A DNA stretch of 64,000 nt. It comes from a virus (Duplodnaviria > Caudoviricetes). Where the stretch lies: positions 1-64,000 of the IMG/VR virus record IMGVR_UViG_3300029288_002061. One strand, 5' to 3'. The notes beneath the pieces were generated by a model, which ran no database searches, was not told the DNA's origin, and was given only the letters and a program-made list of their open reading frames with translations. This document shows, piece after piece, positions 1 through 64,000 of this stretch (its first letter is position 1; every line of letters starts with the position of its first letter). A program made the position numbers and the translations under genes.

Positions 1-17
1 CTTGTTCCTGAAGGTTC

Positions 18-53
18 GTTGCAATAATAGCAGGGGGCGAAGCCCCCTGCAAG
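18..53 (-). repeat. 36-nt CRISPR-repeat-like hairpin element (CTTGCAGGGGGCTTCGCCCCCTGCTATTATTGCAAC); alternatively a terminator or sigma70 promoter
   Basis: 9-bp stem GCAGGGGGC/GCCCCCTGC followed by TATTATTGCAAC; last 8 nt differ by one base from the ATTGAAAC handle; same length and same first 6 and last 15 nt as the element at 22148-22183. Confidence 0.55.
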
Positions 54-54
54 A

Positions 55-302
55 GTCGTCTACCTAAATGGATAAACGACAAATAGTTACTACAGCGTTT
101 TCGAGCGCCTTCAAAGAAAGCAACCAAAAACGCAAGTTTCCCTTCGATTGTCAAAGATACTTCCTGCATAACTATGTGCTACTAATGACTTTATATATTT
201 GCGAGCGCCTATTTTAGTACCATCGCTACATAACTACAGTATCCGTACTGACTTATGCCGTTTTTCTGGCATATTGTCGTTATTACAGCACAGGCGCTCG
301 CA
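55..302 (-). ncRNA. Candidate structured ncRNA directly downstream of cas7
   Basis: 13-bp closing stem 290-302/200-212 enclosing nested helices; second three-way domain 83-175; hairpin 55-80; many G-U pairs that work only on the minus strand. Confidence 0.6.
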
Positions 303-1127
303 TTAACCGATGATATCGAATTCAATACCATTCTTACTGCATACGTCTGCAATTTCCTTTTCAGAGCGGAATACAATATCATCGATATCACGGGGATAGT
401 CGATCCCGGCTTTCACAGTCGGCATAACCAGCTTTGAAAGCACATTGTAGTTTACCTTCCGCTTTTGTTGCTGAAATACGTAGATCTTACAGGTACAGGA
501 TCGTCCGAGTGCTGCAGACCCCTTATAGTCATAGGCACGGAAAGCGGCCTGCAAAAGAAGCTCAAGATCATCATCGGTAACGCCATTGACCTTTCCCATA
601 TCGGGGAAATAATTGATATTGGCCTGATATACCGAATAGGGAATGAAAGACCGCTTTGCAAAAGATCCTTGTTTTCCGTCTTCACGGGACGGCGTAGTCA
701 TACTGACATTGACGGTTTCGACTTCAGATACCGAATAGAATTCAGGGATCTGTACGGCACCGACAATAGGAGATCCTTCACAGAAAGTAGCCCCGAAGAG
801 TCGTGCATCGACAAAATCAGCACAGAACTTCTTTCGCGGATCAATTTCTTCTGTATCCTTTTCCTTACCTTTGGTCTTTTTTGCGTTCTTTACCCCGTAC
901 TGAGCAAAGATATCATTAAGATTCTGTCCGCGCTTGCAGTAGATCTTATTACCTTCGGATTCCATATAGCCACGGATACGGGCTTTATAGGACACCCCGG
1001 TAACTAGTCCACGACCATCGGGCATGATTCGCGGAGCGCCCTCATTATCGGGATCACCATTCAAATTACCCATGACACATTCGATGATCGGATACGCATT
1101 GATAGTGTTCTTACTGGAAATCTTCAT
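303..1127 (-). CDS. cas7: Cas7 (type I-C / Csd2-like) backbone subunit
   Basis: NGDPDNEGAPRI, GLVTGVSYKARIR, DARLFG, GAVQI and GVTDDDLELL motifs; start moved to ATG 1127 behind AGAAAGG. Confidence 0.9.
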   Translation of the reverse strand: MKISSKNTINAYPIIECVMGNLNGDPDNEGAPRIMPDGRGLVTGVSYKARIRGYMESEGNKIYCKRGQNLNDIFAQYGVKNAKKTKGKEKDTEEIDPRKKFCADFVDARLFGATFCEGSPIVGAVQIPEFYSVSEVETVNVSMTTPSREDGKQGSFAKRSFIPYSVYQANINYFPDMGKVNGVTDDDLELLLQAAFRAYDYKGSAALGRSCTCKIYVFQQQKRKVNYNVLSKLVMPTVKAGIDYPRDIDDIVFRSEKEIADVCSKNGIEFDIIG

Positions 1128-1140
1128 GTTAGTGCCTTTC

Positions 1141-1617
1141 TTAATCTTCTTGGTCTTCAATCTGGTTATTTTCGACAACTTCACAGGTACCGCTTTCTTC
1201 GTTTTTGTCTTCTTTTTCCGTTTTTGACGCTTTCAGCATGTCGATAAAGGACTTCATTTCTTGGTAGAACCCATACTCGAATGCAATATTCTGTTCCGGA
1301 TTGAGCCTCTTTTGGAAGTTTGGGCCGATTTCCTGTAAAATCTCTCCATAACGCTGTTCCAGCTTATTACCGAAAGCTACGTTCTTACAGTAATAACGGA
1401 TATTTCCACCGTTTTGTACAAGAAACCTCTCCGGATTTGCTTTAATGCCGTTCACGTTCTTTACCGCATACGTCGGGGAACAGTACAAAGACTCCCGTTT
1501 ATCATAGTCTTTATAGCTATTCTGCTTTTGTCGCGAGGCACAAGACAGGATAAAGAACAATCTTCCCGTGTCAGACGCTTTCTTGGCTTCCGGAGTCTTA
1601 AATTCTCCATTCTCCAT
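1141..1617 (-). CDS. cas11: Probable internally translated Cas11 small subunit (158 aa, in frame within cas8c)
   Basis: GGAGGT Shine-Dalgarno 9 nt before in-frame ATG at 1617, just before the GRLF helical domain, as established for type I-C cas8. Confidence 0.65.
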   Translation of the reverse strand: MENGEFKTPEAKKASDTGRLFFILSCASRQKQNSYKDYDKRESLYCSPTYAVKNVNGIKANPERFLVQNGGNIRYYCKNVAFGNKLEQRYGEILQEIGPNFQKRLNPEQNIAFEYGFYQEMKSFIDMLKASKTEKEDKNEESGTCEVVENNQIEDQED

Positions 1618-3066
1618 GATTGAATTACCTCCCTCGGTTTCCCTTGTCAATGCCAATCGAATCATAGCCGGAACAACAATATTATACTGTGATAGCCGAT
1701 ATCGACGGAAATATCTAACAAGCTCTGATATCACGAATGACGGTACAGGAGCTTTATCCGTAGAATTCAGCAAGAATTCTGTGAATGATTCTGCCCATTT
1801 AGGCAATACTTCGGAATAAATCTTCTTATCCATATCGAATTTCTTATGAATCCTTGCGTGGATTTCGTTCTTTTCATCCGGAGCCAATACACTTGTACAG
1901 AACTCTTCAAGAAGCGTATCAACGATGGATTTCCTGATTCCCGTCTTGCTAATCTTCGCAACAAGGGCATTGAAGAATGCTTGCCCTCCAAGATCATCAT
2001 AAACAGCTTTAAGAGAATTAACCATGACCGATGCCGGAATGTCTTTTCCCTCGGTAAAGGTAAATCTGGTATCGGCTCCGCCCATTCCAAATCGGACGAT
2101 ATGGCACATGTCCGCGCCGTAGGCACTTGTAGCATTATTGAACTTTTTGGTTACTGACAGAAAATTCGATACCGATTTTTCCGGATTAAGGAACTTTACA
2201 AAGTCTTCCACTTCTTTAATAGCACTCACAAAGAGCATGTCCTTGGAGGACTTATGAAAGGTCTTATTGCCGATAACGATATCGTCATAGGCAAACTTTA
2301 CCTTATCCGCACACTCCGAGCATATATAGAGGTCGCATCCGCCATAATAGCGTGACGTATCATCCTCTGTTGTCATCAATACTGCGCCAGTAGTACGTCC
2401 TTTTACTCCCTTGACAATCCCTAGCTTCTGCGTCTTCTTCACGTATTTTCCTGTTTTTTGGCAATACGGGCAAAATCCAGACTTACCGGTACTGTCATCA
2501 CGATAGGTATTGAAGTATCCTGACCAGATTTCTTGGAAATCAGGGTCTTCCACAAAGAAAGACTCATTAATAACGTCTACCGAGAACGCGGCTGTCAAAG
2601 ATACTTTCCCATCGCTGCTTTTAAGCCCTTTTTCAATAAGTCCATCCAACAAGTTTTGTGACAGAGGCTTTGAAACGCAATCAACAATTTGCTGGATCCC
2701 GGCAAGGATCTTCTTGGGTGCTTTTACTTGCTTTGCGTAGTCAAGGAATCGTTTATATATTGCTACCGTTCCTTCCTCCCCGTCAAAAGCCGGTCGCCGC
2801 TTAGGCCAATTACTAAAGAGATAGGCACACCCATCGATACCAAAGCGTGTATCAATATTGCTTGATCTGGAAAGCTGCAAAAGTCGCGGTGCCAATAGCT
2901 TAACAAAATGGGCCTTTGGGTTGTCAATATCTACGCAATCCCTTACAGCGACAATTTCTCCATTTTTGATAACCAACTTTACATTGGCTTTCAAATACTC
3001 AAAAGCAGTATAGTCATACTCAGGAGTTGCTCTATTCGTATAGTCGATAAGCCAGCTCAATGACAT
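1141..3066 (-). CDS. cas8c: Divergent Cas8c/Csd1-like large subunit
   Basis: 641 aa between cas5 and cas7; RSSNI motif, CPYC...CSEC zinc finger, C-terminal GRLF and EQNIAFEYGFYQE motifs. Confidence 0.75.
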   Translation of the reverse strand: MSLSWLIDYTNRATPEYDYTAFEYLKANVKLVIKNGEIVAVRDCVDIDNPKAHFVKLLAPRLLQLSRSSNIDTRFGIDGCAYLFSNWPKRRPAFDGEEGTVAIYKRFLDYAKQVKAPKKILAGIQQIVDCVSKPLSQNLLDGLIEKGLKSSDGKVSLTAAFSVDVINESFFVEDPDFQEIWSGYFNTYRDDSTGKSGFCPYCQKTGKYVKKTQKLGIVKGVKGRTTGAVLMTTEDDTSRYYGGCDLYICSECADKVKFAYDDIVIGNKTFHKSSKDMLFVSAIKEVEDFVKFLNPEKSVSNFLSVTKKFNNATSAYGADMCHIVRFGMGGADTRFTFTEGKDIPASVMVNSLKAVYDDLGGQAFFNALVAKISKTGIRKSIVDTLLEEFCTSVLAPDEKNEIHARIHKKFDMDKKIYSEVLPKWAESFTEFLLNSTDKAPVPSFVISELVRYFRRYRLSQYNIVVPAMIRLALTRETEGGNSIMENGEFKTPEAKKASDTGRLFFILSCASRQKQNSYKDYDKRESLYCSPTYAVKNVNGIKANPERFLVQNGGNIRYYCKNVAFGNKLEQRYGEILQEIGPNFQKRLNPEQNIAFEYGFYQEMKSFIDMLKASKTEKEDKNEESGTCEVVENNQIEDQED

Positions 3067-3689
3067 GTCAGAGTCTCCTTCTTGGCATTCTCATATTCAA
3101 CCCAGCCATTTTCTACGTTGGCATAGAAAAAAGTTGGGTTCTTCCGCGTTACTTTGTCAATGTTGAAGTAAGCCAGACCAAGCGGAAGATTGATGGTATT
3201 CTTCATCCTTAGCGCGTCTTGAACCGGAATAGATTCAAAATATGCAATAAAGTCGGATCGACCCATACAGGGATGTCCTTTGATACAATTCCCTGTTCTT
3301 GCGCTCTCAAGGAAAATTGCGTGATACTTCGCCTCATTACAGTCTTTTCGTCTTTCTGGCAGAATCTGATCCTTATTCAGTTCAATACGGGCAATCGCCG
3401 TATACTTCGGTTTGAATAAGCATCTTTGGATTCGCTGTTGAGGCTCATTATGCCCAAAATCCTTATACTCATTAACCATCAGCTGTACAGTAGAGGGGAT
3501 TTCGTGCAAGAACAACTTTTCAACCACATATTTAAACTGTGGTTTACGGTAGATTTTTGAAAAAACAGCCGTTACTGCCGATTCCGGCGGAAGAAGCTGT
3601 GAAATCGGATCTGCTTGTGTACCCGGAATAGTCCACAAAGCCAAATCACCCCAGAAAGTAATAGCAACTCTTTTTTGTTCCGTGTACAT
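3057..3689 (-). CDS. cas5: Cas5 (type I-C / Cas5d-like)
   Basis: WGDLALWT, PESA...IYRKP, NE, QQR and PCMGRSDF (cf. PYLGxREF) motifs; overlaps the cas8 start. Confidence 0.85.
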   Translation of the reverse strand: MYTEQKRVAITFWGDLALWTIPGTQADPISQLLPPESAVTAVFSKIYRKPQFKYVVEKLFLHEIPSTVQLMVNEYKDFGHNEPQQRIQRCLFKPKYTAIARIELNKDQILPERRKDCNEAKYHAIFLESARTGNCIKGHPCMGRSDFIAYFESIPVQDALRMKNTINLPLGLAYFNIDKVTRKNPTFFYANVENGWVEYENAKKETLTCH

Positions 3690-3709
3690 ACAGTCCCTTT
3701 CTGTTATGC

Positions 3710-3746
3710 ACTATACTAGATAAAACAACCGAAGTCAAGAGAAAAA
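3710..3746 (-). promoter_or_regulatory. Early sigma70-type promoter of the cas operon
   Basis: TTGACT (3733-3738), 17 bp, TATAGT (3710-3715), preceded by ATTTTTCTC as in the other copies. Confidence 0.85.
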
Positions 3747-3843
3747 TAATTATTTTTATGCTTTTGGTGTTCCTTTTATATTTGCTGTTAGGCCACTGAT
3801 TACCCCGCCGGACGGCGTACAGCTTGAAATTGTGATCCATTTT

Positions 3844-4884
3844 TCATTCTCCGTGCTTGAAGCAATATTCCGGGCTAACCGCCTTAAACGACATATACTT
3901 ACCGTTGATGGGTTCACAGGTGCGGAATACCAGACCTTCCGCCTGAGTACCGTTCTTGTACCGCGCCTTGGCGACTTCTGACATGATTTCTTCAATGGTT
4001 TCCCATTTGAACGTCCCCTGAAAGTACAGATCAGCCATCGGGAGGCTATACATGGAACAGAAAAGAAGCATGTCGGAGTACGAAAGAGCCTGTTTGTTAA
4101 AGTACACGTTGAACACCCGGATTTCCGGCTCTTTCAGGGTTTCCGAGTTACCCTGAATCTTCGGGCCGACGATTTCCGACTGAATCACGTATCCGGCGGG
4201 GATGTCGGCCAGCCTGTATTTCTTTGCCATTTCCCAGTACACCCCGTCATTGAGGCTCAGTTCCTGATTGCGGGAACACACCCGGAGCTTCTTTCCCTGC
4301 CGGATGAAGGTGGCGCTGGTACCATCGTGCTTGATCGTGGCATAGCACTGATTGCCCTTGAAGAAGCGGAGACGCGCCATGCAGCCCTGAATGCGGTCTT
4401 CATCGGTCTTCGATACCAATTCGGTCGGGAACGACCCGTTGGGTTCAAAATACCCGAAAAGGCCAAAGAGCTTCCACCGGAGATAGCTGTACCACTTGGC
4501 AAAGAAGCCCTTCTGGACGTTATTCGACTTACCCTGATCGGGAGTCTCTTTCTCAAACTTCGTCACCCCAACCAGCGCGGTAACGTCGGTTCCGTCGGCA
4601 TACGTACCCGTGGGGAGGATACTCATGGGGAAGCAGATACCCTGAGAGTAGAATCCCCGGATTTTCATGGTCTTGACCCGGAATTTCTTGTCACGGAGGA
4701 ATTCAAACTCCGGCTTTTCCGGGAGGACGCTATCGACCTGTACGTAAACGCACTGATCCCCGACCTTGAATTCGTCTTTCTTGACAACAACCATCCAGCC
4801 AAGGACGGCGGCGATTTCGACCTTATCGGCGTTTTCGTGCGGTACGATAGCGGTAATGGTTTCAACAGTGGCAAGCGTGTTCAT
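3844..4884 (-). CDS. RNA ligase (DRB0094/Rnl2-like, N-terminal OB domain)
   Basis: HENADKVE N-terminus, KTDEDRIQ, motif I KHDGTS, CSRN, EIVGPKIQGN, EGLVFR, SFKAVS. Confidence 0.88.
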   Translation of the reverse strand: MNTLATVETITAIVPHENADKVEIAAVLGWMVVVKKDEFKVGDQCVYVQVDSVLPEKPEFEFLRDKKFRVKTMKIRGFYSQGICFPMSILPTGTYADGTDVTALVGVTKFEKETPDQGKSNNVQKGFFAKWYSYLRWKLFGLFGYFEPNGSFPTELVSKTDEDRIQGCMARLRFFKGNQCYATIKHDGTSATFIRQGKKLRVCSRNQELSLNDGVYWEMAKKYRLADIPAGYVIQSEIVGPKIQGNSETLKEPEIRVFNVYFNKQALSYSDMLLFCSMYSLPMADLYFQGTFKWETIEEIMSEVAKARYKNGTQAEGLVFRTCEPINGKYMSFKAVSPEYCFKHGE

Positions 4885-4908
4885 AGATTCCCTTTCATTA
4901 TTCGTTTA

Positions 4909-5424
4909 TTATATTTTACATGCACCGGCTGCAAGCAATCTTGCTTCAACAATCTTATGCACATCCACGAACGTCATACCATCTGGGATCTCTACAAAAT
5001 GTACGTTTTCACATGCACCGACCTCGATATCAAAGTCAGAAAATATCTTTTCAAGAGCCGCGTAAATCTTATCATTTTCTATATCATCAATACCCCCGAA
5101 TCCGTCGTCCGGCCCGCACATAAAAGAAACGGTATCCCCGGAAAGCGGCCCCATTTCAAATGGGCAATTCAATTTTGCCTTACTTGGCGACTTTATCCCG
5201 ATGGTAGTATTACTCGTGTTCGCTGGTTTTGTGGCATTACTTTGGACTGACGGCTGTTTGTATGTAGCCGCCACGGGCGAATCATTTTCCTCTTTTTCAG
5301 GTTCTTTATCAAAAAGCGCCATGCCGTCTTTCTGTACTATCCCAATAGCACAAAGAGGACATACTTTTTCGATATTATCACAATCATCAAACACAAGATT
5401 ATTACACTTTGAACAAATATACAT
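4909..5424 (-). CDS. Hypothetical protein with N-terminal zinc ribbon
   Basis: CSKC...CPLC; AAAGGGA RBS. Confidence 0.6.
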   Translation of the reverse strand: MYICSKCNNLVFDDCDNIEKVCPLCAIGIVQKDGMALFDKEPEKEENDSPVAATYKQPSVQSNATKPANTSNTTIGIKSPSKAKLNCPFEMGPLSGDTVSFMCGPDDGFGGIDDIENDKIYAALEKIFSDFDIEVGACENVHFVEIPDGMTFVDVHKIVEARLLAAGACKI

Positions 5425-5456
5425 ACTTTTCCCTTTCATTGTCTGAGAAAAACCCA

Positions 5457-5554
5457 AGCCGGTTGGAGCCTTCTACACCATCAGGGCAGCTCCGTGTGGT
5501 ATTACCCCGGTTAATCAGACCGTGGCGGATGGTTACACCCTTTCGGAACCGGCT
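5457..5554 (-). ncRNA. Candidate ~100-nt pseudoknotted RNA downstream of an early promoter
   Basis: Closing stem AGCCGGTT/AACCGGCT, GAAA tetraloop hairpin, internal hairpins, ACCATC/GATGGT long-range pairing, followed by a T-run. Confidence 0.45.
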
Positions 5555-5597
5555 ACTTATTTGTTTTGCAGACGTATGCAGTTCCCTTTACCCCTAT

Positions 5598-5634
5598 AGC
5601 ATACACCACCGGAAGCGGGAAGTCAAGAGAAAAA
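5598..5634 (-). promoter_or_regulatory. Early sigma70-type promoter
   Basis: TTGACT 5621-5626, 17 bp, TATGCT; palindromic site 5565-5582 just downstream. Confidence 0.75.
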
Positions 5635-5642
5635 TACGAATT

Positions 5643-6098
5643 TTATTCCCATCCCGCAAATTCATCATGTTCCGCTTCTTTATACTTCCGTTTAAGGCGG
5701 GATGCCCGTTTCTGCTGCTTTGACTTCCGGATATCCCGTTTCTTCGTCTGTGAAGCATAGAAATCATCCAAGAGTTGCAGGAGTCTCAGGCACTGTGCCT
5801 TGTCAAACATCCCGATATGGGCCTTGGCCGGTGGGAGTTTAAACCACGTTGCCAGCCATTTATACGCCCCCGTCCGGGTATAGTATCCATCTTTCCACAG
5901 GTGGTCAAACCGCTTGTGGCATTTATACCGTAGATGCCGTACTTCTAACGTGGCGGGAGTACCAACCGGGGTTGTCGTTCCGGCGTGGCACCCAAGATAG
6001 CTGTTACATCTCTCGGTAGAACACCCGTAGTAGTTATCCCCGTTTTCCTTCTGTTTCAACACCATTGGCGCACCACAATCAGGGCAAATAAGATCCAT
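5643..6098 (-). CDS. DUF3268-like zinc-finger protein
   Basis: CPDCG...C...C..YLGCH.GT..P.GTPA, HKRFD.LW, RTGAYKWLA, HIGMFD. Confidence 0.75.
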   Translation of the reverse strand: MDLICPDCGAPMVLKQKENGDNYYGCSTERCNSYLGCHAGTTTPVGTPATLEVRHLRYKCHKRFDHLWKDGYYTRTGAYKWLATWFKLPPAKAHIGMFDKAQCLRLLQLLDDFYASQTKKRDIRKSKQQKRASRLKRKYKEAEHDEFAGWE

Positions 6099-6112
6099 AG
6101 ACAGTCTCCTTT

Positions 6113-7006
6113 TCAATAGAATCCGCGTTTTTCGAGCAAAGACTGGATCTCCCAAAGAGTCTTTTCAGCCACGTTTTCTTCCCTAACGGCGTCCGCGATA
6201 CTGCCGTAATGGGACTCAAAGACGTTCATGAGGACTCTCCGGATAGCCTCCTCATCGGGCTTTCGCGGGAGTGTACTCTTGGCGTAGAGTTCTTCCATCG
6301 ACTTTTCCTTGGTATCAAACCAAGACAGGATTTTTTCTTCCGTCCAGTCCCCACGGCGGACAGATTTCAGGATTTCACTGTTCCGCTCAAGGTCAAGATC
6401 CCCTTCGGTAAGGATCTGTTCGGCTTCCAGTAACAAACGAATCAGGTGATAAGCCCATTTAGTATCGAAACCAAGACGCTGTACGGTTTCAAACCGCTTT
6501 GACCCTTCTTTGGGCTGCTTGACACCCATTTTGTGCAACTGGCTATAAGCGTACCCACGGAATTTCTGGTAGCAATGGCTGCTCAGAAAGAGCTTCCGGT
6601 TTTCCCGCAGAATTTCCCCGATTTGGGTACAGTGCTTGATGCACCGGCGCGGACTGAAAAGCACATCCAGCATGTTCGGGTTATTCTCCATACAAAGATG
6701 GAAGAATTTGGCTACACCGTACAGGGTAACATCGTACTGTTTCCGGCTTTCCGGATCATCAATATGATGCTTCTGCCATGTGGTAAAACGCGGCTTAAGC
6801 TCACCAAATCCATCAATCTCCCCGGCCAGATGGGGAAATGCGATCTCCTTGGGCGGAATTACCCACCCAACAAGGTCTTCGTCGGAAGAGTCTGCGTTGT
6901 TACAGCCATAGGCGGTACTCCCGGTAATGGCAAGATACTGACAGTTTGGGATAGCCCACTTCGGCGGCTGAATAAGGTTTTGGTCATACAAGCGGTTAAG
7001 AATCAT
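6113..7006 (-). CDS. Nucleotidyltransferase (Pol beta superfamily, RlaP/YcgL-like)
   Basis: GSTAYG...SDED motif, NPNMLDVL, FDTKWAYHLIRLL. Confidence 0.85.
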   Translation of the reverse strand: MILNRLYDQNLIQPPKWAIPNCQYLAITGSTAYGCNNADSSDEDLVGWVIPPKEIAFPHLAGEIDGFGELKPRFTTWQKHHIDDPESRKQYDVTLYGVAKFFHLCMENNPNMLDVLFSPRRCIKHCTQIGEILRENRKLFLSSHCYQKFRGYAYSQLHKMGVKQPKEGSKRFETVQRLGFDTKWAYHLIRLLLEAEQILTEGDLDLERNSEILKSVRRGDWTEEKILSWFDTKEKSMEELYAKSTLPRKPDEEAIRRVLMNVFESHYGSIADAVREENVAEKTLWEIQSLLEKRGFY

Positions 7007-7019
7007 TTATAGCTCCTTA

Positions 7020-7274
7020 TCAATAGATACGTGAATCTTCAATACCGGTATAACGCCATTTCTCAAATACCATTACTGCCTCTTCTGGTGAATTCGCAAG
7101 TACACTCTTGGCACAAACTTGCCACAGGAAGTCATTGCCTTTGAAGTACCCCGGAACTGTTACCTTTTGAAGACATAGCGCGCCATTCTGGTCTTCAACC
7201 GATACCAATTGGCGATAATCATTTTGACCCTCATTTCGTTGATAATTCGCGGTTACACAGACAAGAAATTCCAT
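7020..7274 (-). CDS. Hypothetical protein
   Basis: ATG at 7274 after AAGGAGG; own promoter TTGACT 7320-7325 / TATAGT 7297-7302. Confidence 0.65.
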   Translation of the reverse strand: MEFLVCVTANYQRNEGQNDYRQLVSVEDQNGALCLQKVTVPGYFKGNDFLWQVCAKSVLANSPEEAVMVFEKWRYTGIEDSRIY

Positions 7275-7337
7275 AATTTCCTCCTTTTCTTCTATCACTA
7301 TACGCGATCTTAGACGGAAAGTCAAGAGAAAAATCAG

Positions 7338-7368
7338 AAAAATAAACCCCAACCTTTCGGCTGGGGTC
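7338..7368 (-). terminator. Intrinsic terminator after the tRNA cluster
   Basis: ACCCCAGCC-GAAA-GGTTGGGGT followed by TTATTTTT. Confidence 0.75.
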
Positions 7369-7398
7369 GGTTCCGAAGATACTATCTCCGGTGGGGTT

Positions 7399-7474
7399 TG
7401 GCGGGTTCTAGGGGAATTGAACCCCTGTTTAGAGATCGACAATCTCTCGTACTAGACCACTATACGAAGAACCC
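7399..7474 (-). tRNA. tRNA-Asp(GTC)
   Basis: Cloverleaf, AGAGA-TTGTCGA-TCTCT arm, GTTCAATTCC T arm, encoded CCA. Confidence 0.95.
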
Positions 7475-7476
7475 TT

Positions 7477-7551
<75 letters not shown>

Positions 7552-7560
7552 GTATAATTT

Positions 7561-7636
7561 TGGGTTGACTGGTCGTAATCGAAACGACGTTTCGGGAGCC
7601 ACAATCCCGCGCCTGAGCCTCTAGGCTACAGCCAAC
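7561..7636 (-). tRNA. tRNA-His(GTG)
   Basis: Cloverleaf with G-1:C73, TTGTGGC loop, encoded CCA. Confidence 0.92.
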
Positions 7637-7845
7637 ATGTTTACTACAAAAGGCATAGGATGATAAATGTCGCCCACCCTATACCGGTTCCGATTTTATA
7701 CTCCAAGACACAACCAAGAGCAAAGATACATACGATTGTCAGACACTTCTCAGCTTTCATGGCAATCCTCTTTCTTAAAGAAAAAGCCCCTGTCTCTCCG
7801 GGGTGTCACGCCTTTTTAGTCAGGGCGGCGTCTCCTGCTTTTTCT

Positions 7846-7920
7846 TGGTCGCGGGAGAGGGGATTGAACCCTCGACCTTGAGGTTATGGGCCTCACGAGC
7901 TACCTCTGCTCCATCCCGCT
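7846..7920 (-). tRNA. tRNA-Met(CAT), initiator-like
   Basis: CCCATAA loop, 1:72 mismatch (A.G), encoded CCA; promoter TTGACA 7955-7960 / TATACT 7932-7937. Confidence 0.9.
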
Positions 7921-7969
7921 ATGTTTATCCTAGTATACTTAATCAAAACCGCTTTGTCAAGAAATTACA

Positions 7970-8227
7970 TTATATGTTGTACTGGTGCCCAACATTTTGG
8001 AGTGCCACATTAACTTTCTTAGTATCCTGACTCGAATCAGATACTTTCAGTTCTATTGCTTCAAAATAATGGGTTGTTGTATCTGTACCATCATAACTAT
8101 TAACTCGGTACTCTACGTGTCCGAATCCGCTGATAAGAATACCCGTTATGATACCCTTGGCACGCGGGACTTCAAAACCAAATTCTACCACTGTACCACA
8201 CGGCATAACTGATATATTGTTCTGCAC
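7970..8227 (-). CDS. Hypothetical protein
   Basis: 85-aa ORF, GTG start after AGAGG. Confidence 0.55.
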   Translation of the reverse strand: MQNNISVMPCGTVVEFGFEVPRAKGIITGILISGFGHVEYRVNSYDGTDTTTHYFEAIELKVSDSSQDTKKVNVALQNVGHQYNI

Positions 8228-8279
8228 GGCACACCTCTTTATCCTATATTTTTACTGCATACGTATGCAGTAGATTATT

Positions 8280-8353
8280 TGGTTACTCCGGAAGGTACTG
8301 CCCCTTCACCACGGGATTCAAATTCCCGGATTCTACTATTAAACTACGGAGTA
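8280..8353 (-). tRNA. tRNA-Gln(TTG), atypical D and T loops
   Basis: TACTCCG/CGGAGTA acceptor stem, CGGGA-ATTTGAA-TCCCG arm, T loop GGCAGTA, encoded CCA. Confidence 0.85.
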
Positions 8354-8357
8354 TCAT

Positions 8358-8720
8358 TCAAGTATTATATGTCTTTCCAGAAAGAATATCACCCACACTT
8401 ATCTTTCCAAGATATCGGTATTTGTGATATCCACAGGTATCCCAAGAGACTTTGTAAATATGCCCGTCCTTCCTATCCTCTTTTTTGTCTTTTCCGGGAG
8501 TGTGCCCGACATATTCATACACATTGATAAAGGAATTCATATCTATGGGCTTTACCGTGTCCCCATTCTCTGCATCCGTAATTTGGTCGTCAAGGATAGA
8601 TTTAATAGCACCCATCGGTGTCTTATACACCAACGAATCATAGTCGAATTCATCCATGATCTTGTAGAAGTCGCCAACGTTAAGATTATCATCATATCTT
8701 GGAGCATACATGATTTCCAT
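8358..8720 (-). CDS. Hypothetical protein
   Basis: 120-aa ORF in tight operon. Confidence 0.6.
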   Translation of the reverse strand: MEIMYAPRYDDNLNVGDFYKIMDEFDYDSLVYKTPMGAIKSILDDQITDAENGDTVKPIDMNSFINVYEYVGHTPGKDKKEDRKDGHIYKVSWDTCGYHKYRYLGKISVGDILSGKTYNT

Positions 8721-8724
8721 TATT

Positions 8725-9030
8725 TTAACCTTTCTTTTTCTTTGCCGTTATTTTCCAACCCATTTCCCTACAGAAATCGACCGCTTCCCGGCGGGTCTTG
8801 AACGATCCCAAGAGAAATTCTTCCGTTTTCATCCCGCCAAACTCTTCCGGGGATCCCACATCGAGCGTCCAGACATATTCATCGGCCATTGTTTCATCTT
8901 CCTGAGCCATCCGGGCGCGGAAGCCTTTGGATTTGACCATTTCCATCACTGTTTCGGCAATAGAAGTCGGAAACACCTCTTTAATGTCCTGTTCCCACTC
9001 TTCCCGAACCGTCTTTTCACACTCACTCAT
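8725..9030 (-). CDS. Hypothetical protein
   Basis: 101-aa ORF with AAGGAG RBS. Confidence 0.6.
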   Translation of the reverse strand: MSECEKTVREEWEQDIKEVFPTSIAETVMEMVKSKGFRARMAQEDETMADEYVWTLDVGSPEEFGGMKTEEFLLGSFKTRREAVDFCREMGWKITAKKKKG

Positions 9031-9040
9031 CTCGAACTCC

Positions 9041-9538
9041 TTAAGGGTTATTGTCCAAAACTACATGTTTTCCCTTGATAGTACCATTTTTAACGGCCAA
9101 GTCAATCATATTCGAGTCATAATCAGAGTACGATACCAGCACGGACGGCGCGTTTGCATTCTGAGCCTTTACCCCGTCAATGGTATAGAACTGAATCCGC
9201 CCCTTGAAAAAGAGCAGACTTCTTGCCTTGTTGAAAATGTGTTCATGGAAACCCTTGGTCTCGGTACGGGCGAATATCAGAGCAATCCCGCTTTTATGTT
9301 CGGACATCTTCTCTATCCAAATATACATGGCTTTACCGTAAGGCGGATTGAGCCATACTCGGCCATCCCAATGCTGTTTCAGGCCGTCGTCGATGATCGT
9401 ATAGTGCTTTTTGGCGGTATCCCACGGCCTGTCTATCGGGGAACACGGGTCAAGATCAAACTCTCCAAGGGATTTAATCAAGTCCGGCGGGGTCAACCAA
9501 GTGTCATTATCGGCGGTATTGAGGTTAAAATCTCTCAC
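9041..9538 (-). CDS. Phage DNA N6-adenine methyltransferase (Dam-like)
   Basis: W.TP, FDLDPC, DGL...W...VWLNPPY, ARTET motifs. Confidence 0.9.
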   Translation of the reverse strand: MRDFNLNTADNDTWLTPPDLIKSLGEFDLDPCSPIDRPWDTAKKHYTIIDDGLKQHWDGRVWLNPPYGKAMYIWIEKMSEHKSGIALIFARTETKGFHEHIFNKARSLLFFKGRIQFYTIDGVKAQNANAPSVLVSYSDYDSNMIDLAVKNGTIKGKHVVLDNNP

Positions 9539-9753
9539 GGATTCTCCTTATATAGGCTGCACGCATAGTAAATTTTTACTGCTTCCCATGAACACATACA
9601 CTTAGTAACGGGTTCATAGACAATCTGCTCATTTGGGCCATATGCTCCCATAGTCATCCCAACAGTTTTACAAAGAAGTCCCGCTACGGCATGTTTGCAC
9701 GTAGAACAGCACGATACTTTTATAGACAAAGGTGGTTCTTCTGGATCTTTCAT
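9535..9753 (-). CDS. Small Cys-rich protein (CCxxC family, copy 7)
   Basis: PPLSIKVSCCSTC...YYACSLY. Confidence 0.65.
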   Translation of the reverse strand: MKDPEEPPLSIKVSCCSTCKHAVAGLLCKTVGMTMGAYGPNEQIVYEPVTKCMCSWEAVKIYYACSLYKENP

Positions 9754-9754
9754 G

Positions 9755-9961
9755 TTACTCCCAGTTGCTCTCTACGTACCGGCTGCATACATAGAAGTCT
9801 TTAACATCCGGCGTCTCTGTCTGATACCAACGTTTACACCACTGGACAGCTATTACCTCGTCCTGTACCCTTTCGACGCCGTGAACTCAGTATTTACAGC
9901 TTTCACAGCACGGAACCAAGACAATAAGCGGCGGAAAGTCAAGATCCGGTATCTGCCCCAT
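9755..9961 (-). pseudogene. CCxxC family copy 6 with in-frame TGA
   Basis: MGQIPDLDFPPLIVLVPCCESCKY*VHG...QWCKR...FYVCSRY; TGA at 9887-9889. Confidence 0.7.
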
Positions 9962-9963
9962 TG

Positions 9964-10197
9964 TTATTCTCGACTATCATAGGTATCAACCACGTCCTGC
10001 TCCCCAAAAGTCCACTTACTGCATACATAGCAAGGATTTGTGATAATTTTTATCCTAAAACACCACATATTTCTACTGCCGTCTGCAAGGTAGCAGGAAT
10101 ACCGACAATTTCTACAACAGCTTACTTCTACCGTTTGAAAAGGAGGTTCCGGTAAAGAATCTACCGTCTCAATAATCAGCGGTGGGTTAATACCCAT
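9964..10197 (-). CDS. Small Cys-rich protein (CCxxC family, copy 5)
   Basis: PPFQTVEVSCCRNC...WC...PCYVCSKW. Confidence 0.65.
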   Translation of the reverse strand: MGINPPLIIETVDSLPEPPFQTVEVSCCRNCRYSCYLADGSRNMWCFRIKIITNPCYVCSKWTFGEQDVVDTYDSRE

Positions 10198-10385
10198 TAT
10201 TTACTACCCGCCTTCCAGTATTTCTTGCACCAATAATAGGTCTTTACATGCCGACCACGCAGGAAACACATCATTTCGGTGTTCGCTGACTGTACCGCCC
10301 CGGCAAAAGACCCGAATCGACAGCGCATACAGCAATCTATATCTATCCGTAGCGGCGGGTCTGGTAATTGATAGTATCCGTCCAT
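10197..10385 (-). CDS. Small Cys-rich protein (CCxxC family, copy 4)
   Basis: PPLRIDIDCCMRC...MC...YYWCKKY. Confidence 0.65.
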   Translation of the reverse strand: MDGYYQLPDPPLRIDIDCCMRCRFGSFAGAVQSANTEMMCFLRGRHVKTYYWCKKYWKAGSK

Positions 10386-10386
10386 G

Positions 10387-10581
10387 TTAGGAATCTTTGC
10401 CCTGTTGTTCCAGATATGCCTGAGTATGTTCCAGCGGTTCTTTCCGGTCATAAAACGGACACAGATAAAACGGATATGTCTTATACTTCTGTTCCCCCAT
10501 TTGACAGATGTCATAAGGGGAGGCATCGACAAAATGAACACATGACGCGCAGCAGTTGGCTATTTCAAGTTTTTCTTCCAT
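10387..10581 (-). CDS. Small Cys-rich protein (CCxxC family, copy 3)
   Basis: IANCCASC...C...PFYLCPFY. Confidence 0.65.
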   Translation of the reverse strand: MEEKLEIANCCASCVHFVDASPYDICQMGEQKYKTYPFYLCPFYDRKEPLEHTQAYLEQQGKDS

Positions 10582-10777
10582 GACATACGTCCTTTACATC
10601 GTTAATATAGGATTTGGCTGTAGTATCACCAATAGAAGTATAGTTTATACAGTGATAAAACGGTCTAATAGTGTTATTAACACACCGTCTAACACAGGTT
10701 GGCTTTCCGCCCGCTGCCGCGTAGAATAGACAGGACGAACAGCACTCTGCAAAGACCTTTAGTGGGTTATCTTCCAT
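10565..10777 (-). CDS. Small Cys-rich protein (CCxxC family, copy 2)
   Basis: PLKVFAECCSSC...C...PFYHCINY. Confidence 0.65.
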   Translation of the reverse strand: MEDNPLKVFAECCSSCLFYAAAGGKPTCVRRCVNNTIRPFYHCINYTSIGDTTAKSYINDVKDVCHGRKT

Positions 10778-10962
10778 TGCGTCCTGCCTTGGTGTAGGCT
10801 AATAGCTCCAATACATCATATGTCTTTACAAGAGATCCTAAACCGGAAGATTTATAGCCACAGCAGACATAATACGGTTTCATATAGAATGACTCAATAC
10901 TCGCGGAGTAAATACTTACAATAGTGGCAACAATATGCGTTTGTAATAATTGACCTATCCAC
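10767..10962 (-). pseudogene. CCxxC family copy 1, frameshifted
   Basis: GTG-DRSIITNAYCCHYCKY in one frame and KPYYVCCGY in another. Confidence 0.55.
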
Positions 10963-10989
10963 GGCGGATCCTTACTGCATATGTCTGCA

Positions 10990-11277
10990 CTAGAAGGTCA
11001 CGGAAACATCAATGGCAAAGTTAATTCCGCTTTTCTTTGCCGCCTCATAATTGTCATAAATCACGATCTTATCGTTACTTGTGGTGATCTGCCCTACCCG
11101 TTTAATCAGCTTCATGTTCGGGATAAGGAATCCGGCAGCATTGACATACCGCGCATAGACGGTATTCTCGGCCTTAACATAGACCACATCATCCGATTCC
11201 GGCCCGTTACGGGGTTCGGTGGGGCCAAAACAACCACAGCATACCAGCAAAACAGCGGTAATGACAACAATTTTCAT
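10990..11277 (-). CDS. Putative lipoprotein
   Basis: Hydrophobic signal ending VCCGC. Confidence 0.55.
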   Translation of the reverse strand: MKIVVITAVLLVCCGCFGPTEPRNGPESDDVVYVKAENTVYARYVNAAGFLIPNMKLIKRVGQITTSNDKIVIYDNYEAAKKSGINFAIDVSVTF

Positions 11278-11867
11278 AGATTATTCTCCGTATCAAGTTG
11301 ATTTCCCCACGAATCCCACCCGTCACACTTTTGACGGGCGAAAAGTTCAATCTTAGGTACACCCCCAACAAGTGATACAATCCGATCACGTACACAGTCC
11401 GGCTTTTTGCTATGTTCTTCTCGTTTCTGCGATACGAGAGACCTGACATTGTGAGACTTTACCATTTTGTAGGTATTTGATCCACGGGTTCCAAGAAGAC
11501 ATAGCTCCACGCCACTTTTCAAAGTATATGAACCCATGAAACACACCGGATTTCCGGATTTATTGAGCTTTTGCCACACAAAACCAACCGTTTTATACTC
11601 AAATCCCCATGCTGAGATCACTTCCATAGCTTTGCGCAGATGATAATCGGTAGTCCAAAGGAATAACAGACTATCATTCTCTGCTATGTCCGAGACAGGT
11701 AACGCGCATATGTCTTTGGATGACATAACATCGTATGGTGGACGTTTTATACCCTTTCCATGACATTTTCCGGATTCATACTCACTCGATACGGTCATGT
11801 CGTTATAGTATGACCAAGGCGGGTCAGCATAGATAACACTATATCTTTTATTCGGGAATGGTATCAT
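11274..11867 (-). CDS. MT-A70 family adenine methyltransferase
   Basis: YADPPW, LFLWTT, WGFEYKT..FVWQK, ELCLLG, HSKKP, IELFAR. Confidence 0.92.
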   Translation of the reverse strand: MIPFPNKRYSVIYADPPWSYYNDMTVSSEYESGKCHGKGIKRPPYDVMSSKDICALPVSDIAENDSLLFLWTTDYHLRKAMEVISAWGFEYKTVGFVWQKLNKSGNPVCFMGSYTLKSGVELCLLGTRGSNTYKMVKSHNVRSLVSQKREEHSKKPDCVRDRIVSLVGGVPKIELFARQKCDGWDSWGNQLDTENNL

Positions 11868-12340
11868 TTCTGTTTCTGTTCCTTACGGAATACCCACGGA
11901 GCGACCGGAGTTCCGGCACCCCACAAACCACGGTGGCCCCTCTTGGCTTCATCTTCAATAGCCCAGTAGAGCTTTTCCTTGTCATAATCACGATAGCACC
12001 ACGCATAGCCATTGAGAACCATCGTACCGCCGATATCGACACCCATATGGGTTACAATCCCGATAACCCTGCCATAGCGGTCTGTACCGTTTTCCATGAC
12101 CTTGACCGGCTTATAGAAGATCATCGACACCAGCATGTCACGGGAGACCTCTCCGTGGGCTTGCTTCAATTCCGGGGCGTCAATCCCATAGAGACGGACT
12201 TTCTTCAATGTATTTTCAAAATCTACCTTGACCGTGATGGTATCCCCGTCATGGACATCCACCACCACCCCTGAGAAGTCTGCTCTCAATGTGATACAGA
12301 AAAGCCACAAAGCCACAAAAACAAACAACTTACGCATCAT
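11864..12340 (-). CDS. Secreted thermonuclease (SNase family)
   Basis: Signal peptide, DGDT, VRLYGIDAPE, DRYGR, RGLW. Confidence 0.92.
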   Translation of the reverse strand: MMRKLFVFVALWLFCITLRADFSGVVVDVHDGDTITVKVDFENTLKKVRLYGIDAPELKQAHGEVSRDMLVSMIFYKPVKVMENGTDRYGRVIGIVTHMGVDIGGTMVLNGYAWCYRDYDKEKLYWAIEDEAKRGHRGLWGAGTPVAPWVFRKEQKQK

Positions 12341-12807
12341 TTCCCTCCTAATTCCAGTGTGAGAATAAGACAATTCCAATCAATCCAATACTGCGGTAAT
12401 GTTCTGAATGAGTACAGAATGGTTCTATCAATATGGCCATTCCACCGATCCAGTTTGGTACGGTTTTGATGGGTGTAGAGAGCATACTTATCACAGGTAT
12501 AATACCCGATAGTCATCTTCTCGACACCCAAAAGACGTGCCATCGGCTTGCAATAACACCCTATCCGGTGAATATTAGTGTCATAATAGCCATCCCGCTC
12601 AAAGCAATGGCATATCTCTGACGGTTGAAGCTGGCTCAGCTTGAAGTTACCGGATACTTGAACGGTTCCAGTTTTGTGAAAGATCCGGCATTCACAATAC
12701 TTCTTATCCCGGTGCGGGAAGTGAATGGATCCGCCATACCGCTCTACAGCGAGGCCGATTTCATAGTTGGTAATAACGGAATGGGGCGGTACTTTTAAAG
12801 CTTTCAT
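12337..12807 (-). CDS. Cys-containing hypothetical protein
   Basis: ORF with GGGGAG RBS; ICHCF and YYTCDKY resemble the CCxxC family C-terminus. Confidence 0.55.
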   Translation of the reverse strand: MKALKVPPHSVITNYEIGLAVERYGGSIHFPHRDKKYCECRIFHKTGTVQVSGNFKLSQLQPSEICHCFERDGYYDTNIHRIGCYCKPMARLLGVEKMTIGYYTCDKYALYTHQNRTKLDRWNGHIDRTILYSFRTLPQYWIDWNCLILTLELGGK

Positions 12808-12829
12808 CACTCCCCCTTTGGAGTATAAA

Positions 12830-12970
12830 AAGCGGAACGCCCGCGTGCCTAACCTACCGTGAAAAGATAGCAACTGTACGCCGGAAAGCCACCTAAGTCG
12901 AATTAGAGCCGGTCATACTGATATTCCCACGGACTAATCACTATACTTAGCTCGTCGGGCCGTTCCACCC
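12830..12970 (-). ncRNA. Candidate ~140-nt structured RNA with loop-loop pairing
   Basis: 14-bp closing helix 12956-12970/12830-12843, two internal arms, CCGTGGGAA/TTTTCACGG complementarity, followed by a T-run. Confidence 0.5.
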
Positions 12971-13158
12971 TATTCTTTTCCTGACAACCGCATCGCCATA
13001 GCCGCCTGTAACAGCAAATCGGCCAGCTTTTCCGCCTCCGTTATTGTAAAACCGGGGAGATAAACGCTACCGTCGATACACACAGAAAGTGATTTCATAG
13101 TCTCATCTGTAGGATAAACTTCCATATTGGCGTGTTTAACAGCATAGATGAATGTCAT
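12970..13158 (-). CDS. Hypothetical protein
   Basis: 62-aa ORF with GAGGTG RBS. Confidence 0.55.
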   Translation of the reverse strand: MTFIYAVKHANMEVYPTDETMKSLSVCIDGSVYLPGFTITEAEKLADLLLQAAMAMRLSGKE

Positions 13159-13161
13159 GAT

Positions 13162-13422
13162 TCACCTCTCCCGGTAAAGACGGCCCATTTCGGCTTCAAA
13201 CTGATCGTCATAGCGGATGTTCTCATACCGCTCTTTCTCTGCTCTGTACGTCTGGAAATCCCGGTACGCATCCAGCCAACTCTGCCAACTATTGTTGGGA
13301 TAGTCCTGAGCAAACTCGGTGAATTCGTTCTGGAATTCATCAATCCGCTCATAATCCCGGTATCCGGTCAAAGAGCTGATCGTGCCGGAAGAAAGATTCG
13401 CAATATCTTCGGTGATTCCCAT
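13162..13422 (-). CDS. Hypothetical acidic protein
   Basis: AAGGAG RBS; promoter TTGACT 13471-13476 / TATAGT 13448-13453. Confidence 0.65.
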   Translation of the reverse strand: MGITEDIANLSSGTISSLTGYRDYERIDEFQNEFTEFAQDYPNNSWQSWLDAYRDFQTYRAEKERYENIRYDDQFEAEMGRLYRER

Positions 13423-13458
13423 GCTTTTCTTCTCCTTTCGTACCATCACTATACCGGA

Positions 13459-13758
13459 CTAATAAGCCAAAGTCAAGAGAAAAATAGCAAAAAGTTTGAC
13501 GGAAATGAAAATTGTTACCCCTATAGCGAGAATGATAAGTAGCCGATCCAGAAGGTGTTCAAAGAGATCCATTACGCCCCGATCCATTCCCGCTTTGACG
13601 GCAAATCCCCGTTTTGGAGCGTTTTGGCACATTCCGGACAGACCGGAATATCCCGGAGTTCCGACCAGTACGGCGTCGGGGTGCCACACTTGAAGCAGCT
13701 TTCGTGATCCGTACCCATTTCTTCCGATTCCCTGATAATCGAAATCATTATCCTTCAT
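13459..13758 (-). CDS. Hypothetical protein with C-terminal TM helix
   Basis: ORF coupled to upstream gene. Confidence 0.5.
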   Translation of the reverse strand: MKDNDFDYQGIGRNGYGSRKLLQVWHPDAVLVGTPGYSGLSGMCQNAPKRGFAVKAGMDRGVMDLFEHLLDRLLIILAIGVTIFISVKLFAIFLLTLAY

Positions 13759-14050
13759 CCCTTTCAACACGGGCGAGGCTGATATTGCCTTCGCCATCCA
13801 CAAGAACATCCAAAGTCCCGTTATTCATCATATCGACACGAACATCATCCACCCGCTCCATCAGCGTTTCCATCGCCAACGCCTTGAAAGCGTCCGTTTT
13901 GTGTTCGAGGATCTTGGCAAACATGTTCGCCGCCACCAGTTCAAAATCCGGGAACCCCCGAAGTTCTTCCGGAATCCCCTTCTTGATGGTCTCGATGATT
14001 TCATCCATATACGTGATTTTACGGTTGTCCCGATATTCCTTTTCCGTCAT
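13748..14050 (-). CDS. Hypothetical protein
   Basis: AGAAAGGGA RBS; promoter 14098-14126; palindromic site 14065-14082 in the leader. Confidence 0.65.
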   Translation of the reverse strand: MTEKEYRDNRKITYMDEIIETIKKGIPEELRGFPDFELVAANMFAKILEHKTDAFKALAMETLMERVDDVRVDMMNNGTLDVLVDGEGNISLARVERDEG

Positions 14051-14147
14051 AGCTTCCCTTTCTTTTTGCAGACGTATGCAGTTGTTTTCACTTCTGTACT
14101 ATACCCGATCAGAGCAGAAAAGTCAAGTAAAAAATAACTTTTTTGTA

Positions 14148-14261
14148 ATAAAAACCCCCGCACGGGGCGGGGGGAAAACCGAAGGCAGAAAGGGGGTACT
14201 CGATATAGGGCGAAGGGGAGGGGAGGGGCTAAACCCTATAGAGTAAACAACCTTCGGTTTT
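14148..14261 (-). ncRNA. Candidate 3'-UTR sRNA with C-rich loops plus terminator
   Basis: AAAACCGAAGG/CCTTCGGTTTT stem, TATAGGG/CCCTATA stem, loop CCCCTCCCCTCCCC, terminator CCCCCGC...GCGGGGG-TTTTT. Confidence 0.5.
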
Positions 14262-14273
14262 ATATCTCCTTGG

Positions 14274-14753
14274 CTATTCCGGAAGAATCAGGGTCGATTT
14301 CTTTTCTTCGTGCAAACCTTCCAGATGCTTCTCAATCTTCCGCTTTTTCATGATGTTTTCGCCATCCAGCCGCATTCCCTTGTTTTCGTCGGCCTTGGCT
14401 ACTTTGGCGTCCCACTCCTCTTTAGTTATATTTATTGCTTCGAGGATATTCCACTGGGACTCTTGGGCGGTCAGTTCTTCCGCCATAGCTTCCATATGCT
14501 TCATTACCTTATCACGATTCCCAACAAAGTCAATAGCGGGAATCTCATAGGTAAACATATAGTTGTCTTTTTCCCGACAAAAGAACACCCAAGTCAGGAT
14601 ATCGCGGTCTTCATCCAGCGACGGCCCCATAACGGCCCAGTCATTGAAAACCCTCTTATCTTGGCACGCCTTGACAAAACGGGCCGCGATTTCCGTATTT
14701 TCAGCACAGTTACAGATGTAATCCGTCCAATTCAGAGTAATCATTCTTATCAT
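14274..14753 (-). CDS. Hypothetical protein
   Basis: 159-aa ORF coupled to upstream gene. Confidence 0.6.
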   Translation of the reverse strand: MIRMITLNWTDYICNCAENTEIAARFVKACQDKRVFNDWAVMGPSLDEDRDILTWVFFCREKDNYMFTYEIPAIDFVGNRDKVMKHMEAMAEELTAQESQWNILEAINITKEEWDAKVAKADENKGMRLDGENIMKKRKIEKHLEGLHEEKKSTLILPE

Positions 14754-14971
14754 TCTCCCTTCTGGAACAGGTTACAGTGACATTTCCCGGTTTCCGCAAT
14801 ATCATCCTTGTGCGACGGGCAAGGGCATTCAGGGGCATTGACCGCCACACAAGGGCATTTCCCGCCGGTCTTGACAAGGGCTTTTACTACCCTTTCAGCC
14901 CTGTCAGACAGACGGTATCCGGAGTTATCGGCATATGCCTGAGCCGCTTCGATGGTCTGAATGCCACTCAT
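14750..14971 (-). CDS. Ferredoxin-thioredoxin reductase catalytic-subunit-like protein
   Basis: CPC...CPC...CHCNLF signature. Confidence 0.85.
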   Translation of the reverse strand: MSGIQTIEAAQAYADNSGYRLSDRAERVVKALVKTGGKCPCVAVNAPECPCPSHKDDIAETGKCHCNLFQKGE

Positions 14972-16299
14972 GCCGTCTCTCCCTGATATTCTTCAACTTC
15001 CTCTTCTTCGTCATCCGTGTATTCATCGAAGTCCATACCGGGATTGACGTTACCCTTACCCGCCGAGAACACTTCCATTTCATCCTTGGTCGGATCAAAG
15101 TTGATCTGTGTACCGAACGGGGCTTCCGCGCCACCGTTATTGTGAGCCACCCAAATCACGGGGTATTCCGGCTCTTCCGGGAACGTACCGCCAAGGTCGG
15201 TCAGATAAATGACCATCTGTGGCTTTTCCTGTGCGCGGTTAATCCGGCTGAAAGGCGGACGGAAATCAGTACCACCGGCACCGGGGAGATTCGACGGAAT
15301 CGGCGAGTTCACCGTCAAATACTTGTCAAAAGTCACACGCGCATCACAGCACATCAAGCGGATTCGAGTCACATTCTTGGAAGCCAGAATACCAAGGGCT
15401 TCCGACAGGAAAAGACCCATTTCCTCTTGACCGATACTCCCCGAGGTGTCGATAACGACTGCCACCATAGCCCCTTCGTTGTACAAATCGGGCAGATAAA
15501 TACCATTCTGGAGAAAACGGCGGTCTGGACGTTCAAAAGCATAGTCATCCCGCAGGACTTCCCCTACCAGATTGTCCAGATAAGCGTGCCACGGAATACG
15601 CGGATTGGTGATTTCATCAAGAATCCGATCCATACCCGCCGGAGCCTTGCCCTGTTGCCGTGCGCTTACAGCGGCATCGACAAGGCGGTTATTCCACTCC
15701 TGTTCCATTTCACGCTGTTCGGCTTCCGTCAGGGGGCGTCCGGTACCGTTTCCGGGCTTTCCGCCGCCCTTACCATTGCCATCACCATCGCCGTCTCCAC
15801 ATTCCTTGGAGGGGTCACGGAGGTCTCCAAAGAACGAGCTGGAACCGGGAACCTTGACCTTATCGGCCTTTGATTCCAATTCACGGTAGACTTCTTCGGT
15901 GGACATATCGGCATACTTCTTATCCAAGAGAACTTCCTTGGGAAGCTTCATGCCGTTTGCGTCGATAATACCGTTTACCACGTAGTCACCAGCCATGTTC
16001 CAGATATCGGGTTGACGCCAACCGCGCCGCCACGGGAGAATGTGGCTATGGGCAACGTGAAGGGTCTCATGGATAACCACCCCCATGAGTTCATCCACGG
16101 TCAGCTTGTCACACCATTCCCGGCAGTAGTAGATATACTTGCCGTCAACGGCAGCGGTAGCGACATGACGCGGATTGTCCTTGGTCTCATAGACCTTGTT
16201 TTGGAGATTCAGGACAAGAGCAGAGAAAAACGGGTGATCGAACACCAGTTGGACACGCACCTTTTCAATCTTTTCTTCCAGAGTCTTATCACCAGCCAT
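14968..16299 (-). CDS. DUF2201-type metallopeptidase/VWA protein
   Basis: TAAVDG, HETLH, WNMAGD, DTSGSI MIDAS, GGTDF, YLTD. Confidence 0.9.
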   Translation of the reverse strand: MAGDKTLEEKIEKVRVQLVFDHPFFSALVLNLQNKVYETKDNPRHVATAAVDGKYIYYCREWCDKLTVDELMGVVIHETLHVAHSHILPWRRGWRQPDIWNMAGDYVVNGIIDANGMKLPKEVLLDKKYADMSTEEVYRELESKADKVKVPGSSSFFGDLRDPSKECGDGDGDGNGKGGGKPGNGTGRPLTEAEQREMEQEWNNRLVDAAVSARQQGKAPAGMDRILDEITNPRIPWHAYLDNLVGEVLRDDYAFERPDRRFLQNGIYLPDLYNEGAMVAVVIDTSGSIGQEEMGLFLSEALGILASKNVTRIRLMCCDARVTFDKYLTVNSPIPSNLPGAGGTDFRPPFSRINRAQEKPQMVIYLTDLGGTFPEEPEYPVIWVAHNNGGAEAPFGTQINFDPTKDEMEVFSAGKGNVNPGMDFDEYTDDEEEEVEEYQGETA

Positions 16300-16357
16300 G
16301 TTATTCCCTTTCTGTAATCCCCGACCCCTTGCCGGGTACCTTTGTCACATATCCGGT

Positions 16358-16389
16358 ATTGCAATAGAGCAAGTGAATAACCTTGCAAG
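16358..16389 (-). repeat. 32-nt variant of the hairpin-ATTGCAA element
   Basis: CTTGCAAGGTTATTCACTTGCTCTATTGCAAT, ~20 nt downstream of the promoter at 16410-16438. Confidence 0.45.
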
Positions 16390-16464
16390 AGTTTGATGTC
16401 CACATCATTACTATACCCGGTCAAGGGGAGAAAGTCAAGAGATTTTTACGAATTATTTCAGAAA

Positions 16465-17583
16465 TCAGCTATACATGATCGAGCCGATGATCTTGCTGAC
16501 GTTCTTCCACTTGGAATTCGGGTTCACAAACTGGGGAATCGTCTTGCTACCCTTGGTCGAACGGAAGTAGTCACGGGCAACCAGCGTGATATACTCATTC
16601 CCGAACGGCGCGGTCTGCAGGTAACTCATGAGATTGCAAGCCGCCTCAAACCCTTCGGGAACCGTCTTACCCGCCGAATCCTTCGTGTCCTTGTTATTCA
16701 GCGCGATATTGACAAGCGCCGAACAAAACGCATGGACAACGCTGGGTTCCTTGTCTTCCAGCCGGATATCCATCTTGCCCTTTTCCACGATGTCACGGGC
16801 GTTCGGGATGGTCTTGGCGTACTTGCGGAAAGAGACGAATTCCGTAGCCGCCCCGACACCGATATAACCGGCAAAGATGGTGATATTGTCCATGCCGGAG
16901 AAGTTCCCGTCGGACTCAATCAGCTTGATCGCTTCCGACATACGCGCCCACGAGCGCGGAGTCGGGAAGTTGCCCGTGTTGGTTCCCTGCGAGAAGCGGA
17001 AAAGGAGGTCGTTCTTGAAGTTCAGGAACCCCACAACGTCGCTGTGGACGGAATTGTTGATAGCCCAGTCCTTCCACGCCTCAAAATCGTGTTCCACGTT
17101 GAGGTGGACGAAGCGGTTCAGCAGCGCCGGGGCAATCTTGTAGTTAAGCCCCTTATCTTCCTGCCGGTTGCCAGCCGCCACGATGTCACAGCTCTGGGGG
17201 AGCTTGAATTCCCCGATCTGGCGGTCAAGAACGATCTGATAGGCCGCCGCCTGTACCGCCGGGGGAGCCGACGGGAATTCATCGAAGAACAGGATAGCGT
17301 TTTCGGCGTTCTTGAAGAATTCCGGGGCCATCCACTTCGTTTCGCCATTGACAACCATCGGGATACCACGGAGGTCAACCGGGTTCATCAGGGCAAGCCG
17401 GATGTCATAGACCGGACGCCCGGAGGCATTGCCGATCTGGCGGATGATATCGGACTTGCCGATGCCAGGAGCGCCGTGGATGAAAACGGCGTGCTTGAGC
17501 TTGAAGCCAAGCATAACAGTCTTGGCGATTTCCTTGACACTGACACTGACGATACCATTTGCGGTCGTTGCCTTACCAGCCAT
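16465..17583 (-). CDS. MoxR-type AAA+ ATPase
   Basis: GAPGIGKS Walker A, DLRGIP, FFDEF Walker B, AAGNR, LLNRF, PTPRSW. Confidence 0.92.
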   Translation of the reverse strand: MAGKATTANGIVSVSVKEIAKTVMLGFKLKHAVFIHGAPGIGKSDIIRQIGNASGRPVYDIRLALMNPVDLRGIPMVVNGETKWMAPEFFKNAENAILFFDEFPSAPPAVQAAAYQIVLDRQIGEFKLPQSCDIVAAGNRQEDKGLNYKIAPALLNRFVHLNVEHDFEAWKDWAINNSVHSDVVGFLNFKNDLLFRFSQGTNTGNFPTPRSWARMSEAIKLIESDGNFSGMDNITIFAGYIGVGAATEFVSFRKYAKTIPNARDIVEKGKMDIRLEDKEPSVVHAFCSALVNIALNNKDTKDSAGKTVPEGFEAACNLMSYLQTAPFGNEYITLVARDYFRSTKGSKTIPQFVNPNSKWKNVSKIIGSIMYS

Positions 17584-17632
17584 TTTTGTTCCCCTTTCTT
17601 GGGAGGTTTACTGCACACGCATGCAGTTTGAA

Positions 17633-18049
17633 TTAGTTAAGACTCCAATAGATGTCATTTGCGGCGGCTTCATACCCATTTTCGCCGAAAAAAGACGGCA
17701 CCCCAGCTTTTCCGTTACATGTTCTGCTAAGATTGTTGATAACCGTAATCTGCATTGAAGCGATGTTAAGCCCGAATATCATCTTTTTACCCGTAGTGTT
17801 GTTAGTGACAAAATAGCCGTCTACACGATCCGTCATATAGGGTTCAAAAACAAGGTCGTGCAAAGTCCCTTTCTTGGAAAAAGTAGCCAAGACAGCGCCC
17901 TTTACCTTGTCTGACAGCTCTTTTGCACCCGGATATGACCAATTTCCCGGAAGTGACGGCTCCAGACTAGCGTTCTCCAACTCAACCGTTTTCGGGGTGG
18001 CGCTGGCAATTGTTTCGATAAGCGATTTGATATTGTCAGACAGATCCAT
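17633..18049 (-). CDS. Hypothetical protein
   Basis: 138-aa ORF; promoter 18090-18118. Confidence 0.6.
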   Translation of the reverse strand: MDLSDNIKSLIETIASATPKTVELENASLEPSLPGNWSYPGAKELSDKVKGAVLATFSKKGTLHDLVFEPYMTDRVDGYFVTNNTTGKKMIFGLNIASMQITVINNLSRTCNGKAGVPSFFGENGYEAAANDIYWSLN

Positions 18050-18135
18050 TTTTATCCCTTATCTTTTCAGCCTCTTTGCTGACTCTTACACTGTACACTA
18101 CGGGAAAAAGAAAGTCAAGAGAAAAATTATTATTT

Positions 18136-18429
18136 TTATGCGATTCCCAGAACCTTCTTTTCCGGGCGGGTGATAAATCCCTTACGGGCCGCCTTTTCCA
18201 TATGCTTACACCAGTGGTCTTTCCCGTACTTGAAAGCCGGACACGTACAGGTATATTCTCCGTTTTCGCGGGAAATCAGGTAGACATCCACTTTGCCATC
18301 CTTTTCCTGCCGGAGCGAAGTAGCAACGATATGACCATGAATAAGGCGGACAGCTACCGCGTCAATACGGTCTTCCACTTCTTCAAGGTGTTCAAGATAC
18401 TTTTCGGCGGGTGTCATCGTGGCTTTCAT
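18136..18429 (-). CDS. SWIM zinc-finger protein
   Basis: CTCP...CKH. Confidence 0.8.
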   Translation of the reverse strand: MKATMTPAEKYLEHLEEVEDRIDAVAVRLIHGHIVATSLRQEKDGKVDVYLISRENGEYTCTCPAFKYGKDHWCKHMEKAARKGFITRPEKKVLGIA

Positions 18430-18473
18430 GATACTCTCCTTTTTGTTGGTCGTTATCTTGCGTTGACCTTTGT

Positions 18474-18791
18474 TTATTCTGTCAGGTATCGTTCGAGAAG
18501 ACGTATACCGAGATCCATTATCTTTTTATCAGACTTCTTGAACGATTCAGGGAATAGCTTGTAAATCTCATTATAGCTATGGTCGCTACACACGATTTTG
18601 CTAATATCTGCATCATCATACAAACGGAGATTTTCTATGAGAGTAATCGCGTTAGGTCTTGGTTCCAACGTCCTAGCATTTGGGCCATCAAGCAGTCTCA
18701 TTACGTTTCTTGTAAAAAGGCAGAATGAAATCTTTCCAAGGTACTTAAACGCAGAACACATGTCATATATTTGACTTTCAGTATATTCCAT
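18474..18791 (-). CDS. Hypothetical protein
   Basis: AGGAG RBS; promoter 18837-18865. Confidence 0.6.
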   Translation of the reverse strand: MEYTESQIYDMCSAFKYLGKISFCLFTRNVMRLLDGPNARTLEPRPNAITLIENLRLYDDADISKIVCSDHSYNEIYKLFPESFKKSDKKIMDLGIRLLERYLTE

Positions 18792-18882
18792 GTTTTTCTC
18801 CCTGTTTTGTTATCAAGCCCCTTGCTTGACCTTTATACTATACCCGATGATTCTTTCTTAGTCAAGAGAAAAATCAGAAAAA

Positions 18883-19449
18883 TTATGCAAATACCGATTT
18901 TCTTGCCATAGTAAGCGTTTGGATATAGTTTTTCACCTGTAACCGAGTCCCTTTCAGCCGCATAAAGCTAGGGTGGGCTATAGGTAACACCTTATACGGC
19001 CCTACTTTATGCAGTACCCCTTGTATCGCGTTGGCTGATTTTTTGGTATCACAGACGATACCGGTGGCGGCCTGACCTACCGTGATAATAAGCCTTGGGT
19101 TAAAGAGTTCTATGGTCTTCCACAGATGCCCAAAGCAAGGGCTACAATCCTCTACCTTCAACTGTCTCGGTTCCGGTAGGGTACAACAGACCGCGTATGT
19201 TATGAAGCAATCCCCTTGTTGAAATTTGGCCTGTATCATGGCGCTTTGTAGATATAGACCGTCTTTATAGCACAAGGGCCGCTTGAATTGTACCTCTTCC
19301 GGTCGCGGGGCGTCCATGACCAATAGAATATGACCATTTGGATTCCCACCGGCTACCATCTTTTTCTCACAAGTAGCATTCAATCCGCACAGAGTACACC
19401 GGTGGATAGAGTCTACATGGGCCTTGAAGGCTTCTATATCGGTTATCAC
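18883..19449 (-). CDS. Family-4 uracil-DNA glycosylase-like protein with degenerate active site
   Basis: CTLCGL Fe-S cysteines, P.LIITVG, HPS; GEAPG replaced by MDAPR. Confidence 0.8.
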   Translation of the reverse strand: MITDIEAFKAHVDSIHRCTLCGLNATCEKKMVAGGNPNGHILLVMDAPRPEEVQFKRPLCYKDGLYLQSAMIQAKFQQGDCFITYAVCCTLPEPRQLKVEDCSPCFGHLWKTIELFNPRLIITVGQAATGIVCDTKKSANAIQGVLHKVGPYKVLPIAHPSFMRLKGTRLQVKNYIQTLTMARKSVFA

Positions 19450-19607
19450 CGGGCTTTCCTTACCAATTCCGATATAAAACGGATCATGGTCATCCCGTTT
19501 TTCTTGGCAAGCTGCTTTAAGGCTTCTTTATCGTGCTTGTAGACCTTTACCAGCGTCGTCCCCGACTTCTCCGGCACTGTTATGGCTAGAATATCAGACA
19601 GTTTCAT
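19446..19607 (-). CDS. Small putative DNA-binding (ribbon-helix-helix-like) protein
   Basis: TTLVKVY...KEALKQLAKKNGMTMIRFISELV. Confidence 0.55.
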   Translation of the reverse strand: MKLSDILAITVPEKSGTTLVKVYKHDKEALKQLAKKNGMTMIRFISELVRKAR

Positions 19608-20337
19608 TTGGAACGTCCAAAAATCGGTTATCATTGTAGATACTGAAAGCTTCACTGTATTTTTCCGGATTATTGTAATAAAGCCGTGTCATGTATAGGT
19701 CTGCGAACAGTGTATCCAAGAGTATCCTGTTATTCCACACCGCCGTTACCCACAATCCGAACATAATCATGCCGATAATGCTGTATTCACCATAGATAAA
19801 GAAGTTATGGGCAAAGACACCCATGGTAAAGACTGTTGAAAATACCCACATACCACAAATATATTCAGACGGACGCCACTTATCGATTAAGGTGAAAACC
19901 CTGTAAAACTTTGTGGCTATTGAGTTTACACAACAATCCAGTTTTGATAGCCGTCCGATCATGACATTGAGGTTATGTGCGGCTCTGGCTACCATGTACC
20001 CCGATTCCATCTCAAGAAGGACAATTTCCAAGGCATAAAACATCCGGTCGGGATTTCCAATGTCTTCCGTCCTACCCTGCGGTGAAATCTCTTTCAAGAT
20101 AGGCGCTGTGTACGAAGATAGCAGACCGGATATGTTTAACGCCTCCGTTTTCCCGAATACCATACACAGAACCCCGACACCGAGCATATAGAGCAGGATT
20201 TGGTTTTGTGTTGTAGCGTACATAAAAGAGGCAAAGAAGACATGGATGACCCCCAGTGCCATAAGCCGGATACAATTTCGGTACTGCCGATTCATGTTGC
20301 GAATTGTAGCAAGATCCGAACACAGCTTAGTTAGCAT
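19594..20337 (-). CDS. Multi-pass membrane protein
   Basis: Four hydrophobic segments in two pairs. Confidence 0.65.
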   Translation of the reverse strand: MLTKLCSDLATIRNMNRQYRNCIRLMALGVIHVFFASFMYATTQNQILLYMLGVGVLCMVFGKTEALNISGLLSSYTAPILKEISPQGRTEDIGNPDRMFYALEIVLLEMESGYMVARAAHNLNVMIGRLSKLDCCVNSIATKFYRVFTLIDKWRPSEYICGMWVFSTVFTMGVFAHNFFIYGEYSIIGMIMFGLWVTAVWNNRILLDTLFADLYMTRLYYNNPEKYSEAFSIYNDNRFLDVPNETV

Positions 20338-20869
20338 TTTTCTTCTCCATAAATAGATACTGGAATTGTCCGGTCTCGATCAGTTCAATCAAATCCTTCC
20401 GGTTTTCATTCAATCCGGACGCGCTGAAACACTCCGAAAATGTCCGGATAATCGCCGAAACCTCCTCCTGCGGGGCTTGCGGGTTGGTACTGGCAATGAC
20501 ATCTTTCAGGATTTCCAATTCCGCCATTTCATTGAATTCGGCTTCCGGAGTCGATTCCCGCTTTTCCATGTATTCCGCGCCATAGACCTCGACAATACCC
20601 CACGTATCGGGTACGTCGGAGGATTTGACGATGCCGGGGAAGGTAAATACCACCCGATATTGTCCCGGAAGGTCGGGATACCACTTCTGTTCCTTGAAGT
20701 GTTCCAAATCGTCCGCGTCGGCGATGGTATAGACACCACAGGACACCGCCCCTTTCCATGCAAAAAGGTGGTAATTGGCAATGTCTTCCAGAATGACGTT
20801 GTAATACTGCTTCCGGAGCCAATGGAGACACTTCTTCTTGATATTATCCCTGATTTCTGCTGACGGCAT
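20327..20869 (-). CDS. Hypothetical protein, possible degenerate MmcB-like nuclease fold
   Basis: YRVVFTFPGIV...VPDTWGIVEV. Confidence 0.45.
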   Translation of the reverse strand: MPSAEIRDNIKKKCLHWLRKQYYNVILEDIANYHLFAWKGAVSCGVYTIADADDLEHFKEQKWYPDLPGQYRVVFTFPGIVKSSDVPDTWGIVEVYGAEYMEKRESTPEAEFNEMAELEILKDVIASTNPQAPQEEVSAIIRTFSECFSASGLNENRKDLIELIETGQFQYLFMEKKNAN

Positions 20870-21013
20870 TCTTGCTCTCCTGTGAATAAAAAACTGCTTT
20901 TCGGGCCTTATTGATTTAATCCCGCATATACGACATAGCCATTCTGTATTCCGCCGTGTTCGGATAACGAAGCCCCTTTACAATCTGAATCGTCGCCATA
21001 ATACCCTCCATTA

Positions 21014-21736
21014 TTATGATTTAGACAAAAGGATAGCCAAAATGTCTGTACCGGAAATTTCATTGAAAGTGTCCATATCAAAATTCGGAAGTTTTGTAAT
21101 AGCTTCCAATTCTTCTTTTGGTGCTTTCATAAGGGATTCTGTAAATGCCTCTTTATAACTCTTAACCTTCAAATAACCACCCGTTGTAACAAAAGAAGGA
21201 TTCTCTTTCTTTTCTTCTTTTGTCATATCTTTTTCTTCAACCCATTCCGTAAGATTAAAATATAAACAGTTAATTTCTGGCATTTCAAAATTATCATAAA
21301 TAGGCTTATCAAACAAGAAAAGGTGCTGATATCGATTGAAGAATCCTGAATTCCTATACCCGGAATTCCAATTCCCGGAATTCCTATTCCCGGAATTCCA
21401 ATTACCGGAATTACAATTACCGGAATTCCAATTACCGGAATTACAATTACCGGAATTCCCATTACCGGAATTACAATTACCGGAATTCCAATTACCGGAA
21501 TTACAAATACCGGAATTCTTATTCCCGGAATTCCAATTCCCGGAATTCCAATTCCCGGAATTCCTATTACCGGAATTCCAATTCCCGGAATTACAATTCC
21601 CGGAATTCCTATTACCGGAATTCCTATTATCGGAATTCCAATCCCCGGAATTCCTATTACCGGAATTGGAAGTGTCATCTTTAACACATTTATACCCTTG
21701 TGCCTCAAGAGCCTTTATCATATTTTCTATCTTCAA
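21014..21736 (-). CDS. Phage NSGxx pentapeptide-repeat protein
   Basis: About 21 tandem NSG(N/D)x repeats, then GFFN, WVEEKDMT.EEK, TTGGYLK, LPNFD. Confidence 0.85.
   Translation of the reverse strand: MKIENMIKALEAQGYKCVKDDTSNSGNRNSGDWNSDNRNSGNRNSGNCNSGNWNSGNRNSGNWNSGNWNSGNKNSGICNSGNWNSGNCNSGNGNSGNCNSGNWNSGNCNSGNWNSGNRNSGNWNSGYRNSGFFNRYQHLFLFDKPIYDNFEMPEINCLYFNLTEWVEEKDMTKEEKKENPSFVTTGGYLKVKSYKEAFTESLMKAPKEELEAITKLPNFDMDTFNEISGTDILAILLSKS
21340..21668. repeat. Coding 15-bp tandem repeat (CCGGAATTnnnATTn)
   Basis: Direct tandem units with no spacers, encoding the pentapeptides. Confidence 0.95.
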
Positions 21737-21749
21737 TTTATCCCCTTTC

Positions 21750-21998
21750 TTAGAGTAGATCGGTAATCCAGCATTCAAACTGATTCTTGGTCGTACAATC
21801 TTCCACCGACACCCTCTGTGCCGGGAAATCCACAAAACGGAGGATCTTTACAAACCTACGGAGTGGCCTGAAAAGGAAAATCGACTTCTTGGTCTTGAGT
21901 TCACACTCCAACTCGATACCAAAACGATATAGATCATTGAGCGTACCAATAGTGTAACCCTTGTCAAAGTAATTGTTGAGGTCTTCCAAAGTCAGCAT
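21750..21998 (-). CDS. Hypothetical protein
   Basis: AGGTGGG RBS; promoter 22021-22049. Confidence 0.55.
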   Translation of the reverse strand: MLTLEDLNNYFDKGYTIGTLNDLYRFGIELECELKTKKSIFLFRPLRRFVKILRFVDFPAQRVSVEDCTTKNQFECWITDLL

Positions 21999-22070
21999 AG
22001 TTTCCCACCTTTCTACGGATAATATACCTGATAATCCGCCGGAAGTCAAGAGAAATTTTAATAAAATATC

Positions 22071-22100
22071 AAAAATAATCCCCGCCTTTCGACGGGGATT
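22071..22100 (-). terminator. Intrinsic terminator
   Basis: AATCCCCGTC-GAAA-GGCGGGGATT-ATTTTT. Confidence 0.8.
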
Positions 22101-22117
22101 TGACTGCATACGTCTGC

Positions 22118-22183
22118 ACCGGCATACCACTTGATCTTGACACCCTTGTTGCAATAATAGCAAGTAGCCTAATTACTTGCAAG
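22118..22183 (-). CRISPR. Candidate solitary repeat-spacer unit
   Basis: 36-nt CTTGCAAGTAATTAGGCTACTTGCTATTATTGCAAC (22148-22183) followed by 30 nt sharing 20 identical bases with the adjacent gene (22119-22138 = 22250-22269). Confidence 0.45.
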
Positions 22184-22185
22184 AT

Positions 22186-23424
22186 TTACTTAAATTCGGT
22201 AGTCGCGGTAGCGATCCCACCACAAACCTCCATTTCATCGGACACACAGCCGGCATACCACTTGATCTTCACGCCGCGAAGAGCAAGACGCAAAACGGGA
22301 GTCATTTTAAGGTCAAAGATACGGTGCTTACCCGACTTGATCCGCTTGGTAAACTCCTTGGCACTCTCGGTAAGCTCTTGGTCTTCACCGGTATCGGTAA
22401 TAAACAGAACGCCATCACCGATTTCCAGCATAACATAGAGGTCATAGTTAAACTGGGTCGTCTTTCCACGGAGGACATCCGCTACCGTCGGTGTAGCCAC
22501 GGCGGGAGCCGTAACTTCAAGGTCGGCAACCACTTCCTCATTATCCGTAGTAACTTCTCGTGTGGCGGAAAAGGCCATTACAGGCGTTTCATCCGATACT
22601 ACAACGGTAGTGCCTGTATCTCCATCATCATTGTCTTCCGGAGTACCATAGACAAGGATATTGCCATTGGAGTCTACGACGTTTCCGGTTGTTTCATCAT
22701 ACTGGACAAGGTTTTCATCGTACCCTTCCGGCAGGCAGAGGATAGAGCTTCCATAGACACAGTTGGTATAACCCCCACCGTTTATGCGTGTATTAAAGCT
22801 AATTCCATCAGAAGAAACTCCGGGGTCGGCAAGCGTAACCGTCAAGGTGCTAAGATCAAGGCCGAGAACAAGAGCCGCCCCGGAGATGTTGCTATTCCAA
22901 CCGATACTGACGTAATCATAGGTGACTGCATCGGGGATGTCAACAAGAAAAGTATCTCCTACATATCCGATAGGCGTCTTATCCCAAGGAAGAATAGGGA
23001 AGTTATTTACAGATGTTTCAGTCACAATGATGGCATATGCCTTATCTTCCTTACGGAGCAAGCAGCTACCCTTACTATTCGTGAGGCGAACACTGAAGTA
23101 ATATGTTCCAGAAGGTACATACGTAGTGCCGTATATGAATCCGGAACTTGGTTCCATCACAAGCCCTTCAGGAAGGCCATATGCGGTATAAGTCACCTTC
23201 CCATACTCAGGACGACCAGCCGCGCCACTCCAAAGGATACCGCGCCAGAATCCAATACGGAATTGTGCCTTGATACCGGAAGACACGATCTGTTGTGGCA
23301 CACCGGCGATTTCCTCGGTCGGCATGTCCTCAACAACCGGAATCGGGTCGCCAAGCAAGGCGAAAGCAGTATTACCACCAAAAGACAGCAACAGCACAGT
23401 GAGCAGCTTCACAAACGTCTTCAT
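22186..23424 (-). CDS. Secreted/surface protein with putative Ig (He_PIG-like) domain
   Basis: Signal peptide ending AFA; YTAYGLPEGLVMEPSSGFIYGT; early promoter 23480-23508. Confidence 0.75.
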   Translation of the reverse strand: MKTFVKLLTVLLLSFGGNTAFALLGDPIPVVEDMPTEEIAGVPQQIVSSGIKAQFRIGFWRGILWSGAAGRPEYGKVTYTAYGLPEGLVMEPSSGFIYGTTYVPSGTYYFSVRLTNSKGSCLLRKEDKAYAIIVTETSVNNFPILPWDKTPIGYVGDTFLVDIPDAVTYDYVSIGWNSNISGAALVLGLDLSTLTVTLADPGVSSDGISFNTRINGGGYTNCVYGSSILCLPEGYDENLVQYDETTGNVVDSNGNILVYGTPEDNDDGDTGTTVVVSDETPVMAFSATREVTTDNEEVVADLEVTAPAVATPTVADVLRGKTTQFNYDLYVMLEIGDGVLFITDTGEDQELTESAKEFTKRIKSGKHRIFDLKMTPVLRLALRGVKIKWYAGCVSDEMEVCGGIATATTEFK

Positions 23425-23526
23425 AGTATTTCTCCTTTATTTCCCATAGTTGAGACAGCCCCTTGCCATCTCTACTTGTACTGTACCCGACTTTTCCACA
23501 AAAGTCAAGAGAAAAATAGAAAAATA

Positions 23527-23901
23527 TCAAAAGGTTTTCATATATCCAAGACCTATAGTACCTCTATCGTCGTCAAAGTCTCTCCCGCCGTAAATAGTAA
23601 GCCAGTATTCCCAAAAGGAGGTCTTTCTGGCCAAATAGACCCCAGCGTAGTTATCCGCCGCCATCGGCCCTGTAGCAAACATACCCCATTTGGTGTCAAA
23701 GTCAAATAATTTGTAACCAAAAATAGCCCTTTTGTCATAAGTCATGCAATCATAGCCCGTTCCCATGAATACTCTGTCTCTGGGGAGGTTAAGGACGGTA
23801 TAGGGTCTGCCGTCTTCGGTCTCTTTGTGTTCCATAGAAAACCCTGTCAAGGAACATCCCGACAGGGTGAGTAGAAACATTATTGAAGTGAACAGCTTCA
23901 T
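23527..23901 (-). CDS. Lipoprotein
   Basis: LSGC lipobox; beta-rich with C-terminal F. Confidence 0.65.
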   Translation of the reverse strand: MKLFTSIMFLLTLSGCSLTGFSMEHKETEDGRPYTVLNLPRDRVFMGTGYDCMTYDKRAIFGYKLFDFDTKWGMFATGPMAADNYAGVYLARKTSFWEYWLTIYGGRDFDDDRGTIGLGYMKTF

Positions 23902-24209
23902 TTTGTTTCTTCTTTTTCCTCTTCGGGTTCCGGTATCAAATCGACCCGCTTCCCGAAAAACCGCCTTAGAATTACTTTTACACCAGAATCGTTGAATTCA
24001 GTGATCGCCATACCAACCGCTAGGGCTTCAAGACCTTCAACACAGTAGTATTTAAGGAGAATAGCCGCACAAACCCCGCAAGGAATGCGGAGAATAAGAG
24101 GTTTATAGGAGAAGTTAACGGGATCTTTCTGCTTGAGATAGCCGAGAATCGCCGAGAGGGTACCAAGGACAATCCCCATTGCGCCCGCCATAGCATATTC
24201 GATAAGCAT
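23898..24209 (-). CDS. Putative holin-like membrane protein
   Basis: 2-3 TM segments and charged tail, at the end of the late operon. Confidence 0.45.
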   Translation of the reverse strand: MLIEYAMAGAMGIVLGTLSAILGYLKQKDPVNFSYKPLILRIPCGVCAAILLKYYCVEGLEALAVGMAITEFNDSGVKVILRRFFGKRVDLIPEPEEEKEETK

Positions 24210-24234
24210 GATAGACCCTGCCGTTAATGTGCCG

Positions 24235-24636
24235 TTATTCTGCCATAGCACTTTCTGAGGAATGGTGCGCGTCAAGGATTGCTGTAACCAAAAGCTCGGA
24301 CATCTGTGCTTTATCTATGATCTTGGAGATGTGGTTCTCAGGACAAATCCGCTTTGAAATTGCTTCCACACCATATCCGGATAGGATAATCGCGGGAGCT
24401 GTGATGCCTTTCCTGCGCATCGTCCGGAGTATCTTGATCCCATCAAAGCGGTCTAAGAGCATGTCAATAATCAGAACATTAGGATTTACAGATTCTACTT
24501 GTACGACCGCCCTAAAAGCATCTGTAAAGCACACTACGTCAAATTCCGGGAGTTGTCTACCCAAAAGGGACTTGACTGAGTGAATATACTCTTTATTGTC
24601 GTCCAAGACCATGATGACTGGTTTACGGTGTTCCAT
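24235..24636 (-). CDS. Stand-alone response-regulator receiver (CheY-like)
   Basis: VLDDN, LIIDM..DG, ILSG and terminal K all present. Confidence 0.85.
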   Translation of the reverse strand: MEHRKPVIMVLDDNKEYIHSVKSLLGRQLPEFDVVCFTDAFRAVVQVESVNPNVLIIDMLLDRFDGIKILRTMRRKGITAPAIILSGYGVEAISKRICPENHISKIIDKAQMSELLVTAILDAHHSSESAMAE

Positions 24637-24645
24637 ACCAACCCC

Positions 24646-25119
24646 CTAGAAGAGTGACTTGATTGCTGCACCGACTATGCCACAGCCAAGTGCAACAATG
24701 ACCCATTTCCACGACTCCATTGAGTCTTTTGTGGCTTTTTCTGCCAATCTCTCCTTGATTATACCAAAATTACTTTCCACATTTTCTTTGTACGTGTTAA
24801 AATCTGTGACGTTAACCTTTGAATCATATAGATTTGTAACGCTTTTTACCGTTTGTGCCAAAGATTCAAACTGACTGGCAAGACTACCTGTAACGGTTTG
24901 ACACTGATCTATGAGGTCTTTGTTCAATTCGTATTCGTTTTTGAGATCATCAAACTCCGATTTCAGGTGTTCGATTTCCGTGGTATTGACGGTTACTTCT
25001 TGTGAATAAGTGTTAAAACGAACAGCCAGACCATCAGCCTGTTTCTCAAGGTTTGACAGTCTGGCTGCAAATTCGCCGACTTTTTGTATCGTATCGTTAT
25101 GGTGTACACATTCCGCCAT
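24646..25119 (-). CDS. Coiled-coil protein with C-terminal TM anchor
   Basis: Heptad-rich body, WVIVALGCGIVGAAI. Confidence 0.65.
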   Translation of the reverse strand: MAECVHHNDTIQKVGEFAARLSNLEKQADGLAVRFNTYSQEVTVNTTEIEHLKSEFDDLKNEYELNKDLIDQCQTVTGSLASQFESLAQTVKSVTNLYDSKVNVTDFNTYKENVESNFGIIKERLAEKATKDSMESWKWVIVALGCGIVGAAIKSLF

Positions 25120-25194
25120 AATAGCCTGTCCCTTCCGTAATAAGTCCAATAAGTTACAAGCTATTATAACATATTTACCCTATTGGATTCACTG

Positions 25195-25926
25195 TTAAGC
25201 CGGAACCTGGCCCATAATGGTAAATCCAAAGGTGATGTAGTGGGCATCCCACGCAGCAACGGTTGTTGTAACAAGATCAATGCTGAAGTCGCCATTGATA
25301 ACCAAATCGCTTGTGATAAGGGTACCAGCAGAATCCGGAAGTAAGGCAATACCAGCCCCATCCTCATAGATGACAGTAGGAAACGTTGGTACTGAAATGC
25401 CTTCAATAGTGGTGGTGGACGGCAACCCCCCGTAGATATGGTTGAATAACGAGACTGTGCCGCCACTCAGCTTACCAGCGAAAGTGCTCTCAAACACATA
25501 AGTATCACCACCACCTGACGGTGAAAAGTTGAAAGTTACACCACCAAGAGGAACAAGAACATCATGACTATGATTAAGAAGTAATGCACCTGTAGTAGCA
25601 TCAGCTATTGTAATCTTAGACTGCTGCCTACCGTCTCCTAGCGTCTGAATAGGAGGGACAGAGGTTGGATCGAACGTCTGTGTACCCAGATACCAATAGA
25701 ACACCCAAGGATCGTTTTCCGGCCCGGAATTGAACGAAGTCCACAGATTTGTATTGGTATCCCACCAATAGGGCTTTCCATTAACAGTAGACCATTGGAC
25801 ATGCCCATAATTTCCATCTTGAACCGGGGCAGGCCACGTCGATGGTGATCCCGCCACTGACGGCATAGCCGCATTACTGACGATATTCCCTTTGAAGTCG
25901 CGACCACCATAGACATACGTTGACAT
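25195..25926 (-). CDS. Putative tail fibre/receptor-binding accessory protein
   Basis: Beta-rich, follows the fibre gene. Confidence 0.5.
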   Translation of the reverse strand: MSTYVYGGRDFKGNIVSNAAMPSVAGSPSTWPAPVQDGNYGHVQWSTVNGKPYWWDTNTNLWTSFNSGPENDPWVFYWYLGTQTFDPTSVPPIQTLGDGRQQSKITIADATTGALLLNHSHDVLVPLGGVTFNFSPSGGGDTYVFESTFAGKLSGGTVSLFNHIYGGLPSTTTIEGISVPTFPTVIYEDGAGIALLPDSAGTLITSDLVINGDFSIDLVTTTVAAWDAHYITFGFTIMGQVPA

Positions 25927-25937
25927 GTAAATCTCCT

Positions 25938-28049
25938 TTAGTTACTCACACTGAGCGGGAACCATATATGGCCCTTGACCATAACATACCCGCTGACGGA
26001 TTCCGAAAAAGTACATTGGATTTCATTCTCATTGAGTATCTGTAACACATCGGGTATTGCTTCTCCCGTTGTTGTAAAGCACTTAACAATAACATCTTCC
26101 GTATTCAAACCGTGATTTATTGTCCACAAGGTATCTGGTGTTAACTGGTAGGTCAACTTATCAACCGCGCCTACCATAAGAACATGATCTATCGTCCCGT
26201 CTGGGGGTGTAGTAAGATTCATAATCCTATTATCCATATTCACCACCGCTGAGTCATATTCTATCAGATCCCCAAGGTCATCCATCACGATAGCCATAGC
26301 GAGAGCTTCCGCGTTTGGAGTCGTCTGTATCAAACTACCGGTTACGGTATCGAACGTCCGGGTCGGGCTGGCATTGCAGACGTTTGCAGTCAGTACCACT
26401 TTTCCGGACTGCACGGTATCGAAATTGATCCGTAATTCATTCCGGCTGATAAACTCCACACTGTCATAGCGTTCCATCAGGGAGTATCCGGAACCGTCCC
26501 AGATATGAATCAATGGCATCTGGGTACCCATATGGTGTCGGATATACCAAGTCGTTGCCGGGGTTGGTTGGGTATAAACTTGCATATCCTGCGCCCGATA
26601 GGCCATTTTACCCGACGGGATCGGTGGAACAACCGGTAGACTCCCTACCATAACAGCTACTCTGGCTATTCTGGCGGTCACTCCCGGCCCGAACTCAATA
26701 CTGATCTGTGGGAAGTCCTGTGGAGTAATCGGGAAAGGCACACTGATACGCCGCCAAGTCCCCAAAGAACTCGGATTGTAGATGTAATAGGCGGAACTGC
26801 CATAGAGGATTCTACCCGAATAGGGAAGTCCAAGCGGACTTGCACCGGCATAGGAACCATCTGTGGTGGCAACGTCGATCTTGATATCTATCCCGACCGA
26901 TACAGGGTACTGACTTCCAAAACCGGCATTCACGGGGAGGGTATTATACAGTTGTCCTTTTCCTGCAAGGTTAACCATTGTCACATAAGGATAGTTATCC
27001 GGGCCGCCGCTATTGGCCTTTGTAACCGTACCACCGGCGGAAGTCCAGTATCCCCATGTCCTATCAAGAAACATTCCGCCGTCTGTAAGCGTTCCGCCGC
27101 AACCGGTATCAAAAGAACCATTGGTACAGAGATTGACGCTATTCATCCACTTATTATCGGAAGCGGAACAGTCCAAGGATTCCAGAGCAACTTTCCGGAG
27201 GTCTTCAATATGTCCATCAGTAAGAGCGGTACCGTTACGGTAGATCCGCGCAAGCGGGAACACATAATGCTGATTTCCGTCGGCATCAACGTAATCAGGG
27301 AAAGACGTGCCACCCTCCCGGACATAAATGGTATGGATAAGCTTTTCCCTTAGCTGGGCTGTTACCGGGACGGCCAGTTGATGTTCAAGATTCGGGTCAT
27401 CTGTTGAATCATACTCATCCACATAGACGTTCAGGAATACCGTATCCGTCCGGGTTGCCGGGGAAGTGGTATCGGTAAGGTTGATCCGGTAGAAAGAACC
27501 GATTTCCCCCGAAGTTGTTGCATCCCCGGTAACAATCATAGTATTCGCGGTATTTGAGACTACCGTGGTATTGTATCCCGCCGTGATATCAGGATAAATG
27601 GTCTTTCCGACGTGTTCATTGGTATTCCAGTTGGCCGCCGAATCCTCAATAAGGGTCTGGCCGGTTCCGGAGTTGTACACGATATTGGTAATTCTGGGGC
27701 AAATCGAAGTATTTGCCAGTGTCGCCCCGGAATTGACGTAGTTGACATCGGTTTTCAGAAGCGGTACATAGCCATTGGCAAGATAGCGGCCCGCGCCGTC
27801 AAGGGTTCCATCGCCCCCGGTAACGGTAAAATCATACCGGCTTGTCCCGTTGGCTGAGATCTTCCAGCCATTGCCTATGGCACCGCAGCCGACCATTTGG
27901 ATAAGTCGGCGTAGCTGGGTGGCTACAGAAAGGCGGTCATCATTCTCATCGGCGTCAATCCACGGAATACCCTGTTGGACTTTGGCCCAAAGATACTGTT
28001 TTTCTTCATCGAACATATTACGGGAGTAATTCCCGGTTGACAATCCCAT
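25938..28049 (-). CDS. DUF6519-like baseplate/fibre protein
   Basis: YSRNMFD...VQQG.P..DADEND N-terminus; CBM-like NGSFD region; repeated W.I.H.(L/M) modules. Confidence 0.65.
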   Translation of the reverse strand: MGLSTGNYSRNMFDEEKQYLWAKVQQGIPWIDADENDDRLSVATQLRRLIQMVGCGAIGNGWKISANGTSRYDFTVTGGDGTLDGAGRYLANGYVPLLKTDVNYVNSGATLANTSICPRITNIVYNSGTGQTLIEDSAANWNTNEHVGKTIYPDITAGYNTTVVSNTANTMIVTGDATTSGEIGSFYRINLTDTTSPATRTDTVFLNVYVDEYDSTDDPNLEHQLAVPVTAQLREKLIHTIYVREGGTSFPDYVDADGNQHYVFPLARIYRNGTALTDGHIEDLRKVALESLDCSASDNKWMNSVNLCTNGSFDTGCGGTLTDGGMFLDRTWGYWTSAGGTVTKANSGGPDNYPYVTMVNLAGKGQLYNTLPVNAGFGSQYPVSVGIDIKIDVATTDGSYAGASPLGLPYSGRILYGSSAYYIYNPSSLGTWRRISVPFPITPQDFPQISIEFGPGVTARIARVAVMVGSLPVVPPIPSGKMAYRAQDMQVYTQPTPATTWYIRHHMGTQMPLIHIWDGSGYSLMERYDSVEFISRNELRINFDTVQSGKVVLTANVCNASPTRTFDTVTGSLIQTTPNAEALAMAIVMDDLGDLIEYDSAVVNMDNRIMNLTTPPDGTIDHVLMVGAVDKLTYQLTPDTLWTINHGLNTEDVIVKCFTTTGEAIPDVLQILNENEIQCTFSESVSGYVMVKGHIWFPLSVSN

Positions 28050-28058
28050 AATTGACTC

Positions 28059-28814
28059 CTACGGATTAAAGGACAGAGTTATAAACCGCACAACCTTTAC
28101 CGAACTATCTTTCCAAATCCTCTGGTGGTTAATCGCATCTACCATATACCCACCGCCCGAGGTATCCGCACCGTCCCCGCCGAACAAACCCATTTCCCTA
28201 AGATACACCCCGGATGTAAGATCGGTGTAATCCAAGACCGTCCGGAACTCAATGGCGTTTGTCGGTACCGCAGCCGCACTCGGAGTAAACTCATACTGGG
28301 TCGTTTCGTCACAAGCCTCTGGATACGCGCTACTTACAGTAATTTTACCAGTTACTTGATCGTAATCCGACACTGTACGGATTTCTCCGGCATTGGTTCC
28401 GGAAGTGATGGTGATTGTAGCCCCGTTAAAGAGGTCGGACTGCTCAAAACGTCCCCAGTAGAGCGATGTGGCAGGATTTTCCCGCCAAGGATCATAAATC
28501 TCGGTAAGTGTTCCTTCCTTGGCGGTTCCGTGACCGATTCTCATGTAGGTCATGGAGTCTACGGCTTTCCGGAATACTTCATTGGTAAGCTCGGTCTGAT
28601 AGACGTTCGGTTTGGGGTATGGAACAGCGGTATCCCATTCAGGAAGGCCGATTCCTACCGCCAGATGGATATTTCCGGGGTTGATTTGTCCGGTAATTGA
28701 ACCCATGACAAAACGCGGAGCCGGTTCGACCCAGATATTTGAGCCTTCTCGGACTTCCCACAGATTCCCGTAGGAATCATAGATCTCGTCTTTCCAGATA
28801 CCTTTAATCATCAC
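28059..28814 (-). CDS. Tail fibre base/baseplate protein
   Basis: HLAVG.G, TELTNEVFRK, LREMGLFGG. Confidence 0.65.
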   Translation of the reverse strand: MMIKGIWKDEIYDSYGNLWEVREGSNIWVEPAPRFVMGSITGQINPGNIHLAVGIGLPEWDTAVPYPKPNVYQTELTNEVFRKAVDSMTYMRIGHGTAKEGTLTEIYDPWRENPATSLYWGRFEQSDLFNGATITITSGTNAGEIRTVSDYDQVTGKITVSSAYPEACDETTQYEFTPSAAAVPTNAIEFRTVLDYTDLTSGVYLREMGLFGGDGADTSGGGYMVDAINHQRIWKDSSVKVVRFITLSFNP

Positions 28815-28819
28815 AGCTC

Positions 28820-31210
28820 CTAATAAGTTATATCAAAGGTTGCATTTATAAAACCAGAATTACAAATCTTAAGAACTATGTACATAGTAAATGGAGTATG
28901 GGAAACCATATCAAATCCAAGAGCCTGTAATTGTGTAACATCTAGGGTAGTGCCTGAAGATAAGACTGTTAATCCGGCTGCGGAGCACAAAGCATTGAAT
29001 TCGGCGTATGTGAGTGTTCCTGAGCCTGAAGCGGTTATACCACTGATAGTAATAGACCATCCAGACATACATAAGCCATCAATAAGTCCTGCTCCATCGG
29101 CTAGTATAAAACCTCCAGTTGCTATAATTGTGTTACCGACTATAGAAATTGGGTTTGGGGAGACTATACACATATCATCTATAGAGTGTGTAATTGTTAA
29201 TGTACTCGGTTTTTCACCCAACACAATGGTATCATAGTAATCGGATGAAACGGAACCAGTATCTATTGTCACTATATCTGGAATATAACCATCCCTATAA
29301 GATTCAAATAGATTAACTCTCTGATATGCATCCTCTCCATAGTGGCAATCCAAGACACCCAGAACCATTTCATAGCCCGCCGGGATCGCGGTGCATGAAT
29401 ACCGCATGAGCTTTGCCAAGGTCTCCTGAGTTACCGGTTTATTGCAGACGTTTGCAGTACATGTTTGCTGGATATTCCCGAAATTCAGATACAGGCCAAT
29501 CCGTTCATGGCGATAAAGTCTGGGGTAATATTCATTACCGTGCAATTCAATCTCTTTGATTTCTTTTTCGCCGCCCCACGTATCCAGCACAGATACCCGC
29601 CAATACTGGACAGGTTCCCGGAGATATTGAGGTACTTTGAACGAATACCACTGATTGATTACAGTGCTGTCTTCCAATGCGGTGTAGATGATAGCCAACT
29701 GGTCATCATCTACAAACTGATCCCCTCTGATAGTAACCATTCCATCATCTCTGTCAATACTATATGAGCCATAACCGGTTCCGGCGGTCAATCCAAGCTC
29801 TGAAAGTGCGGTTCCGTCAACAACCGAGGCGTAAGAACCGGTTCCGATAATGTTTGATACCACACGAAGTTTGTTATCAACCACTTCTACAGAACCATAA
29901 GTAAGAAAGCTATTCATGTACAAAGCTGCTTCATATGCTGTTGAAGCGTCGTCAAACCCAGAAAAAGTTATAAGTGTTATGTGTCCATTGATATTAAAAC
30001 GGACTGTCAACCCATTAAGATTATTACCAGAATACTCTGAGGTTCCAACCACATAACCATATGGATATTTTAGAACTGCATTGGTCTTATAAACAACTGT
30101 ATTATATTGCGGAAAATCGTTTGACATCATGATTTTACCGTAAAGCTCAATACGATTCCCGCTTATCTCCTTGATTTGTACACAGGTCTTATAACTGCCG
30201 TTGGCCAAGAGAATCCATTCTCCTTCCGCGTACAGCGTAGGATCGGATACCTCGATAATGGTGTCTTCGGCAGTCGCGGCCTTGGTCAAATACCCGAAAA
30301 CTGTAGTAGAGGGCGTAATCACGTAGAGTCTTTCGTCCGGAACGCTCTCAATCAGGGACTTTCGGGTGTAAAACTGTGTGGTTCCGGGTACATACGTACC
30401 CAAATAGTGATTATATCGCTCAAAACACCCGATCCGGTATTCCGCGTCCCTGTACCAAGTCACCCCGTCTGCGGAGTGTTCCAAGGCAAAGTCTCTTACG
30501 CCGTCACCGCCGAATACCCTAACCCACGACGGGAGCTTTTCATCATCAAAGGTGAATTGAAGATGGTTATTAGTATCTGACGAAAGCGGCTTCCAAGACG
30601 ATTGTTCCGACTGATCCACCGCGAATACGGCGTCATGACCGGTTTGGGCGGACGACGCGGTAACTTCTCTGGGCGTCATATACGATTTATGAACATAATC
30701 CTCCGAAAAGCCTGTAATGTCCCCCGGAAGGTCATAGAGATACCGCTTTTCCGGATCCGACGTATCGACGGATTCGTTATATGTGTATTTCAGGGAATTG
30801 GTGCTCCGTGTCGAGATAAGCACATTATCGACAAACGCCCGGCTCAGGCAGTTGACGCGGGAGATCATGTACCCATAGAGTTCATTTCCCGAATGGGTGG
30901 CCTTCCGCTTATACCAAGGCACCGCTTTCTTGATTTCTTCGCGGGCTTGAGTAGTGGAAATGTCATCATTGAAGTTGATACCGACCAACTTCCCCATAGG
31001 AGCCAAAAACATTGGATCTGTGTTATCCACGTCAATCATGACGGGAAAAGCGTCCAAAAGACCCTTTGCTTCGTCCAAAACATAGCCGATAGTCTTCAGA
31101 TACCGCTGAAGTGGGCCTTTCTTCTCTCCGGTTTCATCCAGATTGAAGTATTCCCCGGTGGAATCATCCCTTGTCGGGTCAAGTGCTATCTGAATATCTT
31201 CATCCGCCAT
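28820..31210 (-). CDS. Baseplate wedge protein (P2 gpI-like N-terminus) with discoidin and inserted domains
   Basis: GPLQRYL...DVDNTDPMFL...REEIKKAV..YKRKAT; split F5/8-type motifs. Confidence 0.7.
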   Translation of the reverse strand: MADEDIQIALDPTRDDSTGEYFNLDETGEKKGPLQRYLKTIGYVLDEAKGLLDAFPVMIDVDNTDPMFLAPMGKLVGINFNDDISTTQAREEIKKAVPWYKRKATHSGNELYGYMISRVNCLSRAFVDNVLISTRSTNSLKYTYNESVDTSDPEKRYLYDLPGDITGFSEDYVHKSYMTPREVTASSAQTGHDAVFAVDQSEQSSWKPLSSDTNNHLQFTFDDEKLPSWVRVFGGDGVRDFALEHSADGVTWYRDAEYRIGCFERYNHYLGTYVPGTTQFYTRKSLIESVPDERLYVITPSTTVFGYLTKAATAEDTIIEVSDPTLYAEGEWILLANGSYKTCVQIKEISGNRIELYGKIMMSNDFPQYNTVVYKTNAVLKYPYGYVVGTSEYSGNNLNGLTVRFNINGHITLITFSGFDDASTAYEAALYMNSFLTYGSVEVVDNKLRVVSNIIGTGSYASVVDGTALSELGLTAGTGYGSYSIDRDDGMVTIRGDQFVDDDQLAIIYTALEDSTVINQWYSFKVPQYLREPVQYWRVSVLDTWGGEKEIKEIELHGNEYYPRLYRHERIGLYLNFGNIQQTCTANVCNKPVTQETLAKLMRYSCTAIPAGYEMVLGVLDCHYGEDAYQRVNLFESYRDGYIPDIVTIDTGSVSSDYYDTIVLGEKPSTLTITHSIDDMCIVSPNPISIVGNTIIATGGFILADGAGLIDGLCMSGWSITISGITASGSGTLTYAEFNALCSAAGLTVLSSGTTLDVTQLQALGFDMVSHTPFTMYIVLKICNSGFINATFDITY

Positions 31211-31212
31211 CG

Positions 31213-31782
31213 CTAAACCTCGCCATCTTGAGTGTGGTAAATCGCCGGGAGGCATTCCCACAACTTCTTTGGAAAGTATCCTGTATTGAGTCCCATCCCG
31301 CGCCCTAGATTCTCCTCATCCGTCACCCATTGTCCACTGGATACGGACTTGGCAAAGAACCGGTAGTAATACACCTTATTAGCAGCAATACCCTTCCCGG
31401 TAATGCCCTGATTCTCATAGTAATAGGTCGGTAAATCAGTGTAACTTCTTGTAAGGAACGGTGTTACGCCGTCCTCGGTCGTGAATACGATGATTCCGTC
31501 GTCGGGGTGTTGCGGGAAGTCATATTCCCTGCGGACAAGCCGGTAATCCGATGCCAGCGCAGGAGACGGGGGTTCCCACGAAATGACCAACTGTGGGCCT
31601 TCCACGCCTCTGTAGATGAAGAACTGTGTCGGCATGATGGTACTGACTTGGGCCGCCACAACAGTTGGCTGAGACACAACCACCGTGGATCCCAAAACAG
31701 GTGGCCTTACCGGTGTAACCGAAGACGGATACCCCACAAGGGCCGTGCTATATATAGGTCTTGGAGTGACTATCACACCCAT
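31213..31782 (-). CDS. FN3-like baseplate protein
   Basis: VISWEPP, YRLVRR, SYTD, VYYYRFFA; ends LWECLPAIYH. Confidence 0.6.
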   Translation of the reverse strand: MGVIVTPRPIYSTALVGYPSSVTPVRPPVLGSTVVVSQPTVVAAQVSTIMPTQFFIYRGVEGPQLVISWEPPSPALASDYRLVRREYDFPQHPDDGIIVFTTEDGVTPFLTRSYTDLPTYYYENQGITGKGIAANKVYYYRFFAKSVSSGQWVTDEENLGRGMGLNTGYFPKKLWECLPAIYHTQDGEV

Positions 31783-31791
31783 CGGCTACCC

Positions 31792-32196
31792 CTAAAGAGA
31801 AAAGATCTTTGTCGTACTGGTATTCCACTGGATATTGAAATCGCCATTATTCATCAAAATCGGGAGTCCGCTACTGGTGTCGATATACGCGATAAGCGGA
31901 GAAGACGCTTCCGATCCGGTATCTTGATAGATAACCAAAGCGTCAACCTGCCCTGTAACCGAAGTCAGAAGGACATTATCCGCACCGGCTACCCCGGCAA
32001 CGGCGGTCTTCGTCGTAAGAGCGGAAGACGTGGCGATTCTTGCCGTAAGAGGGATATCGGACAGGAATTCGTCGGTTAAGACATCAGCCGTGTATGCGGA
32101 CTTGTCAATGAGTACCACCTTGATTGTCGCGGAAGTCCAATTCAAAGCCCCTGTGAGAAAACGGTTCTTTGCCGCTGTATAGAGAGCATTCGCCAT
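31792..32196 (-). CDS. Conserved phage tail-associated protein
   Basis: MANALY...IKVVL...ALVIY...LIAYID...NGDFNIQW...IFSL. Confidence 0.7.
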   Translation of the reverse strand: MANALYTAAKNRFLTGALNWTSATIKVVLIDKSAYTADVLTDEFLSDIPLTARIATSSALTTKTAVAGVAGADNVLLTSVTGQVDALVIYQDTGSEASSPLIAYIDTSSGLPILMNNGDFNIQWNTSTTKIFSL

Positions 32197-32206
32197 GATT
32201 CATTCC

Positions 32207-33988
32207 TTATCGTACACATCCCTTGTTTGAGGATTCTTCCACATAAGCATACCGAAGTGTTACCGTACCCTCGGTGAAAAACTCGTCCGTATCCATAACC
32301 ACATTGGCAATCTTCGGAGAAGTCCGGATAACCGCCTTGTCTTGGGCCGACATCGGAGTTGTACCAGAAAGCAGAGTAAACCCGAAATTACCGTTATTCG
32401 AGATAAACGGGGCGTCCAAAGAGCCTGTGCCTTGGATACCGGAGTTATAACCCCTTACAGAGAACGCGGTTGGGGAAGTAAACACCACCGTCCATTCCTC
32501 GTTAATCGCATCATCTCCGATATACCAAGCACCAGAATCAAATGTAGCATTCCCAGTCCAGATTTCCAGTTCCGGGGTGGGCTGCCTTGAGTATTTTACA
32601 AAGTCCACATAGGCAACGCCTTCCGACCCGTCAATGACACTGGTAATGTCGGAAAGATACGATGCTTTCCCGAATCCCGTGTAAGAGCTGGACTGGACGT
32701 TGAAATAGTCATTCAGGCTTTCCCTGACATTGGTATCCACCGTCGAGGTCGCATAGTTGGCATAGATATAGACATTCGCTTCAAGGTTAATCGGCTGATA
32801 TTTGGGATCAAACAGCTCTACCGTGGTTCCCGCGATTTGCCGTGGAGCCAGATAATCAAGGATATCCTGCTTTTGGCTAAGACTCATATTGGAACCGTCT
32901 TCTGTCGCCACAAACAGCGATACCGGTATGGCACTTGACCGATTACAGTTCCGCCAACGGTCTACCGTGGCTCGGACGGCATTGACATTGTTCCGGGTGT
33001 CCGCAAGAGCTTCAAAGTCTTCCAGCGTAATAGCCCTGTAGAGCGCACGGAGCGCACGCGGGCCTTCCACCTTGGCTGATTGGATGGATTGTTCGTCCGT
33101 ACCGCCGGTGGCGGATGAGTTATTGGTTACGCTGACAGAAATCGGGGATCCGTTAAAGAGAATCTGGGAATCGACGATGGTAATGGTTCCTTCCCCGACA
33201 TTCCCCTGAGTCCCGCCGCCAACCCTGTAAATCGCGGATACGATAGCCCCGTTCGCGGGGATCTTTCCTTGACCGTTATCACCGAAATAGACATTGACAA
33301 CCCCGTTGGCATTCCGGAAAAGCATACAGTCTTGGGAACAGCTTTCCGAGTCGACAAGGGTTTCTACGATTTTCCACTTGGTATACCCGGCACCCTCGTT
33401 GATATAAATGCTTACAGAATCATCAATTACGGGAGTTTCTGGAAGTGTGAAGATCTGATTTGGGGCTGCGTTGGATTGTCCGAGAATGATAGGGTCACCC
33501 ACCGTTCCGGAAGTCTTTCCTTCTACCGCGCTGACTGTCCCGGTAGTGTACCCGGAAGGAATGGTCAAAGCAACAGAAGTCTCAAAATAGATGGGATTTG
33601 CCGAAGTGTCTGCATACGTATGCAGTAGGGTACTCTTAGGGATAAGTAGGTCATCCGAAAGGGCTTGGTCGATGGAAAATGTCACATCAACGGTCGCGGC
33701 GGTCTTCCCACGGAGTTCATAGTCAATCAGCTTGAGAAGGTTGACAACGGACTGTCGGGTAATCGCGGTCGGTAGGAAAGATTCTTCAGCCATACGGTCG
33801 ATATAGAAATGGATGTTATCCCCCATGTACGCCAAAAGTTCCATAAGAACGACACCGAAATCGCTGGGGTTCATATCGGTATATTCAGGGCAGAAGAACG
33901 GAAGTGTCCTGAGAAGGTCATCGCGGAGTGATTCATAATCCCGCGAAGTATAGTCTATTGTTGGCACGCGCCAAGTTTGTGTCGCCAT
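32207..33988 (-). CDS. Baseplate J/gp6-like wedge protein
   Basis: IDYTSRDYES, SDFGVVLMELLAY, FGDN..GKIP, YRVGGG..GNV, ATGGTD, RAITLEDFE. Confidence 0.92.
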   Translation of the reverse strand: MATQTWRVPTIDYTSRDYESLRDDLLRTLPFFCPEYTDMNPSDFGVVLMELLAYMGDNIHFYIDRMAEESFLPTAITRQSVVNLLKLIDYELRGKTAATVDVTFSIDQALSDDLLIPKSTLLHTYADTSANPIYFETSVALTIPSGYTTGTVSAVEGKTSGTVGDPIILGQSNAAPNQIFTLPETPVIDDSVSIYINEGAGYTKWKIVETLVDSESCSQDCMLFRNANGVVNVYFGDNGQGKIPANGAIVSAIYRVGGGTQGNVGEGTITIVDSQILFNGSPISVSVTNNSSATGGTDEQSIQSAKVEGPRALRALYRAITLEDFEALADTRNNVNAVRATVDRWRNCNRSSAIPVSLFVATEDGSNMSLSQKQDILDYLAPRQIAGTTVELFDPKYQPINLEANVYIYANYATSTVDTNVRESLNDYFNVQSSSYTGFGKASYLSDITSVIDGSEGVAYVDFVKYSRQPTPELEIWTGNATFDSGAWYIGDDAINEEWTVVFTSPTAFSVRGYNSGIQGTGSLDAPFISNNGNFGFTLLSGTTPMSAQDKAVIRTSPKIANVVMDTDEFFTEGTVTLRYAYVEESSNKGCVR

Positions 33989-33997
33989 GAAGGACTC

Positions 33998-34465
33998 CTA
34001 ACCGAATTGTGCCGTACTTTGGGCATCCGTAACCCATGCTTCCTGTTCCGCCGGATCAAGAAAGTACGGGAAGACAAGGTTACGCTTTACATTGGTCTTA
34101 ATCACTGTATAGGTTACACTGACATCGAGCCGCCCTTCTTGGCGGAACGTCCTGTCAATAACCAGATTATCCACAATCACGCGGGGTTCCCACCGTTCTA
34201 TGGCACCCCGGACGGCATACTCTACCTTGGCATCCAAAGCAGGGTCATTAGGCCGGAATACGATTTCCCGGAGATAGGAACCGAAAGAACGCCGCATGAC
34301 GCGGGAGCCTACCCGGATTCCAAGGATCTGAAGGATACTTTCTATGATATGCTGATCGCTCTCGGACTGTGTAACAGCTCCAAAAGCAGACACGCCGCCC
34401 GATTTCCGGGTAAACCGGAACGGGAAAGCCATACCGCGCCCTAGAAATCCCCTTGGGTCAGCCAT
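33998..34465 (-). CDS. gp25/GPW-like baseplate wedge protein
   Basis: FLGRGMAFPF, G.RVMR..FG, WEPRV, NLVFPY. Confidence 0.92.
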   Translation of the reverse strand: MADPRGFLGRGMAFPFRFTRKSGGVSAFGAVTQSESDQHIIESILQILGIRVGSRVMRRSFGSYLREIVFRPNDPALDAKVEYAVRGAIERWEPRVIVDNLVIDRTFRQEGRLDVSVTYTVIKTNVKRNLVFPYFLDPAEQEAWVTDAQSTAQFG

Positions 34466-34854
34466 TATTGATTATCCTTGCCGATAAAGCCTTCCAGTAA
34501 CGCGGCTAGTTGACGTTTGCCCTGTATGGTAGCCAACCGCCGCTCCAAGTCAAGTTGTTTTTCCAACTTTGATGTTGGCTGGATAGCCGCTATTTCCCTA
34601 TCTATGTAGTGGACAAGCATATCAAAGACGGCATTCATTGGGTCATAGTCCGAAGCTACCAGAATACCCTTGGCTTTGACAATCATGGTTCTTTGGTGAT
34701 TGAGCTTGTTAATGGCAAAGTTCATAACCCGGATTTCATCCACCAGCTTATCCCGGAATTCCTTCAACTGCTTGAATTGATACTCATCCACATCCCGGAG
34801 AAGCATTTCCCGTAGGGTTTGTAACGTTGCCTTGTCTTCGGCGGAAATCATCAT
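34465..34854 (-). CDS. Hypothetical helical protein
   Basis: 129-aa ORF within the baseplate operon. Confidence 0.6.
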   Translation of the reverse strand: MMISAEDKATLQTLREMLLRDVDEYQFKQLKEFRDKLVDEIRVMNFAINKLNHQRTMIVKAKGILVASDYDPMNAVFDMLVHYIDREIAAIQPTSKLEKQLDLERRLATIQGKRQLAALLEGFIGKDNQ

Positions 34855-34860
34855 AACTCC

Positions 34861-35136
34861 TTAATTCTCATCAGCATACACATTTGGGCTACCCGTTACT
34901 TGTGGGTTAGGCGGATGCGGGCAGGGGTCGCCTTTATGGTCATCTCCTATCCGGGCAACCCGTATTCCCTCGGCAAAAACTGTAGGACTACCATCTTTTT
35001 GTGTAGTAGTCCCGCAATGTGTGTCGATATCTCCTACCCTATGCACTGGGCTACCATTGGCGTAAGTTGTAGGACTCCCGCCGGTGGCTACCGCCCCACA
35101 CGCATGAACATCTCCAATACGACATACCTTGGGCAT
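34861..35136 (-). CDS. PAAR spike-tip protein
   Basis: RIGD/RVGD x3, GSP.V repeats, His/Cys ligands. Confidence 0.9.
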   Translation of the reverse strand: MPKVCRIGDVHACGAVATGGSPTTYANGSPVHRVGDIDTHCGTTTQKDGSPTVFAEGIRVARIGDDHKGDPCPHPPNPQVTGSPNVYADEN

Positions 35137-35147
35137 ATCTTCTACCT

Positions 35148-35891
35148 CTAATTATGGTCAATTCGGGGTGCATTATCCGCTATGTGCGTCTCGGAGTTGC
35201 GTACAAATTCACCCTTAACTGTAGTTGTATTATACCCGTCCACATTCAACTCTTCATCCCCAACTACGTACTGGGTATGATTCCCCTCGATAACCCTGAT
35301 AACATTGCCGTGGATCCGCTCTGAAACGTCCCCGTTGACCTCGGAATAGACATTCCCGACAACCTTGATTCGGACATTCCCGGCGGTATCTATGTCCACA
35401 AACGTCCCGGAAGCATGATAAATCTTAATACGTTCCTGATCCGGAGTATCATCGAACTCCACGGTATGTCCGGAAAGCGTCTTGAAGACATGGTTATAGG
35501 GATACTGGGCCTTATACGGGTCTGGAACGGTTGGGGTGGCCGGATTGATGCTCTGGACGGTGTTATCCGCCGTTCCTTGCGCCAAAGCCGGTGGCGGGGT
35601 GGCTTGAGAGAACCAAACCGCTGACCAAACGGGGTAATTCGGGTTCCCTGACTCAAACTCGCACCAAACCGCGTCTCCCTTGTTGGGAACGTGGAAGTCA
35701 CCCTTCTCGTGTTCCCCGTCGGATCCTGTTACCCCGACTTTTCCGAATGCCCAGTCTGTTACCAAAGTCTCCCCGAAGATTTCAGGGACTCTGAGACGGA
35801 CACGCCCAAGCATTTCCGGGTCGTTATTATCGACCACAAACGCTCGGTAGCAAAACGGATAGACATTCTTACCGGTATTTGAAAACATCAC
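35148..35891 (-). CDS. Baseplate spike (gp5/gpV OB-fold plus beta helix)
   Basis: DPEMLGRVRLRVP, VP..GD.VW.EFE.GNP..PVW, SGH..EFDD. Confidence 0.92.
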   Translation of the reverse strand: MMFSNTGKNVYPFCYRAFVVDNNDPEMLGRVRLRVPEIFGETLVTDWAFGKVGVTGSDGEHEKGDFHVPNKGDAVWCEFESGNPNYPVWSAVWFSQATPPPALAQGTADNTVQSINPATPTVPDPYKAQYPYNHVFKTLSGHTVEFDDTPDQERIKIYHASGTFVDIDTAGNVRIKVVGNVYSEVNGDVSERIHGNVIRVIEGNHTQYVVGDEELNVDGYNTTTVKGEFVRNSETHIADNAPRIDHN

Positions 35892-36160
35892 TTAATCCTT
35901 GTATTGCACCGTTGACACCACTTCACACGTACCCACTTGTTATTCACGTTTTCAAGCCGGTAAATCACTTCTACCTTGCATACCGGACATAGAGTTGTAT
36001 CTTGAGCTTTTCTTGTATCTACCCGCTCTGCCTTGGCCTGTTCCTGTGCTACCTTGGCATCGTCTACCGTCACAACCTTTTGTACCACCGTGGGTTGTGA
36101 CATCGTGGTTATCTGAGCACGGGCTGCTTTTGCCATAGCTGATCCGCAATTACATCCCAT
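35888..36160 (-). CDS. Small zinc-ribbon protein
   Basis: MGCNCG start; CPVC...CQRC. Confidence 0.6.
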   Translation of the reverse strand: MGCNCGSAMAKAARAQITTMSQPTVVQKVVTVDDAKVAQEQAKAERVDTRKAQDTTLCPVCKVEVIYRLENVNNKWVRVKWCQRCNTRIK

Positions 36161-37896
36161 TATTCCTGTACCTCCACAAGCTGCGTCGGGGTGTTTTCAA
36201 CCTTCGATTTCCCCGGCCCACCTTTCCAAGTCCTTGTAAGCAGGACTTCATTGGTATAAAGACCTCTTTCATACTTATGATACACATCGGTCATATAATA
36301 CAAGCCACTAGCCCTGCCGACACCGGCAAGTTCTATGCTGTCTCTGGCTCTTAACCATTCCACCCCGACAACCTTTGCCATACCCTTCATGATCCAGCGG
36401 GAGTTCTCTGAGAACCCTTGGACTTCCGTTTGGAGGACAAAAGGATCCCTACCGGAGTGGTAGACATACTTCTGGTTAGGCTTCCCGCCATAGGATACGA
36501 TATCAGCCCACCGCTTCACCCCGCTATTGGTTCCATAGGTGGCGGCATTTGTGGTAAACTTTCCAATCCCGACCTGAGAAATCGGATCATCCGTATCTTG
36601 GGACGTAACCGTATAGGGCAGTCCAGAAAGCGGGTCGATCTGGGAACCCTCCACGACATTGCCTTCTTGCAGCGGCTCACCCCAGACAGAAAACCCGCTG
36701 ATCTGGCTATCATCACCCTTGTAGTAAACCATCTTAATGCCACTGTCGCGGAATAATGGCTTGTGGAAATGGAGGATGCTATTCTCGATATAGAGCTGGT
36801 AGCCGTATTGTTCGGCCCGTTCTTCAAGGAAATCCCAGTCGGACTGATTCATCTGTGATACTTGACCCCAAACCGGGAGAGTATCCTGTACCGCCGCAAG
36901 GAATCCGTACTTTTTGGCAATTTGCTGGACAATCTGGGAATCTGTGAGATTATTCCAGACAATACGTTCTTGTCCCAGCCCCATCATGAACTCTTCACTG
37001 ACCCCGGTAAGCTCTACCATACCGACATTTCCTGCGCCCTGACCGAATACCAGCTTTGGGCCGAGCGAGTAGAACGTTCCGCCGACTTGCTTGAATCCGG
37101 TAGTTTTGTACCCAAACTTGATCCGGATCGGCTTATATTCATCCCATAGCGGGTCATTGGTGTATTGCAACAGTGTGTTATCAAAAGTCAATACCACAGT
37201 AGACATTCTGTGTTCATGTGTAAGGTGGACTACCGCCCTTTGGAGTAGTTTGGCATAGCTCTCATCTAACGGCTTACCGTCGATTTCAATGTAGGTAATC
37301 CCGTTATTACGGTTTACCGGAGTTGGGTTCTGAAAACTCTTGGTTGCCTTATCAGATCCGGAGCTTGCCGTGGTTTTCATACCACCGGAAGCCAATGTCT
37401 GTTCAAGGTCGGTTACTGCCTTGACAGTATCTTCGATAGCACCATTTGTACCGGATATGTTACTGACCTTATCCGATTGGTGTCCAAGCCGGGATGTCTG
37501 TGCCGACGTACCGGATGTACTGAGATTGATACCCACCCGCGTAACCAATGGGTTATTGATATTCAGGGCGGAAATACCTTTTGAGCCTTGGAAAGCCGAT
37601 TTAAGGGCATTCATGGCCTGTATAATGGTAAGGACTTCGCCGGATCTTCCCGACCCAGCCGCCATATTGATAACATCCGCGATGGAAGGTATCCTGAGCT
37701 TGGCCGACAGGGAGACCTTGAACCCGCCGATACTGGCATAACCAGTCCCACGGGCTAGAGATGTAACAATTCCGGTGCGCCATGTTCCGGCGCGGATAAG
37801 CTTATTGGCTTCCGCTTTCCACTTCCCTATGGCTTTCTTAACTTGGCTCTGCGCATAGGATTTAACGACGGAAGTAGCCTTTTTACCCCAGTTCAT
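36160..37896 (-). CDS. Baseplate hub (late control D / VgrG gp27-like)
   Basis: TDSQIVQQIAKKYG, QMNQSDWDFL..RA, SGLYY..VYH. Confidence 0.85.
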   Translation of the reverse strand: MNWGKKATSVVKSYAQSQVKKAIGKWKAEANKLIRAGTWRTGIVTSLARGTGYASIGGFKVSLSAKLRIPSIADVINMAAGSGRSGEVLTIIQAMNALKSAFQGSKGISALNINNPLVTRVGINLSTSGTSAQTSRLGHQSDKVSNISGTNGAIEDTVKAVTDLEQTLASGGMKTTASSGSDKATKSFQNPTPVNRNNGITYIEIDGKPLDESYAKLLQRAVVHLTHEHRMSTVVLTFDNTLLQYTNDPLWDEYKPIRIKFGYKTTGFKQVGGTFYSLGPKLVFGQGAGNVGMVELTGVSEEFMMGLGQERIVWNNLTDSQIVQQIAKKYGFLAAVQDTLPVWGQVSQMNQSDWDFLEERAEQYGYQLYIENSILHFHKPLFRDSGIKMVYYKGDDSQISGFSVWGEPLQEGNVVEGSQIDPLSGLPYTVTSQDTDDPISQVGIGKFTTNAATYGTNSGVKRWADIVSYGGKPNQKYVYHSGRDPFVLQTEVQGFSENSRWIMKGMAKVVGVEWLRARDSIELAGVGRASGLYYMTDVYHKYERGLYTNEVLLTRTWKGGPGKSKVENTPTQLVEVQE

Positions 37897-38197
37897 TCAA
37901 TTCCCTCACCGGAATAATGATTTGCTGGCCGGGAGTCAGATCCAGCGGCCATAGGATACCATTGACTTCCGCGATAAGCCACCATAGGCGTTCTTTGTCC
38001 TCTACGGAACCGGCAAAACGGAAAGCTATATCGTCAAGGCTATCCGCGACAGTTACCGTATAGAGGATCCAGTCTGAATTCACGTCTTGTTGGGTAAGGG
38101 ACGTGCGCGGATGTAACCATTTCCGGGGGATATCATCCGAACCCGGAATCGTTGTGTAAGGAAGACCTTCATAGCGGCTACCGTGGAAAACTGACAT
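37883..38197 (-). CDS. LysM/gpX-like baseplate protein
   Basis: SRY, DSLDDIAF, WWLIAEVN, LTPGQQIIIP. Confidence 0.85.
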   Translation of the reverse strand: MSVFHGSRYEGLPYTTIPGSDDIPRKWLHPRTSLTQQDVNSDWILYTVTVADSLDDIAFRFAGSVEDKERLWWLIAEVNGILWPLDLTPGQQIIIPVRELNELG

Positions 38198-38222
38198 ATT
38201 CTTCTCCTGCAAACGTATGCAG

Positions 38223-38924
38223 TTACAGCTTTACGTTGACATACTCCACAAAACTAAGGTTTACTTCCGCCCGGATAGGCTCACCCGAAAGCGGAGAAAG
38301 CTTCTGATACGTTATAACCGCATCCGTCATGTATGCCACAAACGCTTCGTCAAAGATATTTACAAATATCGGAGGCGGGGCGTCCATTTGGGCTACAGAT
38401 CCGTCAGAATAGCGTTCATAATACCCGGTTGCCTTCGGTGGGCGGATACATTCCCTGATCCAGTTCAAGGAATCCTTGACATTCATACAGGCGGGATGCC
38501 TACGATTCATATCATCTCCCCACGATGATAGAAGGATTGTCATGTTCCAAGTCTTAGCCCGTGCTTCCTTGAATTGGTATCTCTCCACACGAACACCCGC
38601 AACACCTTGGGCGGTAAGATAGTTAGCTCCGATGTTCTCTTGAACTGTTTCGGGATTATAATGGCATACCATCTCGGCTGATTGGTCTTTTACAAACTTA
38701 GGATTATTACCAGCTATAGCCATTCTGGTAAGTGTCATTTTCTTGGCTTGTGGGTGGAAACCCATGCCATAAACAGAGTTTACAGCCAATGAATTACCAA
38801 CATCCCTACCGGTAACATTCTGGTCAACATCTCTAAAAGCCTGTTGCTGTGACGGTTCGCTTGCCGCCGGTGCTGGAACGTCGGATTTCATTGTGTCTTT
38901 GATAAAGTTCGCAGTCGAGGACAT
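38223..38924 (-). CDS. Tail tube initiator (CIS tube-like)
   Basis: YNPE, PPP, G.PIRAEVNLSFVEY. Confidence 0.8.
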   Translation of the reverse strand: MSSTANFIKDTMKSDVPAPAASEPSQQQAFRDVDQNVTGRDVGNSLAVNSVYGMGFHPQAKKMTLTRMAIAGNNPKFVKDQSAEMVCHYNPETVQENIGANYLTAQGVAGVRVERYQFKEARAKTWNMTILLSSWGDDMNRRHPACMNVKDSLNWIRECIRPPKATGYYERYSDGSVAQMDAPPPIFVNIFDEAFVAYMTDAVITYQKLSPLSGEPIRAEVNLSFVEYVNVKL

Positions 38925-38928
38925 AGTA

Positions 38929-41514
38929 TTACCTTATTCCATGCAACGGGCCACTCGGTTCACCGTAATTGAGTATATTGTTATTACGGTCAATTTTAAC
39001 CAAAGCCTGTCCCAAAACGTACTCATCAAGAACGATCTGGACGGGTACTGATATTGTACCCCTATCGCCTCCGGCGGGCCGCCCCTGTGATTCAACCGTC
39101 TGATTAGGACTCTGAGGTGCGCTATACGGAGTTGTCATTGACATCGCCATATGACGGAAAGCCGGTTGTGCTACCGCTCTTCCCGGTTCAACCTGAGTCC
39201 TTCTCTTTTCGGTTATCACAATACCGGTCTGGATGTCTTTTTCTGCCGCCTCATTCATTGCACGCTGCTTTTCCAGCATAACGGCAAGACTCTTATTGGA
39301 GTCTATGGTGTTTCTGTTGAGATTTTCTGCGGCATTTGCTGCTTTGTCCATCGCGCCGGTTACACCGTGAATAGCTGCCTGTTGACGGCTATAAGCATCT
39401 GCGGCAGCAAGGGCGCGCTTCTTGGCTGCGGCGTATTCATCCGTTTTCTCGTAATCTTGGGCTGTTTTACCTCTTCCGAGCCATTCAAGGAATTTCTCAT
39501 AGAGGTCAGTAACGGTAGCAATGGCTGCCTTGGCTTTTCCTACTATTGCATCATATAGATATTCCGCAGCCTTGTATACCAATCCTGACACGTACTTAGC
39601 GGCTGTCCCTACCGCACCTATAAGTGCGCCGCCTATTGAAGCCCCAAGACCACCAAGGAGCTTAAACACATAGATAACAGCACTTGTGAGGTCAGAGAAG
39701 ATCGCTATAGCCAGCCCGACTGCCCAGACAATGCCGTATACCAGATATGCCACGGATTTCAGCACAACACCAGCTACTTTACCAAAGTAGAACATGGTTC
39801 TTGAGAATTCTTCAGTTTTCCCCTTCCCGGCGTCGGTTATGCTGAAAAGATTCTTAAAAGCGGCAAAGAGAATGGTAAAGGCATCCCCCATGCCCTTCAT
39901 GGAATCTTTTACACCGGCATAAAACGAGTTCCACCAACCCTTTAGTGTAATGAGTATATTACCTACCCCTCCAAGAGCCTTTGCTATTCCAAGGAAAACA
40001 CCTACAATAGCCAAACCTATTGCTATAACAGGAAGAGCTGCGGCGGCAAATCCGGCAAGACCGGCGGTACCAGCCGCTATGGCGGCTTTAACGGCAATAA
40101 CCGCCGCACCCATCTTCGCCCAAAGAGCAGTAAATCCGGCTACGATACCGGCCCATAGACCCCCAGAGAAGAGACCTCTTATGGACATGGACAACCCACC
40201 AAGCCACCCTAATGCTTGACCGGATACCGATTTTACTCTTGTACCTAGCATTGTAGCGAAAGTATTGGCTCTTATGGTAAGAGAGGTAAACTCTTTACCG
40301 AGATTTTCCAAAGGAGGTATGATACCGGCAGCGTGCCTACCAAGAGCGGCTATCGCGTGGTTTACCGCTACGAAAGCCAAAGTCATACCGCCTATAAGCC
40401 CTATAACACCCTTTACCGGAGTCGGCAGAGCATTCAAGACATACAAGAATCCACGGAATAGAGCTATCATGGTGGCAATAACTGGGTTAAGAATCGACCC
40501 AAATCCTCTGGCGAACGCCTTAAGATCTTCTACAAGCCGCTTCATCTGTTCACCTATACCACCGATGATCTTGTCATAAAGCGATGCCAGTGTTACAGTT
40601 CCGTCCGCCGCGTCCTGTTGGGCCTGTAAAGACGCATTGAGCGCACCGGCTTGCTTACCAAGGGTGTTAAGCCATTCGATCTGGACTGCATTCAACTTTC
40701 CGGTACTAACGATCATACGCCGCTGTTCCGCCGACACATTGGACATACCTTGCTGAAGGATGCCAAGAGCTTTCACCGGGTCGGAAAGCATCGCTTGAGA
40801 TGCTTGATGGAAGAAAGCTGGCAGACCGGCAAACTCTTTACCGTAGGATTGAAGATCCCGCATGAACATGTCAAACATGGCATTGGCATTGGCGGTTGAC
40901 CCTGTAGCGTTCTCAAAGGCTGCCGCGAGAGCCATAGCGTTTTCTTTTGTACCACCGAACATCTTAGCCAAAGCACCGCCTTGGGTGGCAAAATGCGCCA
41001 TAGATTCCATAGCCGCGCCGGTTCTATATGCAATGGCACCCATAGCGGAATTCATCCGCTCAAGCTCTGAATTGGTCAGTCCAAGGTCGGTTTTAAGCTG
41101 TCTCATGGTCTTGGCGATATCTTCAACCGCCCTATTCAAAATAGAGCTGAGTTGGCGGGATTGAACCGCCAATTTGACCATAGAGGCTTCTGTCATGCCT
41201 TGGGTACGGATAAGTTGCTGGTAGGTTGCTACAGCCCCCGCCAAACCGGAAGAAAGCGTTCCGTATCGGTCAATGATATCATTGAGTACGATTCCTTGGC
41301 GAAGGTATACATCTGAAGAGCGTCTTACCACAGAATCTATCTCATCAAACGCCTTAATCATATTCATAAGGACATGCTTGAGATATAGATACGCTTTCGT
41401 GGTGTGTGTCAGCCGGGAAGCCAAATCCTTAAGGGCATTAACAGCTTGCGTAGAGTCCGCAAGAATGCGAATCAGTGTTACCCGTGCTGTGGAGCTTCCT
41501 GATCCGGCTGACAT
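38929..41514 (-). CDS. Tape measure protein
   Basis: 861 aa Ala/Gly-rich helical protein with hydrophobic stretches after the chaperones. Confidence 0.88.
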   Translation of the reverse strand: MSAGSGSSTARVTLIRILADSTQAVNALKDLASRLTHTTKAYLYLKHVLMNMIKAFDEIDSVVRRSSDVYLRQGIVLNDIIDRYGTLSSGLAGAVATYQQLIRTQGMTEASMVKLAVQSRQLSSILNRAVEDIAKTMRQLKTDLGLTNSELERMNSAMGAIAYRTGAAMESMAHFATQGGALAKMFGGTKENAMALAAAFENATGSTANANAMFDMFMRDLQSYGKEFAGLPAFFHQASQAMLSDPVKALGILQQGMSNVSAEQRRMIVSTGKLNAVQIEWLNTLGKQAGALNASLQAQQDAADGTVTLASLYDKIIGGIGEQMKRLVEDLKAFARGFGSILNPVIATMIALFRGFLYVLNALPTPVKGVIGLIGGMTLAFVAVNHAIAALGRHAAGIIPPLENLGKEFTSLTIRANTFATMLGTRVKSVSGQALGWLGGLSMSIRGLFSGGLWAGIVAGFTALWAKMGAAVIAVKAAIAAGTAGLAGFAAAALPVIAIGLAIVGVFLGIAKALGGVGNILITLKGWWNSFYAGVKDSMKGMGDAFTILFAAFKNLFSITDAGKGKTEEFSRTMFYFGKVAGVVLKSVAYLVYGIVWAVGLAIAIFSDLTSAVIYVFKLLGGLGASIGGALIGAVGTAAKYVSGLVYKAAEYLYDAIVGKAKAAIATVTDLYEKFLEWLGRGKTAQDYEKTDEYAAAKKRALAAADAYSRQQAAIHGVTGAMDKAANAAENLNRNTIDSNKSLAVMLEKQRAMNEAAEKDIQTGIVITEKRRTQVEPGRAVAQPAFRHMAMSMTTPYSAPQSPNQTVESQGRPAGGDRGTISVPVQIVLDEYVLGQALVKIDRNNNILNYGEPSGPLHGIR

Positions 41515-41528
41515 TGTAATCTCCTACT

Positions 41529-41780
41529 CTAGAGTGACATCGGCGTAAAGCTAGACCTAGATGCTGCTTCCTCCTCTTGTCTACGCCGCTTTTCCAGTTC
41601 TTCCAGACACTTCTCAAACCAATATATCCGTTCATCTTCGGGCATACACATGATTTCGCTATAAGTCCAACCGGTCTGGACGGCGCATATAACCCATACA
41701 TGTGTACGAATTGACTCTATCTCATCCTCGATAAGCTGATTCAGCTCATCTTGGGTTAATCCCGAAGTTTGAACAAAAAA
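41529..41780 (-). CDS. -1 frameshift extension of the tail assembly chaperone (gpGT-like)
   Basis: TTTTTTG slippery site at 41774-41780; -1 frame open to 41529 with WTYSEIMCMPEDER. Confidence 0.75.
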   Translation of the reverse strand, partial: FFVQTSGLTQDELNQLIEDEIESIRTHVWVICAVQTGWTYSEIMCMPEDERIYWFEKCLEELEKRRRQEEEAASRSSFTPMSL

Positions 41781-42502
41781 TCCGAGCTTGCCAGCTCCAA
41801 CTTAAGATCCTCTTGGCACATAGGACACGTAGCGGGAATCTCAAAGTTAGGGCCGGGGAGCATCTTTTGGTATTCTTCCATGAAGAAATCGGACTCTGTT
41901 ACTTCCAATTCATCAAAAACGGAAAGGGTCAGTTCATTCCGATCCTTTCCGTTCCAAGAAATGAGAGTATTGAACATCAAAACCTGAGTCCCTTCCACGG
42001 GATTCTTCATGATATACCGCATAGCCGCAGCCTGATCGTTACCTTTGGGGAGAGTAAATACCCCGGAATTGGTAGAACCGGGGCTGCTAACGGTGAATTG
42101 CGGAATATCTTCTACTACGACATAATCCTGCTCATTGTATTCAACGCATTCGATATCTTTGCTGAGATCGCTCGTCATACGAAGCGTTTCATTGCAATGC
42201 GGACACTTCAGTTTTGTCACAAGATCGTTACCGCGTGATACCTTACGGATTTCCAATGCCAGAAAATCACGATCCCCGATATAGAGATCATTGATAATCC
42301 CGTTTGAGAGCTTGTTAATACCCTCGATGGATACAACACAATCCAAGAGAAGGGCATTAAGGAGCTTAATCGGGTCGGCCCGCAACTGCTTTGCTGCAAG
42401 CTTTTTCTGGGTTCCACCGGTCATGGGACGGATAACCACTTCCCGGAGACGGCGGCCTTCACTAAAAATGCCAATAGGCAACGTAACATGTGTTTCGTTC
42501 AT
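41756..42502 (-). CDS. Tail assembly chaperone (T4 gp26-like zinc ribbons)
   Basis: LPIG, IRPMTG, GDRDFL, CPHC, CPMC; between tube and tape measure. Confidence 0.8.
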   Translation of the reverse strand: MNETHVTLPIGIFSEGRRLREVVIRPMTGGTQKKLAAKQLRADPIKLLNALLLDCVVSIEGINKLSNGIINDLYIGDRDFLALEIRKVSRGNDLVTKLKCPHCNETLRMTSDLSKDIECVEYNEQDYVVVEDIPQFTVSSPGSTNSGVFTLPKGNDQAAAMRYIMKNPVEGTQVLMFNTLISWNGKDRNELTLSVFDELEVTESDFFMEEYQKMLPGPNFEIPATCPMCQEDLKLELASSDFLFKLRD

Positions 42503-42556
42503 CGCACACCCTCACAACAAGACTAAGACAACAAGCACAACTGCATACGTATGCAG

Positions 42557-43108
42557 TTAAGTGTTCAAACCACTTTGCGGCGCACCATTAGGGTTATTCT
42601 GGCCGCTGCTGATAACCTTCATACCCTCGTGCTGGATAACAACGGACTCGATAACCACCTCGCTACCCATTGCATTCAAAGCGCCAAGACGAAGCTCACT
42701 GGGCCAAGCATTCATCAAAACCCATGTCTTATTTGCGCTGCCGGACGAGGATTCGCCCTTACCATAGAGCTTAATAGTGATGGTTCTGCGGTATTGCGGA
42801 GGAATAATACCATCACCGTAACCGGAGCCGCCGTTTGTCGCACTGGCGTCCTCGTAGGACGCACACTGATTACGCCAATCCAGAAGAATCGTGCTATTAC
42901 TGAGGCCGCGCTGCATCGTAACGGGCTGCCATTCAATCAGACCGGGGAACTTCCGCATCCAAATTGGCATGTTTCCTTCACGGTATTGTACAACAGCGGA
43001 GACGCTATTCAAGCCATCCACCTGAGAAAAGCCAATCTTTTCATAGGGCGGAATGTCCACTTGAAACTTCATACCAAGATAAGGTTCATAACTGGTAACA
43101 TCAGCCAT
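42557..43108 (-). CDS. Tail tube protein (gp19-like) 1
   Basis: GFSQVDGL, YREG, K.PG, NAWPS, LNA...EV.IE. Confidence 0.92.
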   Translation of the reverse strand: MADVTSYEPYLGMKFQVDIPPYEKIGFSQVDGLNSVSAVVQYREGNMPIWMRKFPGLIEWQPVTMQRGLSNSTILLDWRNQCASYEDASATNGGSGYGDGIIPPQYRRTITIKLYGKGESSSGSANKTWVLMNAWPSELRLGALNAMGSEVVIESVVIQHEGMKVISSGQNNPNGAPQSGLNT

Positions 43109-43118
43109 AATAACACTC

Positions 43119-43652
43119 CTAAGCTAAGGACATACCCTCATTATAGTATTGCTGAGATTCACTCACATCTACAGAAGCATATATCGGAACTATGCCTTCA
43201 CAAGCCACTACAAGTTGTTGAACAAGGATTTCCTGTGACATGGCATTGAAATCACTCAAACGGACAGCTTTTGGATACGCATTATAGATCCTGTACCGTA
43301 TACCTTCGCCTTGCTTGTATCCTTTTCCGCGTGCTATGACGTTCAATGTAACCCGTATCTGGTTATCCTGATTGGTAGTTGCACCGCTTTTCAGGTTCAA
43401 TGTAACATCGTTGAACCATTGGTCACAAATCGTACCCTTGATGTATACTCCGTGGGAGAACACTATGTCTCCACACTCAAGCACTCCGGGCAGCTTTATG
43501 GGGGAATACGTTTCTGTTATTTCTTCCCACCGTTTTTCTGCCCGTCCAAGGGAATACAACCCCGACACTCTCTGAAACCCGAATGTCGGGCTACCGTTAT
43601 CCAGCGTCACATCGTACAAAAACCCCTGAAACGGATCACTCATATCGGTCAA
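43119..43652 (-). CDS. Tail tube protein (gp19-like) 2
   Basis: DPFQGF, GFQRVSGL, KLPG, NAYP, FNAMSQE. Confidence 0.85.
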   Translation of the reverse strand: MTDMSDPFQGFLYDVTLDNGSPTFGFQRVSGLYSLGRAEKRWEEITETYSPIKLPGVLECGDIVFSHGVYIKGTICDQWFNDVTLNLKSGATTNQDNQIRVTLNVIARGKGYKQGEGIRYRIYNAYPKAVRLSDFNAMSQEILVQQLVVACEGIVPIYASVDVSESQQYYNEGMSLA

Positions 43653-43678
43653 GGGGGGCTTGCGCCCCCCATTCTCCT

Positions 43679-46282
43679 TTAGGCAATGCCTTCGGTTACT
43701 GAGCTACCACCATCCCACAGCCCAAGGCTGATAATAAAGAACTCAACCGGCAGGGGCGGATTAAGACCGATTTCCATATTCAGGCGTCCATCCTTGCGTT
43801 CACTATTCGGGTTAAGCTCGGCGTCACACTTGACATAATATGCCTTGGTAACGTCATTGGACGGATAGAGCATACCGCGAGACCAGAGACCATACATGAA
43901 CTCACTGTTTGTTTGTTCTACTTGCTGCCATAGACGTGGATCATTGACCTTCATTATAGCCCAACGGTTCCCGATCCGGAGACTAGCCTTGACATAGTTA
44001 AGGAGTCTGCGGACGTTGATATACTGGCGACCGTCCATCGTGTTCCACAGGGTACGGCAGCCATAAATCCGGATACCGTCGCCGGGGAACCAACGGATAA
44101 CGTTAACGCCAACCGGGTTAAGAAGGTCTTGGTCGGCATCGCTTGCATGGTACTGGGTGTCAATAACATCCCGGAGGAGTGTATTGGCCGGGGGGACATG
44201 CACACCTTCGGTAGCCGCTGTACGGGCGTACTGGCCGCACACGATACCCGAGGGCGGAATCAGCATATTGGTATCCGTGTTATCCGGGTCATTGACTTCA
44301 ATCCACGGGTAGTACAGGGCCGCGTAGGAGCTGTTGATGTTAAGCTCAAACACGCGGTAGTTGTATACCTCTTGCGGAAGATCAGTCCATTCCGGGCAGT
44401 CCATGACGTACAGAAGCTCTGCGCGCTGTTCGGCATACGCGGTAGCGGCAACTTGCATCGCCGTGGTCGTGATACCCGGAACGGCAAAGAAGTTAAGCTC
44501 ACTTACATCGTCAAACAGATACAGGCCGCTCTTGGGGTCAACGTCACTTCCGATATAATCATCATCCACCGGGGTAGCACCATCGACACCACCGGCGAGG
44601 ACTTGCTTGACCACCGGGCGGGGGATCTTCATCCAGTCATAAACCGGGGTAGCATAGAGGTCTGTGACTTCAATCTTAACCGACCGGTTCGAGATACCGC
44701 TGAGGAGGTTCATGACGTAGGTATTGCAGTCTTCCATCATGGACAGGCCGGTAAACTGTTCTTGGAACTGGCCCTTCTCAAAGACGGTCATCTGGAACTC
44801 TTGGGATACCGCCAAGGCACCCGAAGCAATCGGGGTAACAAGGCTTACATCGTCAAACTTGATGATATTGCCGTCGATACCCGTGATAATCACTTCCGTC
44901 ATGGAGGTTCCGTCCATGATCGTTACAAGACCGCCGATTTGAAGACCGGCAACGTCACCAACCGTAACTTGGGTATCGCCGTCATTCAGGGCCGCCGTAG
45001 TCGTGGTGGACATGAAGTGGTTACTGGAACTGGTGATGATCGAACCCGCCGGGAGCTGTGCAGTCAAACCCGACACCGGGAAGGCCAGAGTCACCGCTTT
45101 GGTGGAGATATCAACGTCATAAATCAGGTTGACAAACATGTTTGCGGGGGTCGTCGGGTCATAGGCATAGATAACGTCGCCTTTCTTCATATCCCGAAGG
45201 CTCGACACCACCACAACCGAGTCACCATTGGTAACGGGGTTACGGAACGTGGTAGACCAAGCGGCAGTCGTGATGGAGAGCTGATTACCCCATGCACCTT
45301 CCGAATTCGCGGCAACCATAAGGGCATTCTGGAACGTCGCGGCAGAACCGTAGTGGATCAGGTTATCAAACCCGATTGCGGTGGCCGTGGACGAAGAAAG
45401 CACTTGAACCGAAGCCGTGGGGCCAAGGCTGGTCGATTGGATCTGTACCCGACCGGTTGTGGTAGCCGAAGCCGTACCCCCGGTGATGGTCAGGTTGATG
45501 ACGTTAGCCACTGTAGCGGCAGTCACGGCGTCGATCAGGGGAACGTTACCCGTACCGTATGTGGTTCCGGCGGTCAGGCCGAGCTTGGTAAGGGCTGTAC
45601 CACTAACGATTTCCACACTGGCGGCGGTACCGGCAGAGTCCGAGGTGATGCGGAGGTTCCCGCCGCTTACCGTGACTTTGGCAAGACTGATAACACCATT
45701 GAGGAACGCGGCGACTTCATTCACCGTGGCCGGATCAGCAAGACCGGTAATAGTCAAAGTCTGATCGGGATTCCCGTCGATGGATACAACCAGATTCAAA
45801 CCGTCCAAGCCGGTTCCGTCAAAGGTAGACCCGGTAACAACGGCAGGATCGGCATCAAACGTGAACGTCTGGGTTCCGCCACCGTCGATTTTGAGGTCAA
45901 TATCGGCCCCGTCTTCCATATTGAACGGACTAGAACTGCCAGAGATGATCGTTGCCGCCGAAGGCTCACTACCGAGGTTCTGAAGATTGCCATAGGCATT
46001 CTCAGCCCCATCACCCACAACGCGGTTGATATAGCAGCGAGTTCCGCCCTGTTTGAAGAAATAGCGGACGGCTTGATAGAGGTGGCTGCCACGGTAGCTA
46101 CCACCGTAGTTGTTTACAAATTGCTGGAAGCTGGAACAGAAAACGGAACGGTCGGTACGCCCTTTTTCGGCGGAACCGACAAAACCGCACGTATTAACGC
46201 CGACGCCGACGATACGGGGTTCATTATCCCGTTCAATTACATACACTCCAGGATGAATCGCTTCGACCGCCAAGATAGCCAT
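43679..46282 (-). CDS. Contractile tail sheath protein
   Basis: PGVYVIE, FVG...KG, YAALYYPW, PPSG, LNP.GVN.IR, YINVRRL, VKCD.ELN. Confidence 0.96.
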   Translation of the reverse strand: MAILAVEAIHPGVYVIERDNEPRIVGVGVNTCGFVGSAEKGRTDRSVFCSSFQQFVNNYGGSYRGSHLYQAVRYFFKQGGTRCYINRVVGDGAENAYGNLQNLGSEPSAATIISGSSSPFNMEDGADIDLKIDGGGTQTFTFDADPAVVTGSTFDGTGLDGLNLVVSIDGNPDQTLTITGLADPATVNEVAAFLNGVISLAKVTVSGGNLRITSDSAGTAASVEIVSGTALTKLGLTAGTTYGTGNVPLIDAVTAATVANVINLTITGGTASATTTGRVQIQSTSLGPTASVQVLSSSTATAIGFDNLIHYGSAATFQNALMVAANSEGAWGNQLSITTAAWSTTFRNPVTNGDSVVVVSSLRDMKKGDVIYAYDPTTPANMFVNLIYDVDISTKAVTLAFPVSGLTAQLPAGSIITSSSNHFMSTTTTAALNDGDTQVTVGDVAGLQIGGLVTIMDGTSMTEVIITGIDGNIIKFDDVSLVTPIASGALAVSQEFQMTVFEKGQFQEQFTGLSMMEDCNTYVMNLLSGISNRSVKIEVTDLYATPVYDWMKIPRPVVKQVLAGGVDGATPVDDDYIGSDVDPKSGLYLFDDVSELNFFAVPGITTTAMQVAATAYAEQRAELLYVMDCPEWTDLPQEVYNYRVFELNINSSYAALYYPWIEVNDPDNTDTNMLIPPSGIVCGQYARTAATEGVHVPPANTLLRDVIDTQYHASDADQDLLNPVGVNVIRWFPGDGIRIYGCRTLWNTMDGRQYINVRRLLNYVKASLRIGNRWAIMKVNDPRLWQQVEQTNSEFMYGLWSRGMLYPSNDVTKAYYVKCDAELNPNSERKDGRLNMEIGLNPPLPVEFFIISLGLWDGGSSVTEGIA

Positions 46283-46331
46283 TATTTATACTCCTTTACA
46301 AAACGAAGTTGATATTCTGAATACATAATGG

Positions 46332-46541
46332 CTATTTCCGCGCCATCAAAGCGGTTACATTCGTGATGAAGCGGCCCTTGAGGGCTTTTTGGATCTCCGC
46401 GCTTGCCAAATCTTCCGCAGACATCGCGGCAGAAATCTCACCCTTGGCGAGACACAATGAGCGGCCTTTCCCATCCGAATCTTTCGGAAGGTTGAACGTC
46501 AGCATGGTACGGGAAATGTTCTTAACAAAGTTACGTTCCAT
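46332..46541 (-). CDS. Small virion protein
   Basis: Paralogous to the N-termini of 59873-60241 and 59154-59870. Confidence 0.6.
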   Translation of the reverse strand: MERNFVKNISRTMLTFNLPKDSDGKGRSLCLAKGEISAAMSAEDLASAEIQKALKGRFITNVTALMARK

Positions 46542-46550
46542 TGTATTCTC

Positions 46551-47813
46551 CTAATCCTCTATGATATTGCCTTCTTCACCATAATAGGTCGTTATGTACC
46601 GGATACGTTGTACCAGATCGACCTCTTTGGTGAGATCGGGGCGCAACCACGCCCTACCAAAAATTGTACTTGAATAGTCCTTTGTAAACAAGCCCATAGC
46701 AACTCTGTTGGCTAACGTAATTGGCGTTGGATCTATGACTTTATAGAATTCGCCGCTTTCATAAGAGTGTATCCAGTGGTACTGATTCAGGGCGCGTTCC
46801 AGAGCGTCCGAAAGAGCCTCACAGTCATGTTTCAGGGAAGATTGTACCGATACGGTACAAGTACACTTGAAATAGATTCTACCGGTACTTTGGCGGGCTT
46901 TAAACGAGGAATAATGGTATTCAAACTCGTCCTCCCCGTAGCAAATCTCCCCCATTTTCTTGAATGTGTTGTCATTTATCACAACTGCGGTTGCTTTTGA
47001 CATCTCCATCCATGCGTCGGGGGAGGAAATATAGACCGTAGGGACAGCAAAAGCCGTAATAACCAGTCTTCCGGTCTGTTTTGAGGTCAATTCAAAGACT
47101 GCCCCGGATTCGGACGCCTGAATGGACTTAAATAGGTTTGTCGTCCGGTTTGGGTCGGTATCGGTGTTATAGATCTCCACAGGGGATACAAAACTACTCC
47201 ATTGGTGTTCCGGAGCGGCAATATTGGTGTGTTTTGCGTCGTAATAGAGGATACACCGAACCCGGATATTGTCTTCCAAGTGTATCATCATGGATTTCAG
47301 GAAATCGTCTTGATAATCGAAGTCCAGAGTTGTCGATAAGATGACTTGATGGAGAATCGGTGTCGATTTTCCGTTTGTACCCGGAGTAAGGTGGACTTTC
47401 AGCCGGAAACTCTTATCTTCGGTTACAGGGAATGACTGGATAGCCGCGTCCGCCTGTTCCGCCGTGATATAGGTATTTATAGCAGGGCCGGTGGCGGGCA
47501 CCCAAGCGGTCGTATAGGTATACCAATTCTGGCCGCCGTCATTGGAGAACTGATAGCCGATTGCCCCTTCACCGGAGGCTATGTGTTTGAACGCATAAAA
47601 GCCGGTAAGACCGTTTGCGTAATAACGGGGGAACACAACCGTTGTCTCTCGGTAGATACCAGCGGGAGAATAGTCGGTTTCCGTGCCATTGAGCTTACAA
47701 AGGTGGAGGGAACAATCGTCCAGACAGGCGCGGGGCCATCCGTGAAGCGGAGGTTCAAAGGTAAAATCGGAACCTTTGTACTTGTCATTCAGAAGGAAAT
47801 GAATATCTGGCAC
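46551..47813 (-). CDS. Neck/tail terminator-like protein
   Basis: Position between virion morphogenesis gene and sheath. Confidence 0.5.
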   Translation of the reverse strand: MPDIHFLLNDKYKGSDFTFEPPLHGWPRACLDDCSLHLCKLNGTETDYSPAGIYRETTVVFPRYYANGLTGFYAFKHIASGEGAIGYQFSNDGGQNWYTYTTAWVPATGPAINTYITAEQADAAIQSFPVTEDKSFRLKVHLTPGTNGKSTPILHQVILSTTLDFDYQDDFLKSMMIHLEDNIRVRCILYYDAKHTNIAAPEHQWSSFVSPVEIYNTDTDPNRTTNLFKSIQASESGAVFELTSKQTGRLVITAFAVPTVYISSPDAWMEMSKATAVVINDNTFKKMGEICYGEDEFEYHYSSFKARQSTGRIYFKCTCTVSVQSSLKHDCEALSDALERALNQYHWIHSYESGEFYKVIDPTPITLANRVAMGLFTKDYSSTIFGRAWLRPDLTKEVDLVQRIRYITTYYGEEGNIIED

Positions 47814-47817
47814 GTCA

Positions 47818-48423
47818 CTAATCCCCCAGACCGATCTCTTTAAGGATTACATCCTCATATGGTTCCATCCACTCCGAAAGGTTTTCGTCCAACAGATCAG
47901 CCGCCGGATTAAACAACGGCCTTGCCGGAACCACCAAGACCCTTGTTGTCTTCCTTAAATGAATACCTTTTGCCGCCAAAAACGAACGCATTTTGTCCGT
48001 GACAGGGATTGTAGCTCCGCCCTCGATAATCCGGGCGATCATCTCCATGTCTTTACCGTTCTCACCCTTGGGGATTAGAATGCCTACCACGGCACCGGCA
48101 TCATCTTTTTCAAGCTGTATAGCTCTCTTGAAAGATCCTTTATCAACCAATGGCTGTGAGGATCCGTACTGTGGTATGTCTTCCCCGGCTCCGGGGGTGT
48201 TTTTCTCGTTTCTGGCGGCCCTGAGCATCATTGTGACATCGCTCAAGCGGGGCCAATCCTGTTTACCCGAATCCAGCCACCTCATGACTTCATCATAGAG
48301 GCGTTGGCCGAAATCATGTGCGGCGGCAAGAGCTTGTTTCTTCAGGGATGCCTCACTGACTTTGGATAATTTATCCGCCAAGTCATTGAGATCCTTGAAT
48401 CCGTCCCACTTGATATCGAACAT
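47818..48423 (-). CDS. Virion morphogenesis/tail completion protein (Mu gpG-like)
   Basis: WPRLS..T, PLVDKG, EGGATI, VPARPLF. Confidence 0.75.
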   Translation of the reverse strand: MFDIKWDGFKDLNDLADKLSKVSEASLKKQALAAAHDFGQRLYDEVMRWLDSGKQDWPRLSDVTMMLRAARNEKNTPGAGEDIPQYGSSQPLVDKGSFKRAIQLEKDDAGAVVGILIPKGENGKDMEMIARIIEGGATIPVTDKMRSFLAAKGIHLRKTTRVLVVPARPLFNPAADLLDENLSEWMEPYEDVILKEIGLGD

Positions 48424-48833
48424 TAGATGGATTCCCGTGTAGTTCTGTTTTGTTCCCACTCGATATACGTCATAAGAGCATGTCCGCGATAGGGACTTAG
48501 CGGGGATACGTGGATCACGATAAAGTCACACGGGGTATCGTTGATTTTAATGATCCTATCACCGTTTTTTGGTACCCATCCGGATTTTTCAAGAACAGTT
48601 GGCCTGAAAACGGCAGAACCCCGAGAGTTCTCACCCTGACCGGTTTGTGTCCGGGTAGAGTTAAAGAACCCACGGTACCCTACCAGTTGTCCCGATATGG
48701 AGATATCTGAGGAATACACACGGTTTCCCTGTGGTTCCCGATAAAACCTGTCGGCGGGGGTGTCCTTACCGGACGAATAGGCTTTAACCACGAAGGTAGC
48801 CGGATTCATCCGGTAAGGCATTTGCAAGGCCAT
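48423..48833 (-). CDS. Head closure/stopper-like protein
   Basis: 136 aa, P..GDRI motif, position. Confidence 0.55.
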   Translation of the reverse strand: MALQMPYRMNPATFVVKAYSSGKDTPADRFYREPQGNRVYSSDISISGQLVGYRGFFNSTRTQTGQGENSRGSAVFRPTVLEKSGWVPKNGDRIIKINDTPCDFIVIHVSPLSPYRGHALMTYIEWEQNRTTRESI

Positions 48834-48868
48834 CGCTTACTCCCGTCGTGCCAACGTCTTATAACAAA

Positions 48869-49093
48869 TTACCGGGTTGCTTCAAAATCAGCCCAGAGCT
48901 GTTCACCCATCGTACCCGCAACTTGGGTTTCCAGAACGTCATTATGGTCAAGAATCGTGTCAAGATTCGACACAGCCACCGCAACACTCGGATCGGTCAC
49001 ATCATTCGCACTGAGAATGACGCGGGCCATATTGGACGCATCGCGAGGAGCGGGGTTGAACGTTTCGGTCGTTGCGCGAGGATCATACACCAT
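48869..49093 (-). CDS. Hypothetical virion protein
   Basis: AAGGAG RBS in the late operon. Confidence 0.55.
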   Translation of the reverse strand: MVYDPRATTETFNPAPRDASNMARVILSANDVTDPSVAVAVSNLDTILDHNDVLETQVAGTMGEQLWADFEATR

Positions 49094-49110
49094 GATTGTT
49101 ACTCCTTTTC

Positions 49111-50061
49111 TTAAGGGATACCGCCTATGTAGAAGAAATGCTGACCACTTGAAAACTGTTGCAAAATATCATCAACTTCCGGATTTCCTGTTGTCCATTC
49201 GCCACCGCCATGACCATAAGCCTTCGGTATAGCCGCCAGATTGTATGAATAGCCCTCTACGGATTCGCTATTCAACCGGTCGGCCCACCACTTCGGCCCC
49301 TCTGTATCCATATCAGTACCGCGTATGCCCAGAGGAACCATTTTGTCCTTGACCAATAGCATTGTGGCCCACTTAATCAGGCCGGGAACCTTTCCGTACT
49401 TGATTACAGGAGATCCCGCCGGAAGATTTACTGAAACCACGTCGGTAGTCACTTCACTTGTTACGTGATTTACCGACACCACCTGTATTGCTTCGGATTT
49501 CGGCGGGAGATCAAACCCTAACAAAAGGGTATCTCCGGCGTTAAATCCTGTAGTATCTGCGACTGCAAACGTCTGCACTCCGGGAGTAAGGGCGCCTGTT
49601 GTGGTTGTTTTGTAGAAGTTAAACGTCTCTTCAAGCCAACCAAATACACCATCCATTGTAACAAATTTCGGCTGCATCGGTAGTCGTGTCTGCCAGTCCA
49701 AAAGCTGAACGTACCTATCCTTGACCTCATAAGCGATATTCGGATATGTCATATCGAACAATCCGGGCTTGGTCAAACGGAGGTTTAATATCTCCAAAAT
49801 CGGCGTTGCCGTTGGAAGTTGCACGACACTACAATTTCTACCGTCAACACGTTCGCGGAGTCGCATTGGTATAAACCATTGACGGGTAATGTGGTTAATC
49901 CAGCTCGAACACAACTGGATCAGCATCATAGCCCTGTCATCGGGGAGCCGGTCTTCTGTGAGTCCTTCATCCCGCAAGTCTTGAATACTGCAATAGCGGA
50001 ATATGGTGCTTAGAAGACCACCATGACCCCTCATACCCGGATAGCCTGTTCCTGCTGACAT
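49111..50061 (-). CDS. Head-tail adaptor protein
   Basis: YCSIQDLR, I..IT.QWF, VPGLIKWA, SESVEGYSY, TGNPEVDDIL. Confidence 0.75.
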   Translation of the reverse strand: MSAGTGYPGMRGHGGLLSTIFRYCSIQDLRDEGLTEDRLPDDRAMMLIQLCSSWINHITRQWFIPMRLRERVDGRNCSVVQLPTATPILEILNLRLTKPGLFDMTYPNIAYEVKDRYVQLLDWQTRLPMQPKFVTMDGVFGWLEETFNFYKTTTTGALTPGVQTFAVADTTGFNAGDTLLLGFDLPPKSEAIQVVSVNHVTSEVTTDVVSVNLPAGSPVIKYGKVPGLIKWATMLLVKDKMVPLGIRGTDMDTEGPKWWADRLNSESVEGYSYNLAAIPKAYGHGGGEWTTGNPEVDDILQQFSSGQHFFYIGGIP

Positions 50062-50070
50062 AGAAAATCC

Positions 50071-50427
50071 TTATCGGTATCGTTTTTCACGGAAATAGTG
50101 ATAAAGCAAAACTGGGTCAGCCTCTGTTTCTGTCAACTGCCGCCATTCCGGGGCATTTGGTACACCTGTATCTGATGGAAATTTTAACGGGTTAAGCATA
50201 GATGTCCGTTTATTTGGCGGCATGGGAAGTGCATTTCCATTTATATCTACTTCAATAAACGGGTAATAGCCCATGTCCGGAACATTATAATGGAACCTAA
50301 GATAATCACCGTCTACGTCTTCAACTTGTGTTATTTCAGCGTACCGGAACCAATACACCCTATGGGTTACATGCCCATATTCCTGTCGGGTGCCTGGATT
50401 CTGGTAAACGTAAGTAAAATAACGCAT
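50071..50427 (-). CDS. Hypothetical protein
   Basis: AAGGAG RBS, 118 aa. Confidence 0.6.
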   Translation of the reverse strand: MRYFTYVYQNPGTRQEYGHVTHRVYWFRYAEITQVEDVDGDYLRFHYNVPDMGYYPFIEVDINGNALPMPPNKRTSMLNPLKFPSDTGVPNAPEWRQLTETEADPVLLYHYFREKRYR

Positions 50428-50456
50428 TTACACTCCTTTATTCCCTTATTATACAT

Positions 50457-50500
50457 ATTGCAATAATAGTAAATAACCAGTTGAAGGAAAAGTTATCTAC
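50457..50500 (-). promoter_or_regulatory. Hairpin-TATTATTGCAA element (possible late promoter or RNA processing site)
   Basis: GTAGATAAC/GTTATTTAC stem then TATTATTGCAAT, after the capsid terminator. Confidence 0.5.
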
Positions 50501-50514
50501 AAAAGTGTTCTAAC

Positions 50515-50546
50515 ACAAAGCCGGGGGCGGTATTTCACCCCCGGCC
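50515..50546 (-). terminator. Terminator after the major capsid gene
   Basis: GC-rich stem GCCGGGG...CCCCGGC then TTTGT. Confidence 0.65.
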
Positions 50547-50572
50547 CTATGAGTCTCCTATGTGCGACCTAC

Positions 50573-51922
50573 TTAGTAGGTCAGCTCACGGCGGCGGATG
50601 TTAACGGCCTTAACCACCGCGTCAACGTTTTCGACCGCGCAATCGACTTGGTTGTACACGATACTTTCGATCTGGTCGGTATTCTTGTTGAACTCGGTGA
50701 AGATACGGGTTCCGTCGAGAATGCCCCAGACAAAGTTTTTCGGGTTAACAAGGAAAATCGCGCTACCTTCGTTAGCCGTGGTGTACGTGCCGCTACCAAC
50801 ACCGCTATAGGTGACAGGAGCGAGGGGAACAGTCGGATCAGCGGGGGCAGGATCAGCCGCAAAGCCAAGGGTCGTATAGGCTTGGGACGCAACCGCAACC
50901 GGCATCAGGACAATGGAGCTGGCCACGCCAACCGTCGGAGATTCCAGACGAATCTGACCCATACGGTTATCTGTTGCCACAGCTTCGTACTGAATGCCAT
51001 AAGCGACGTTAGCAACAAGGGTGTCATTGATCTTCTTGCAGACATCCGTGGTGTTCAGCGTGCCGTGATTCAGTGTAACCGTCACAAGGCCAAGACCGTC
51101 GATGTTCAGGATCATGGTGTCGTTGTCCGCGCTGATCTCGAACGGGCCATACTTCACGCCAACAACCTGAGCGGCCTTACCGCTGTTGATGGTGATCGGC
51201 ATATCGTCGGGGATGAGAGGAACACGGGTCATCGAAGTACCAAGAGGGGCCATTTCAGCACCTTGGAGAGCCGCGTCACCCAGCATAGTACCACGGTCAC
51301 TGACCGTATCGTTCCAGTCAACCGCCAGAGAGTCACCAATGAGCCAACGCAGGGCGGGGTCGTTCTTATATTGCTTGGGCATAGCACGCTTCATCGCGGC
51401 GAACATACCCTTTGAGATGCTGTCACCTTTGACATCGACCACATGAGCGTTATCGGTGAGTTTCAAGATACCGTCGAAACGGCGCAGAAGTCCATTGGTT
51501 GTCAGCGTGGTATCACCCTGAATGAAGAGCATTTCAAGGTCAGTCGCGATACGTTCAACCATGGTGTCCATGATGGTCTGTTCAAAATCGTTCTGTTCGA
51601 TGTTGCCCTGCAGAGCTTCCGTGGTGATGTTCCAAGCCGAACGGACCTTCTTCGCCACCAGAGTGATACGCTGGAACTTGGCGCGGCTCAGATTGCCAGT
51701 GTCAACGCCTTCGTCAACGCTTTCCGTGACCGGTTCACCAACCCAGAGCTTATCGATGTCCATCATCGGACGGGGCATCTCAACAAAACGGGTCTGGGGC
51801 AGAAGCACGCTGAATTTCTTGACGAGCGTGATAAACTGCTTCTGCTGTTGCGGGTTCAACAGACCACCAGTGGTCATATCCGCAGTCTTGATACTCTTTT
51901 CGAGCATTTCACCATTACGCAT
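50573..51922 (-). CDS. Major capsid protein (HK97 fold) with inserted domain
   Basis: GGLLNPQQ...FI, ITTEALQGNIE, DLE...IQGD, FDGILKL, NPKNFVWG. Confidence 0.92.
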   Translation of the reverse strand: MRNGEMLEKSIKTADMTTGGLLNPQQQKQFITLVKKFSVLLPQTRFVEMPRPMMDIDKLWVGEPVTESVDEGVDTGNLSRAKFQRITLVAKKVRSAWNITTEALQGNIEQNDFEQTIMDTMVERIATDLEMLFIQGDTTLTTNGLLRRFDGILKLTDNAHVVDVKGDSISKGMFAAMKRAMPKQYKNDPALRWLIGDSLAVDWNDTVSDRGTMLGDAALQGAEMAPLGTSMTRVPLIPDDMPITINSGKAAQVVGVKYGPFEISADNDTMILNIDGLGLVTVTLNHGTLNTTDVCKKINDTLVANVAYGIQYEAVATDNRMGQIRLESPTVGVASSIVLMPVAVASQAYTTLGFAADPAPADPTVPLAPVTYSGVGSGTYTTANEGSAIFLVNPKNFVWGILDGTRIFTEFNKNTDQIESIVYNQVDCAVENVDAVVKAVNIRRRELTY

Positions 51923-51962
51923 TGTGTTCCTCCTATAAATTCAATTTAGACAGTCTTTAAGA

Positions 51963-53900
51963 CTACATCTTACTCGTGGCTTTGTTAGCCGCAATGTTAA
52001 ACAGACCATTGAACACGCCTTCATTGGTACTCTTTTCAATTTCCAGACGACCGTTGCTACGGCTCTTAGCAATGCCGGGAGCCTTGGTGAGGCTTTCAAT
52101 CGTCTTTTGCTGCGCTTCGATAATGCTTTGGAGCTTCTGCACCTTGGAGTCAAACCCCTTGGCAAGCTCTGTAGCAAGACCCTTGACAAGATTCAGGGTT
52201 TCCTTCTTGGACTTGCCGAATTCATCGTCCTTACCCATCTGCGGGAGCTTTGCCGTAGCAGCGATAGCATTGCTGAGAACGTTCTTGGCTTCCGACGCCC
52301 CACCTTCCGGGCCTTCGGCAGACTTGGCATATTCGGGCTGCTTATCCGCACCGGTAACGTTGGTGGAGGCAATGTCGGTCGAACCGCTAACCTTGTCATC
52401 ATTGGCATCCATGAAGTCACCACCGGGGGCGAACACGCCTTGTTCCTTAATCAGCTTCGCCATTCCCATAACCGACTGGGGAACAAACTTTTCCTTGAGG
52501 ACTTGACCGGCGAGAACAAACCGGACATCACTCAGGGCTTTGGCGAGCGTCATACCAACGCGGTCGGCCTTCTTGGGGTTCAAACCCTTGGCAAGCGGGG
52601 TGTGCTGCATCAGAAGAGCGATTTCGGAGAGCATACCGGCCACATTGACCGTCTTTTGCTGCTTCGCGAGCATCTTCTGCCGATGGGCCTTGAGGACAGC
52701 CTTGGCCGCCATAAGCTCTTCGTCAGACCATTCGCCGCCGTCGTTCATATCGACATCCGCGCCCATGTCCATTTCACCGCCCATGCCACCCATACCGTCG
52801 TCCATTCCCATGCCGTCATCCATACCGGCATCGGCAACAGCGGCGTCCGCGCCTTCCAGCTCTTCCATACCTTTGTCCATCTCATCAGCGACCGGGGCGG
52901 GAGCCGCACCAGCGTCACCAAAGAGTTCACCGGATTCACCGGCACCGGCATCAACGGGAGCGACCGTACCGGCATTGACTTCAGCGGCAGGATCAATCAC
53001 ATCGCCACCAGCATTCGCGTCAGTAGCGGCTTGCATCATAGCATCGTCACCAGCTACCGCGTCACCTCCAACGTTGTCTTCCAGCATGGCACCTTCGTCC
53101 TCTGCGAGAAAACTGTCCAACGGGAAACCGTCCTGTTGGGTGTTGGGATCTTCCGCAATGTCCTTCATGAGTTTCGCCATCGAGTTACCTCCATTTTTAA
53201 TGAGCTTTCCTATCTGGGCAAGAAATTGAGTTCCTGTACTGACATCCTTTGTAAGTCCTTCTATTTCTTGACCTTCTACCTTTTGATTATCACTATCAGA
53301 AATATCCTTTTCAAGCGATGTCGGTTGAAGGCCATCGAAGGCGTTCAATTCTTGTAGCGACTTCATAACCGCTCCGATAAAACCGGTACGGGGGTTGGCA
53401 GCCATTTCCTTTCGGGTACAGGCTACGTGGTCAAGAGCGACTTTGTTGATCTGGCGAACCATCTTGCCGGATTTGTCAAAAGCCACGCCGATTGCATCTT
53501 TTTCTGTGTGGGGAACGGAACCGCCGATACTGAGCTGTTTGGCACAATTCCCGTCCAAGACTTCCTTGTAAAGAGAACGGGCTTCCGGGAAGGAATCGTC
53601 AAGCTCAATGTCTACCATGACTTTCCAGAAAGGAGAGCCATTCTTGTCTTTATCCATAATGAGATTTGCGTCAACTGTGCGGCCAAAACCAAAGGTAGAA
53701 CGGTGATTATCAATAAGGTCAACGCCCTTCTTGAACTGTTCTACCATTCCCTGCAAGGCTTTTTGTGTCATCTGATCGTTTTCAAGATCGGTAAGGCTGT
53801 CACTCACAATGGCTGTGACGTGCGGCTTTCCCTTATCGTCCGTATAAGCCTTGGACAGATTGGTTGTGGCGACCCATTTTGCCAATGCCAATTCCGCCAT
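51963..53900 (-). CDS. Prohead protease-scaffold fusion
   Basis: DLEND, NH, LSIGG, LDHVA, ANPRT; acidic low-complexity scaffold region. Confidence 0.85.
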   Translation of the reverse strand: MAELALAKWVATTNLSKAYTDDKGKPHVTAIVSDSLTDLENDQMTQKALQGMVEQFKKGVDLIDNHRSTFGFGRTVDANLIMDKDKNGSPFWKVMVDIELDDSFPEARSLYKEVLDGNCAKQLSIGGSVPHTEKDAIGVAFDKSGKMVRQINKVALDHVACTRKEMAANPRTGFIGAVMKSLQELNAFDGLQPTSLEKDISDSDNQKVEGQEIEGLTKDVSTGTQFLAQIGKLIKNGGNSMAKLMKDIAEDPNTQQDGFPLDSFLAEDEGAMLEDNVGGDAVAGDDAMMQAATDANAGGDVIDPAAEVNAGTVAPVDAGAGESGELFGDAGAAPAPVADEMDKGMEELEGADAAVADAGMDDGMGMDDGMGGMGGEMDMGADVDMNDGGEWSDEELMAAKAVLKAHRQKMLAKQQKTVNVAGMLSEIALLMQHTPLAKGLNPKKADRVGMTLAKALSDVRFVLAGQVLKEKFVPQSVMGMAKLIKEQGVFAPGGDFMDANDDKVSGSTDIASTNVTGADKQPEYAKSAEGPEGGASEAKNVLSNAIAATAKLPQMGKDDEFGKSKKETLNLVKGLATELAKGFDSKVQKLQSIIEAQQKTIESLTKAPGIAKSRSNGRLEIEKSTNEGVFNGLFNIAANKATSKM

Positions 53901-53903
53901 GTT

Positions 53904-55829
53904 TTACTCCTTATCACTGATTACCGATTTGATGAGAAGATCTATTAGAATCTTCTTTTCCACCGGAAGACCACTACTTTCGATCATGCTTTGGATCTTC
54001 ATAAGTTCAATGTTACCATAGGTATTACGGTTATATCCACTGCCAACCTCTGCGGTCACTTCTTTTTCAGCATTTTCGTCTTGACCGCCTTGGTCTTGGG
54101 CTTCTCCGGCATTGTCTCCAAGTCCGCCGAAAATGTCATCCAAACCCATTGCGTCTCCGGCACCCATATCCATACCGCCGCCCATTCCACCGCCCATACC
54201 GGGCATTCCGCCACCGGCTCCGGGCTGTTGCTGGCCTTGTTGCTGGATCTTGTTCATTTCCTTGGTATAAAGACGTTCATTCTTCCAGTCATCCTTGACA
54301 GCTTCGGACTGGTGGAGCGTCATCTGGGCCATACTGACCTGAATCGGCTTATTGGCGAAAGCATAATCCATCGGATAAGGATCTTTACCGATTGATTCCC
54401 TGAGTTCATTCGGGGTCAACGCGCCAAGAGCGGCATAGGTCTGATCCATGCGGGCCAAATCCAGAGGATCTGTAAGCTTCATTCGTTCAAACCGGAAAGT
54501 AACTACGATTTCGTCCGATTTAAGTCCAAGAAGGGCCGGAATGAGCTTTTGGTTGATAATGTATTCCTTTTCCAACCGATCCGGCTCAAATTCCTGTTCA
54601 TTGGTGATTTCGCGGCTACAGGCCGCCGATGCCCTATTGGTAGAGTCACTGGCAAAGAACACCTGACCGATACCAAAACACTCCCGGATTTCCTCGTCAT
54701 TGGCTTCCCGGTAGGTCTGGAACGAGGCGTCTTCAGTAACGCCTACCGTGAGGGGTTTTAGGTCAATGGTCGGGCCGCCGCCGGACTTGTCAAAGCCTGT
54801 ATTCTGTTGTTCCGCTTGGATAATCAGGCAGTTATGGGACTTTTCCAGTCCAAGGGACTTACCCTTGAAATAATCCTCGATCTGTTGCAGGGTTTCGGCA
54901 CCCAGTTTTCCGCCCGATACCATGACCGCCATACGGGGAACCGCGTCATTCTCAAAGAATTTGACATTCCGGATAGCCGCAAATCTGTTACCAGTAATCG
55001 CCGGGGCTGCCGAGATATAACGGGGCGCGCCGTACCAGTAATTCATGGGTGTGTAGAGCCGGAAATGAATGACTTCGGTAGCCATATCATCAGGATCAAC
55101 GTTGGAGTCTTTGAAATACTCACCGGTACTGGCCGACATCGGTCGGGTATCACCGAATTCCTTGAAATACACCTTGTCATTGCCTTGAATCTGGACAAAT
55201 CCGTGTACTTCTTTATCCCCGTTATCGTCTGTAGTCACCCGCTTCCGCATCGTAATGGCCGGAATATGGTAGATATTAGTGATTATCCCATAAATGTTTC
55301 TGACAATTTCGAGATAGCCGTTACCGGTGGTTTCTTCGTCAACTTTGAGGTTGTAGAAGATTGAATTGGTCGGCATGTCCTCATTAGGGTTGGAAAACAG
55401 GCGATCAATGATAGCGGTTTGCTGTTTTACCCGTTCTTTGACCGTTTCTTCCGTCTCTTTGGTGATTTTGAGCTTAGGTTCAATGTGCCAACCCAAACCG
55501 AGCGTATTTCTAGCATAAGTACGGATTGACCTACCAAGACGGGTGTTATTTTCAACCGTAGCGGCTAGGACTTCCGGATTATGCTGGGGTTCGACATATT
55601 CACCACCGGCAAGCTCTTTGAAAGGATCCCCGGTAAGTTGACGGCTGGCCGCCGCGCCGGTATCCCGGTAGACCTGTTTCCCTGTTCTGTCATCACGATA
55701 ATGAGCGAGTCTGTTGTTCCCTTTGGACAAGTGAAGCTGTCCGAGTACCCCCATCATATTGTCAACAGAGGTATCTCCGAGCCGCATCTTCTCAATAGGG
55801 CTGACTTCAAGGGCGTCTTCTTCAGACAT
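53904..55829 (-). CDS. Portal protein (PBSX-like)
   Basis: GNGYLEIVRN, EVIHF, YGAP, FFENDAVP, TPNELRE. Confidence 0.92.
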   Translation of the reverse strand: MSEEDALEVSPIEKMRLGDTSVDNMMGVLGQLHLSKGNNRLAHYRDDRTGKQVYRDTGAAASRQLTGDPFKELAGGEYVEPQHNPEVLAATVENNTRLGRSIRTYARNTLGLGWHIEPKLKITKETEETVKERVKQQTAIIDRLFSNPNEDMPTNSIFYNLKVDEETTGNGYLEIVRNIYGIITNIYHIPAITMRKRVTTDDNGDKEVHGFVQIQGNDKVYFKEFGDTRPMSASTGEYFKDSNVDPDDMATEVIHFRLYTPMNYWYGAPRYISAAPAITGNRFAAIRNVKFFENDAVPRMAVMVSGGKLGAETLQQIEDYFKGKSLGLEKSHNCLIIQAEQQNTGFDKSGGGPTIDLKPLTVGVTEDASFQTYREANDEEIRECFGIGQVFFASDSTNRASAACSREITNEQEFEPDRLEKEYIINQKLIPALLGLKSDEIVVTFRFERMKLTDPLDLARMDQTYAALGALTPNELRESIGKDPYPMDYAFANKPIQVSMAQMTLHQSEAVKDDWKNERLYTKEMNKIQQQGQQQPGAGGGMPGMGGGMGGGMDMGAGDAMGLDDIFGGLGDNAGEAQDQGGQDENAEKEVTAEVGSGYNRNTYGNIELMKIQSMIESSGLPVEKKILIDLLIKSVISDKE

Positions 55830-56137
55830 TATCCGATATTATCCTCATAGACGAGACGGACGGCACAACCGGCGGTGAGTTCACACGTAACTACCGAATT
55901 GCCTACCGTAATAGGGAAAGGATTATCTACCGTTGGAAGGATACGTTCATCCGTGAAAGTATCTTCCAGAATGGTATAGACGTTGGGTGATACGCCACAT
56001 TTGAGGGTTACAGTCCCGGTTCCGGCACCAAACATAGCCAGAATACGCCAAGGTGAGGCCGAGTATTGAAACGTCGGCCCCACCTGTTGCGTTACGCCAG
56101 CAACCCCGCCAAAGACTTCCTGCACGACCACTGACAT
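55829..56137 (-). CDS. Hypothetical virion protein
   Basis: ORF coupled to the portal gene. Confidence 0.55.
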   Translation of the reverse strand: MSVVVQEVFGGVAGVTQQVGPTFQYSASPWRILAMFGAGTGTVTLKCGVSPNVYTILEDTFTDERILPTVDNPFPITVGNSVVTCELTAGCAVRLVYEDNIG

Positions 56138-56151
56138 AATCGGCCTCTCTC

Positions 56152-56379
56152 TTAGTAAATGAACGTGATGTACTTGAGCGGGCCGCGAGCGGCAAGAGCA
56201 GCCTTAAACGCGGCAAAGTCGGCAGACGCGGAGGTAATCGTGTAAAGGTCATTGACTTCCTGAGCGAGAGCAACAACCGCATCGCGGGTGACTTGCATAT
56301 CGCCAAGACCTTCCGAGTAATTACCCTTGATCGTGACAACTTGGCTATCGCCCAGAACCTTCTTGTGAGACATCGACAT
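56152..56379 (-). CDS. Hypothetical protein
   Basis: AAGGAG RBS. Confidence 0.55.
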   Translation of the reverse strand: MSMSHKKVLGDSQVVTIKGNYSEGLGDMQVTRDAVVALAQEVNDLYTITSASADFAAFKAALAARGPLKYITFIY

Positions 56380-56429
56380 CGTAAGACTCCTTTTTCTGTT
56401 TTTGTAGACAACGTGAACAAACACACTTA

Positions 56430-56467
56430 GTTGCAATAATAGCAAGGACTTCTACTAGGGTGCCTTG
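56430..56467 (-). promoter_or_regulatory. Hairpin-TGCTATTATTGCAAC element upstream of the head operon
   Basis: CAAGG/CCTTG stem; last 15 nt identical to the copies at 18 and 22148. Confidence 0.5.
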
Positions 56468-56531
56468 GAAGTTACTACTTTACCCTAACCGTTAATCTTA
56501 CATTTTCAACGACTTACATTCAACAACGTTA

Positions 56532-56756
56532 CTATTCCGGGATATTATCCCGCATTATTCTCCAAGTCCCCGTGCTATAGGCTTCGTCCCAGAATATCAG
56601 GTCTCCAGCCTTGAAAACGATGCTTGTTATGGGACAAGTGAAAGCCGTATCTACCAGAAAGGCATATCCGGTATAGAGGATCTTCCTATCCGGTATTGAT
56701 GCCGGAGAAGAAGCAATCCCGTGTAAATCAATGGGATAATCGCACGGATTAGCCAT
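56532..56756 (-). CDS. Hypothetical virion accessory protein
   Basis: GGAGG RBS; F.AGD.I.W motif shared with neighbours. Confidence 0.55.
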   Translation of the reverse strand: MANPCDYPIDLHGIASSPASIPDRKILYTGYAFLVDTAFTCPITSIVFKAGDLIFWDEAYSTGTWRIMRDNIPE

Positions 56757-56931
56757 TGTTTTCCTCCGTAGGTTCCGGGAACATCTCGCTTATGGAACTG
56801 AAAGCTCTTCTGAGAATAAGACCGGCTTTGATCTTTTCCGGGTTTGAAAGAGATTCCCAAGCTGCTTTCAGTGCCGCCATATTGGTATCAGCTTCGGTCA
56901 GAAAGTCATCAAGTGACGCCATTTTCGCCTC

Positions 56932-58104
56932 CTAACATACCGGAACATCAGTAGGAACGTCCGGTACAGAACTTGTTGTGGTTACGCAGTTTGCATAATA
57001 ATCCCATACCGACCAAGGCTGTTCAAAACCCATAGTATCCACGAAATCAGGATTCGGGGTACTCCAAGTCAATGTCCCGCAGTCATAGTAGCTCGACCAG
57101 TAGTAATAGCATGACGGCGTTACCGCCGGTGGGGCCGGGACTGCCGGAGTTATTGTGACTTTGACATAATATACGCCCCAGTCTGTCCAATCCTGTACCT
57201 CCCCTGTGGTATCAACGTAGGTAAGCGTTACAGACCAAGAGCTTGTAAAGCAGTTATACATGGCTTGCCAGTAGAAATAGCACGTTGGTACTGGCAGAAT
57301 GCCTAGGTCTGGTGAAAGATAAGACTGTTTATTAACTCTTACATATCCAGTAGGATCGTTATCAAACCACGGATATTCCGGGCCGGTGCTTGACGATGAG
57401 GACAGTGACCATCTGGCATTTGCGCAATCATAGGTCGCCACCCATTTAAGGTAGGATATGACGGGCATAAAAGAGCATGTCGGGGTTATCGCCACGGTAC
57501 CGGAGCTGTTAAAAGTTACGAAAGATACGTTGATCGACAACGGCTCAAAGGAAAATGTCAGCGTCTTCAGATCATTGGATGTTATGCTCCCGCCGGATTG
57601 GATATATGGAATTCTGGCCGCGTCCAAGGCATACGTGAGCTGTTCCGCAGTTACCGTACCGTTCAACACAACGCTATAGCTACCCACGGTGAGCGTAAAA
57701 GAGACACAATCCACCAAACTTGTAGTGGGGATAATGACAAATCCGTGTGCGACAGTTAGGCTGTTTGAGGTTATTGTCGGAACCTCTTTGGACAGTACAA
57801 GAAGGCCGTTTGATACCGTAGTACCGAGGGTAATGGTAGTTGGCCTGCTAGTAAAGTCCAGTTGGCTTGTATAGGCGGAGTACGCCGGAACCGACCCTGA
57901 GTTGATAGGGGTACTGCATACGTATGCGGTCGCTATACAATCCGGACAATCGTCATAAGTCGAATAATCGTATTGAGATGTGTAATCTTCCCAGTCGCCC
58001 GTTCGGTAGCCGGTTACATCGTGACTACTTAGGTTATAGCATACCCGGCCAGAACGGAAGTTCGGAATCGGTATGGCATTAACTGGAAGTCTGATCTGTA
58101 CCAT
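56932..58104 (-). CDS. Cys/Trp-rich repeat virion accessory protein
   Basis: Three W.A.Y.C....WS repeats. Confidence 0.65.
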   Translation of the reverse strand: MVQIRLPVNAIPIPNFRSGRVCYNLSSHDVTGYRTGDWEDYTSQYDYSTYDDCPDCIATAYVCSTPINSGSVPAYSAYTSQLDFTSRPTTITLGTTVSNGLLVLSKEVPTITSNSLTVAHGFVIIPTTSLVDCVSFTLTVGSYSVVLNGTVTAEQLTYALDAARIPYIQSGGSITSNDLKTLTFSFEPLSINVSFVTFNSSGTVAITPTCSFMPVISYLKWVATYDCANARWSLSSSSSTGPEYPWFDNDPTGYVRVNKQSYLSPDLGILPVPTCYFYWQAMYNCFTSSWSVTLTYVDTTGEVQDWTDWGVYYVKVTITPAVPAPPAVTPSCYYYWSSYYDCGTLTWSTPNPDFVDTMGFEQPWSVWDYYANCVTTTSSVPDVPTDVPVC

Positions 58105-58396
58105 TATTACACCCGCAATCTGGAAGTTTTCCGGGTAGATAGTGGCGGCAGGATCCGCCACTGATCTTCGGACATACTTCGGTTATAACCGTCTTGTCGC
58201 TACATGATTTACCGTCTTCTCCAAGGTACTGACAATTTGGCACGTAAGAAGGTTTATAAATACTTGCAAGATACTTCTCTGCATCACCTTTACAGGCTTT
58301 TAGACATACGTTGATATCCGGCATACCGCCAAACTTATTGAGTTTGCACCGGATAAGACCTTCTTTGTCTGTAGCTTCCATACATGGGTATTCCAT
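58079..58396 (-). CDS. Cys-rich hypothetical protein
   Basis: 10 Cys, ends CGCN. Confidence 0.55.
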   Translation of the reverse strand: MEYPCMEATDKEGLIRCKLNKFGGMPDINVCLKACKGDAEKYLASIYKPSYVPNCQYLGEDGKSCSDKTVITEVCPKISGGSCRHYLPGKLPDCGCNNGTDQTSS

Positions 58397-58406
58397 GTTG
58401 TTCTCC

Positions 58407-59144
58407 TTATGGTATTACGGCTTCTATAACAAAAGAAGACGGGGCTAGCGCATTGCTTGTACCAGCAATCCCATAGCCAGAAGCATCCGTCCCACAAGGC
58501 AACGCCGTATACACGCCAGCGGGCGTAACGCCTGTTGTTTTAATCCATACGTGAGTAGAACTCCAACTCCACCCCGATCCAGAAGAAGACATAGAAAAGT
58601 AGAATACCCACGCTACCCCCGGTTTAAGATGTAGATACATACCCGCACCACAACCGGAAGGGCCGCAACCTTTTGGAGCTAGCAATGTTCCCGGTATCCT
58701 AATGGGGGATGACTCATTTACATAATCTACAGTCCACTTCCAATTACACTGTGAGATTGGTTGTGCATTTATTAGATCAGTCATCAATGGTTGATCTTCA
58801 GACACAACCTGAGTGAACGCGTCCGGACATGGTTGGAAATTAGCAAAGTTTAGTCTATATTGTCTATAGATAGGATCTAACGTATATCCGCAAGAAGGGA
58901 TAGTGCTGTTTGCCACCTGTGTAAAAGTATCAGTAGTACACGGGCATGTCGGTGGGACGGACACCGCGTTTTGACAATCAGAACACGTAGCATAAGTACC
59001 GAAGTCATTATACGGCGTGTCTACAATTTCGTCCCACGACGTATCAGGCGTGCCTTCAACGCCCCAGTCGGTTCTACGATAACACACCCCGTTTGAGCGG
59101 AAGAATTGGATATCTGACGTTGTGTGTGGAAGAATAATTGCCAT
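58407..59144 (-). CDS. Cys-rich virion accessory protein
   Basis: FRSNGVCY...TCSDC N-terminus shared with 56932-58104. Confidence 0.6.
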   Translation of the reverse strand: MAIILPHTTSDIQFFRSNGVCYRRTDWGVEGTPDTSWDEIVDTPYNDFGTYATCSDCQNAVSVPPTCPCTTDTFTQVANSTIPSCGYTLDPIYRQYRLNFANFQPCPDAFTQVVSEDQPLMTDLINAQPISQCNWKWTVDYVNESSPIRIPGTLLAPKGCGPSGCGAGMYLHLKPGVAWVFYFSMSSSGSGWSWSSTHVWIKTTGVTPAGVYTALPCGTDASGYGIAGTSNALAPSSFVIEAVIP

Positions 59145-59153
59145 TTTGCTCTC

Positions 59154-59870
59154 CTATGCGCATACTTCATAAATATCCACCAAAACTTCCGGCGGTACTG
59201 GGTCGTCACAAACTTCATAAATATCAACAAGATCCACAGGATCCGTGCAACGCTCATAAATATCCACCGATTCCGTACAACTGTCATAGATATCAAGCTG
59301 TTCCGGACATACCGGTGTTACTGTTGGGGCCGCCGGTGGAGTGGAGGATAAGGTAGTCCGTGTGCAAGATAATCCGGCGCATGACCAATCCGATTCCGGA
59401 CCTATCTTATCCACACTTACCAGAACAACCGTCCAAGTGTGGGTATCACATGAATATGTGGCACCCCAGTGATAATAATCGGGTTCTGTGTCACATCTTG
59501 ACAGCTCCCACCAATCTCCATGATACCAAATGATTGTCTGTCCATCCAAAAAGGTCTTCCCGGTATTGGTCTTTTCCGGGTTTCCGTCTATGGTATCCGC
59601 CGTGATTATGTAGAGCATCCCGTCTTGGACTTCCAAACGGGAAGGAAATTCATTGGATTTGGATATGTTCCCGGCATAACAGAAAGGAATCCTATATCCG
59701 ACCGCTTCATACCGGTTTAGGTCATTCAGGACTTGTACCGACCCTGACCGGATAATTTGCTGCATAAACGGATTTACAACACTTGATATGTAAGAGCTGA
59801 AACACCCCGGAAAGAGTGTTTCGCCTGTGGGGAGGTCTATGATGTTCTTTGACTTGTTATACAGATACAT
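59154..59870 (-). CDS. Virion accessory protein with DIYExC repeats
   Basis: Four DIY(D/E)xC repeats, one W.ATY.C repeat. Confidence 0.6.
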   Translation of the reverse strand: MYLYNKSKNIIDLPTGETLFPGCFSSYISSVVNPFMQQIIRSGSVQVLNDLNRYEAVGYRIPFCYAGNISKSNEFPSRLEVQDGMLYIITADTIDGNPEKTNTGKTFLDGQTIIWYHGDWWELSRCDTEPDYYHWGATYSCDTHTWTVVLVSVDKIGPESDWSCAGLSCTRTTLSSTPPAAPTVTPVCPEQLDIYDSCTESVDIYERCTDPVDLVDIYEVCDDPVPPEVLVDIYEVCA

Positions 59871-59872
59871 AG

Positions 59873-60241
59873 TTATAACCCACAATATACATACCAGTTA
59901 GAGCCATTATACAGCGCAATCCACCCGGTTTCCATGCTTTGTGCATCCGGAGTTGTGCAATTCTCGGACGCCGCTACCAGCCATCCCTTCTCCGGGCCTG
60001 TCGGGAATGTCCCCGTTTTGGCTAGACCTTTGTAGACAAGGCGACTGCATACGTTTGCAGTTTCAACCGAATCCAGTATCACAGCCGCCCTATTCCGGAC
60101 GGCGCGCTGGACTTCCGGAGCCAAGGACTCTTCATCCGTGATTTCTTCACTGATTTCGTCCGGGAAAAGGATAATTCTATTCCCAGTAAGCGGGATATTC
60201 AGTGTGAGTACGGTAGATTGGATATTCTTGATATACGGCAT
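59873..60241 (-). CDS. Virion accessory protein
   Basis: N-terminus paralogous to 46332-46541. Confidence 0.55.
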   Translation of the reverse strand: MPYIKNIQSTVLTLNIPLTGNRIILFPDEISEEITDEESLAPEVQRAVRNRAAVILDSVETANVCSRLVYKGLAKTGTFPTGPEKGWLVAASENCTTPDAQSMETGWIALYNGSNWYVYCGL

Positions 60242-60250
60242 GGCTACCTC

Positions 60251-60281
60251 AAAAATACCGGGGGATTGGCTACCCCCGGCG
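60251..60281 (-). terminator. Intrinsic terminator
   Basis: CCGGGGG...CCCCCGG-TATTTTT. Confidence 0.75.
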
Positions 60282-60291
60282 ATTGAGAGTC

Positions 60292-61755
60292 TTAGGCAAC
60301 GTAAGCTACTACGATGTTATCACCGGTTGTCAGATCACCACTCAGGGTAACAGTCGGGCCACCAGCGGCATTGATGATGATCTTTTCCGCGTCCGTGGTA
60401 AGGTCGATTTCAAAGTCCGGAGTAACACCAGAAAGACCGCTTACCACGCTGTAGTTGGCCTGTTCCGGGCCGCCAAGCGGGAAAATCCGGACGCTTTGAG
60501 CGTTCTTGGGGATAAACGACCATCCAGAGATGTCGATATAACCAGCGGTATTCTCACCAACGGTGATCGTGTGACCGACTTGCTTGGTAGATTCCGTACT
60601 GACACCGGCGATAGCGGTATCAATACCCTTTAGGTGATTGGTGATACCGGCATAGGTGATACTCGGCGTGTAATTTACCGGGGTGTATGTGGAATCCACA
60701 GGAACGCTTGAGCTATCCACCTGATTGGCACCAGAACCAAAGTCGATATGGGTTTCATTGATACCGTCGGCCTTGACATTCAATGTGCCAGAGTTATTCG
60801 TTACCGTGGCGTTATCAACCAAGATACCAGCACCATTGGAGTTGAGGTTGAGCGGAACAACCGTCGCTCCGGTTTCGGTATCCGGGTCAATCGCAAGCTG
60901 ATCGGCAGAGCCACCAGCACCAACCGTAAGACCGCTGTTTGTGGCAAGGTCGATACCGACTTCATTGGTCGGGAGTTCCTTAAGACCGGCACCCATAACG
61001 ACACTGAATTGGTTTCCAATCAGAGTAAGACCAGTCCCGGCTGTATATGTCTGACCACCGCCGAATTGTACGAAAGTTATGTCTGTGACACCAATCGTGA
61101 TAGAAGTCGCGGTTTGAATAAATTGCTTATTGATGTTTGCAGATCCGTCTGCTACCATAACTGCCGCGCCTACAAGCTCTTCACCGGTGTTGGCATCGGC
61201 TGTACGCACCCATGCCGTTGTGGATACCTCATAGATACCGTTTTATGTTTCGTCTGTCTGATCTTTTACCAGAATGCGGTCGCCAGCAACAAGAGCCACG
61301 GTATCAACAGTCTGTTCACCGCTCAGTGTCAAATCAGAGCCAGCGGAAGCTGCCTTGACATAGTTCTTCCAGCTAATACCTTCGGCGATGGCATCGACGT
61401 AAGCCTTTGTAGTAGGTGCATTTGCATTAGAGCCGCCAGTGATGGTCGGGACAGTAATGGTTGCGCCGGTAAAATTGTGGATACCTGTCCAAACAAAGTT
61501 GCTTGACTGACTAATTTGCGTGGAAGTCACGCCACTGTTCGGAATATAGAGCTGACCGGAACCGTTCACATTGATGGTGGACGCATCTACTGTTGCACTC
61601 ACGCCGTCAGCATCTACGGTAATACCACTGAGTTCCTTCGGCTTAACCGAGATAGCCGTCCCACCGGCACCTTGAAGACCGTTGCCAATGGCGGACGTGT
61701 TAATCTTCGCCGCTGTGACTGCGTTATTCGCAATCCACTTCGTTTGTGTCATCAT
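60292..61755 (-). CDS. Head fibre/decoration-type protein interrupted by one in-frame TAA
   Basis: TKAYVD, GDRILVKDQTDET*NGIYEV...W.R.AD, YTAGTGL; the two listed ORFs are in frame across TAA 61243-61245. Confidence 0.7.
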
Positions 61756-61758
61756 CTC

Positions 61759-62430
61759 TTAGCTCTCCTTGTACATAATGGTTACTACGTCACCTACATC
61801 AATGATTCCGTCGATTCCAAGGCCGTTCCACATAACCGTTGGACCGGCGATATTTACTGCGTAATCCAAGCCATAAGTCATGCTGGGAGCGTTTCTTATG
61901 GACATAATATTATCCGTCTCTGTTATTGGGGCCGACGGAAGGGTAAACCATTTATTTGCCATATCTGTAGCGTCAATGGTCTTGACAAAGATCTTGTAAG
62001 ACGTTCCACCGCCACCGCCACCATGAGCTTTCAGCCAGTCGACAGCGCCTTGGACATTTGTTGCCGGAATAGCCGAAACCGCATTGTCATACTCAACTTC
62101 CGAGGCGTCCTGCATATTCAGGGCGTCAAGGAATGCCCACTGATGGACTCCGCCGACAAGTTGAACCCAGTACAGACCATTCCCCGACGGGGATCCCGCA
62201 TTTTGGCGGACAATATAAATGGTTTTTGGTTCCAACGTTGCCGGATCGGGCAATTCCGCATAGGTATTTACAGCACCGGAAATACCAAAGATTGCGGCTG
62301 TTACCGCATCTGAGGTATCATCAAAAGCGTCCTTAATACGGAATTGTAGTGTGTCAAACGCCTCAAAAAGAGCGGGCCGACGACCTTCTACCATCTCAAA
62401 AGGCTGTATCGTAAACCATGTCTGTGCCAT
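61759..62430 (-). CDS. Virion fibre-like protein
   Basis: V.TYAELP, ATNVQGAVD motifs. Confidence 0.6.
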   Translation of the reverse strand: MAQTWFTIQPFEMVEGRRPALFEAFDTLQFRIKDAFDDTSDAVTAAIFGISGAVNTYAELPDPATLEPKTIYIVRQNAGSPSGNGLYWVQLVGGVHQWAFLDALNMQDASEVEYDNAVSAIPATNVQGAVDWLKAHGGGGGGTSYKIFVKTIDATDMANKWFTLPSAPITETDNIMSIRNAPSMTYGLDYAVNIAGPTVMWNGLGIDGIIDVGDVVTIMYKES

Positions 62431-62466
62431 ACGTTCCTCCTGTTCTGATACAACCCATTATAGCTA

Positions 62467-62808
62467 TTAGACAGCCGTACCAGTAGCATCGACCCAACCA
62501 GCGGTAGCTCTCCAAATTGGCTTGCTCAGGGTTGTATCAAAGTAGCGATACCCAACGTTTGCTTTGGTATAAGTTGGCCGCTGTGCTGTAGTTCCGACAT
62601 GGGCATCCATGACACTCATCACAAACGCGCCAGTTCCGGTATCAATAGTGTTGGCAAGAACCTGTTTTGCTGTGATTTCGTCATCAGCATCGTCAAAACC
62701 ATCCTGAATACGTTGTTCCAGATTGTCAAAAGTGTTTGACAAAGAGTTCTTTGTCTGTGAGTCCTGAATAGCTGTTTCTTATGCTACAAACCAATTCTGA
62801 TTAGCCAT
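62467..62808 (-). CDS. Virion protein with in-frame TAA at codon 10
   Basis: AAGGAG-ATG MANQNWFVA*ETAIQD aligns with MAQTWFTIQ of the neighbour; GTTAQRP...YFDTTL.KPIW...WVDATG fibre motif. Confidence 0.6.
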
Positions 62809-62846
62809 AGTATGCTCCTTGATTATCCATTGTTATTACCGCTACT

Positions 62847-64000
62847 CTATGCAATAGGGCCAACTGCCGCAGCAATACGATCAAGGGCAGTTTTGACATC
62901 CACCGGTGCTGTACCACTCCAATCGGCGACAACAGCAGGGGAATAGCTGATATTATCCGACCCACGGAAAGTTATCGCAGTACCTGATAAGGCACCAGCA
63001 GAAATGAATTGAACACCCTCTACAGACGTAGGTTTGGCACCACAAACCACATTGCCAACAGATATTACGCCTAGGAGCATGTTTGGATCGGTAGCAACGG
63101 CACCGTTAGCGGACACGTCAGCAGCATTGCCGCCGAGTGTGTTGATAAGCTGCACCGCTATCCCGATAACAGTACCGCCGGTAGACAAAATAGTCCCGGT
63201 AGGAGCAGCAGAGCTTACTATCATGGTATTCAGCACAAGACGCCCGCCAGTCTGAACGATGGCATTAGCCGTGCCGGTGGATGCAATTGTCCCAAGGAAC
63301 ATTTGCAGCTTGCCGGTGCTTGTCATTGTAATCGCTTGTACATCCGAAGCAGCGGGGATAACATGGGTATTCCAAGACTGCACGACAGCATCACCACCAA
63401 CGGCAAGCCTCGACGCTATATAGCAGTCTGACATGGAGCATGACGCATTGATAGTCAACGCCTTGGTATTACCGGAGAACACGATAAACCGGAGACTAAC
63501 CGGATTTCCTACAGAAACCGTGACATCCCCTGTAATGGAGACAGCTGAGTTTCCTGAACCGTGCAAGGACACGCCTGAAGGAAGAACGATATCTTCAGTA
63601 TAGGCACCGCTTGCAATATTGATGAGCGTTCCGATAGTAGCAACAGCTACGGCGGCATTGATTGTGGTGAATGGACGAAGGATAGTTCCATCAGCCGTAT
63701 AGGTATCAACACGATTTGCATCTACCCAAAGAACCTTTGTGGCTGGCGGAACGATAACATCGGTCACTTTTATAGTAGATGTCAGGGCTTTCCGGCTTGC
63801 ATCCCCGGCGAGGAGATAGTCAACCGTAAAATCTGCGTCTGCTGTCACAACAGGTGTAGGTATGGGAAGTTGTGACGACAGCCAAGTAGCACCAGCCCAG
63901 AATATCTCATCACCGGCACTGAATGTCTGCCCAGTGACAACATCTTCGGCTTCCGCCGTAACCGAATACAGAAAGCCTACCGCAAGAGTACCGGCAGCGT
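62847..64000 (-). CDS. Beta-helix (pectin-lyase-like) spike protein, 5' end outside the window
   Basis: DGT..RPF.TI.AA, I.IA.G.Y.E; frame open to the window edge. Confidence 0.7.
   Translation of the reverse strand, partial: AAGTLAVGFLYSVTAEAEDVVTGQTFSAGDEIFWAGATWLSSQLPIPTPVVTADADFTVDYLLAGDASRKALTSTIKVTDVIVPPATKVLWVDANRVDTYTADGTILRPFTTINAAVAVATIGTLINIASGAYTEDIVLPSGVSLHGSGNSAVSITGDVTVSVGNPVSLRFIVFSGNTKALTINASCSMSDCYIASRLAVGGDAVVQSWNTHVIPAASDVQAITMTSTGKLQMFLGTIASTGTANAIVQTGGRLVLNTMIVSSAAPTGTILSTGGTVIGIAVQLINTLGGNAADVSANGAVATDPNMLLGVISVGNVVCGAKPTSVEGVQFISAGALSGTAITFRGSDNISYSPAVVADWSGTAPVDVKTALDRIAAAVGPIA

Follow-up and report, generated by a model that had tools for sequence, protein, structure and literature searches.

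Solitary copies of a CRISPR repeat in a tailed phage that carries its own type I-C-like system

The hairpin element that recurs in the intergenic DNA of the tailed phage analysed here is a CRISPR repeat, that of a type I-C-like system which the phage itself encodes. Outside the arrays it occurs as single copies which, judged by comparison with related phages, were inserted between genes, in transcribed DNA and in the sense direction, and which only the cas-bearing lineage has been seen to carry. We put at roughly 0.5, an even chance, the probability that these solitary copies are crRNA-like units that would be processed by the phage Cas5c.

The element is the repeat of a phage-encoded CRISPR system

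The DNA comes from IMG/VR record IMGVR_UViG_3300029288_002061 (Duplodnaviria; Caudoviricetes), a 106-kb record that is ~79% complete and whose positions 1-64,000 are called the window here. A sequence-only reading of the window had described five solitary elements, all intergenic and on the minus strand, and had likened them to the CRISPR repeats of a Cas5d-type system. All five were located as claimed. In sibling contigs of the same phage we found cas5-cas8c-cas7, a leader, array 1, cas3, a second leader and array 2 (17 repeats), in this order, and the 36-mer identical to positions 18-53 is repeated in L031, L032 and L033 with spacers of 33-38 nt. The presence of the same 36-mer in regular arrays beside cas5-cas8c-cas7-cas3 bears out the assignment to a Cas5d/Cas5c-type system. 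The order of genes and arrays in the sibling contigs also indicates that the copy at 18-53 is repeat 1 of array 1, so that the description as solitary holds for the copies at 16358, 22148, 50457 and 56430 and fails for this one. The left end of the window comprises the following features (bit scores here and below are from covariance model R1, which was trained on array repeats and solitary copies, copy 56430 being left out of the training).

1..17, minus strand: beginning of the first spacer of array 1, cut off by the end of the contig
18..53, minus strand: first repeat of array 1; CTT, 9-bp stem GCAGGGGGC/GCCCCCTGC, loop TTC, tail TATTATTGCAAC; R1 56 bits
54..302, minus strand: CRISPR leader separating cas7 from array 1; conserved blockwise in L030, where Cas7 identity is only 61%
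303..1127, minus strand: cas7; Pfam Cas_Cas7, E = 4.5e-42; called product 274 aa
1141..3066, minus strand: cas8c (Csd1); Pfam Cas_Csd1, E = 1e-12, full profile length
3057..3689, minus strand: cas5c/cas5d, presumed pre-crRNA endonuclease; Pfam Cas_Cas5d at the cut-off

In L033 a repeat-spacer-repeat unit follows immediately past the window's leader. The same first repeat is followed by a different first spacer in other assemblies (L033, L032), and the leader-proximal spacers vary between assemblies. In L031 one array has 5 repeats and the other 17; their period is 68-72 nt, and the spacers, of 32-38 nt, are all unique. A leader box, TCTTTGACAAYCGAA, recurs in the leader of array 2, and a Cas3-like helicase of 738 aa with a Cas3-like_C_2 domain is encoded after array 1. 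No cas1 was found in the 106-kb record (~79% complete) or among the array-flanking genes of L031 and L032, and no cas6 among the annotated proteins around the locus. The Cas5 of the phage, whose Pfam match lies just at the cut-off, is presumed to be the endonuclease from its sequence, a predicted activity: its matches in the PDB are type I-C Cas5 proteins (3KG4, 8DEX, 7KHA and 3VZI), and in a comparison with Cas5c proteins of solved structure the Lys-His pair is matched in its Lys, with the His shifted by one residue.

None of the array spacers had a significant match in the sequences compared or in cultured phages, nor a match in two IMG/VR scans in which every sixth base was left free, so that no protospacer was available for reading the PAM of the system. 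Host arrays were sought in representative genomes covering 185,579 species of bacteria and archaea. An exact two-repeat pattern returned nothing, and a looser array pattern gave 114 matches, none with this hairpin or 5' end.

Structure and number of the copies

The array repeat consists of a 3-nt overhang, a 9-bp stem, a 3-nt loop and a 12-nt tail. The solitary copies likewise consist of 3 nt, a stem and a 12-nt tail ending ATTGCAAC/T; the stem base and the tail are conserved in them, and the loop and the upper stem are free to vary. Given a cut 1 nt after the stem, as in the B. halodurans repeat, the handle would be 11 nt long.

Searching the whole 106-kb record with the covariance model retrieved seven copies, at 18, 16358, 22148, 50457, 56430, 89406 and 95413, the last two of which lie outside the window; 50457 was a weak match (E = 0.6). 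The six copies other than 18 are solitary units outside the arrays, with no second repeat within 70 nt. Every copy is intergenic and sense-oriented, and all lie 20-55 nt 5' of a ribosome-binding site and start codon. The sequence-only reading had held that the copies at 18 and 22148 are both 36 nt long and that stems differ yet remain paired, and both points stood: 92% of the cells are paired, 5 of the 9 pairs are altered on both sides and the covariation score was reached by none of 500 shuffles. The exact 12-mer TATTATTGCAAY occurs four times; with one mismatch allowed, 4 were found against 0.83 expected, and at least 4 were seen in 1 of 100 shuffles. A hairpin abutting the 12-nt tail is significant for 18, 16358, 22148 and 50457. 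The hairpins of the copies at 56430 and 95413, which we call class B, are weak (CAAGG/CCTTG with a 15-nt loop at 56430, z = -0.3). In Rfam, neither CRISPR-DR nor any other RNA family matches the repeat. The solitary copies in the window and the features around them are as follows.

16344..16408, minus strand: 65-nt insertion bearing the 16358 unit; L149, L150 and L187 lack it and have TATAGTATAAAGGTACCC at the site
16358..16389, minus strand: solitary repeat unit; stem GCAAG/CTTGC, 11-nt tail TCTATTGCAAT; R1 33 bits
22077..22100, minus strand: intrinsic terminator hairpin 3' of the 22148 unit, followed by a canonical promoter at 22049-22021
22113..22147, minus strand: spacer-like sequence abutting the repeat; begins AAGGGTGTCAAGATCAAGTGGTATGCCGGT and matches the L148 allele
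22148..22183, minus strand: solitary repeat unit of 36 nt; stem GCAAGTA/TACTTGC, tail TATTATTGCAAC; R1 50 bits
50457..50500, minus strand: solitary repeat unit; unrelated 10-bp stem GTAGATAACT/GGTTATTTAC, tail TATTATTGCAAT
56430..56485, minus strand: 56-nt cassette with a class-B solitary repeat (56430-56471); R1 28 bits

Solitary copies are present or absent between relatives

Relatives without the element were found for four sites. In a collinear relative (L148/L187/L191) the cas/array cassette is missing entirely, and every orthologous site that could be checked (16358, 22148, 14272 and L031-2053) is free of a unit. It was proposed earlier that finding the motif in related phages that lack the cas operon would speak against a CRISPR origin; the cas-less relative has none. 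This relative was the only one with a readable cas region, and the cassette is missing there, as are all solitary copies. Such co-occurrence with cas could also arise simply because the copies derive from the arrays. In a 92% relative, one additional unit is found at a different site, and it has the stem of 22148. At 16358, sequencing run X1 contains a variant that skips 16344-16408. No RNA data set was listed among the sequencing runs that contain the phage, and the sole run labelled RNA-Seq resembles DNA and contains almost nothing of it.

The copy at 50457 is located between the terminator of the major head protein gene and the adaptor gene. Its orthologue in L152 has three changes in the stem, all of which preserve pairing; they rely on G-U pairs (G-C/G-U), which are workable on the sense RNA only. 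The tail of this orthologue is TTTAATTGAAAT, with the canonical handle ATTGAAAT, and its -10-like box has been lost through the change of TATTAT to TTTAAT. The cassette at 56430 lies upstream of a small gene and the portal gene and is precisely missing from L017 (~76% nucleotide identity), where the insertion site is in or at a native TGGTATAAGT box. A paralogous class-B cassette is found at 95413; the two share an invariant 15-mer, TGCTATTATTGCAA, and are otherwise ~75% alike.

Target-site duplication by a transposase was considered and rejected, the direct repeats flanking the inserts being imperfect and of unequal lengths. The motif was not found in relatives of the portal and head proteins at 40-70% identity, a megablast of 7 kb against cultured phages gave no match, and searches of IMG/VR by Cas7, by the DUF2201 protein and by the gene behind 95413 yielded no relatives. 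The 17-mer of the tail had 11 single matches in IMG/VR, all in coding sequence, which we judged to be chance.

A spacer-like sequence abuts the copy at 22148

The 22148 unit begins 2 nt past the stop codon of an Ig-domain gene. Its spacer-like sequence starts exactly where the repeat ends, and hairpins come next; the terminator and promoter that follow are also present in relatives without the 22148 repeat. The spacer-like 30-mer agrees with the L148 allele of the neighbouring gene at 25/30 positions, every sixth base not being counted; the seed is intact, and the PAM position reads CTC. Positions 1-3 of the 30-mer are mismatched in the allele of the phage itself (22250-22278), which has CGC instead of AAG there. 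A simple local duplication of the phage's own gene was rejected as the origin of this downstream copy, given that three adjacent bases of one codon differ from that gene and that these three bases agree with the allele of the relative.

A recognisable target elsewhere exists for just one of the six solitary copies that the 106-kb record contains, namely 22148, which is also the only one for which a relative is matched and the phage's own site is mutated. At 16358 the spacer-like part matches the -10 region of the unit's own promoter over a short stretch (positions 1-5 and 7-9, TTG lying upstream); for the other solitary units no promoter target was found.

Proposed processing of the solitary units

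Two explanations of the elements had been offered from the sequence alone, namely a distributed array of single repeats whose guides are cut from ordinary transcripts, and promoters. The former is closer to the evidence in that hairpin and handle are kept, the copies occur in the cas lineage only and one of them has a spacer-like guide. Its description as a distributed array did not survive as it stood, since cas3 and two conventional arrays are located just outside the window, past position 1, and one of these arrays includes copy 18.

We infer cleavage, loading into Cascade and a biological role of the units along the following lines. The units would be transcribed within phage mRNAs or right behind a promoter, and the phage Cas5c would cleave at the 3' base of the hairpin. 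The downstream RNA would then start with an 11-nt crRNA handle (AUUAUUGCAAC) and could be bound by Cas5 and Cas7 as a crRNA-like RNA, with the adjacent sequence as its "spacer". At 22148 this would be a true spacer against the rival Ig-domain allele of related phages, the seed mismatches protecting the phage's own allele. For the copies in 5' UTRs, the RNA might serve as a guide against insert-free relatives, as a regulator or as a processing or stability site. If Cas5c cuts the units, a phage CRISPR nuclease would be acting on the phage's own messenger RNAs, and guides against sibling phages would be hard-wired outside the arrays, which would tie CRISPR RNA processing to phage gene expression and to competition among phages in a directly testable way.

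A more elaborate scheme, which we regard as very improbable, is a CRISPR-guided drive in which cutting by Cas5c at an inserted repeat turns the adjacent sequence into a guide against insert-free relatives. During mixed infection Cascade-Cas3 would attack the empty allele, and repair from the carrier would copy the repeat and some of its flank into the rival; the carrier would be safe because the end of the repeat takes the place of the PAM. Such a drive would account for presence and absence among close relatives, ragged co-converted flanks and restriction to the cas lineage. Guide-RNA homing has been shown for TnpB/IscB transposons, and the drive would be its type I analogue.

Promoter activity and other explanations

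Can the copies be explained as portable promoters, the repeat being a strong sigma-A promoter with an extended -10 whose copies persist by starting the downstream operon and carry the hairpin as inherited baggage? We find this doubtful as a general explanation, although part of it stands: the pattern TTGCA-17-TGnTATTAT had been claimed for two copies, and TTGCAA-17-TATTAT with TG is indeed present in 18, where it is read directly, and in 22148, where a promoter scan detected it (TTGCAA/G-17-TATTAT overall). [quoted passage not shown] The distance of 20-55 nt from every copy to a ribosome-binding site and start codon is in line with promoters, as are the insertion of 56430 in or at a native box in L017 and the lack of a canonical TTCTCTTGACT promoter in 23.5-76 kb, the region of 50457 and 56430. 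A further copy, 12 nt 5' of the first repeat of array 2, sits where the promoter of this array is expected and where a usable guide is impossible, and repeat-internal promoters exist in type II-C arrays. Against this, 16358, 50457 and 56430 are not called promoter-like, the last two having no -35. As had been pointed out, 16358 is devoid of TATTAT and lies behind another promoter: it has no good -10 of its own and is situated in a 5' UTR, ~14 nt past the predicted start of a canonical promoter (TTGACT-17-TATAGT at 16438-16410). The 22148 unit scored as promoter-like and also as terminator-like, and RNA started there would be short, as it would end at the terminator ~50 nt on, where a canonical promoter follows. 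The orthologue in L152 retains stem and handle without the key A of the -10, a promoter spacer has no need of stem covariation, and the same operons run in relatives without the element. The pattern TTGCA-17-TGnTATTAT is a built-in property of the repeat and not what defines the elements. Since a 36-nt repeat would fit a TG-extended sigma-70 promoter by chance in ~1 in 1000 cases (a rough estimate from the densities of scan matches), promoter activity is probably real too, and the pattern probably adds transcription starts. A phage sigma factor for the motif is unsupported, as the record contains no sigma-70 region 2 or region 4 domain. Hairpin promoters of the N4 type, read by a virion RNA polymerase, were rejected: there is no giant polymerase and the motif is a CRISPR repeat.

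It is unlikely, in our view, that the copies are functionless by-products, pieces of array scattered by illegitimate or microhomology recombination that survive where harmless and mark the junctions of exchanged modules. Such an origin would agree with insert ends that are not fixed (the extra sequence amounts to 0-29 nt at the 3' end of the unit and to 2-20 nt at its 5' end), with a right junction, GTGACAAAGG, common to two inserts, and with L031, where homology to the cas-less relative restarts exactly at the 3' end of a unit, beside a gene remnant. A hybrid repeat in array 2 and a loop-flipped repeat in array 1 are also signs of recombination between repeats. It fits poorly with copies that are uniformly sense and intergenic, with the unchanged 15-mer of the class-B cassettes, with the retention of the 50457 unit across lineages through pairing-preserving changes, and with a spacer at 22148 that is flush with the repeat end and differs from the phage's own allele in the seed. 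We hold it improbable that the units are decoys, abundant RNAs that absorb Cas5 and Cas7 and so tune the phage's own Cascade or disable a rival's or host's type I-C system. Promoter-proximal solitary repeats of viruses do act in this way, including the type I-C RacrIC1 (PMC10651486); 16358 has their anatomy, and the handle of the orthologue in L152 is the canonical one of type I-C. However, the units match the phage's own repeat and are found in a genome that has cas genes and long arrays itself, so that a decoy would cripple the phage's own system. Moreover, an array with this tail was found in 0 of the 185,579 species' representative genomes, and Racr loci, which mimic a threatening system, are typically unlinked to cas genes (PMC10651486), whereas here the phage's own arrays are matched and cas lies on the same genome.

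Relation to known systems

Compared with type I-C (Dvulg) systems, the phage repeat has the same short 5' overhang, hairpin and 11-12-nt 3' tail ending ATTG-AA-C/T, and its arrays lie beside cas5, cas8c, cas7 and cas3, with no cas6 among the annotated proteins of the locus. In canonical I-C repeats the overhangs measure 2 nt and 11 nt, and the 5' handle that results is 11 nt long; what characterised Cas5c enzymes recognise is the cut site together with the handle that follows it, and the loop plays no part (PMC8524198). The conserved stem base and tail and the free loop of the phage copies correspond to these determinants. Unlike the type I-C repeat (32 nt, 7-bp stem, 5-nt loop, handle ATTGAAAC), that of the phage has 36 nt, a 9-bp stem, a 3-nt loop and the handle ATTGCAAC, occurs with several stem variants within one genome, and forms with its tail and 5' end a sigma-70 promoter with an extended -10. 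It also differs in having no Rfam family, no array with this tail found in the representative genomes of 185,579 species and no cas1 found.

With the Racr units of viruses (Camara-Wilpert et al. 2023, PMC10651486) the solitary copies share their nature as single repeat mimics in phage intergenic DNA, often right behind a promoter, and a type I-C example is known; the promoter-then-repeat layout of 16358 is that described there. They differ in that the phage also has cognate cas genes and two long arrays, that it has at least seven units, those characterised being single, and that its units lie at operon starts and not beside acr genes. Experimental work has identified crRNA-like RNAs of type I-C that have a single repeat, a length of 49-50 nt, an 11-nt handle and a hairpin at the 3' end (bioRxiv 10.1101/2024.12.27.630466). 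The 22148 unit resembles these RNAs, of the CreA/CreR type, in its repeat-like hairpin, 11-nt handle, spacer-like stretch and 3' hairpin. In contrast, they are encoded inside bacterial cas operons and repress by partial pairing with promoters at a TTC/TTA PAM (bioRxiv 10.1101/2024.12.27.630466), whereas the 22148 spacer matches the coding region of the rival allele almost fully. Virus-borne mini-arrays target nearby regions of close relatives and are accompanied by self-protecting mutations (Medvedeva et al. 2019, PMC6858448), which parallels the 22148 spacer, with its match in a close relative, its nearby target and the mutated site of the phage itself. Those mini-arrays, however, belong to archaeal viruses without cas and have a leader and repeats flanking 1-2 spacers (PMC6858448), whereas here effector genes are encoded by the phage itself and the unit contains one repeat only.

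Solitary repeats are thus known in viruses as anti-CRISPR decoys and in bacteria as sources of regulatory crRNA-like RNAs, and mini-arrays are known in cas-less archaeal viruses. Here one tailed phage combines a complete type I-C effector set and cas3 with two arrays and at least seven single repeat copies at operon boundaries, the single copies being present or absent between close relatives.

An extended -10 within the repeat is also a feature of type II-C systems (Neisseria, Campylobacter), in which each repeat has one and transcription can start inside the array; we know of no dispersed solitary copies described for them. The II-C system uses Cas9, and its crRNAs need no 5' repeat handle, whereas transcription that began at the repeat end would, in a type I system, leave the first guide without its handle. 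A repeat that doubles as a near-consensus promoter is unusual in a type I system.

The repeat and its CRISPR-Cas locus

The virus record, whose first 64 kb form the window, is linear, 106,039 bp long (completeness estimate 79%), carries nearly all its genes on the minus strand and is found in sequencing runs from landfill and wastewater metagenomes. The five elements claimed by the sequence-only reading were all recovered at their positions in the window, after which we name them, and copies 18 and 22148 are both 36-mers on the minus strand, as claimed.

Copies of the repeat in the window, read 5' to 3' on their own strand
Copy 18, minus, CTT, stem of 9 bp, loop, tail TATTATTGCAAC
Copy 16358, minus, stem of 5 bp, tail TCTATTGCAAT
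Copy 22148, minus, CTT, stem of 7 bp, loop, tail TATTATTGCAAC
Copy 50457, minus, stem of 10 bp with a sequence unrelated to the others, tail TATTATTGCAAT
Copy 56430, minus, stem just CAAGG/CCTTG, loop of 15 nt, tail TATTATTGCAAC

The 12-mer TATTATTGCAAC is over-represented, and two additional copies, 89406 and 95413, lie beyond the window. A covariance model was trained on ten variants, leaving out the two class-B copies (56430 and 95413); searched against the whole record it returned exactly seven copies, both class-B copies included, and no others. Across the stems of the variants 92% of cells are paired, five pairs have changed on both sides, and the observed covariation was reached by no shuffle.

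Three genes, cas5d/c, cas8c and cas7, occupy the left end of the window, and the phage Cas5 is also similar to solved type I-C Cas5 proteins. When the hairpin of copy 18 was used to scan metagenome contigs, one was found, Ga0265297_10001694, whose last 8.6 kb (L031) come from the same phage, and an exact lookup of the Cas7 protein gave two more assemblies of it, L032 and L033. The first array of L031 contains five exact copies of the 36-mer of copy 18, its spacers being 33-36 nt long; the second numbers 17 repeats, in which two other stems (GCAAGCCGC/GCGGCTTGC and GCAAGGGGC/GCCCCTTGC) precede the tail of copy 18. In L032, cas5-cas8c-cas7 is followed by a 250-nt leader and a repeat joined to array 1's last spacer; after a degenerate repeat come a terminator and a promoter, then the gene for a 738-aa Cas3, and finally a second leader with array 2. 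L033 has the leader, a repeat, a first spacer unlike the others and a second repeat. The leader position in the window (54-302, minus, a stretch of 250 nt after cas7) holds GGCGCTCGC three times, once inverted, and is conserved block-wise with the more distant contig L030, whose Cas7 is only 61% identical and whose end falls inside the same CRISPR repeat. Looking left of position 1, as had been proposed, thus revealed further repeats, through the sibling contigs, in two arrays. The same contigs correct the view of copy 18 (18-53) as solitary: it is repeat 1 of a conventional array within which the contig stops. The repeat matches the geometry of type I-C repeats, and it is nearly certain that the element is the phage's own type I-C repeat, present as one array copy and several solitary copies. 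The whole locus (cas5-cas8c-cas7, array 1, cas3, array 2) forms a cassette of ~8.8 kb.

The leader-proximal spacer differs among the three assemblies of nearly the same phage (window 1-17, L033 4111-4148 and L032 3867-3902). Since these first spacers differ, they point to spacer acquisition that may be ongoing, although a search of the 106-kb record gave no cas1.

Setting of the solitary copies

The phage has a family of ~15 near-identical canonical promoters, each with an A/T-rich stretch, TTCTCTTGACT, 17 nt and TATAGT.

Canonical promoters in the window
3694-3749, 5611-5640, 7311-7343, 13481 and 14131, minus
16410-16438, 18090-18118, 18837-18865, 22021-22049 and 23480-23508, minus

One of them is predicted to drive the cas operon, the motif recurs behind both arrays in L031, and canonical promoters stand at the bounds of the cassette. 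The structural-gene region (23.5-76 kb) has none of this TTCTCTTGACT-17-TATAGT family. A variant canonical promoter at 7965 precedes a cluster of five tRNA genes (7402-7920 and 8283-8353, minus).

Copy 16358 lies ~14 nt past the predicted start of a canonical promoter (TTTTTCTCTTGACT-17-TATAGT). It had been noted that this copy lacks TATTAT and lies behind another promoter, and it has indeed no usable -10 of its own. Viral solitary repeat units are described as having this same layout, with the promoter ahead of a single repeat (PMC10651486).

Copy 22148 begins 2 nt past a stop codon, and the 30 nt behind it are an imperfect match to a stretch of the neighbouring Ig-domain gene 100 nt upstream. 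This 30-mer equals the allele of L148, a relative's contig, at positions 1-5, 7-8 and 10-30, and the L148 allele has CTC at the PAM position. At positions 1-3 of the 30-mer the phage's own allele reads CGC, not AAG; this conservative exchange of Lys for Arg does away with the seed. Virus-borne mini-arrays are known to aim at regions near themselves in sibling viruses and to be accompanied by self-protecting mutations (PMC6858448), and experiments have demonstrated type I-C crRNA-like RNAs that come from single repeats and carry an 11-nt handle and a 3' hairpin (bioRxiv 10.1101/2024.12.27.630466). Behind the 30-mer lie, first, a weak palindromic hairpin, next a terminator and last a canonical promoter. 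Many intergenic sites share an 18-bp palindrome, ACTGCATACGTATGCAGT; the one at 22110, beside the repeat insertion, is inverted relative to L148-L150.

Palindrome ACTGCATACGTATGCAGT in the window, among others
22103-22119, 17610-17627, 14060-14075, 10975-10989, 8250-8267, 5565-5580 and 42541-42556

Copy 50457 is older. Its orthologue in the relative's contig L152 (head protein 86% identical) differs at three stem positions, which pair as G-C in one phage and as G-U in the other, the G-U pairs being possible in the sense RNA only, and its tail, TTTAATTGAAAT, matches the handle canonical for type I-C. L152 has lost the -10-like TATTAT; both phages have a separate TATAAT box a short way downstream. 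The 56-nt cassettes of copies 56430 and 95413, which are paralogues, are ~75% alike, TGCTATTATTGCAA being invariant.

Insertion polymorphism among relatives

At site 56430, exactly 56 nt, ending ...TTGCAAC, are missing from L017 (~76% nucleotide identity over 53-68 kb). Sites 22148 and 16358 are without the element in L148, L149 and L150, where the genes, terminator and canonical promoters are all kept, and 22119-22185 and 16344-16408 are missing from contigs of a variant that co-occurs in the source run. Conversely, the 92% relative L185/L186 carries an extra unit with the stem of 22148 and a 13-nt loop, directly after the stop codon of a gene; at that place (14272) the window has no unit. 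L185 also has an IS605-type TnpB gene (OrfB_IS605, Cas12f1-like_TNB) and a 100-aa gene at 1897-3003; the window has neither at ~13.9 kb.

For distributed single repeats processed by Cas5, the motif in relatives lacking cas genes had been named as the adverse outcome, and the reverse is seen. L187/L191, from the same run as L148 and 80-88% identical, is collinear with window 14.8-3.7 kb and then with the genes located behind array 2 in L031; it has 1.7 kb with two small genes in place of the whole 8.8-kb cas/array cassette, and all its 31 kb contain no unit anywhere. These comparisons identify the solitary copies as insertions that go with the lineage bearing cas.

Processing, promoter activity and other explanations

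Cutting of phage transcripts at the solitary units by Cas5c, the presumed processing enzyme, is the likeliest mechanism, with a probability of about 0.5. It would yield crRNA-like RNAs bearing the handle; the arguments for it are the anatomy, the covariation, the co-occurrence with cas and a single spacer match. Solitary repeats, crRNA-like RNAs and mini-arrays have each been described already, and the phage case is a variant of these; to our knowledge, no phage has been described in which copies of the repeat of a complete type I system of its own are scattered over operon boundaries and vary in presence between relatives.

That the solitary copies are promoter cassettes, as had also been proposed, is unlikely, although one part of the proposal stands. 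The repeat fits a sigma-70 promoter with an extended -10, for which the chance in a 36-mer is ~1 in 1000 (a rough estimate from hit densities), and a copy lies 12 nt ahead of array 2, where a promoter makes sense; on these grounds we think that the repeat probably does fire as a promoter. However, three of the four solitary copies in the window are not promoter-like, copy 22148 is immediately followed by a terminator and another promoter, and orthologous sites manage without the element. Moreover, stem and handle have been kept by selection where the -10 decayed, the opposite being seen only in 89406. The promoter reading is thus incomplete as an account of the solitary copies.

Racr-like decoys (RNA anti-CRISPRs) are an improbable explanation of the solitary copies, and by-products of recombination are slightly less so, though still doubtful. 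Within the arrays of L031, one array 1 repeat (8373-8408) has a flipped loop, GAA for TTC, and one array 2 repeat (4749-4784) is a hybrid of both stem variants with broken pairing, which suggest recombination among repeats.

Follow-up and report, generated by a model that had tools for sequence, protein, structure and literature searches.

The Ig-domain gene and its 3′ flank

The window analysed here, a stretch of 64,000 nt (64 kb), is the first part of a 106,039-bp phage record in IMG/VR from a landfill source. The record is classed as linear and is an incomplete fragment with an estimated completeness of 79% (CheckV), the full phage genome size being ~130 kb. A reading of the contig as a circle, in which the repeat at 18-53 stands in front of the polA gene of the far end, was dropped because the record is a linear fragment of this completeness.

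The genes near 22118-22186 lie on the minus strand, and the features are described in the order of that strand (Table 1). The protein encoded by the Ig-domain gene is variable among relatives in its N-terminal two thirds and conserved in its C-terminal ~130 aa. After the TAA stop of this gene and a single A comes a 36-nt element (22183-22148), followed by a 30-nt spacer-like fragment and by the palindromic site (22118-22103) and strong terminator (22100-22077 and a T run) that the initial annotation had placed next to it; both are confirmed. The near-palindrome, of the form TGCA-N-ACGT-N-TGCA, has 29 copies on the contig (~1 per 3.6 kb), inside and between genes, most of which keep an oriented 11-mer, ACTGCATACGT (e.g., 336-353, 8254-8271, and 42540-42557).

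The 30-nt fragment is a repeat of codons 384-393 of the Ig-domain gene. The two copies are identical at 24 of 30 positions, 20 of them in a row (22119-22138 and 22250-22269), and differ at positions 1, 2, 3, 6, 9, and 30, which agrees in every detail with what had been annotated at the outset, on the minus strand. The gene's own copy (22278-22249) reads CGCGGCGTGAAGATCAAGTGGTATGCCGGC and is preceded by CTT at 22281-22279, the candidate PAM position. An exact repeat of 20 nt is far beyond chance (blastn-short E of 3e-6 against the whole 106-kb contig). The first T of the palindrome is exactly where the homology to the gene ends.

Table 1. Features of the Ig-domain locus and of the cas locus
Feature	Position	Strand	Description
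Putative CRISPR leader with first repeat and spacer 1	1..302	-	250-nt leader at 54-302; first repeat at 18-53; spacer 1 cut off after 17 nt (1-17)
cas7	303-1184	-	divergent type I-C-like system
cas8c	1141-3066	-	divergent type I-C-like system
cas5c	3057-3689	-	divergent type I-C-like system
Early-type sigma-70 promoter of the next gene (ATG 21998)	22021..22049	-	TTGACT-17-TATATT
Intrinsic terminator	22067..22100	-	10-bp stem and T run; ancestral, in all relatives
16-bp near-palindrome	22103..22118	.	TGCAGACGTATGCAGT; 1 of 29 copies on the contig
30-nt spacer-like fragment	22118..22147	-	AAGGGTGTCAAGATCAAGTGGTATGCCGGT; encodes KGVKIKWYAG
Solitary variant repeat, 36 nt	22148..22183	-	CTT, hairpin, and tail TATTATTGCAAC
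Ig-domain gene	22186..23424	-	412 aa; signal-peptide-like N-terminus; He_PIG Ig domain
Own-gene copy of the 30-nt segment, with flank	22249..22281	-	codons R384-G393 at 22278-22249
Early-type promoter of the Ig-domain gene	23480..23508	-	

Transcripts from the promoter of the Ig-domain gene would read into the 36-nt element. This promoter belongs to a family of at least 10 near-identical early-type copies, each made of an A-rich stretch, TTGACT, 17 nt, and a TATAGT-like box (e.g., 3710-3754, 13448-13492, 22021-22065, and 23480-23524), which serves minus-strand genes, the Ig-domain gene and the cas operon among them. In a single-sequence fold, the 30-nt fragment forms a long-range pairing with the region past the terminator.

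The cas locus and the 36-nt element

The phage Cas5 aligns to type I-C pre-crRNA endonucleases (PDB 3KG4, 8DEX). In this alignment a Tyr within an IYRKP stretch is aligned, and K-Y-H stands at the K-H position. The Tyr and K-H positions are those which we take to be the catalytic positions of Cas5c. No cas1, cas2, or cas3 gene was found in the 106 kb of the incomplete contig. Since this contig is a fragment that ends 17 nt past the cas-proximal repeat, this result does not establish a Cascade without cas3 or a phage without an array.

The ~250-nt "structured RNA" that follows cas7 is most readily understood as a CRISPR leader; it resembles in length the 236-237-nt leaders of two relatives (L291 and L292) and shows patchy conservation with a third (L285). 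The contig most likely breaks inside the array, with the array and any Cas3-like helicase probably lying just off its end, and an ending in a repeat is what would be expected of a k=31 assembly at repeated sequence.

L291 and L292 have the nearest Cas7 relatives in a library-wide profile search (45 and 34% identity). L291 carries cas5c-cas8c-cas7, and L292, whose contig begins within cas8c, carries cas8c-cas7. In both, the leader is followed by an array, of 20 and 12 repeats, respectively, with repeats of 36-37 nt that begin with GTT or GTTTG, contain a 7-9-bp hairpin, and end in a tail of TATATTGAAAT or CTGTATTGAAAC, and with spacers of 31-38 nt. A Cas3-like helicase lies 3′ of each array, without a called HD domain, and in L291 a PDDEXK nuclease comes next. 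None of the spacers of these two arrays matches the phage or its relatives. The L291 locus (2029-10269) is part of a 344,634-bp contig (JGI 3300037067), which may be that of a huge phage with a type I-C variant; its metagenome is also that of L120, one of the relatives described below.

The 36-nt element (22183-22148) consists of CTT, a 7-bp hairpin (GCAAGTA/TACTTGC) with a 7-nt loop, and a tail. Type I-C-like repeats are 32-37 nt in length with a hairpin and an 11-12-nt single-stranded tail that ends in a ATTGAAAC-like sequence, and the element has all of these features. A standard I-C repeat (L289) ends in GCGGATTGAAAC, and the standard I-C locus has the same plan. The solitary element and the cas-proximal repeat (18-53) are of equal length, 36 nt, and identical over their first 6 nt and their last 15 nt; the 15 nt in between differ and still pair, the cas-proximal stem being GCAGGGGGC/GCCCCCTGC. 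In L285, whose Cas7 is 61% identical, the cas-proximal element is the same letter for letter up to the end of the contig, 30 nt into the repeat. The cas-proximal copy, together with arrays of the same build in the nearest Cas7 relatives, indicates that the 36-nt element is a CRISPR repeat of the phage's own type I-C-like system, as had been supposed, with the copy at 22148 as a solitary variant that differs in the stem.

Exact searches of viral contigs gave single chance matches only for the repeat tail, and no match for the full end of the cas-proximal repeat. Among the matches listed from a scan of 185,579 species genomes, there was no array with this repeat. Matches to a paired-tail pattern in species genomes and viral contigs were rejected as mostly coding tandem repeats and unrelated arrays; the arrays included Thermococcus ones, in the opposite orientation, and one of 40 repeats ending in ATTGCAAC (L236), and none had the repeat's sequence.

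In consensus scans, a terminator-like site and one resembling an extended -10 promoter are both called on the element, which could thus be a compact terminator-plus-promoter cassette foreign to CRISPR, made of a hairpin with a U-rich tail and an overlapping TTGCAA-17-TGcTATTAT, and several copies do lie 16-53 nt upstream of start codons. This cassette was set aside once the arrays of the nearest Cas7 relatives had been found, in which build and position are equal to those seen here, and we consider it most improbable. Further points against it are that the TATTAT box is lost, and TTGCAA(C/T) kept, in the copy at 16358 and in that of the relative X2, and that the element is perfectly conserved beside a Cas7 of 61% identity.

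The copy at 16358-16389 (minus strand) is a further solitary repeat-like element, with a hairpin and TCTATTGCAAT, located in the 5′ UTR of a DUF2201 gene, shortly downstream of an early promoter. By comparison with L293 (11536-11639), it is part of a 64-nt insertion that brings unrelated flanks of 19 nt upstream and ~14 nt downstream. Only chance matches in GenBank phages were obtained for the sequence that comes next to this repeat on its 3′ side. More elements with a hairpin and an ATTGCAA(C/T/A)-type tail occur at 56430-56467 and 50457-50500 of the window and at 89406-89443 and 95413-95450 (minus strand) of the genome. All of them are on the transcribed strand, at distances of 16-53 nt from the start codons that they precede, and they could be sites at which Cas5c cuts mRNA leaders.

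Three states of the locus among relatives

Five related contigs, found through homologues of the Ig-domain protein (L001, L120, L121/L122, L123, and L124), carry at this place the stop codon, 3-13 nt, the palindrome, the same terminator, and the same promoter, without the repeat and without the fragment. In a sixth contig (run X6), position 22118 is joined directly to 22186. The 66 nt that make up the repeat and the fragment are therefore an insertion.

A closer relative (run X2; ~93% identical) keeps the repeat at the locus with six small changes, followed by 12 nt (AAGTGATAGAAC) and then by the palindrome. The sequence of X2 was rebuilt from difference tables, and the rebuilding is supported by these 12 nt, since they match AAGTAATAGAAC of L123, that is, the last codon, stop, and intergenic bases of the ancestral gene end. 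The X2 state suggests that insertion of the repeat went along with duplication of local gene sequence. The locus thus occurs in three natural states: no repeat, repeat with a 12-nt duplicate of the gene end, and repeat with the 30-nt internal fragment; only a single genome shows the last of these.

The sequence of the phage to the right of the repeat departs from that of X2 in the orientation of the palindrome and in the promoter region, which is wholly different (72 letters replaced); the repeat therefore sits at a mosaic breakpoint. The palindrome at 22103-22118 is inverted relative to all relatives. Furthermore, GCCGGT followed by the palindrome recurs at 102071-102091, and five extra flanking bases (GCCGG) are common to both sites. 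A CAAG microhomology is found at the left junction, between repeat and fragment, and the palindrome forms the right junction. These junctions and the X2 state argue for recombination as the origin of the unit, which was most likely built by microhomology-mediated recombination and not by Cas1-Cas2.

Much of this evidence would also fit an inert recombination scar, in which the 30 nt are a leftover of templated or illegitimate recombination that is not used as a guide. The leftover would stem from a co-infecting or ancestral allele and would have been trapped between the repeat hairpin and the palindrome, the variant repeat being unprocessed or the resulting complex being without consequence. 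All of the following are consistent with such a scar: the ancestral, L123-type gene end behind the repeat in X2, the CAAG microhomology, the end of the fragment exactly at an inverted palindrome whose GCCGGT-flanked form recurs elsewhere, the exchanged promoter region, the insertion with unrelated flanks around the repeat at 16358, and a unit that is private to one genome and for which no exact target was found. We regard the scar as a real possibility, the main rival to use as a guide and somewhat less likely than it; if the scar is the right account, solitary CRISPR repeats would mark recombination junctions in phage genomes. The initial annotation had itself named a leftover 3′ end of a duplicated or replaced gene as what would refute its reading. 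That alternative is borne out in part, by the gene-end leftover of X2 and the mosaic breakpoint, but the fragment of the phage is internal: its source segment lies 60 nt before the stop, and it is therefore not a leftover gene end. A plain leftover of gene replacement would keep the true 3′ end beside the palindrome rather than 30 internal nt, and the scar needs at least two events or a templated insertion.

The placement of the repeat in X2 also allows a more speculative scenario. The repeat there lies exactly between TTC (...GAA TTC AAG TAA) and the sequence that adjoins this TTC in the repeat-less relatives. TTC is the canonical I-C PAM. Because the repeat is placed after it, the insertion would destroy its own target and would make a guide of the downstream DNA, directed at sister phages in which the site is empty. 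Once that site was attacked, recombinational repair from the carrier would copy the repeat, and the 30-nt fragment would be the product of one such repair. The solitary repeat would in this way propagate itself as a natural CRISPR gene drive from phage to phage, which strikes us as highly improbable.

Matches of the 30-nt fragment

The fragment matches the alleles of sister phages better than the carrier's own gene. The best match is to L001 (28/30; mismatches at 6 and 9; flank CTC), followed by X2 (27/30; mismatches at 6, 9, and 27; flank CTT), compared with 24/30 for the own gene (mismatches at 1, 2, 3, 6, 9, and 30; flank CTT). Both differences from L001 are synonymous third positions, which suggests that the fragment was copied from a working, unsampled allele. 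These alignments identify the fragment as an internal stretch of the adjacent gene, taken from a foreign allele. The lack of visible decay that the synonymous differences indicate counts against an inert scar.

A perfect 30/30 protospacer was not found in viral contigs, metagenome contigs, or GenBank phages. The 20-nt core has no match in viral contigs; a single match in a metagenome contig was rejected as the conserved KIKWYAG motif of an unrelated bacterial gene. The whole fragment gave chance matches only in GenBank phages, neither blastn with the locus in GenBank phages nor a search of IMG/VR for a protein pattern gave any match, and a search for shorter homologues of the C-terminus of the Ig-domain gene found none.

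Type I complexes do not read every sixth base, position 6 being flipped out. The flanks of the targets, CTC or CTT, are candidate PAMs that are known to work in other I-C systems, the Cas8c here being divergent; both are functional in interference in the I-C systems of B. halodurans and L. pneumophila (PMC5602111). The initial annotation had proposed a guide taken from the homolog of a related phage and had looked to a perfect match with its PAM. The non-self allele and the plausible PAM flanks hold good, but no perfect protospacer and no second repeat came to light. Its idea that mismatches in the PAM-proximal seed spare the phage's own gene holds for positions 1-3 as far as the pairing is concerned. 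The K-to-R codon responsible (AAG to CGC) is also polymorphic (AAG/CGY) between L120 and L121 and is therefore not counted as clear evidence of escape. That the fragment is in the sense orientation, from which it had been argued that it cannot be an antisense RNA, is irrelevant for DNA targeting.

Possible function as a solitary guide

The reading that we favour, with a probability of roughly 45%, is that the unit is a solitary repeat-spacer, built by recombination, which loads the phage's own Cascade against sister phages. We infer its transcription, processing by Cas5c, loading, and targeting as follows. Transcription from the early promoter of the Ig-domain gene would read past the stop into the variant repeat, where Cas5c would cut at the 3′ base of the hairpin and leave an 11-12-nt AUUAUUGCAAC handle. 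Cas7, Cas8c, and Cas5c would assemble on the following 30 nt, and the ancestral terminator would end the RNA. In sister phages, the guide would pair with the template strand of their Ig-domain gene, with 1-2 effective mismatches and a CTC/CTT PAM, and would not pair with the own allele owing to three consecutive seed mismatches. The complex might then block co-infecting relatives, or destroy them with the help of a Cas3-like helicase-nuclease.

If Cas5c accepts the variant repeat, whatever adjoins it on the 3′ side becomes a guide. This default loading of the adjoining sequence from a repeat once it is processed also weighs against an inert scar. Recognition of the solitary repeat by Cas5c is an assumption, because its stem differs from that of the cas-proximal repeat. 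Against a guide stand the lack of a recognisable second repeat, in place of which there are the palindrome and the ancestral terminator, and the length of the fragment, which at 30 nt is just under the 31-38 nt of the spacers in the L291 and L292 arrays, as do the failure to find an exact protospacer and the occurrence of the unit in a single genome, which gives no sign of selection. Furthermore, the position of the fragment is equally well explained by a recombination junction, given the 12-nt gene-end state of X2 and its differing right side.

Comparison with known systems

Viral mini-arrays typically target related viruses (PMC11656645). As in the phage described here, they place a repeat and one spacer in a viral genome, are read as a means of competition between viruses, and have a spacer that matches the homologous gene of relatives while the carrier itself is mismatched. 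Unlike mini-arrays, the present unit has only one repeat and ends in a terminator, with no pair of flanking repeats; its repeat is a stem-variant of the phage's cas-linked repeat and not a copy of a host repeat; and it adjoins the homologous gene and was seemingly made by recombination rather than adaptation.

Single CRISPR repeats dispersed in a phage genome are likewise a feature of Racrs (Camara-Wilpert et al., 2023; PMC10651486), in which small RNAs contain the transcribed repeats. Viral solitary repeat units are known RNA anti-CRISPRs (PMC10651486; PMC11656645), and the present repeat might similarly be a decoy or titrating RNA that buffers the Cas proteins of the phage or mimics an I-C repeat of the host, with no role for the 30 nt. 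The phage has at least four more solitary copies on its transcribed strand, and X2 has the repeat without the fragment, both of which are consistent with this role. Racrs, however, mimic host repeats and need no meaningful spacer, whereas the phage encodes matching Cas5c, Cas8c, and Cas7, and the sequence after its repeat nearly matches sister phages. The repeat corresponds to the phage's own system and not to a known host array, the species-genome scan having listed no array of its sequence, and a decoy leaves the foreign-allele fragment unexplained. We judge a decoy improbable.

Standalone repeats with a partially matching spacer are also known as CreA, CreR, and crlRNA (bioRxiv 10.1101/2023.03.03.530964; 10.1101/2024.10.29.618823). 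Partial-match crRNA-like RNAs are widespread in type I loci (bioRxiv 10.1101/2023.03.03.530964), and an RNA of this kind could let Cascade tune the phage's own Ig-domain gene through partial complementarity, the target lying 131 nt away on the same molecule. These known regulators load Cascade, which for the present unit is a proposal, and they match promoters, those of cas, toxin, or defence genes, through the PAM-proximal seed. In contrast, the only self-match here is in the 3′ part of a coding region and is mismatched at the PAM-proximal positions 1-3, so self-directed regulation is hardly to be expected. Taken together, the decoy, the self-directed regulator, and the non-CRISPR cassette are less likely than either the guide or the scar.

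A cas5c-cas8c-cas7 set on a phage is the feature that this system has in common with phage-encoded type I-C variants. Al-Shayeb et al. reportedly described in 2020 that the I-C variants of huge phages carry a helicase in place of Cas3. The phage analysed here differs from these in its size of ~130 kb, in a contig whose end leaves out the array and any helicase, and in its dispersed solitary repeats.

Descriptions already exist of CRISPR systems carried by phages, of viral mini-arrays directed at relatives, and of solitary repeat units. What is new is their combination, in which a repeat that varies in its stem from the phage's own is joined to one guide, derived by recombination and placed beside the homologous gene, and to a terminator that replaces the second repeat, as well as the natural three-state series at the locus. 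If the unit is loaded, a single repeat and a terminator would suffice to arm the phage's own Cascade, and a guide could be gained by ordinary recombination with a rival, without Cas1-Cas2. This would widen the view of how guides of viruses against viruses originate, and such guides would be missed by array-finding programs. With its three natural states and two natural target alleles, the locus offers a clean test.

Other features of the contig

Beyond the promoter that follows the terminator, a gene for a pentapeptide-repeat protein (21014-21835, minus strand) contains ~30 tandem 15-nt units at 21270-21727. It is present in L121/L293, and because no such gene is called at the same position in L001 or L123, this region is a site of variable cassettes. 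The other end of the contig is occupied by a family A DNA polymerase gene (102182-106039 of the genome; L286:16143-20000, minus strand), which runs off the contig. The polymerase contains an intein in which Hint and LAGLIDADG domains are found, and a second, weak match is Hint-like.
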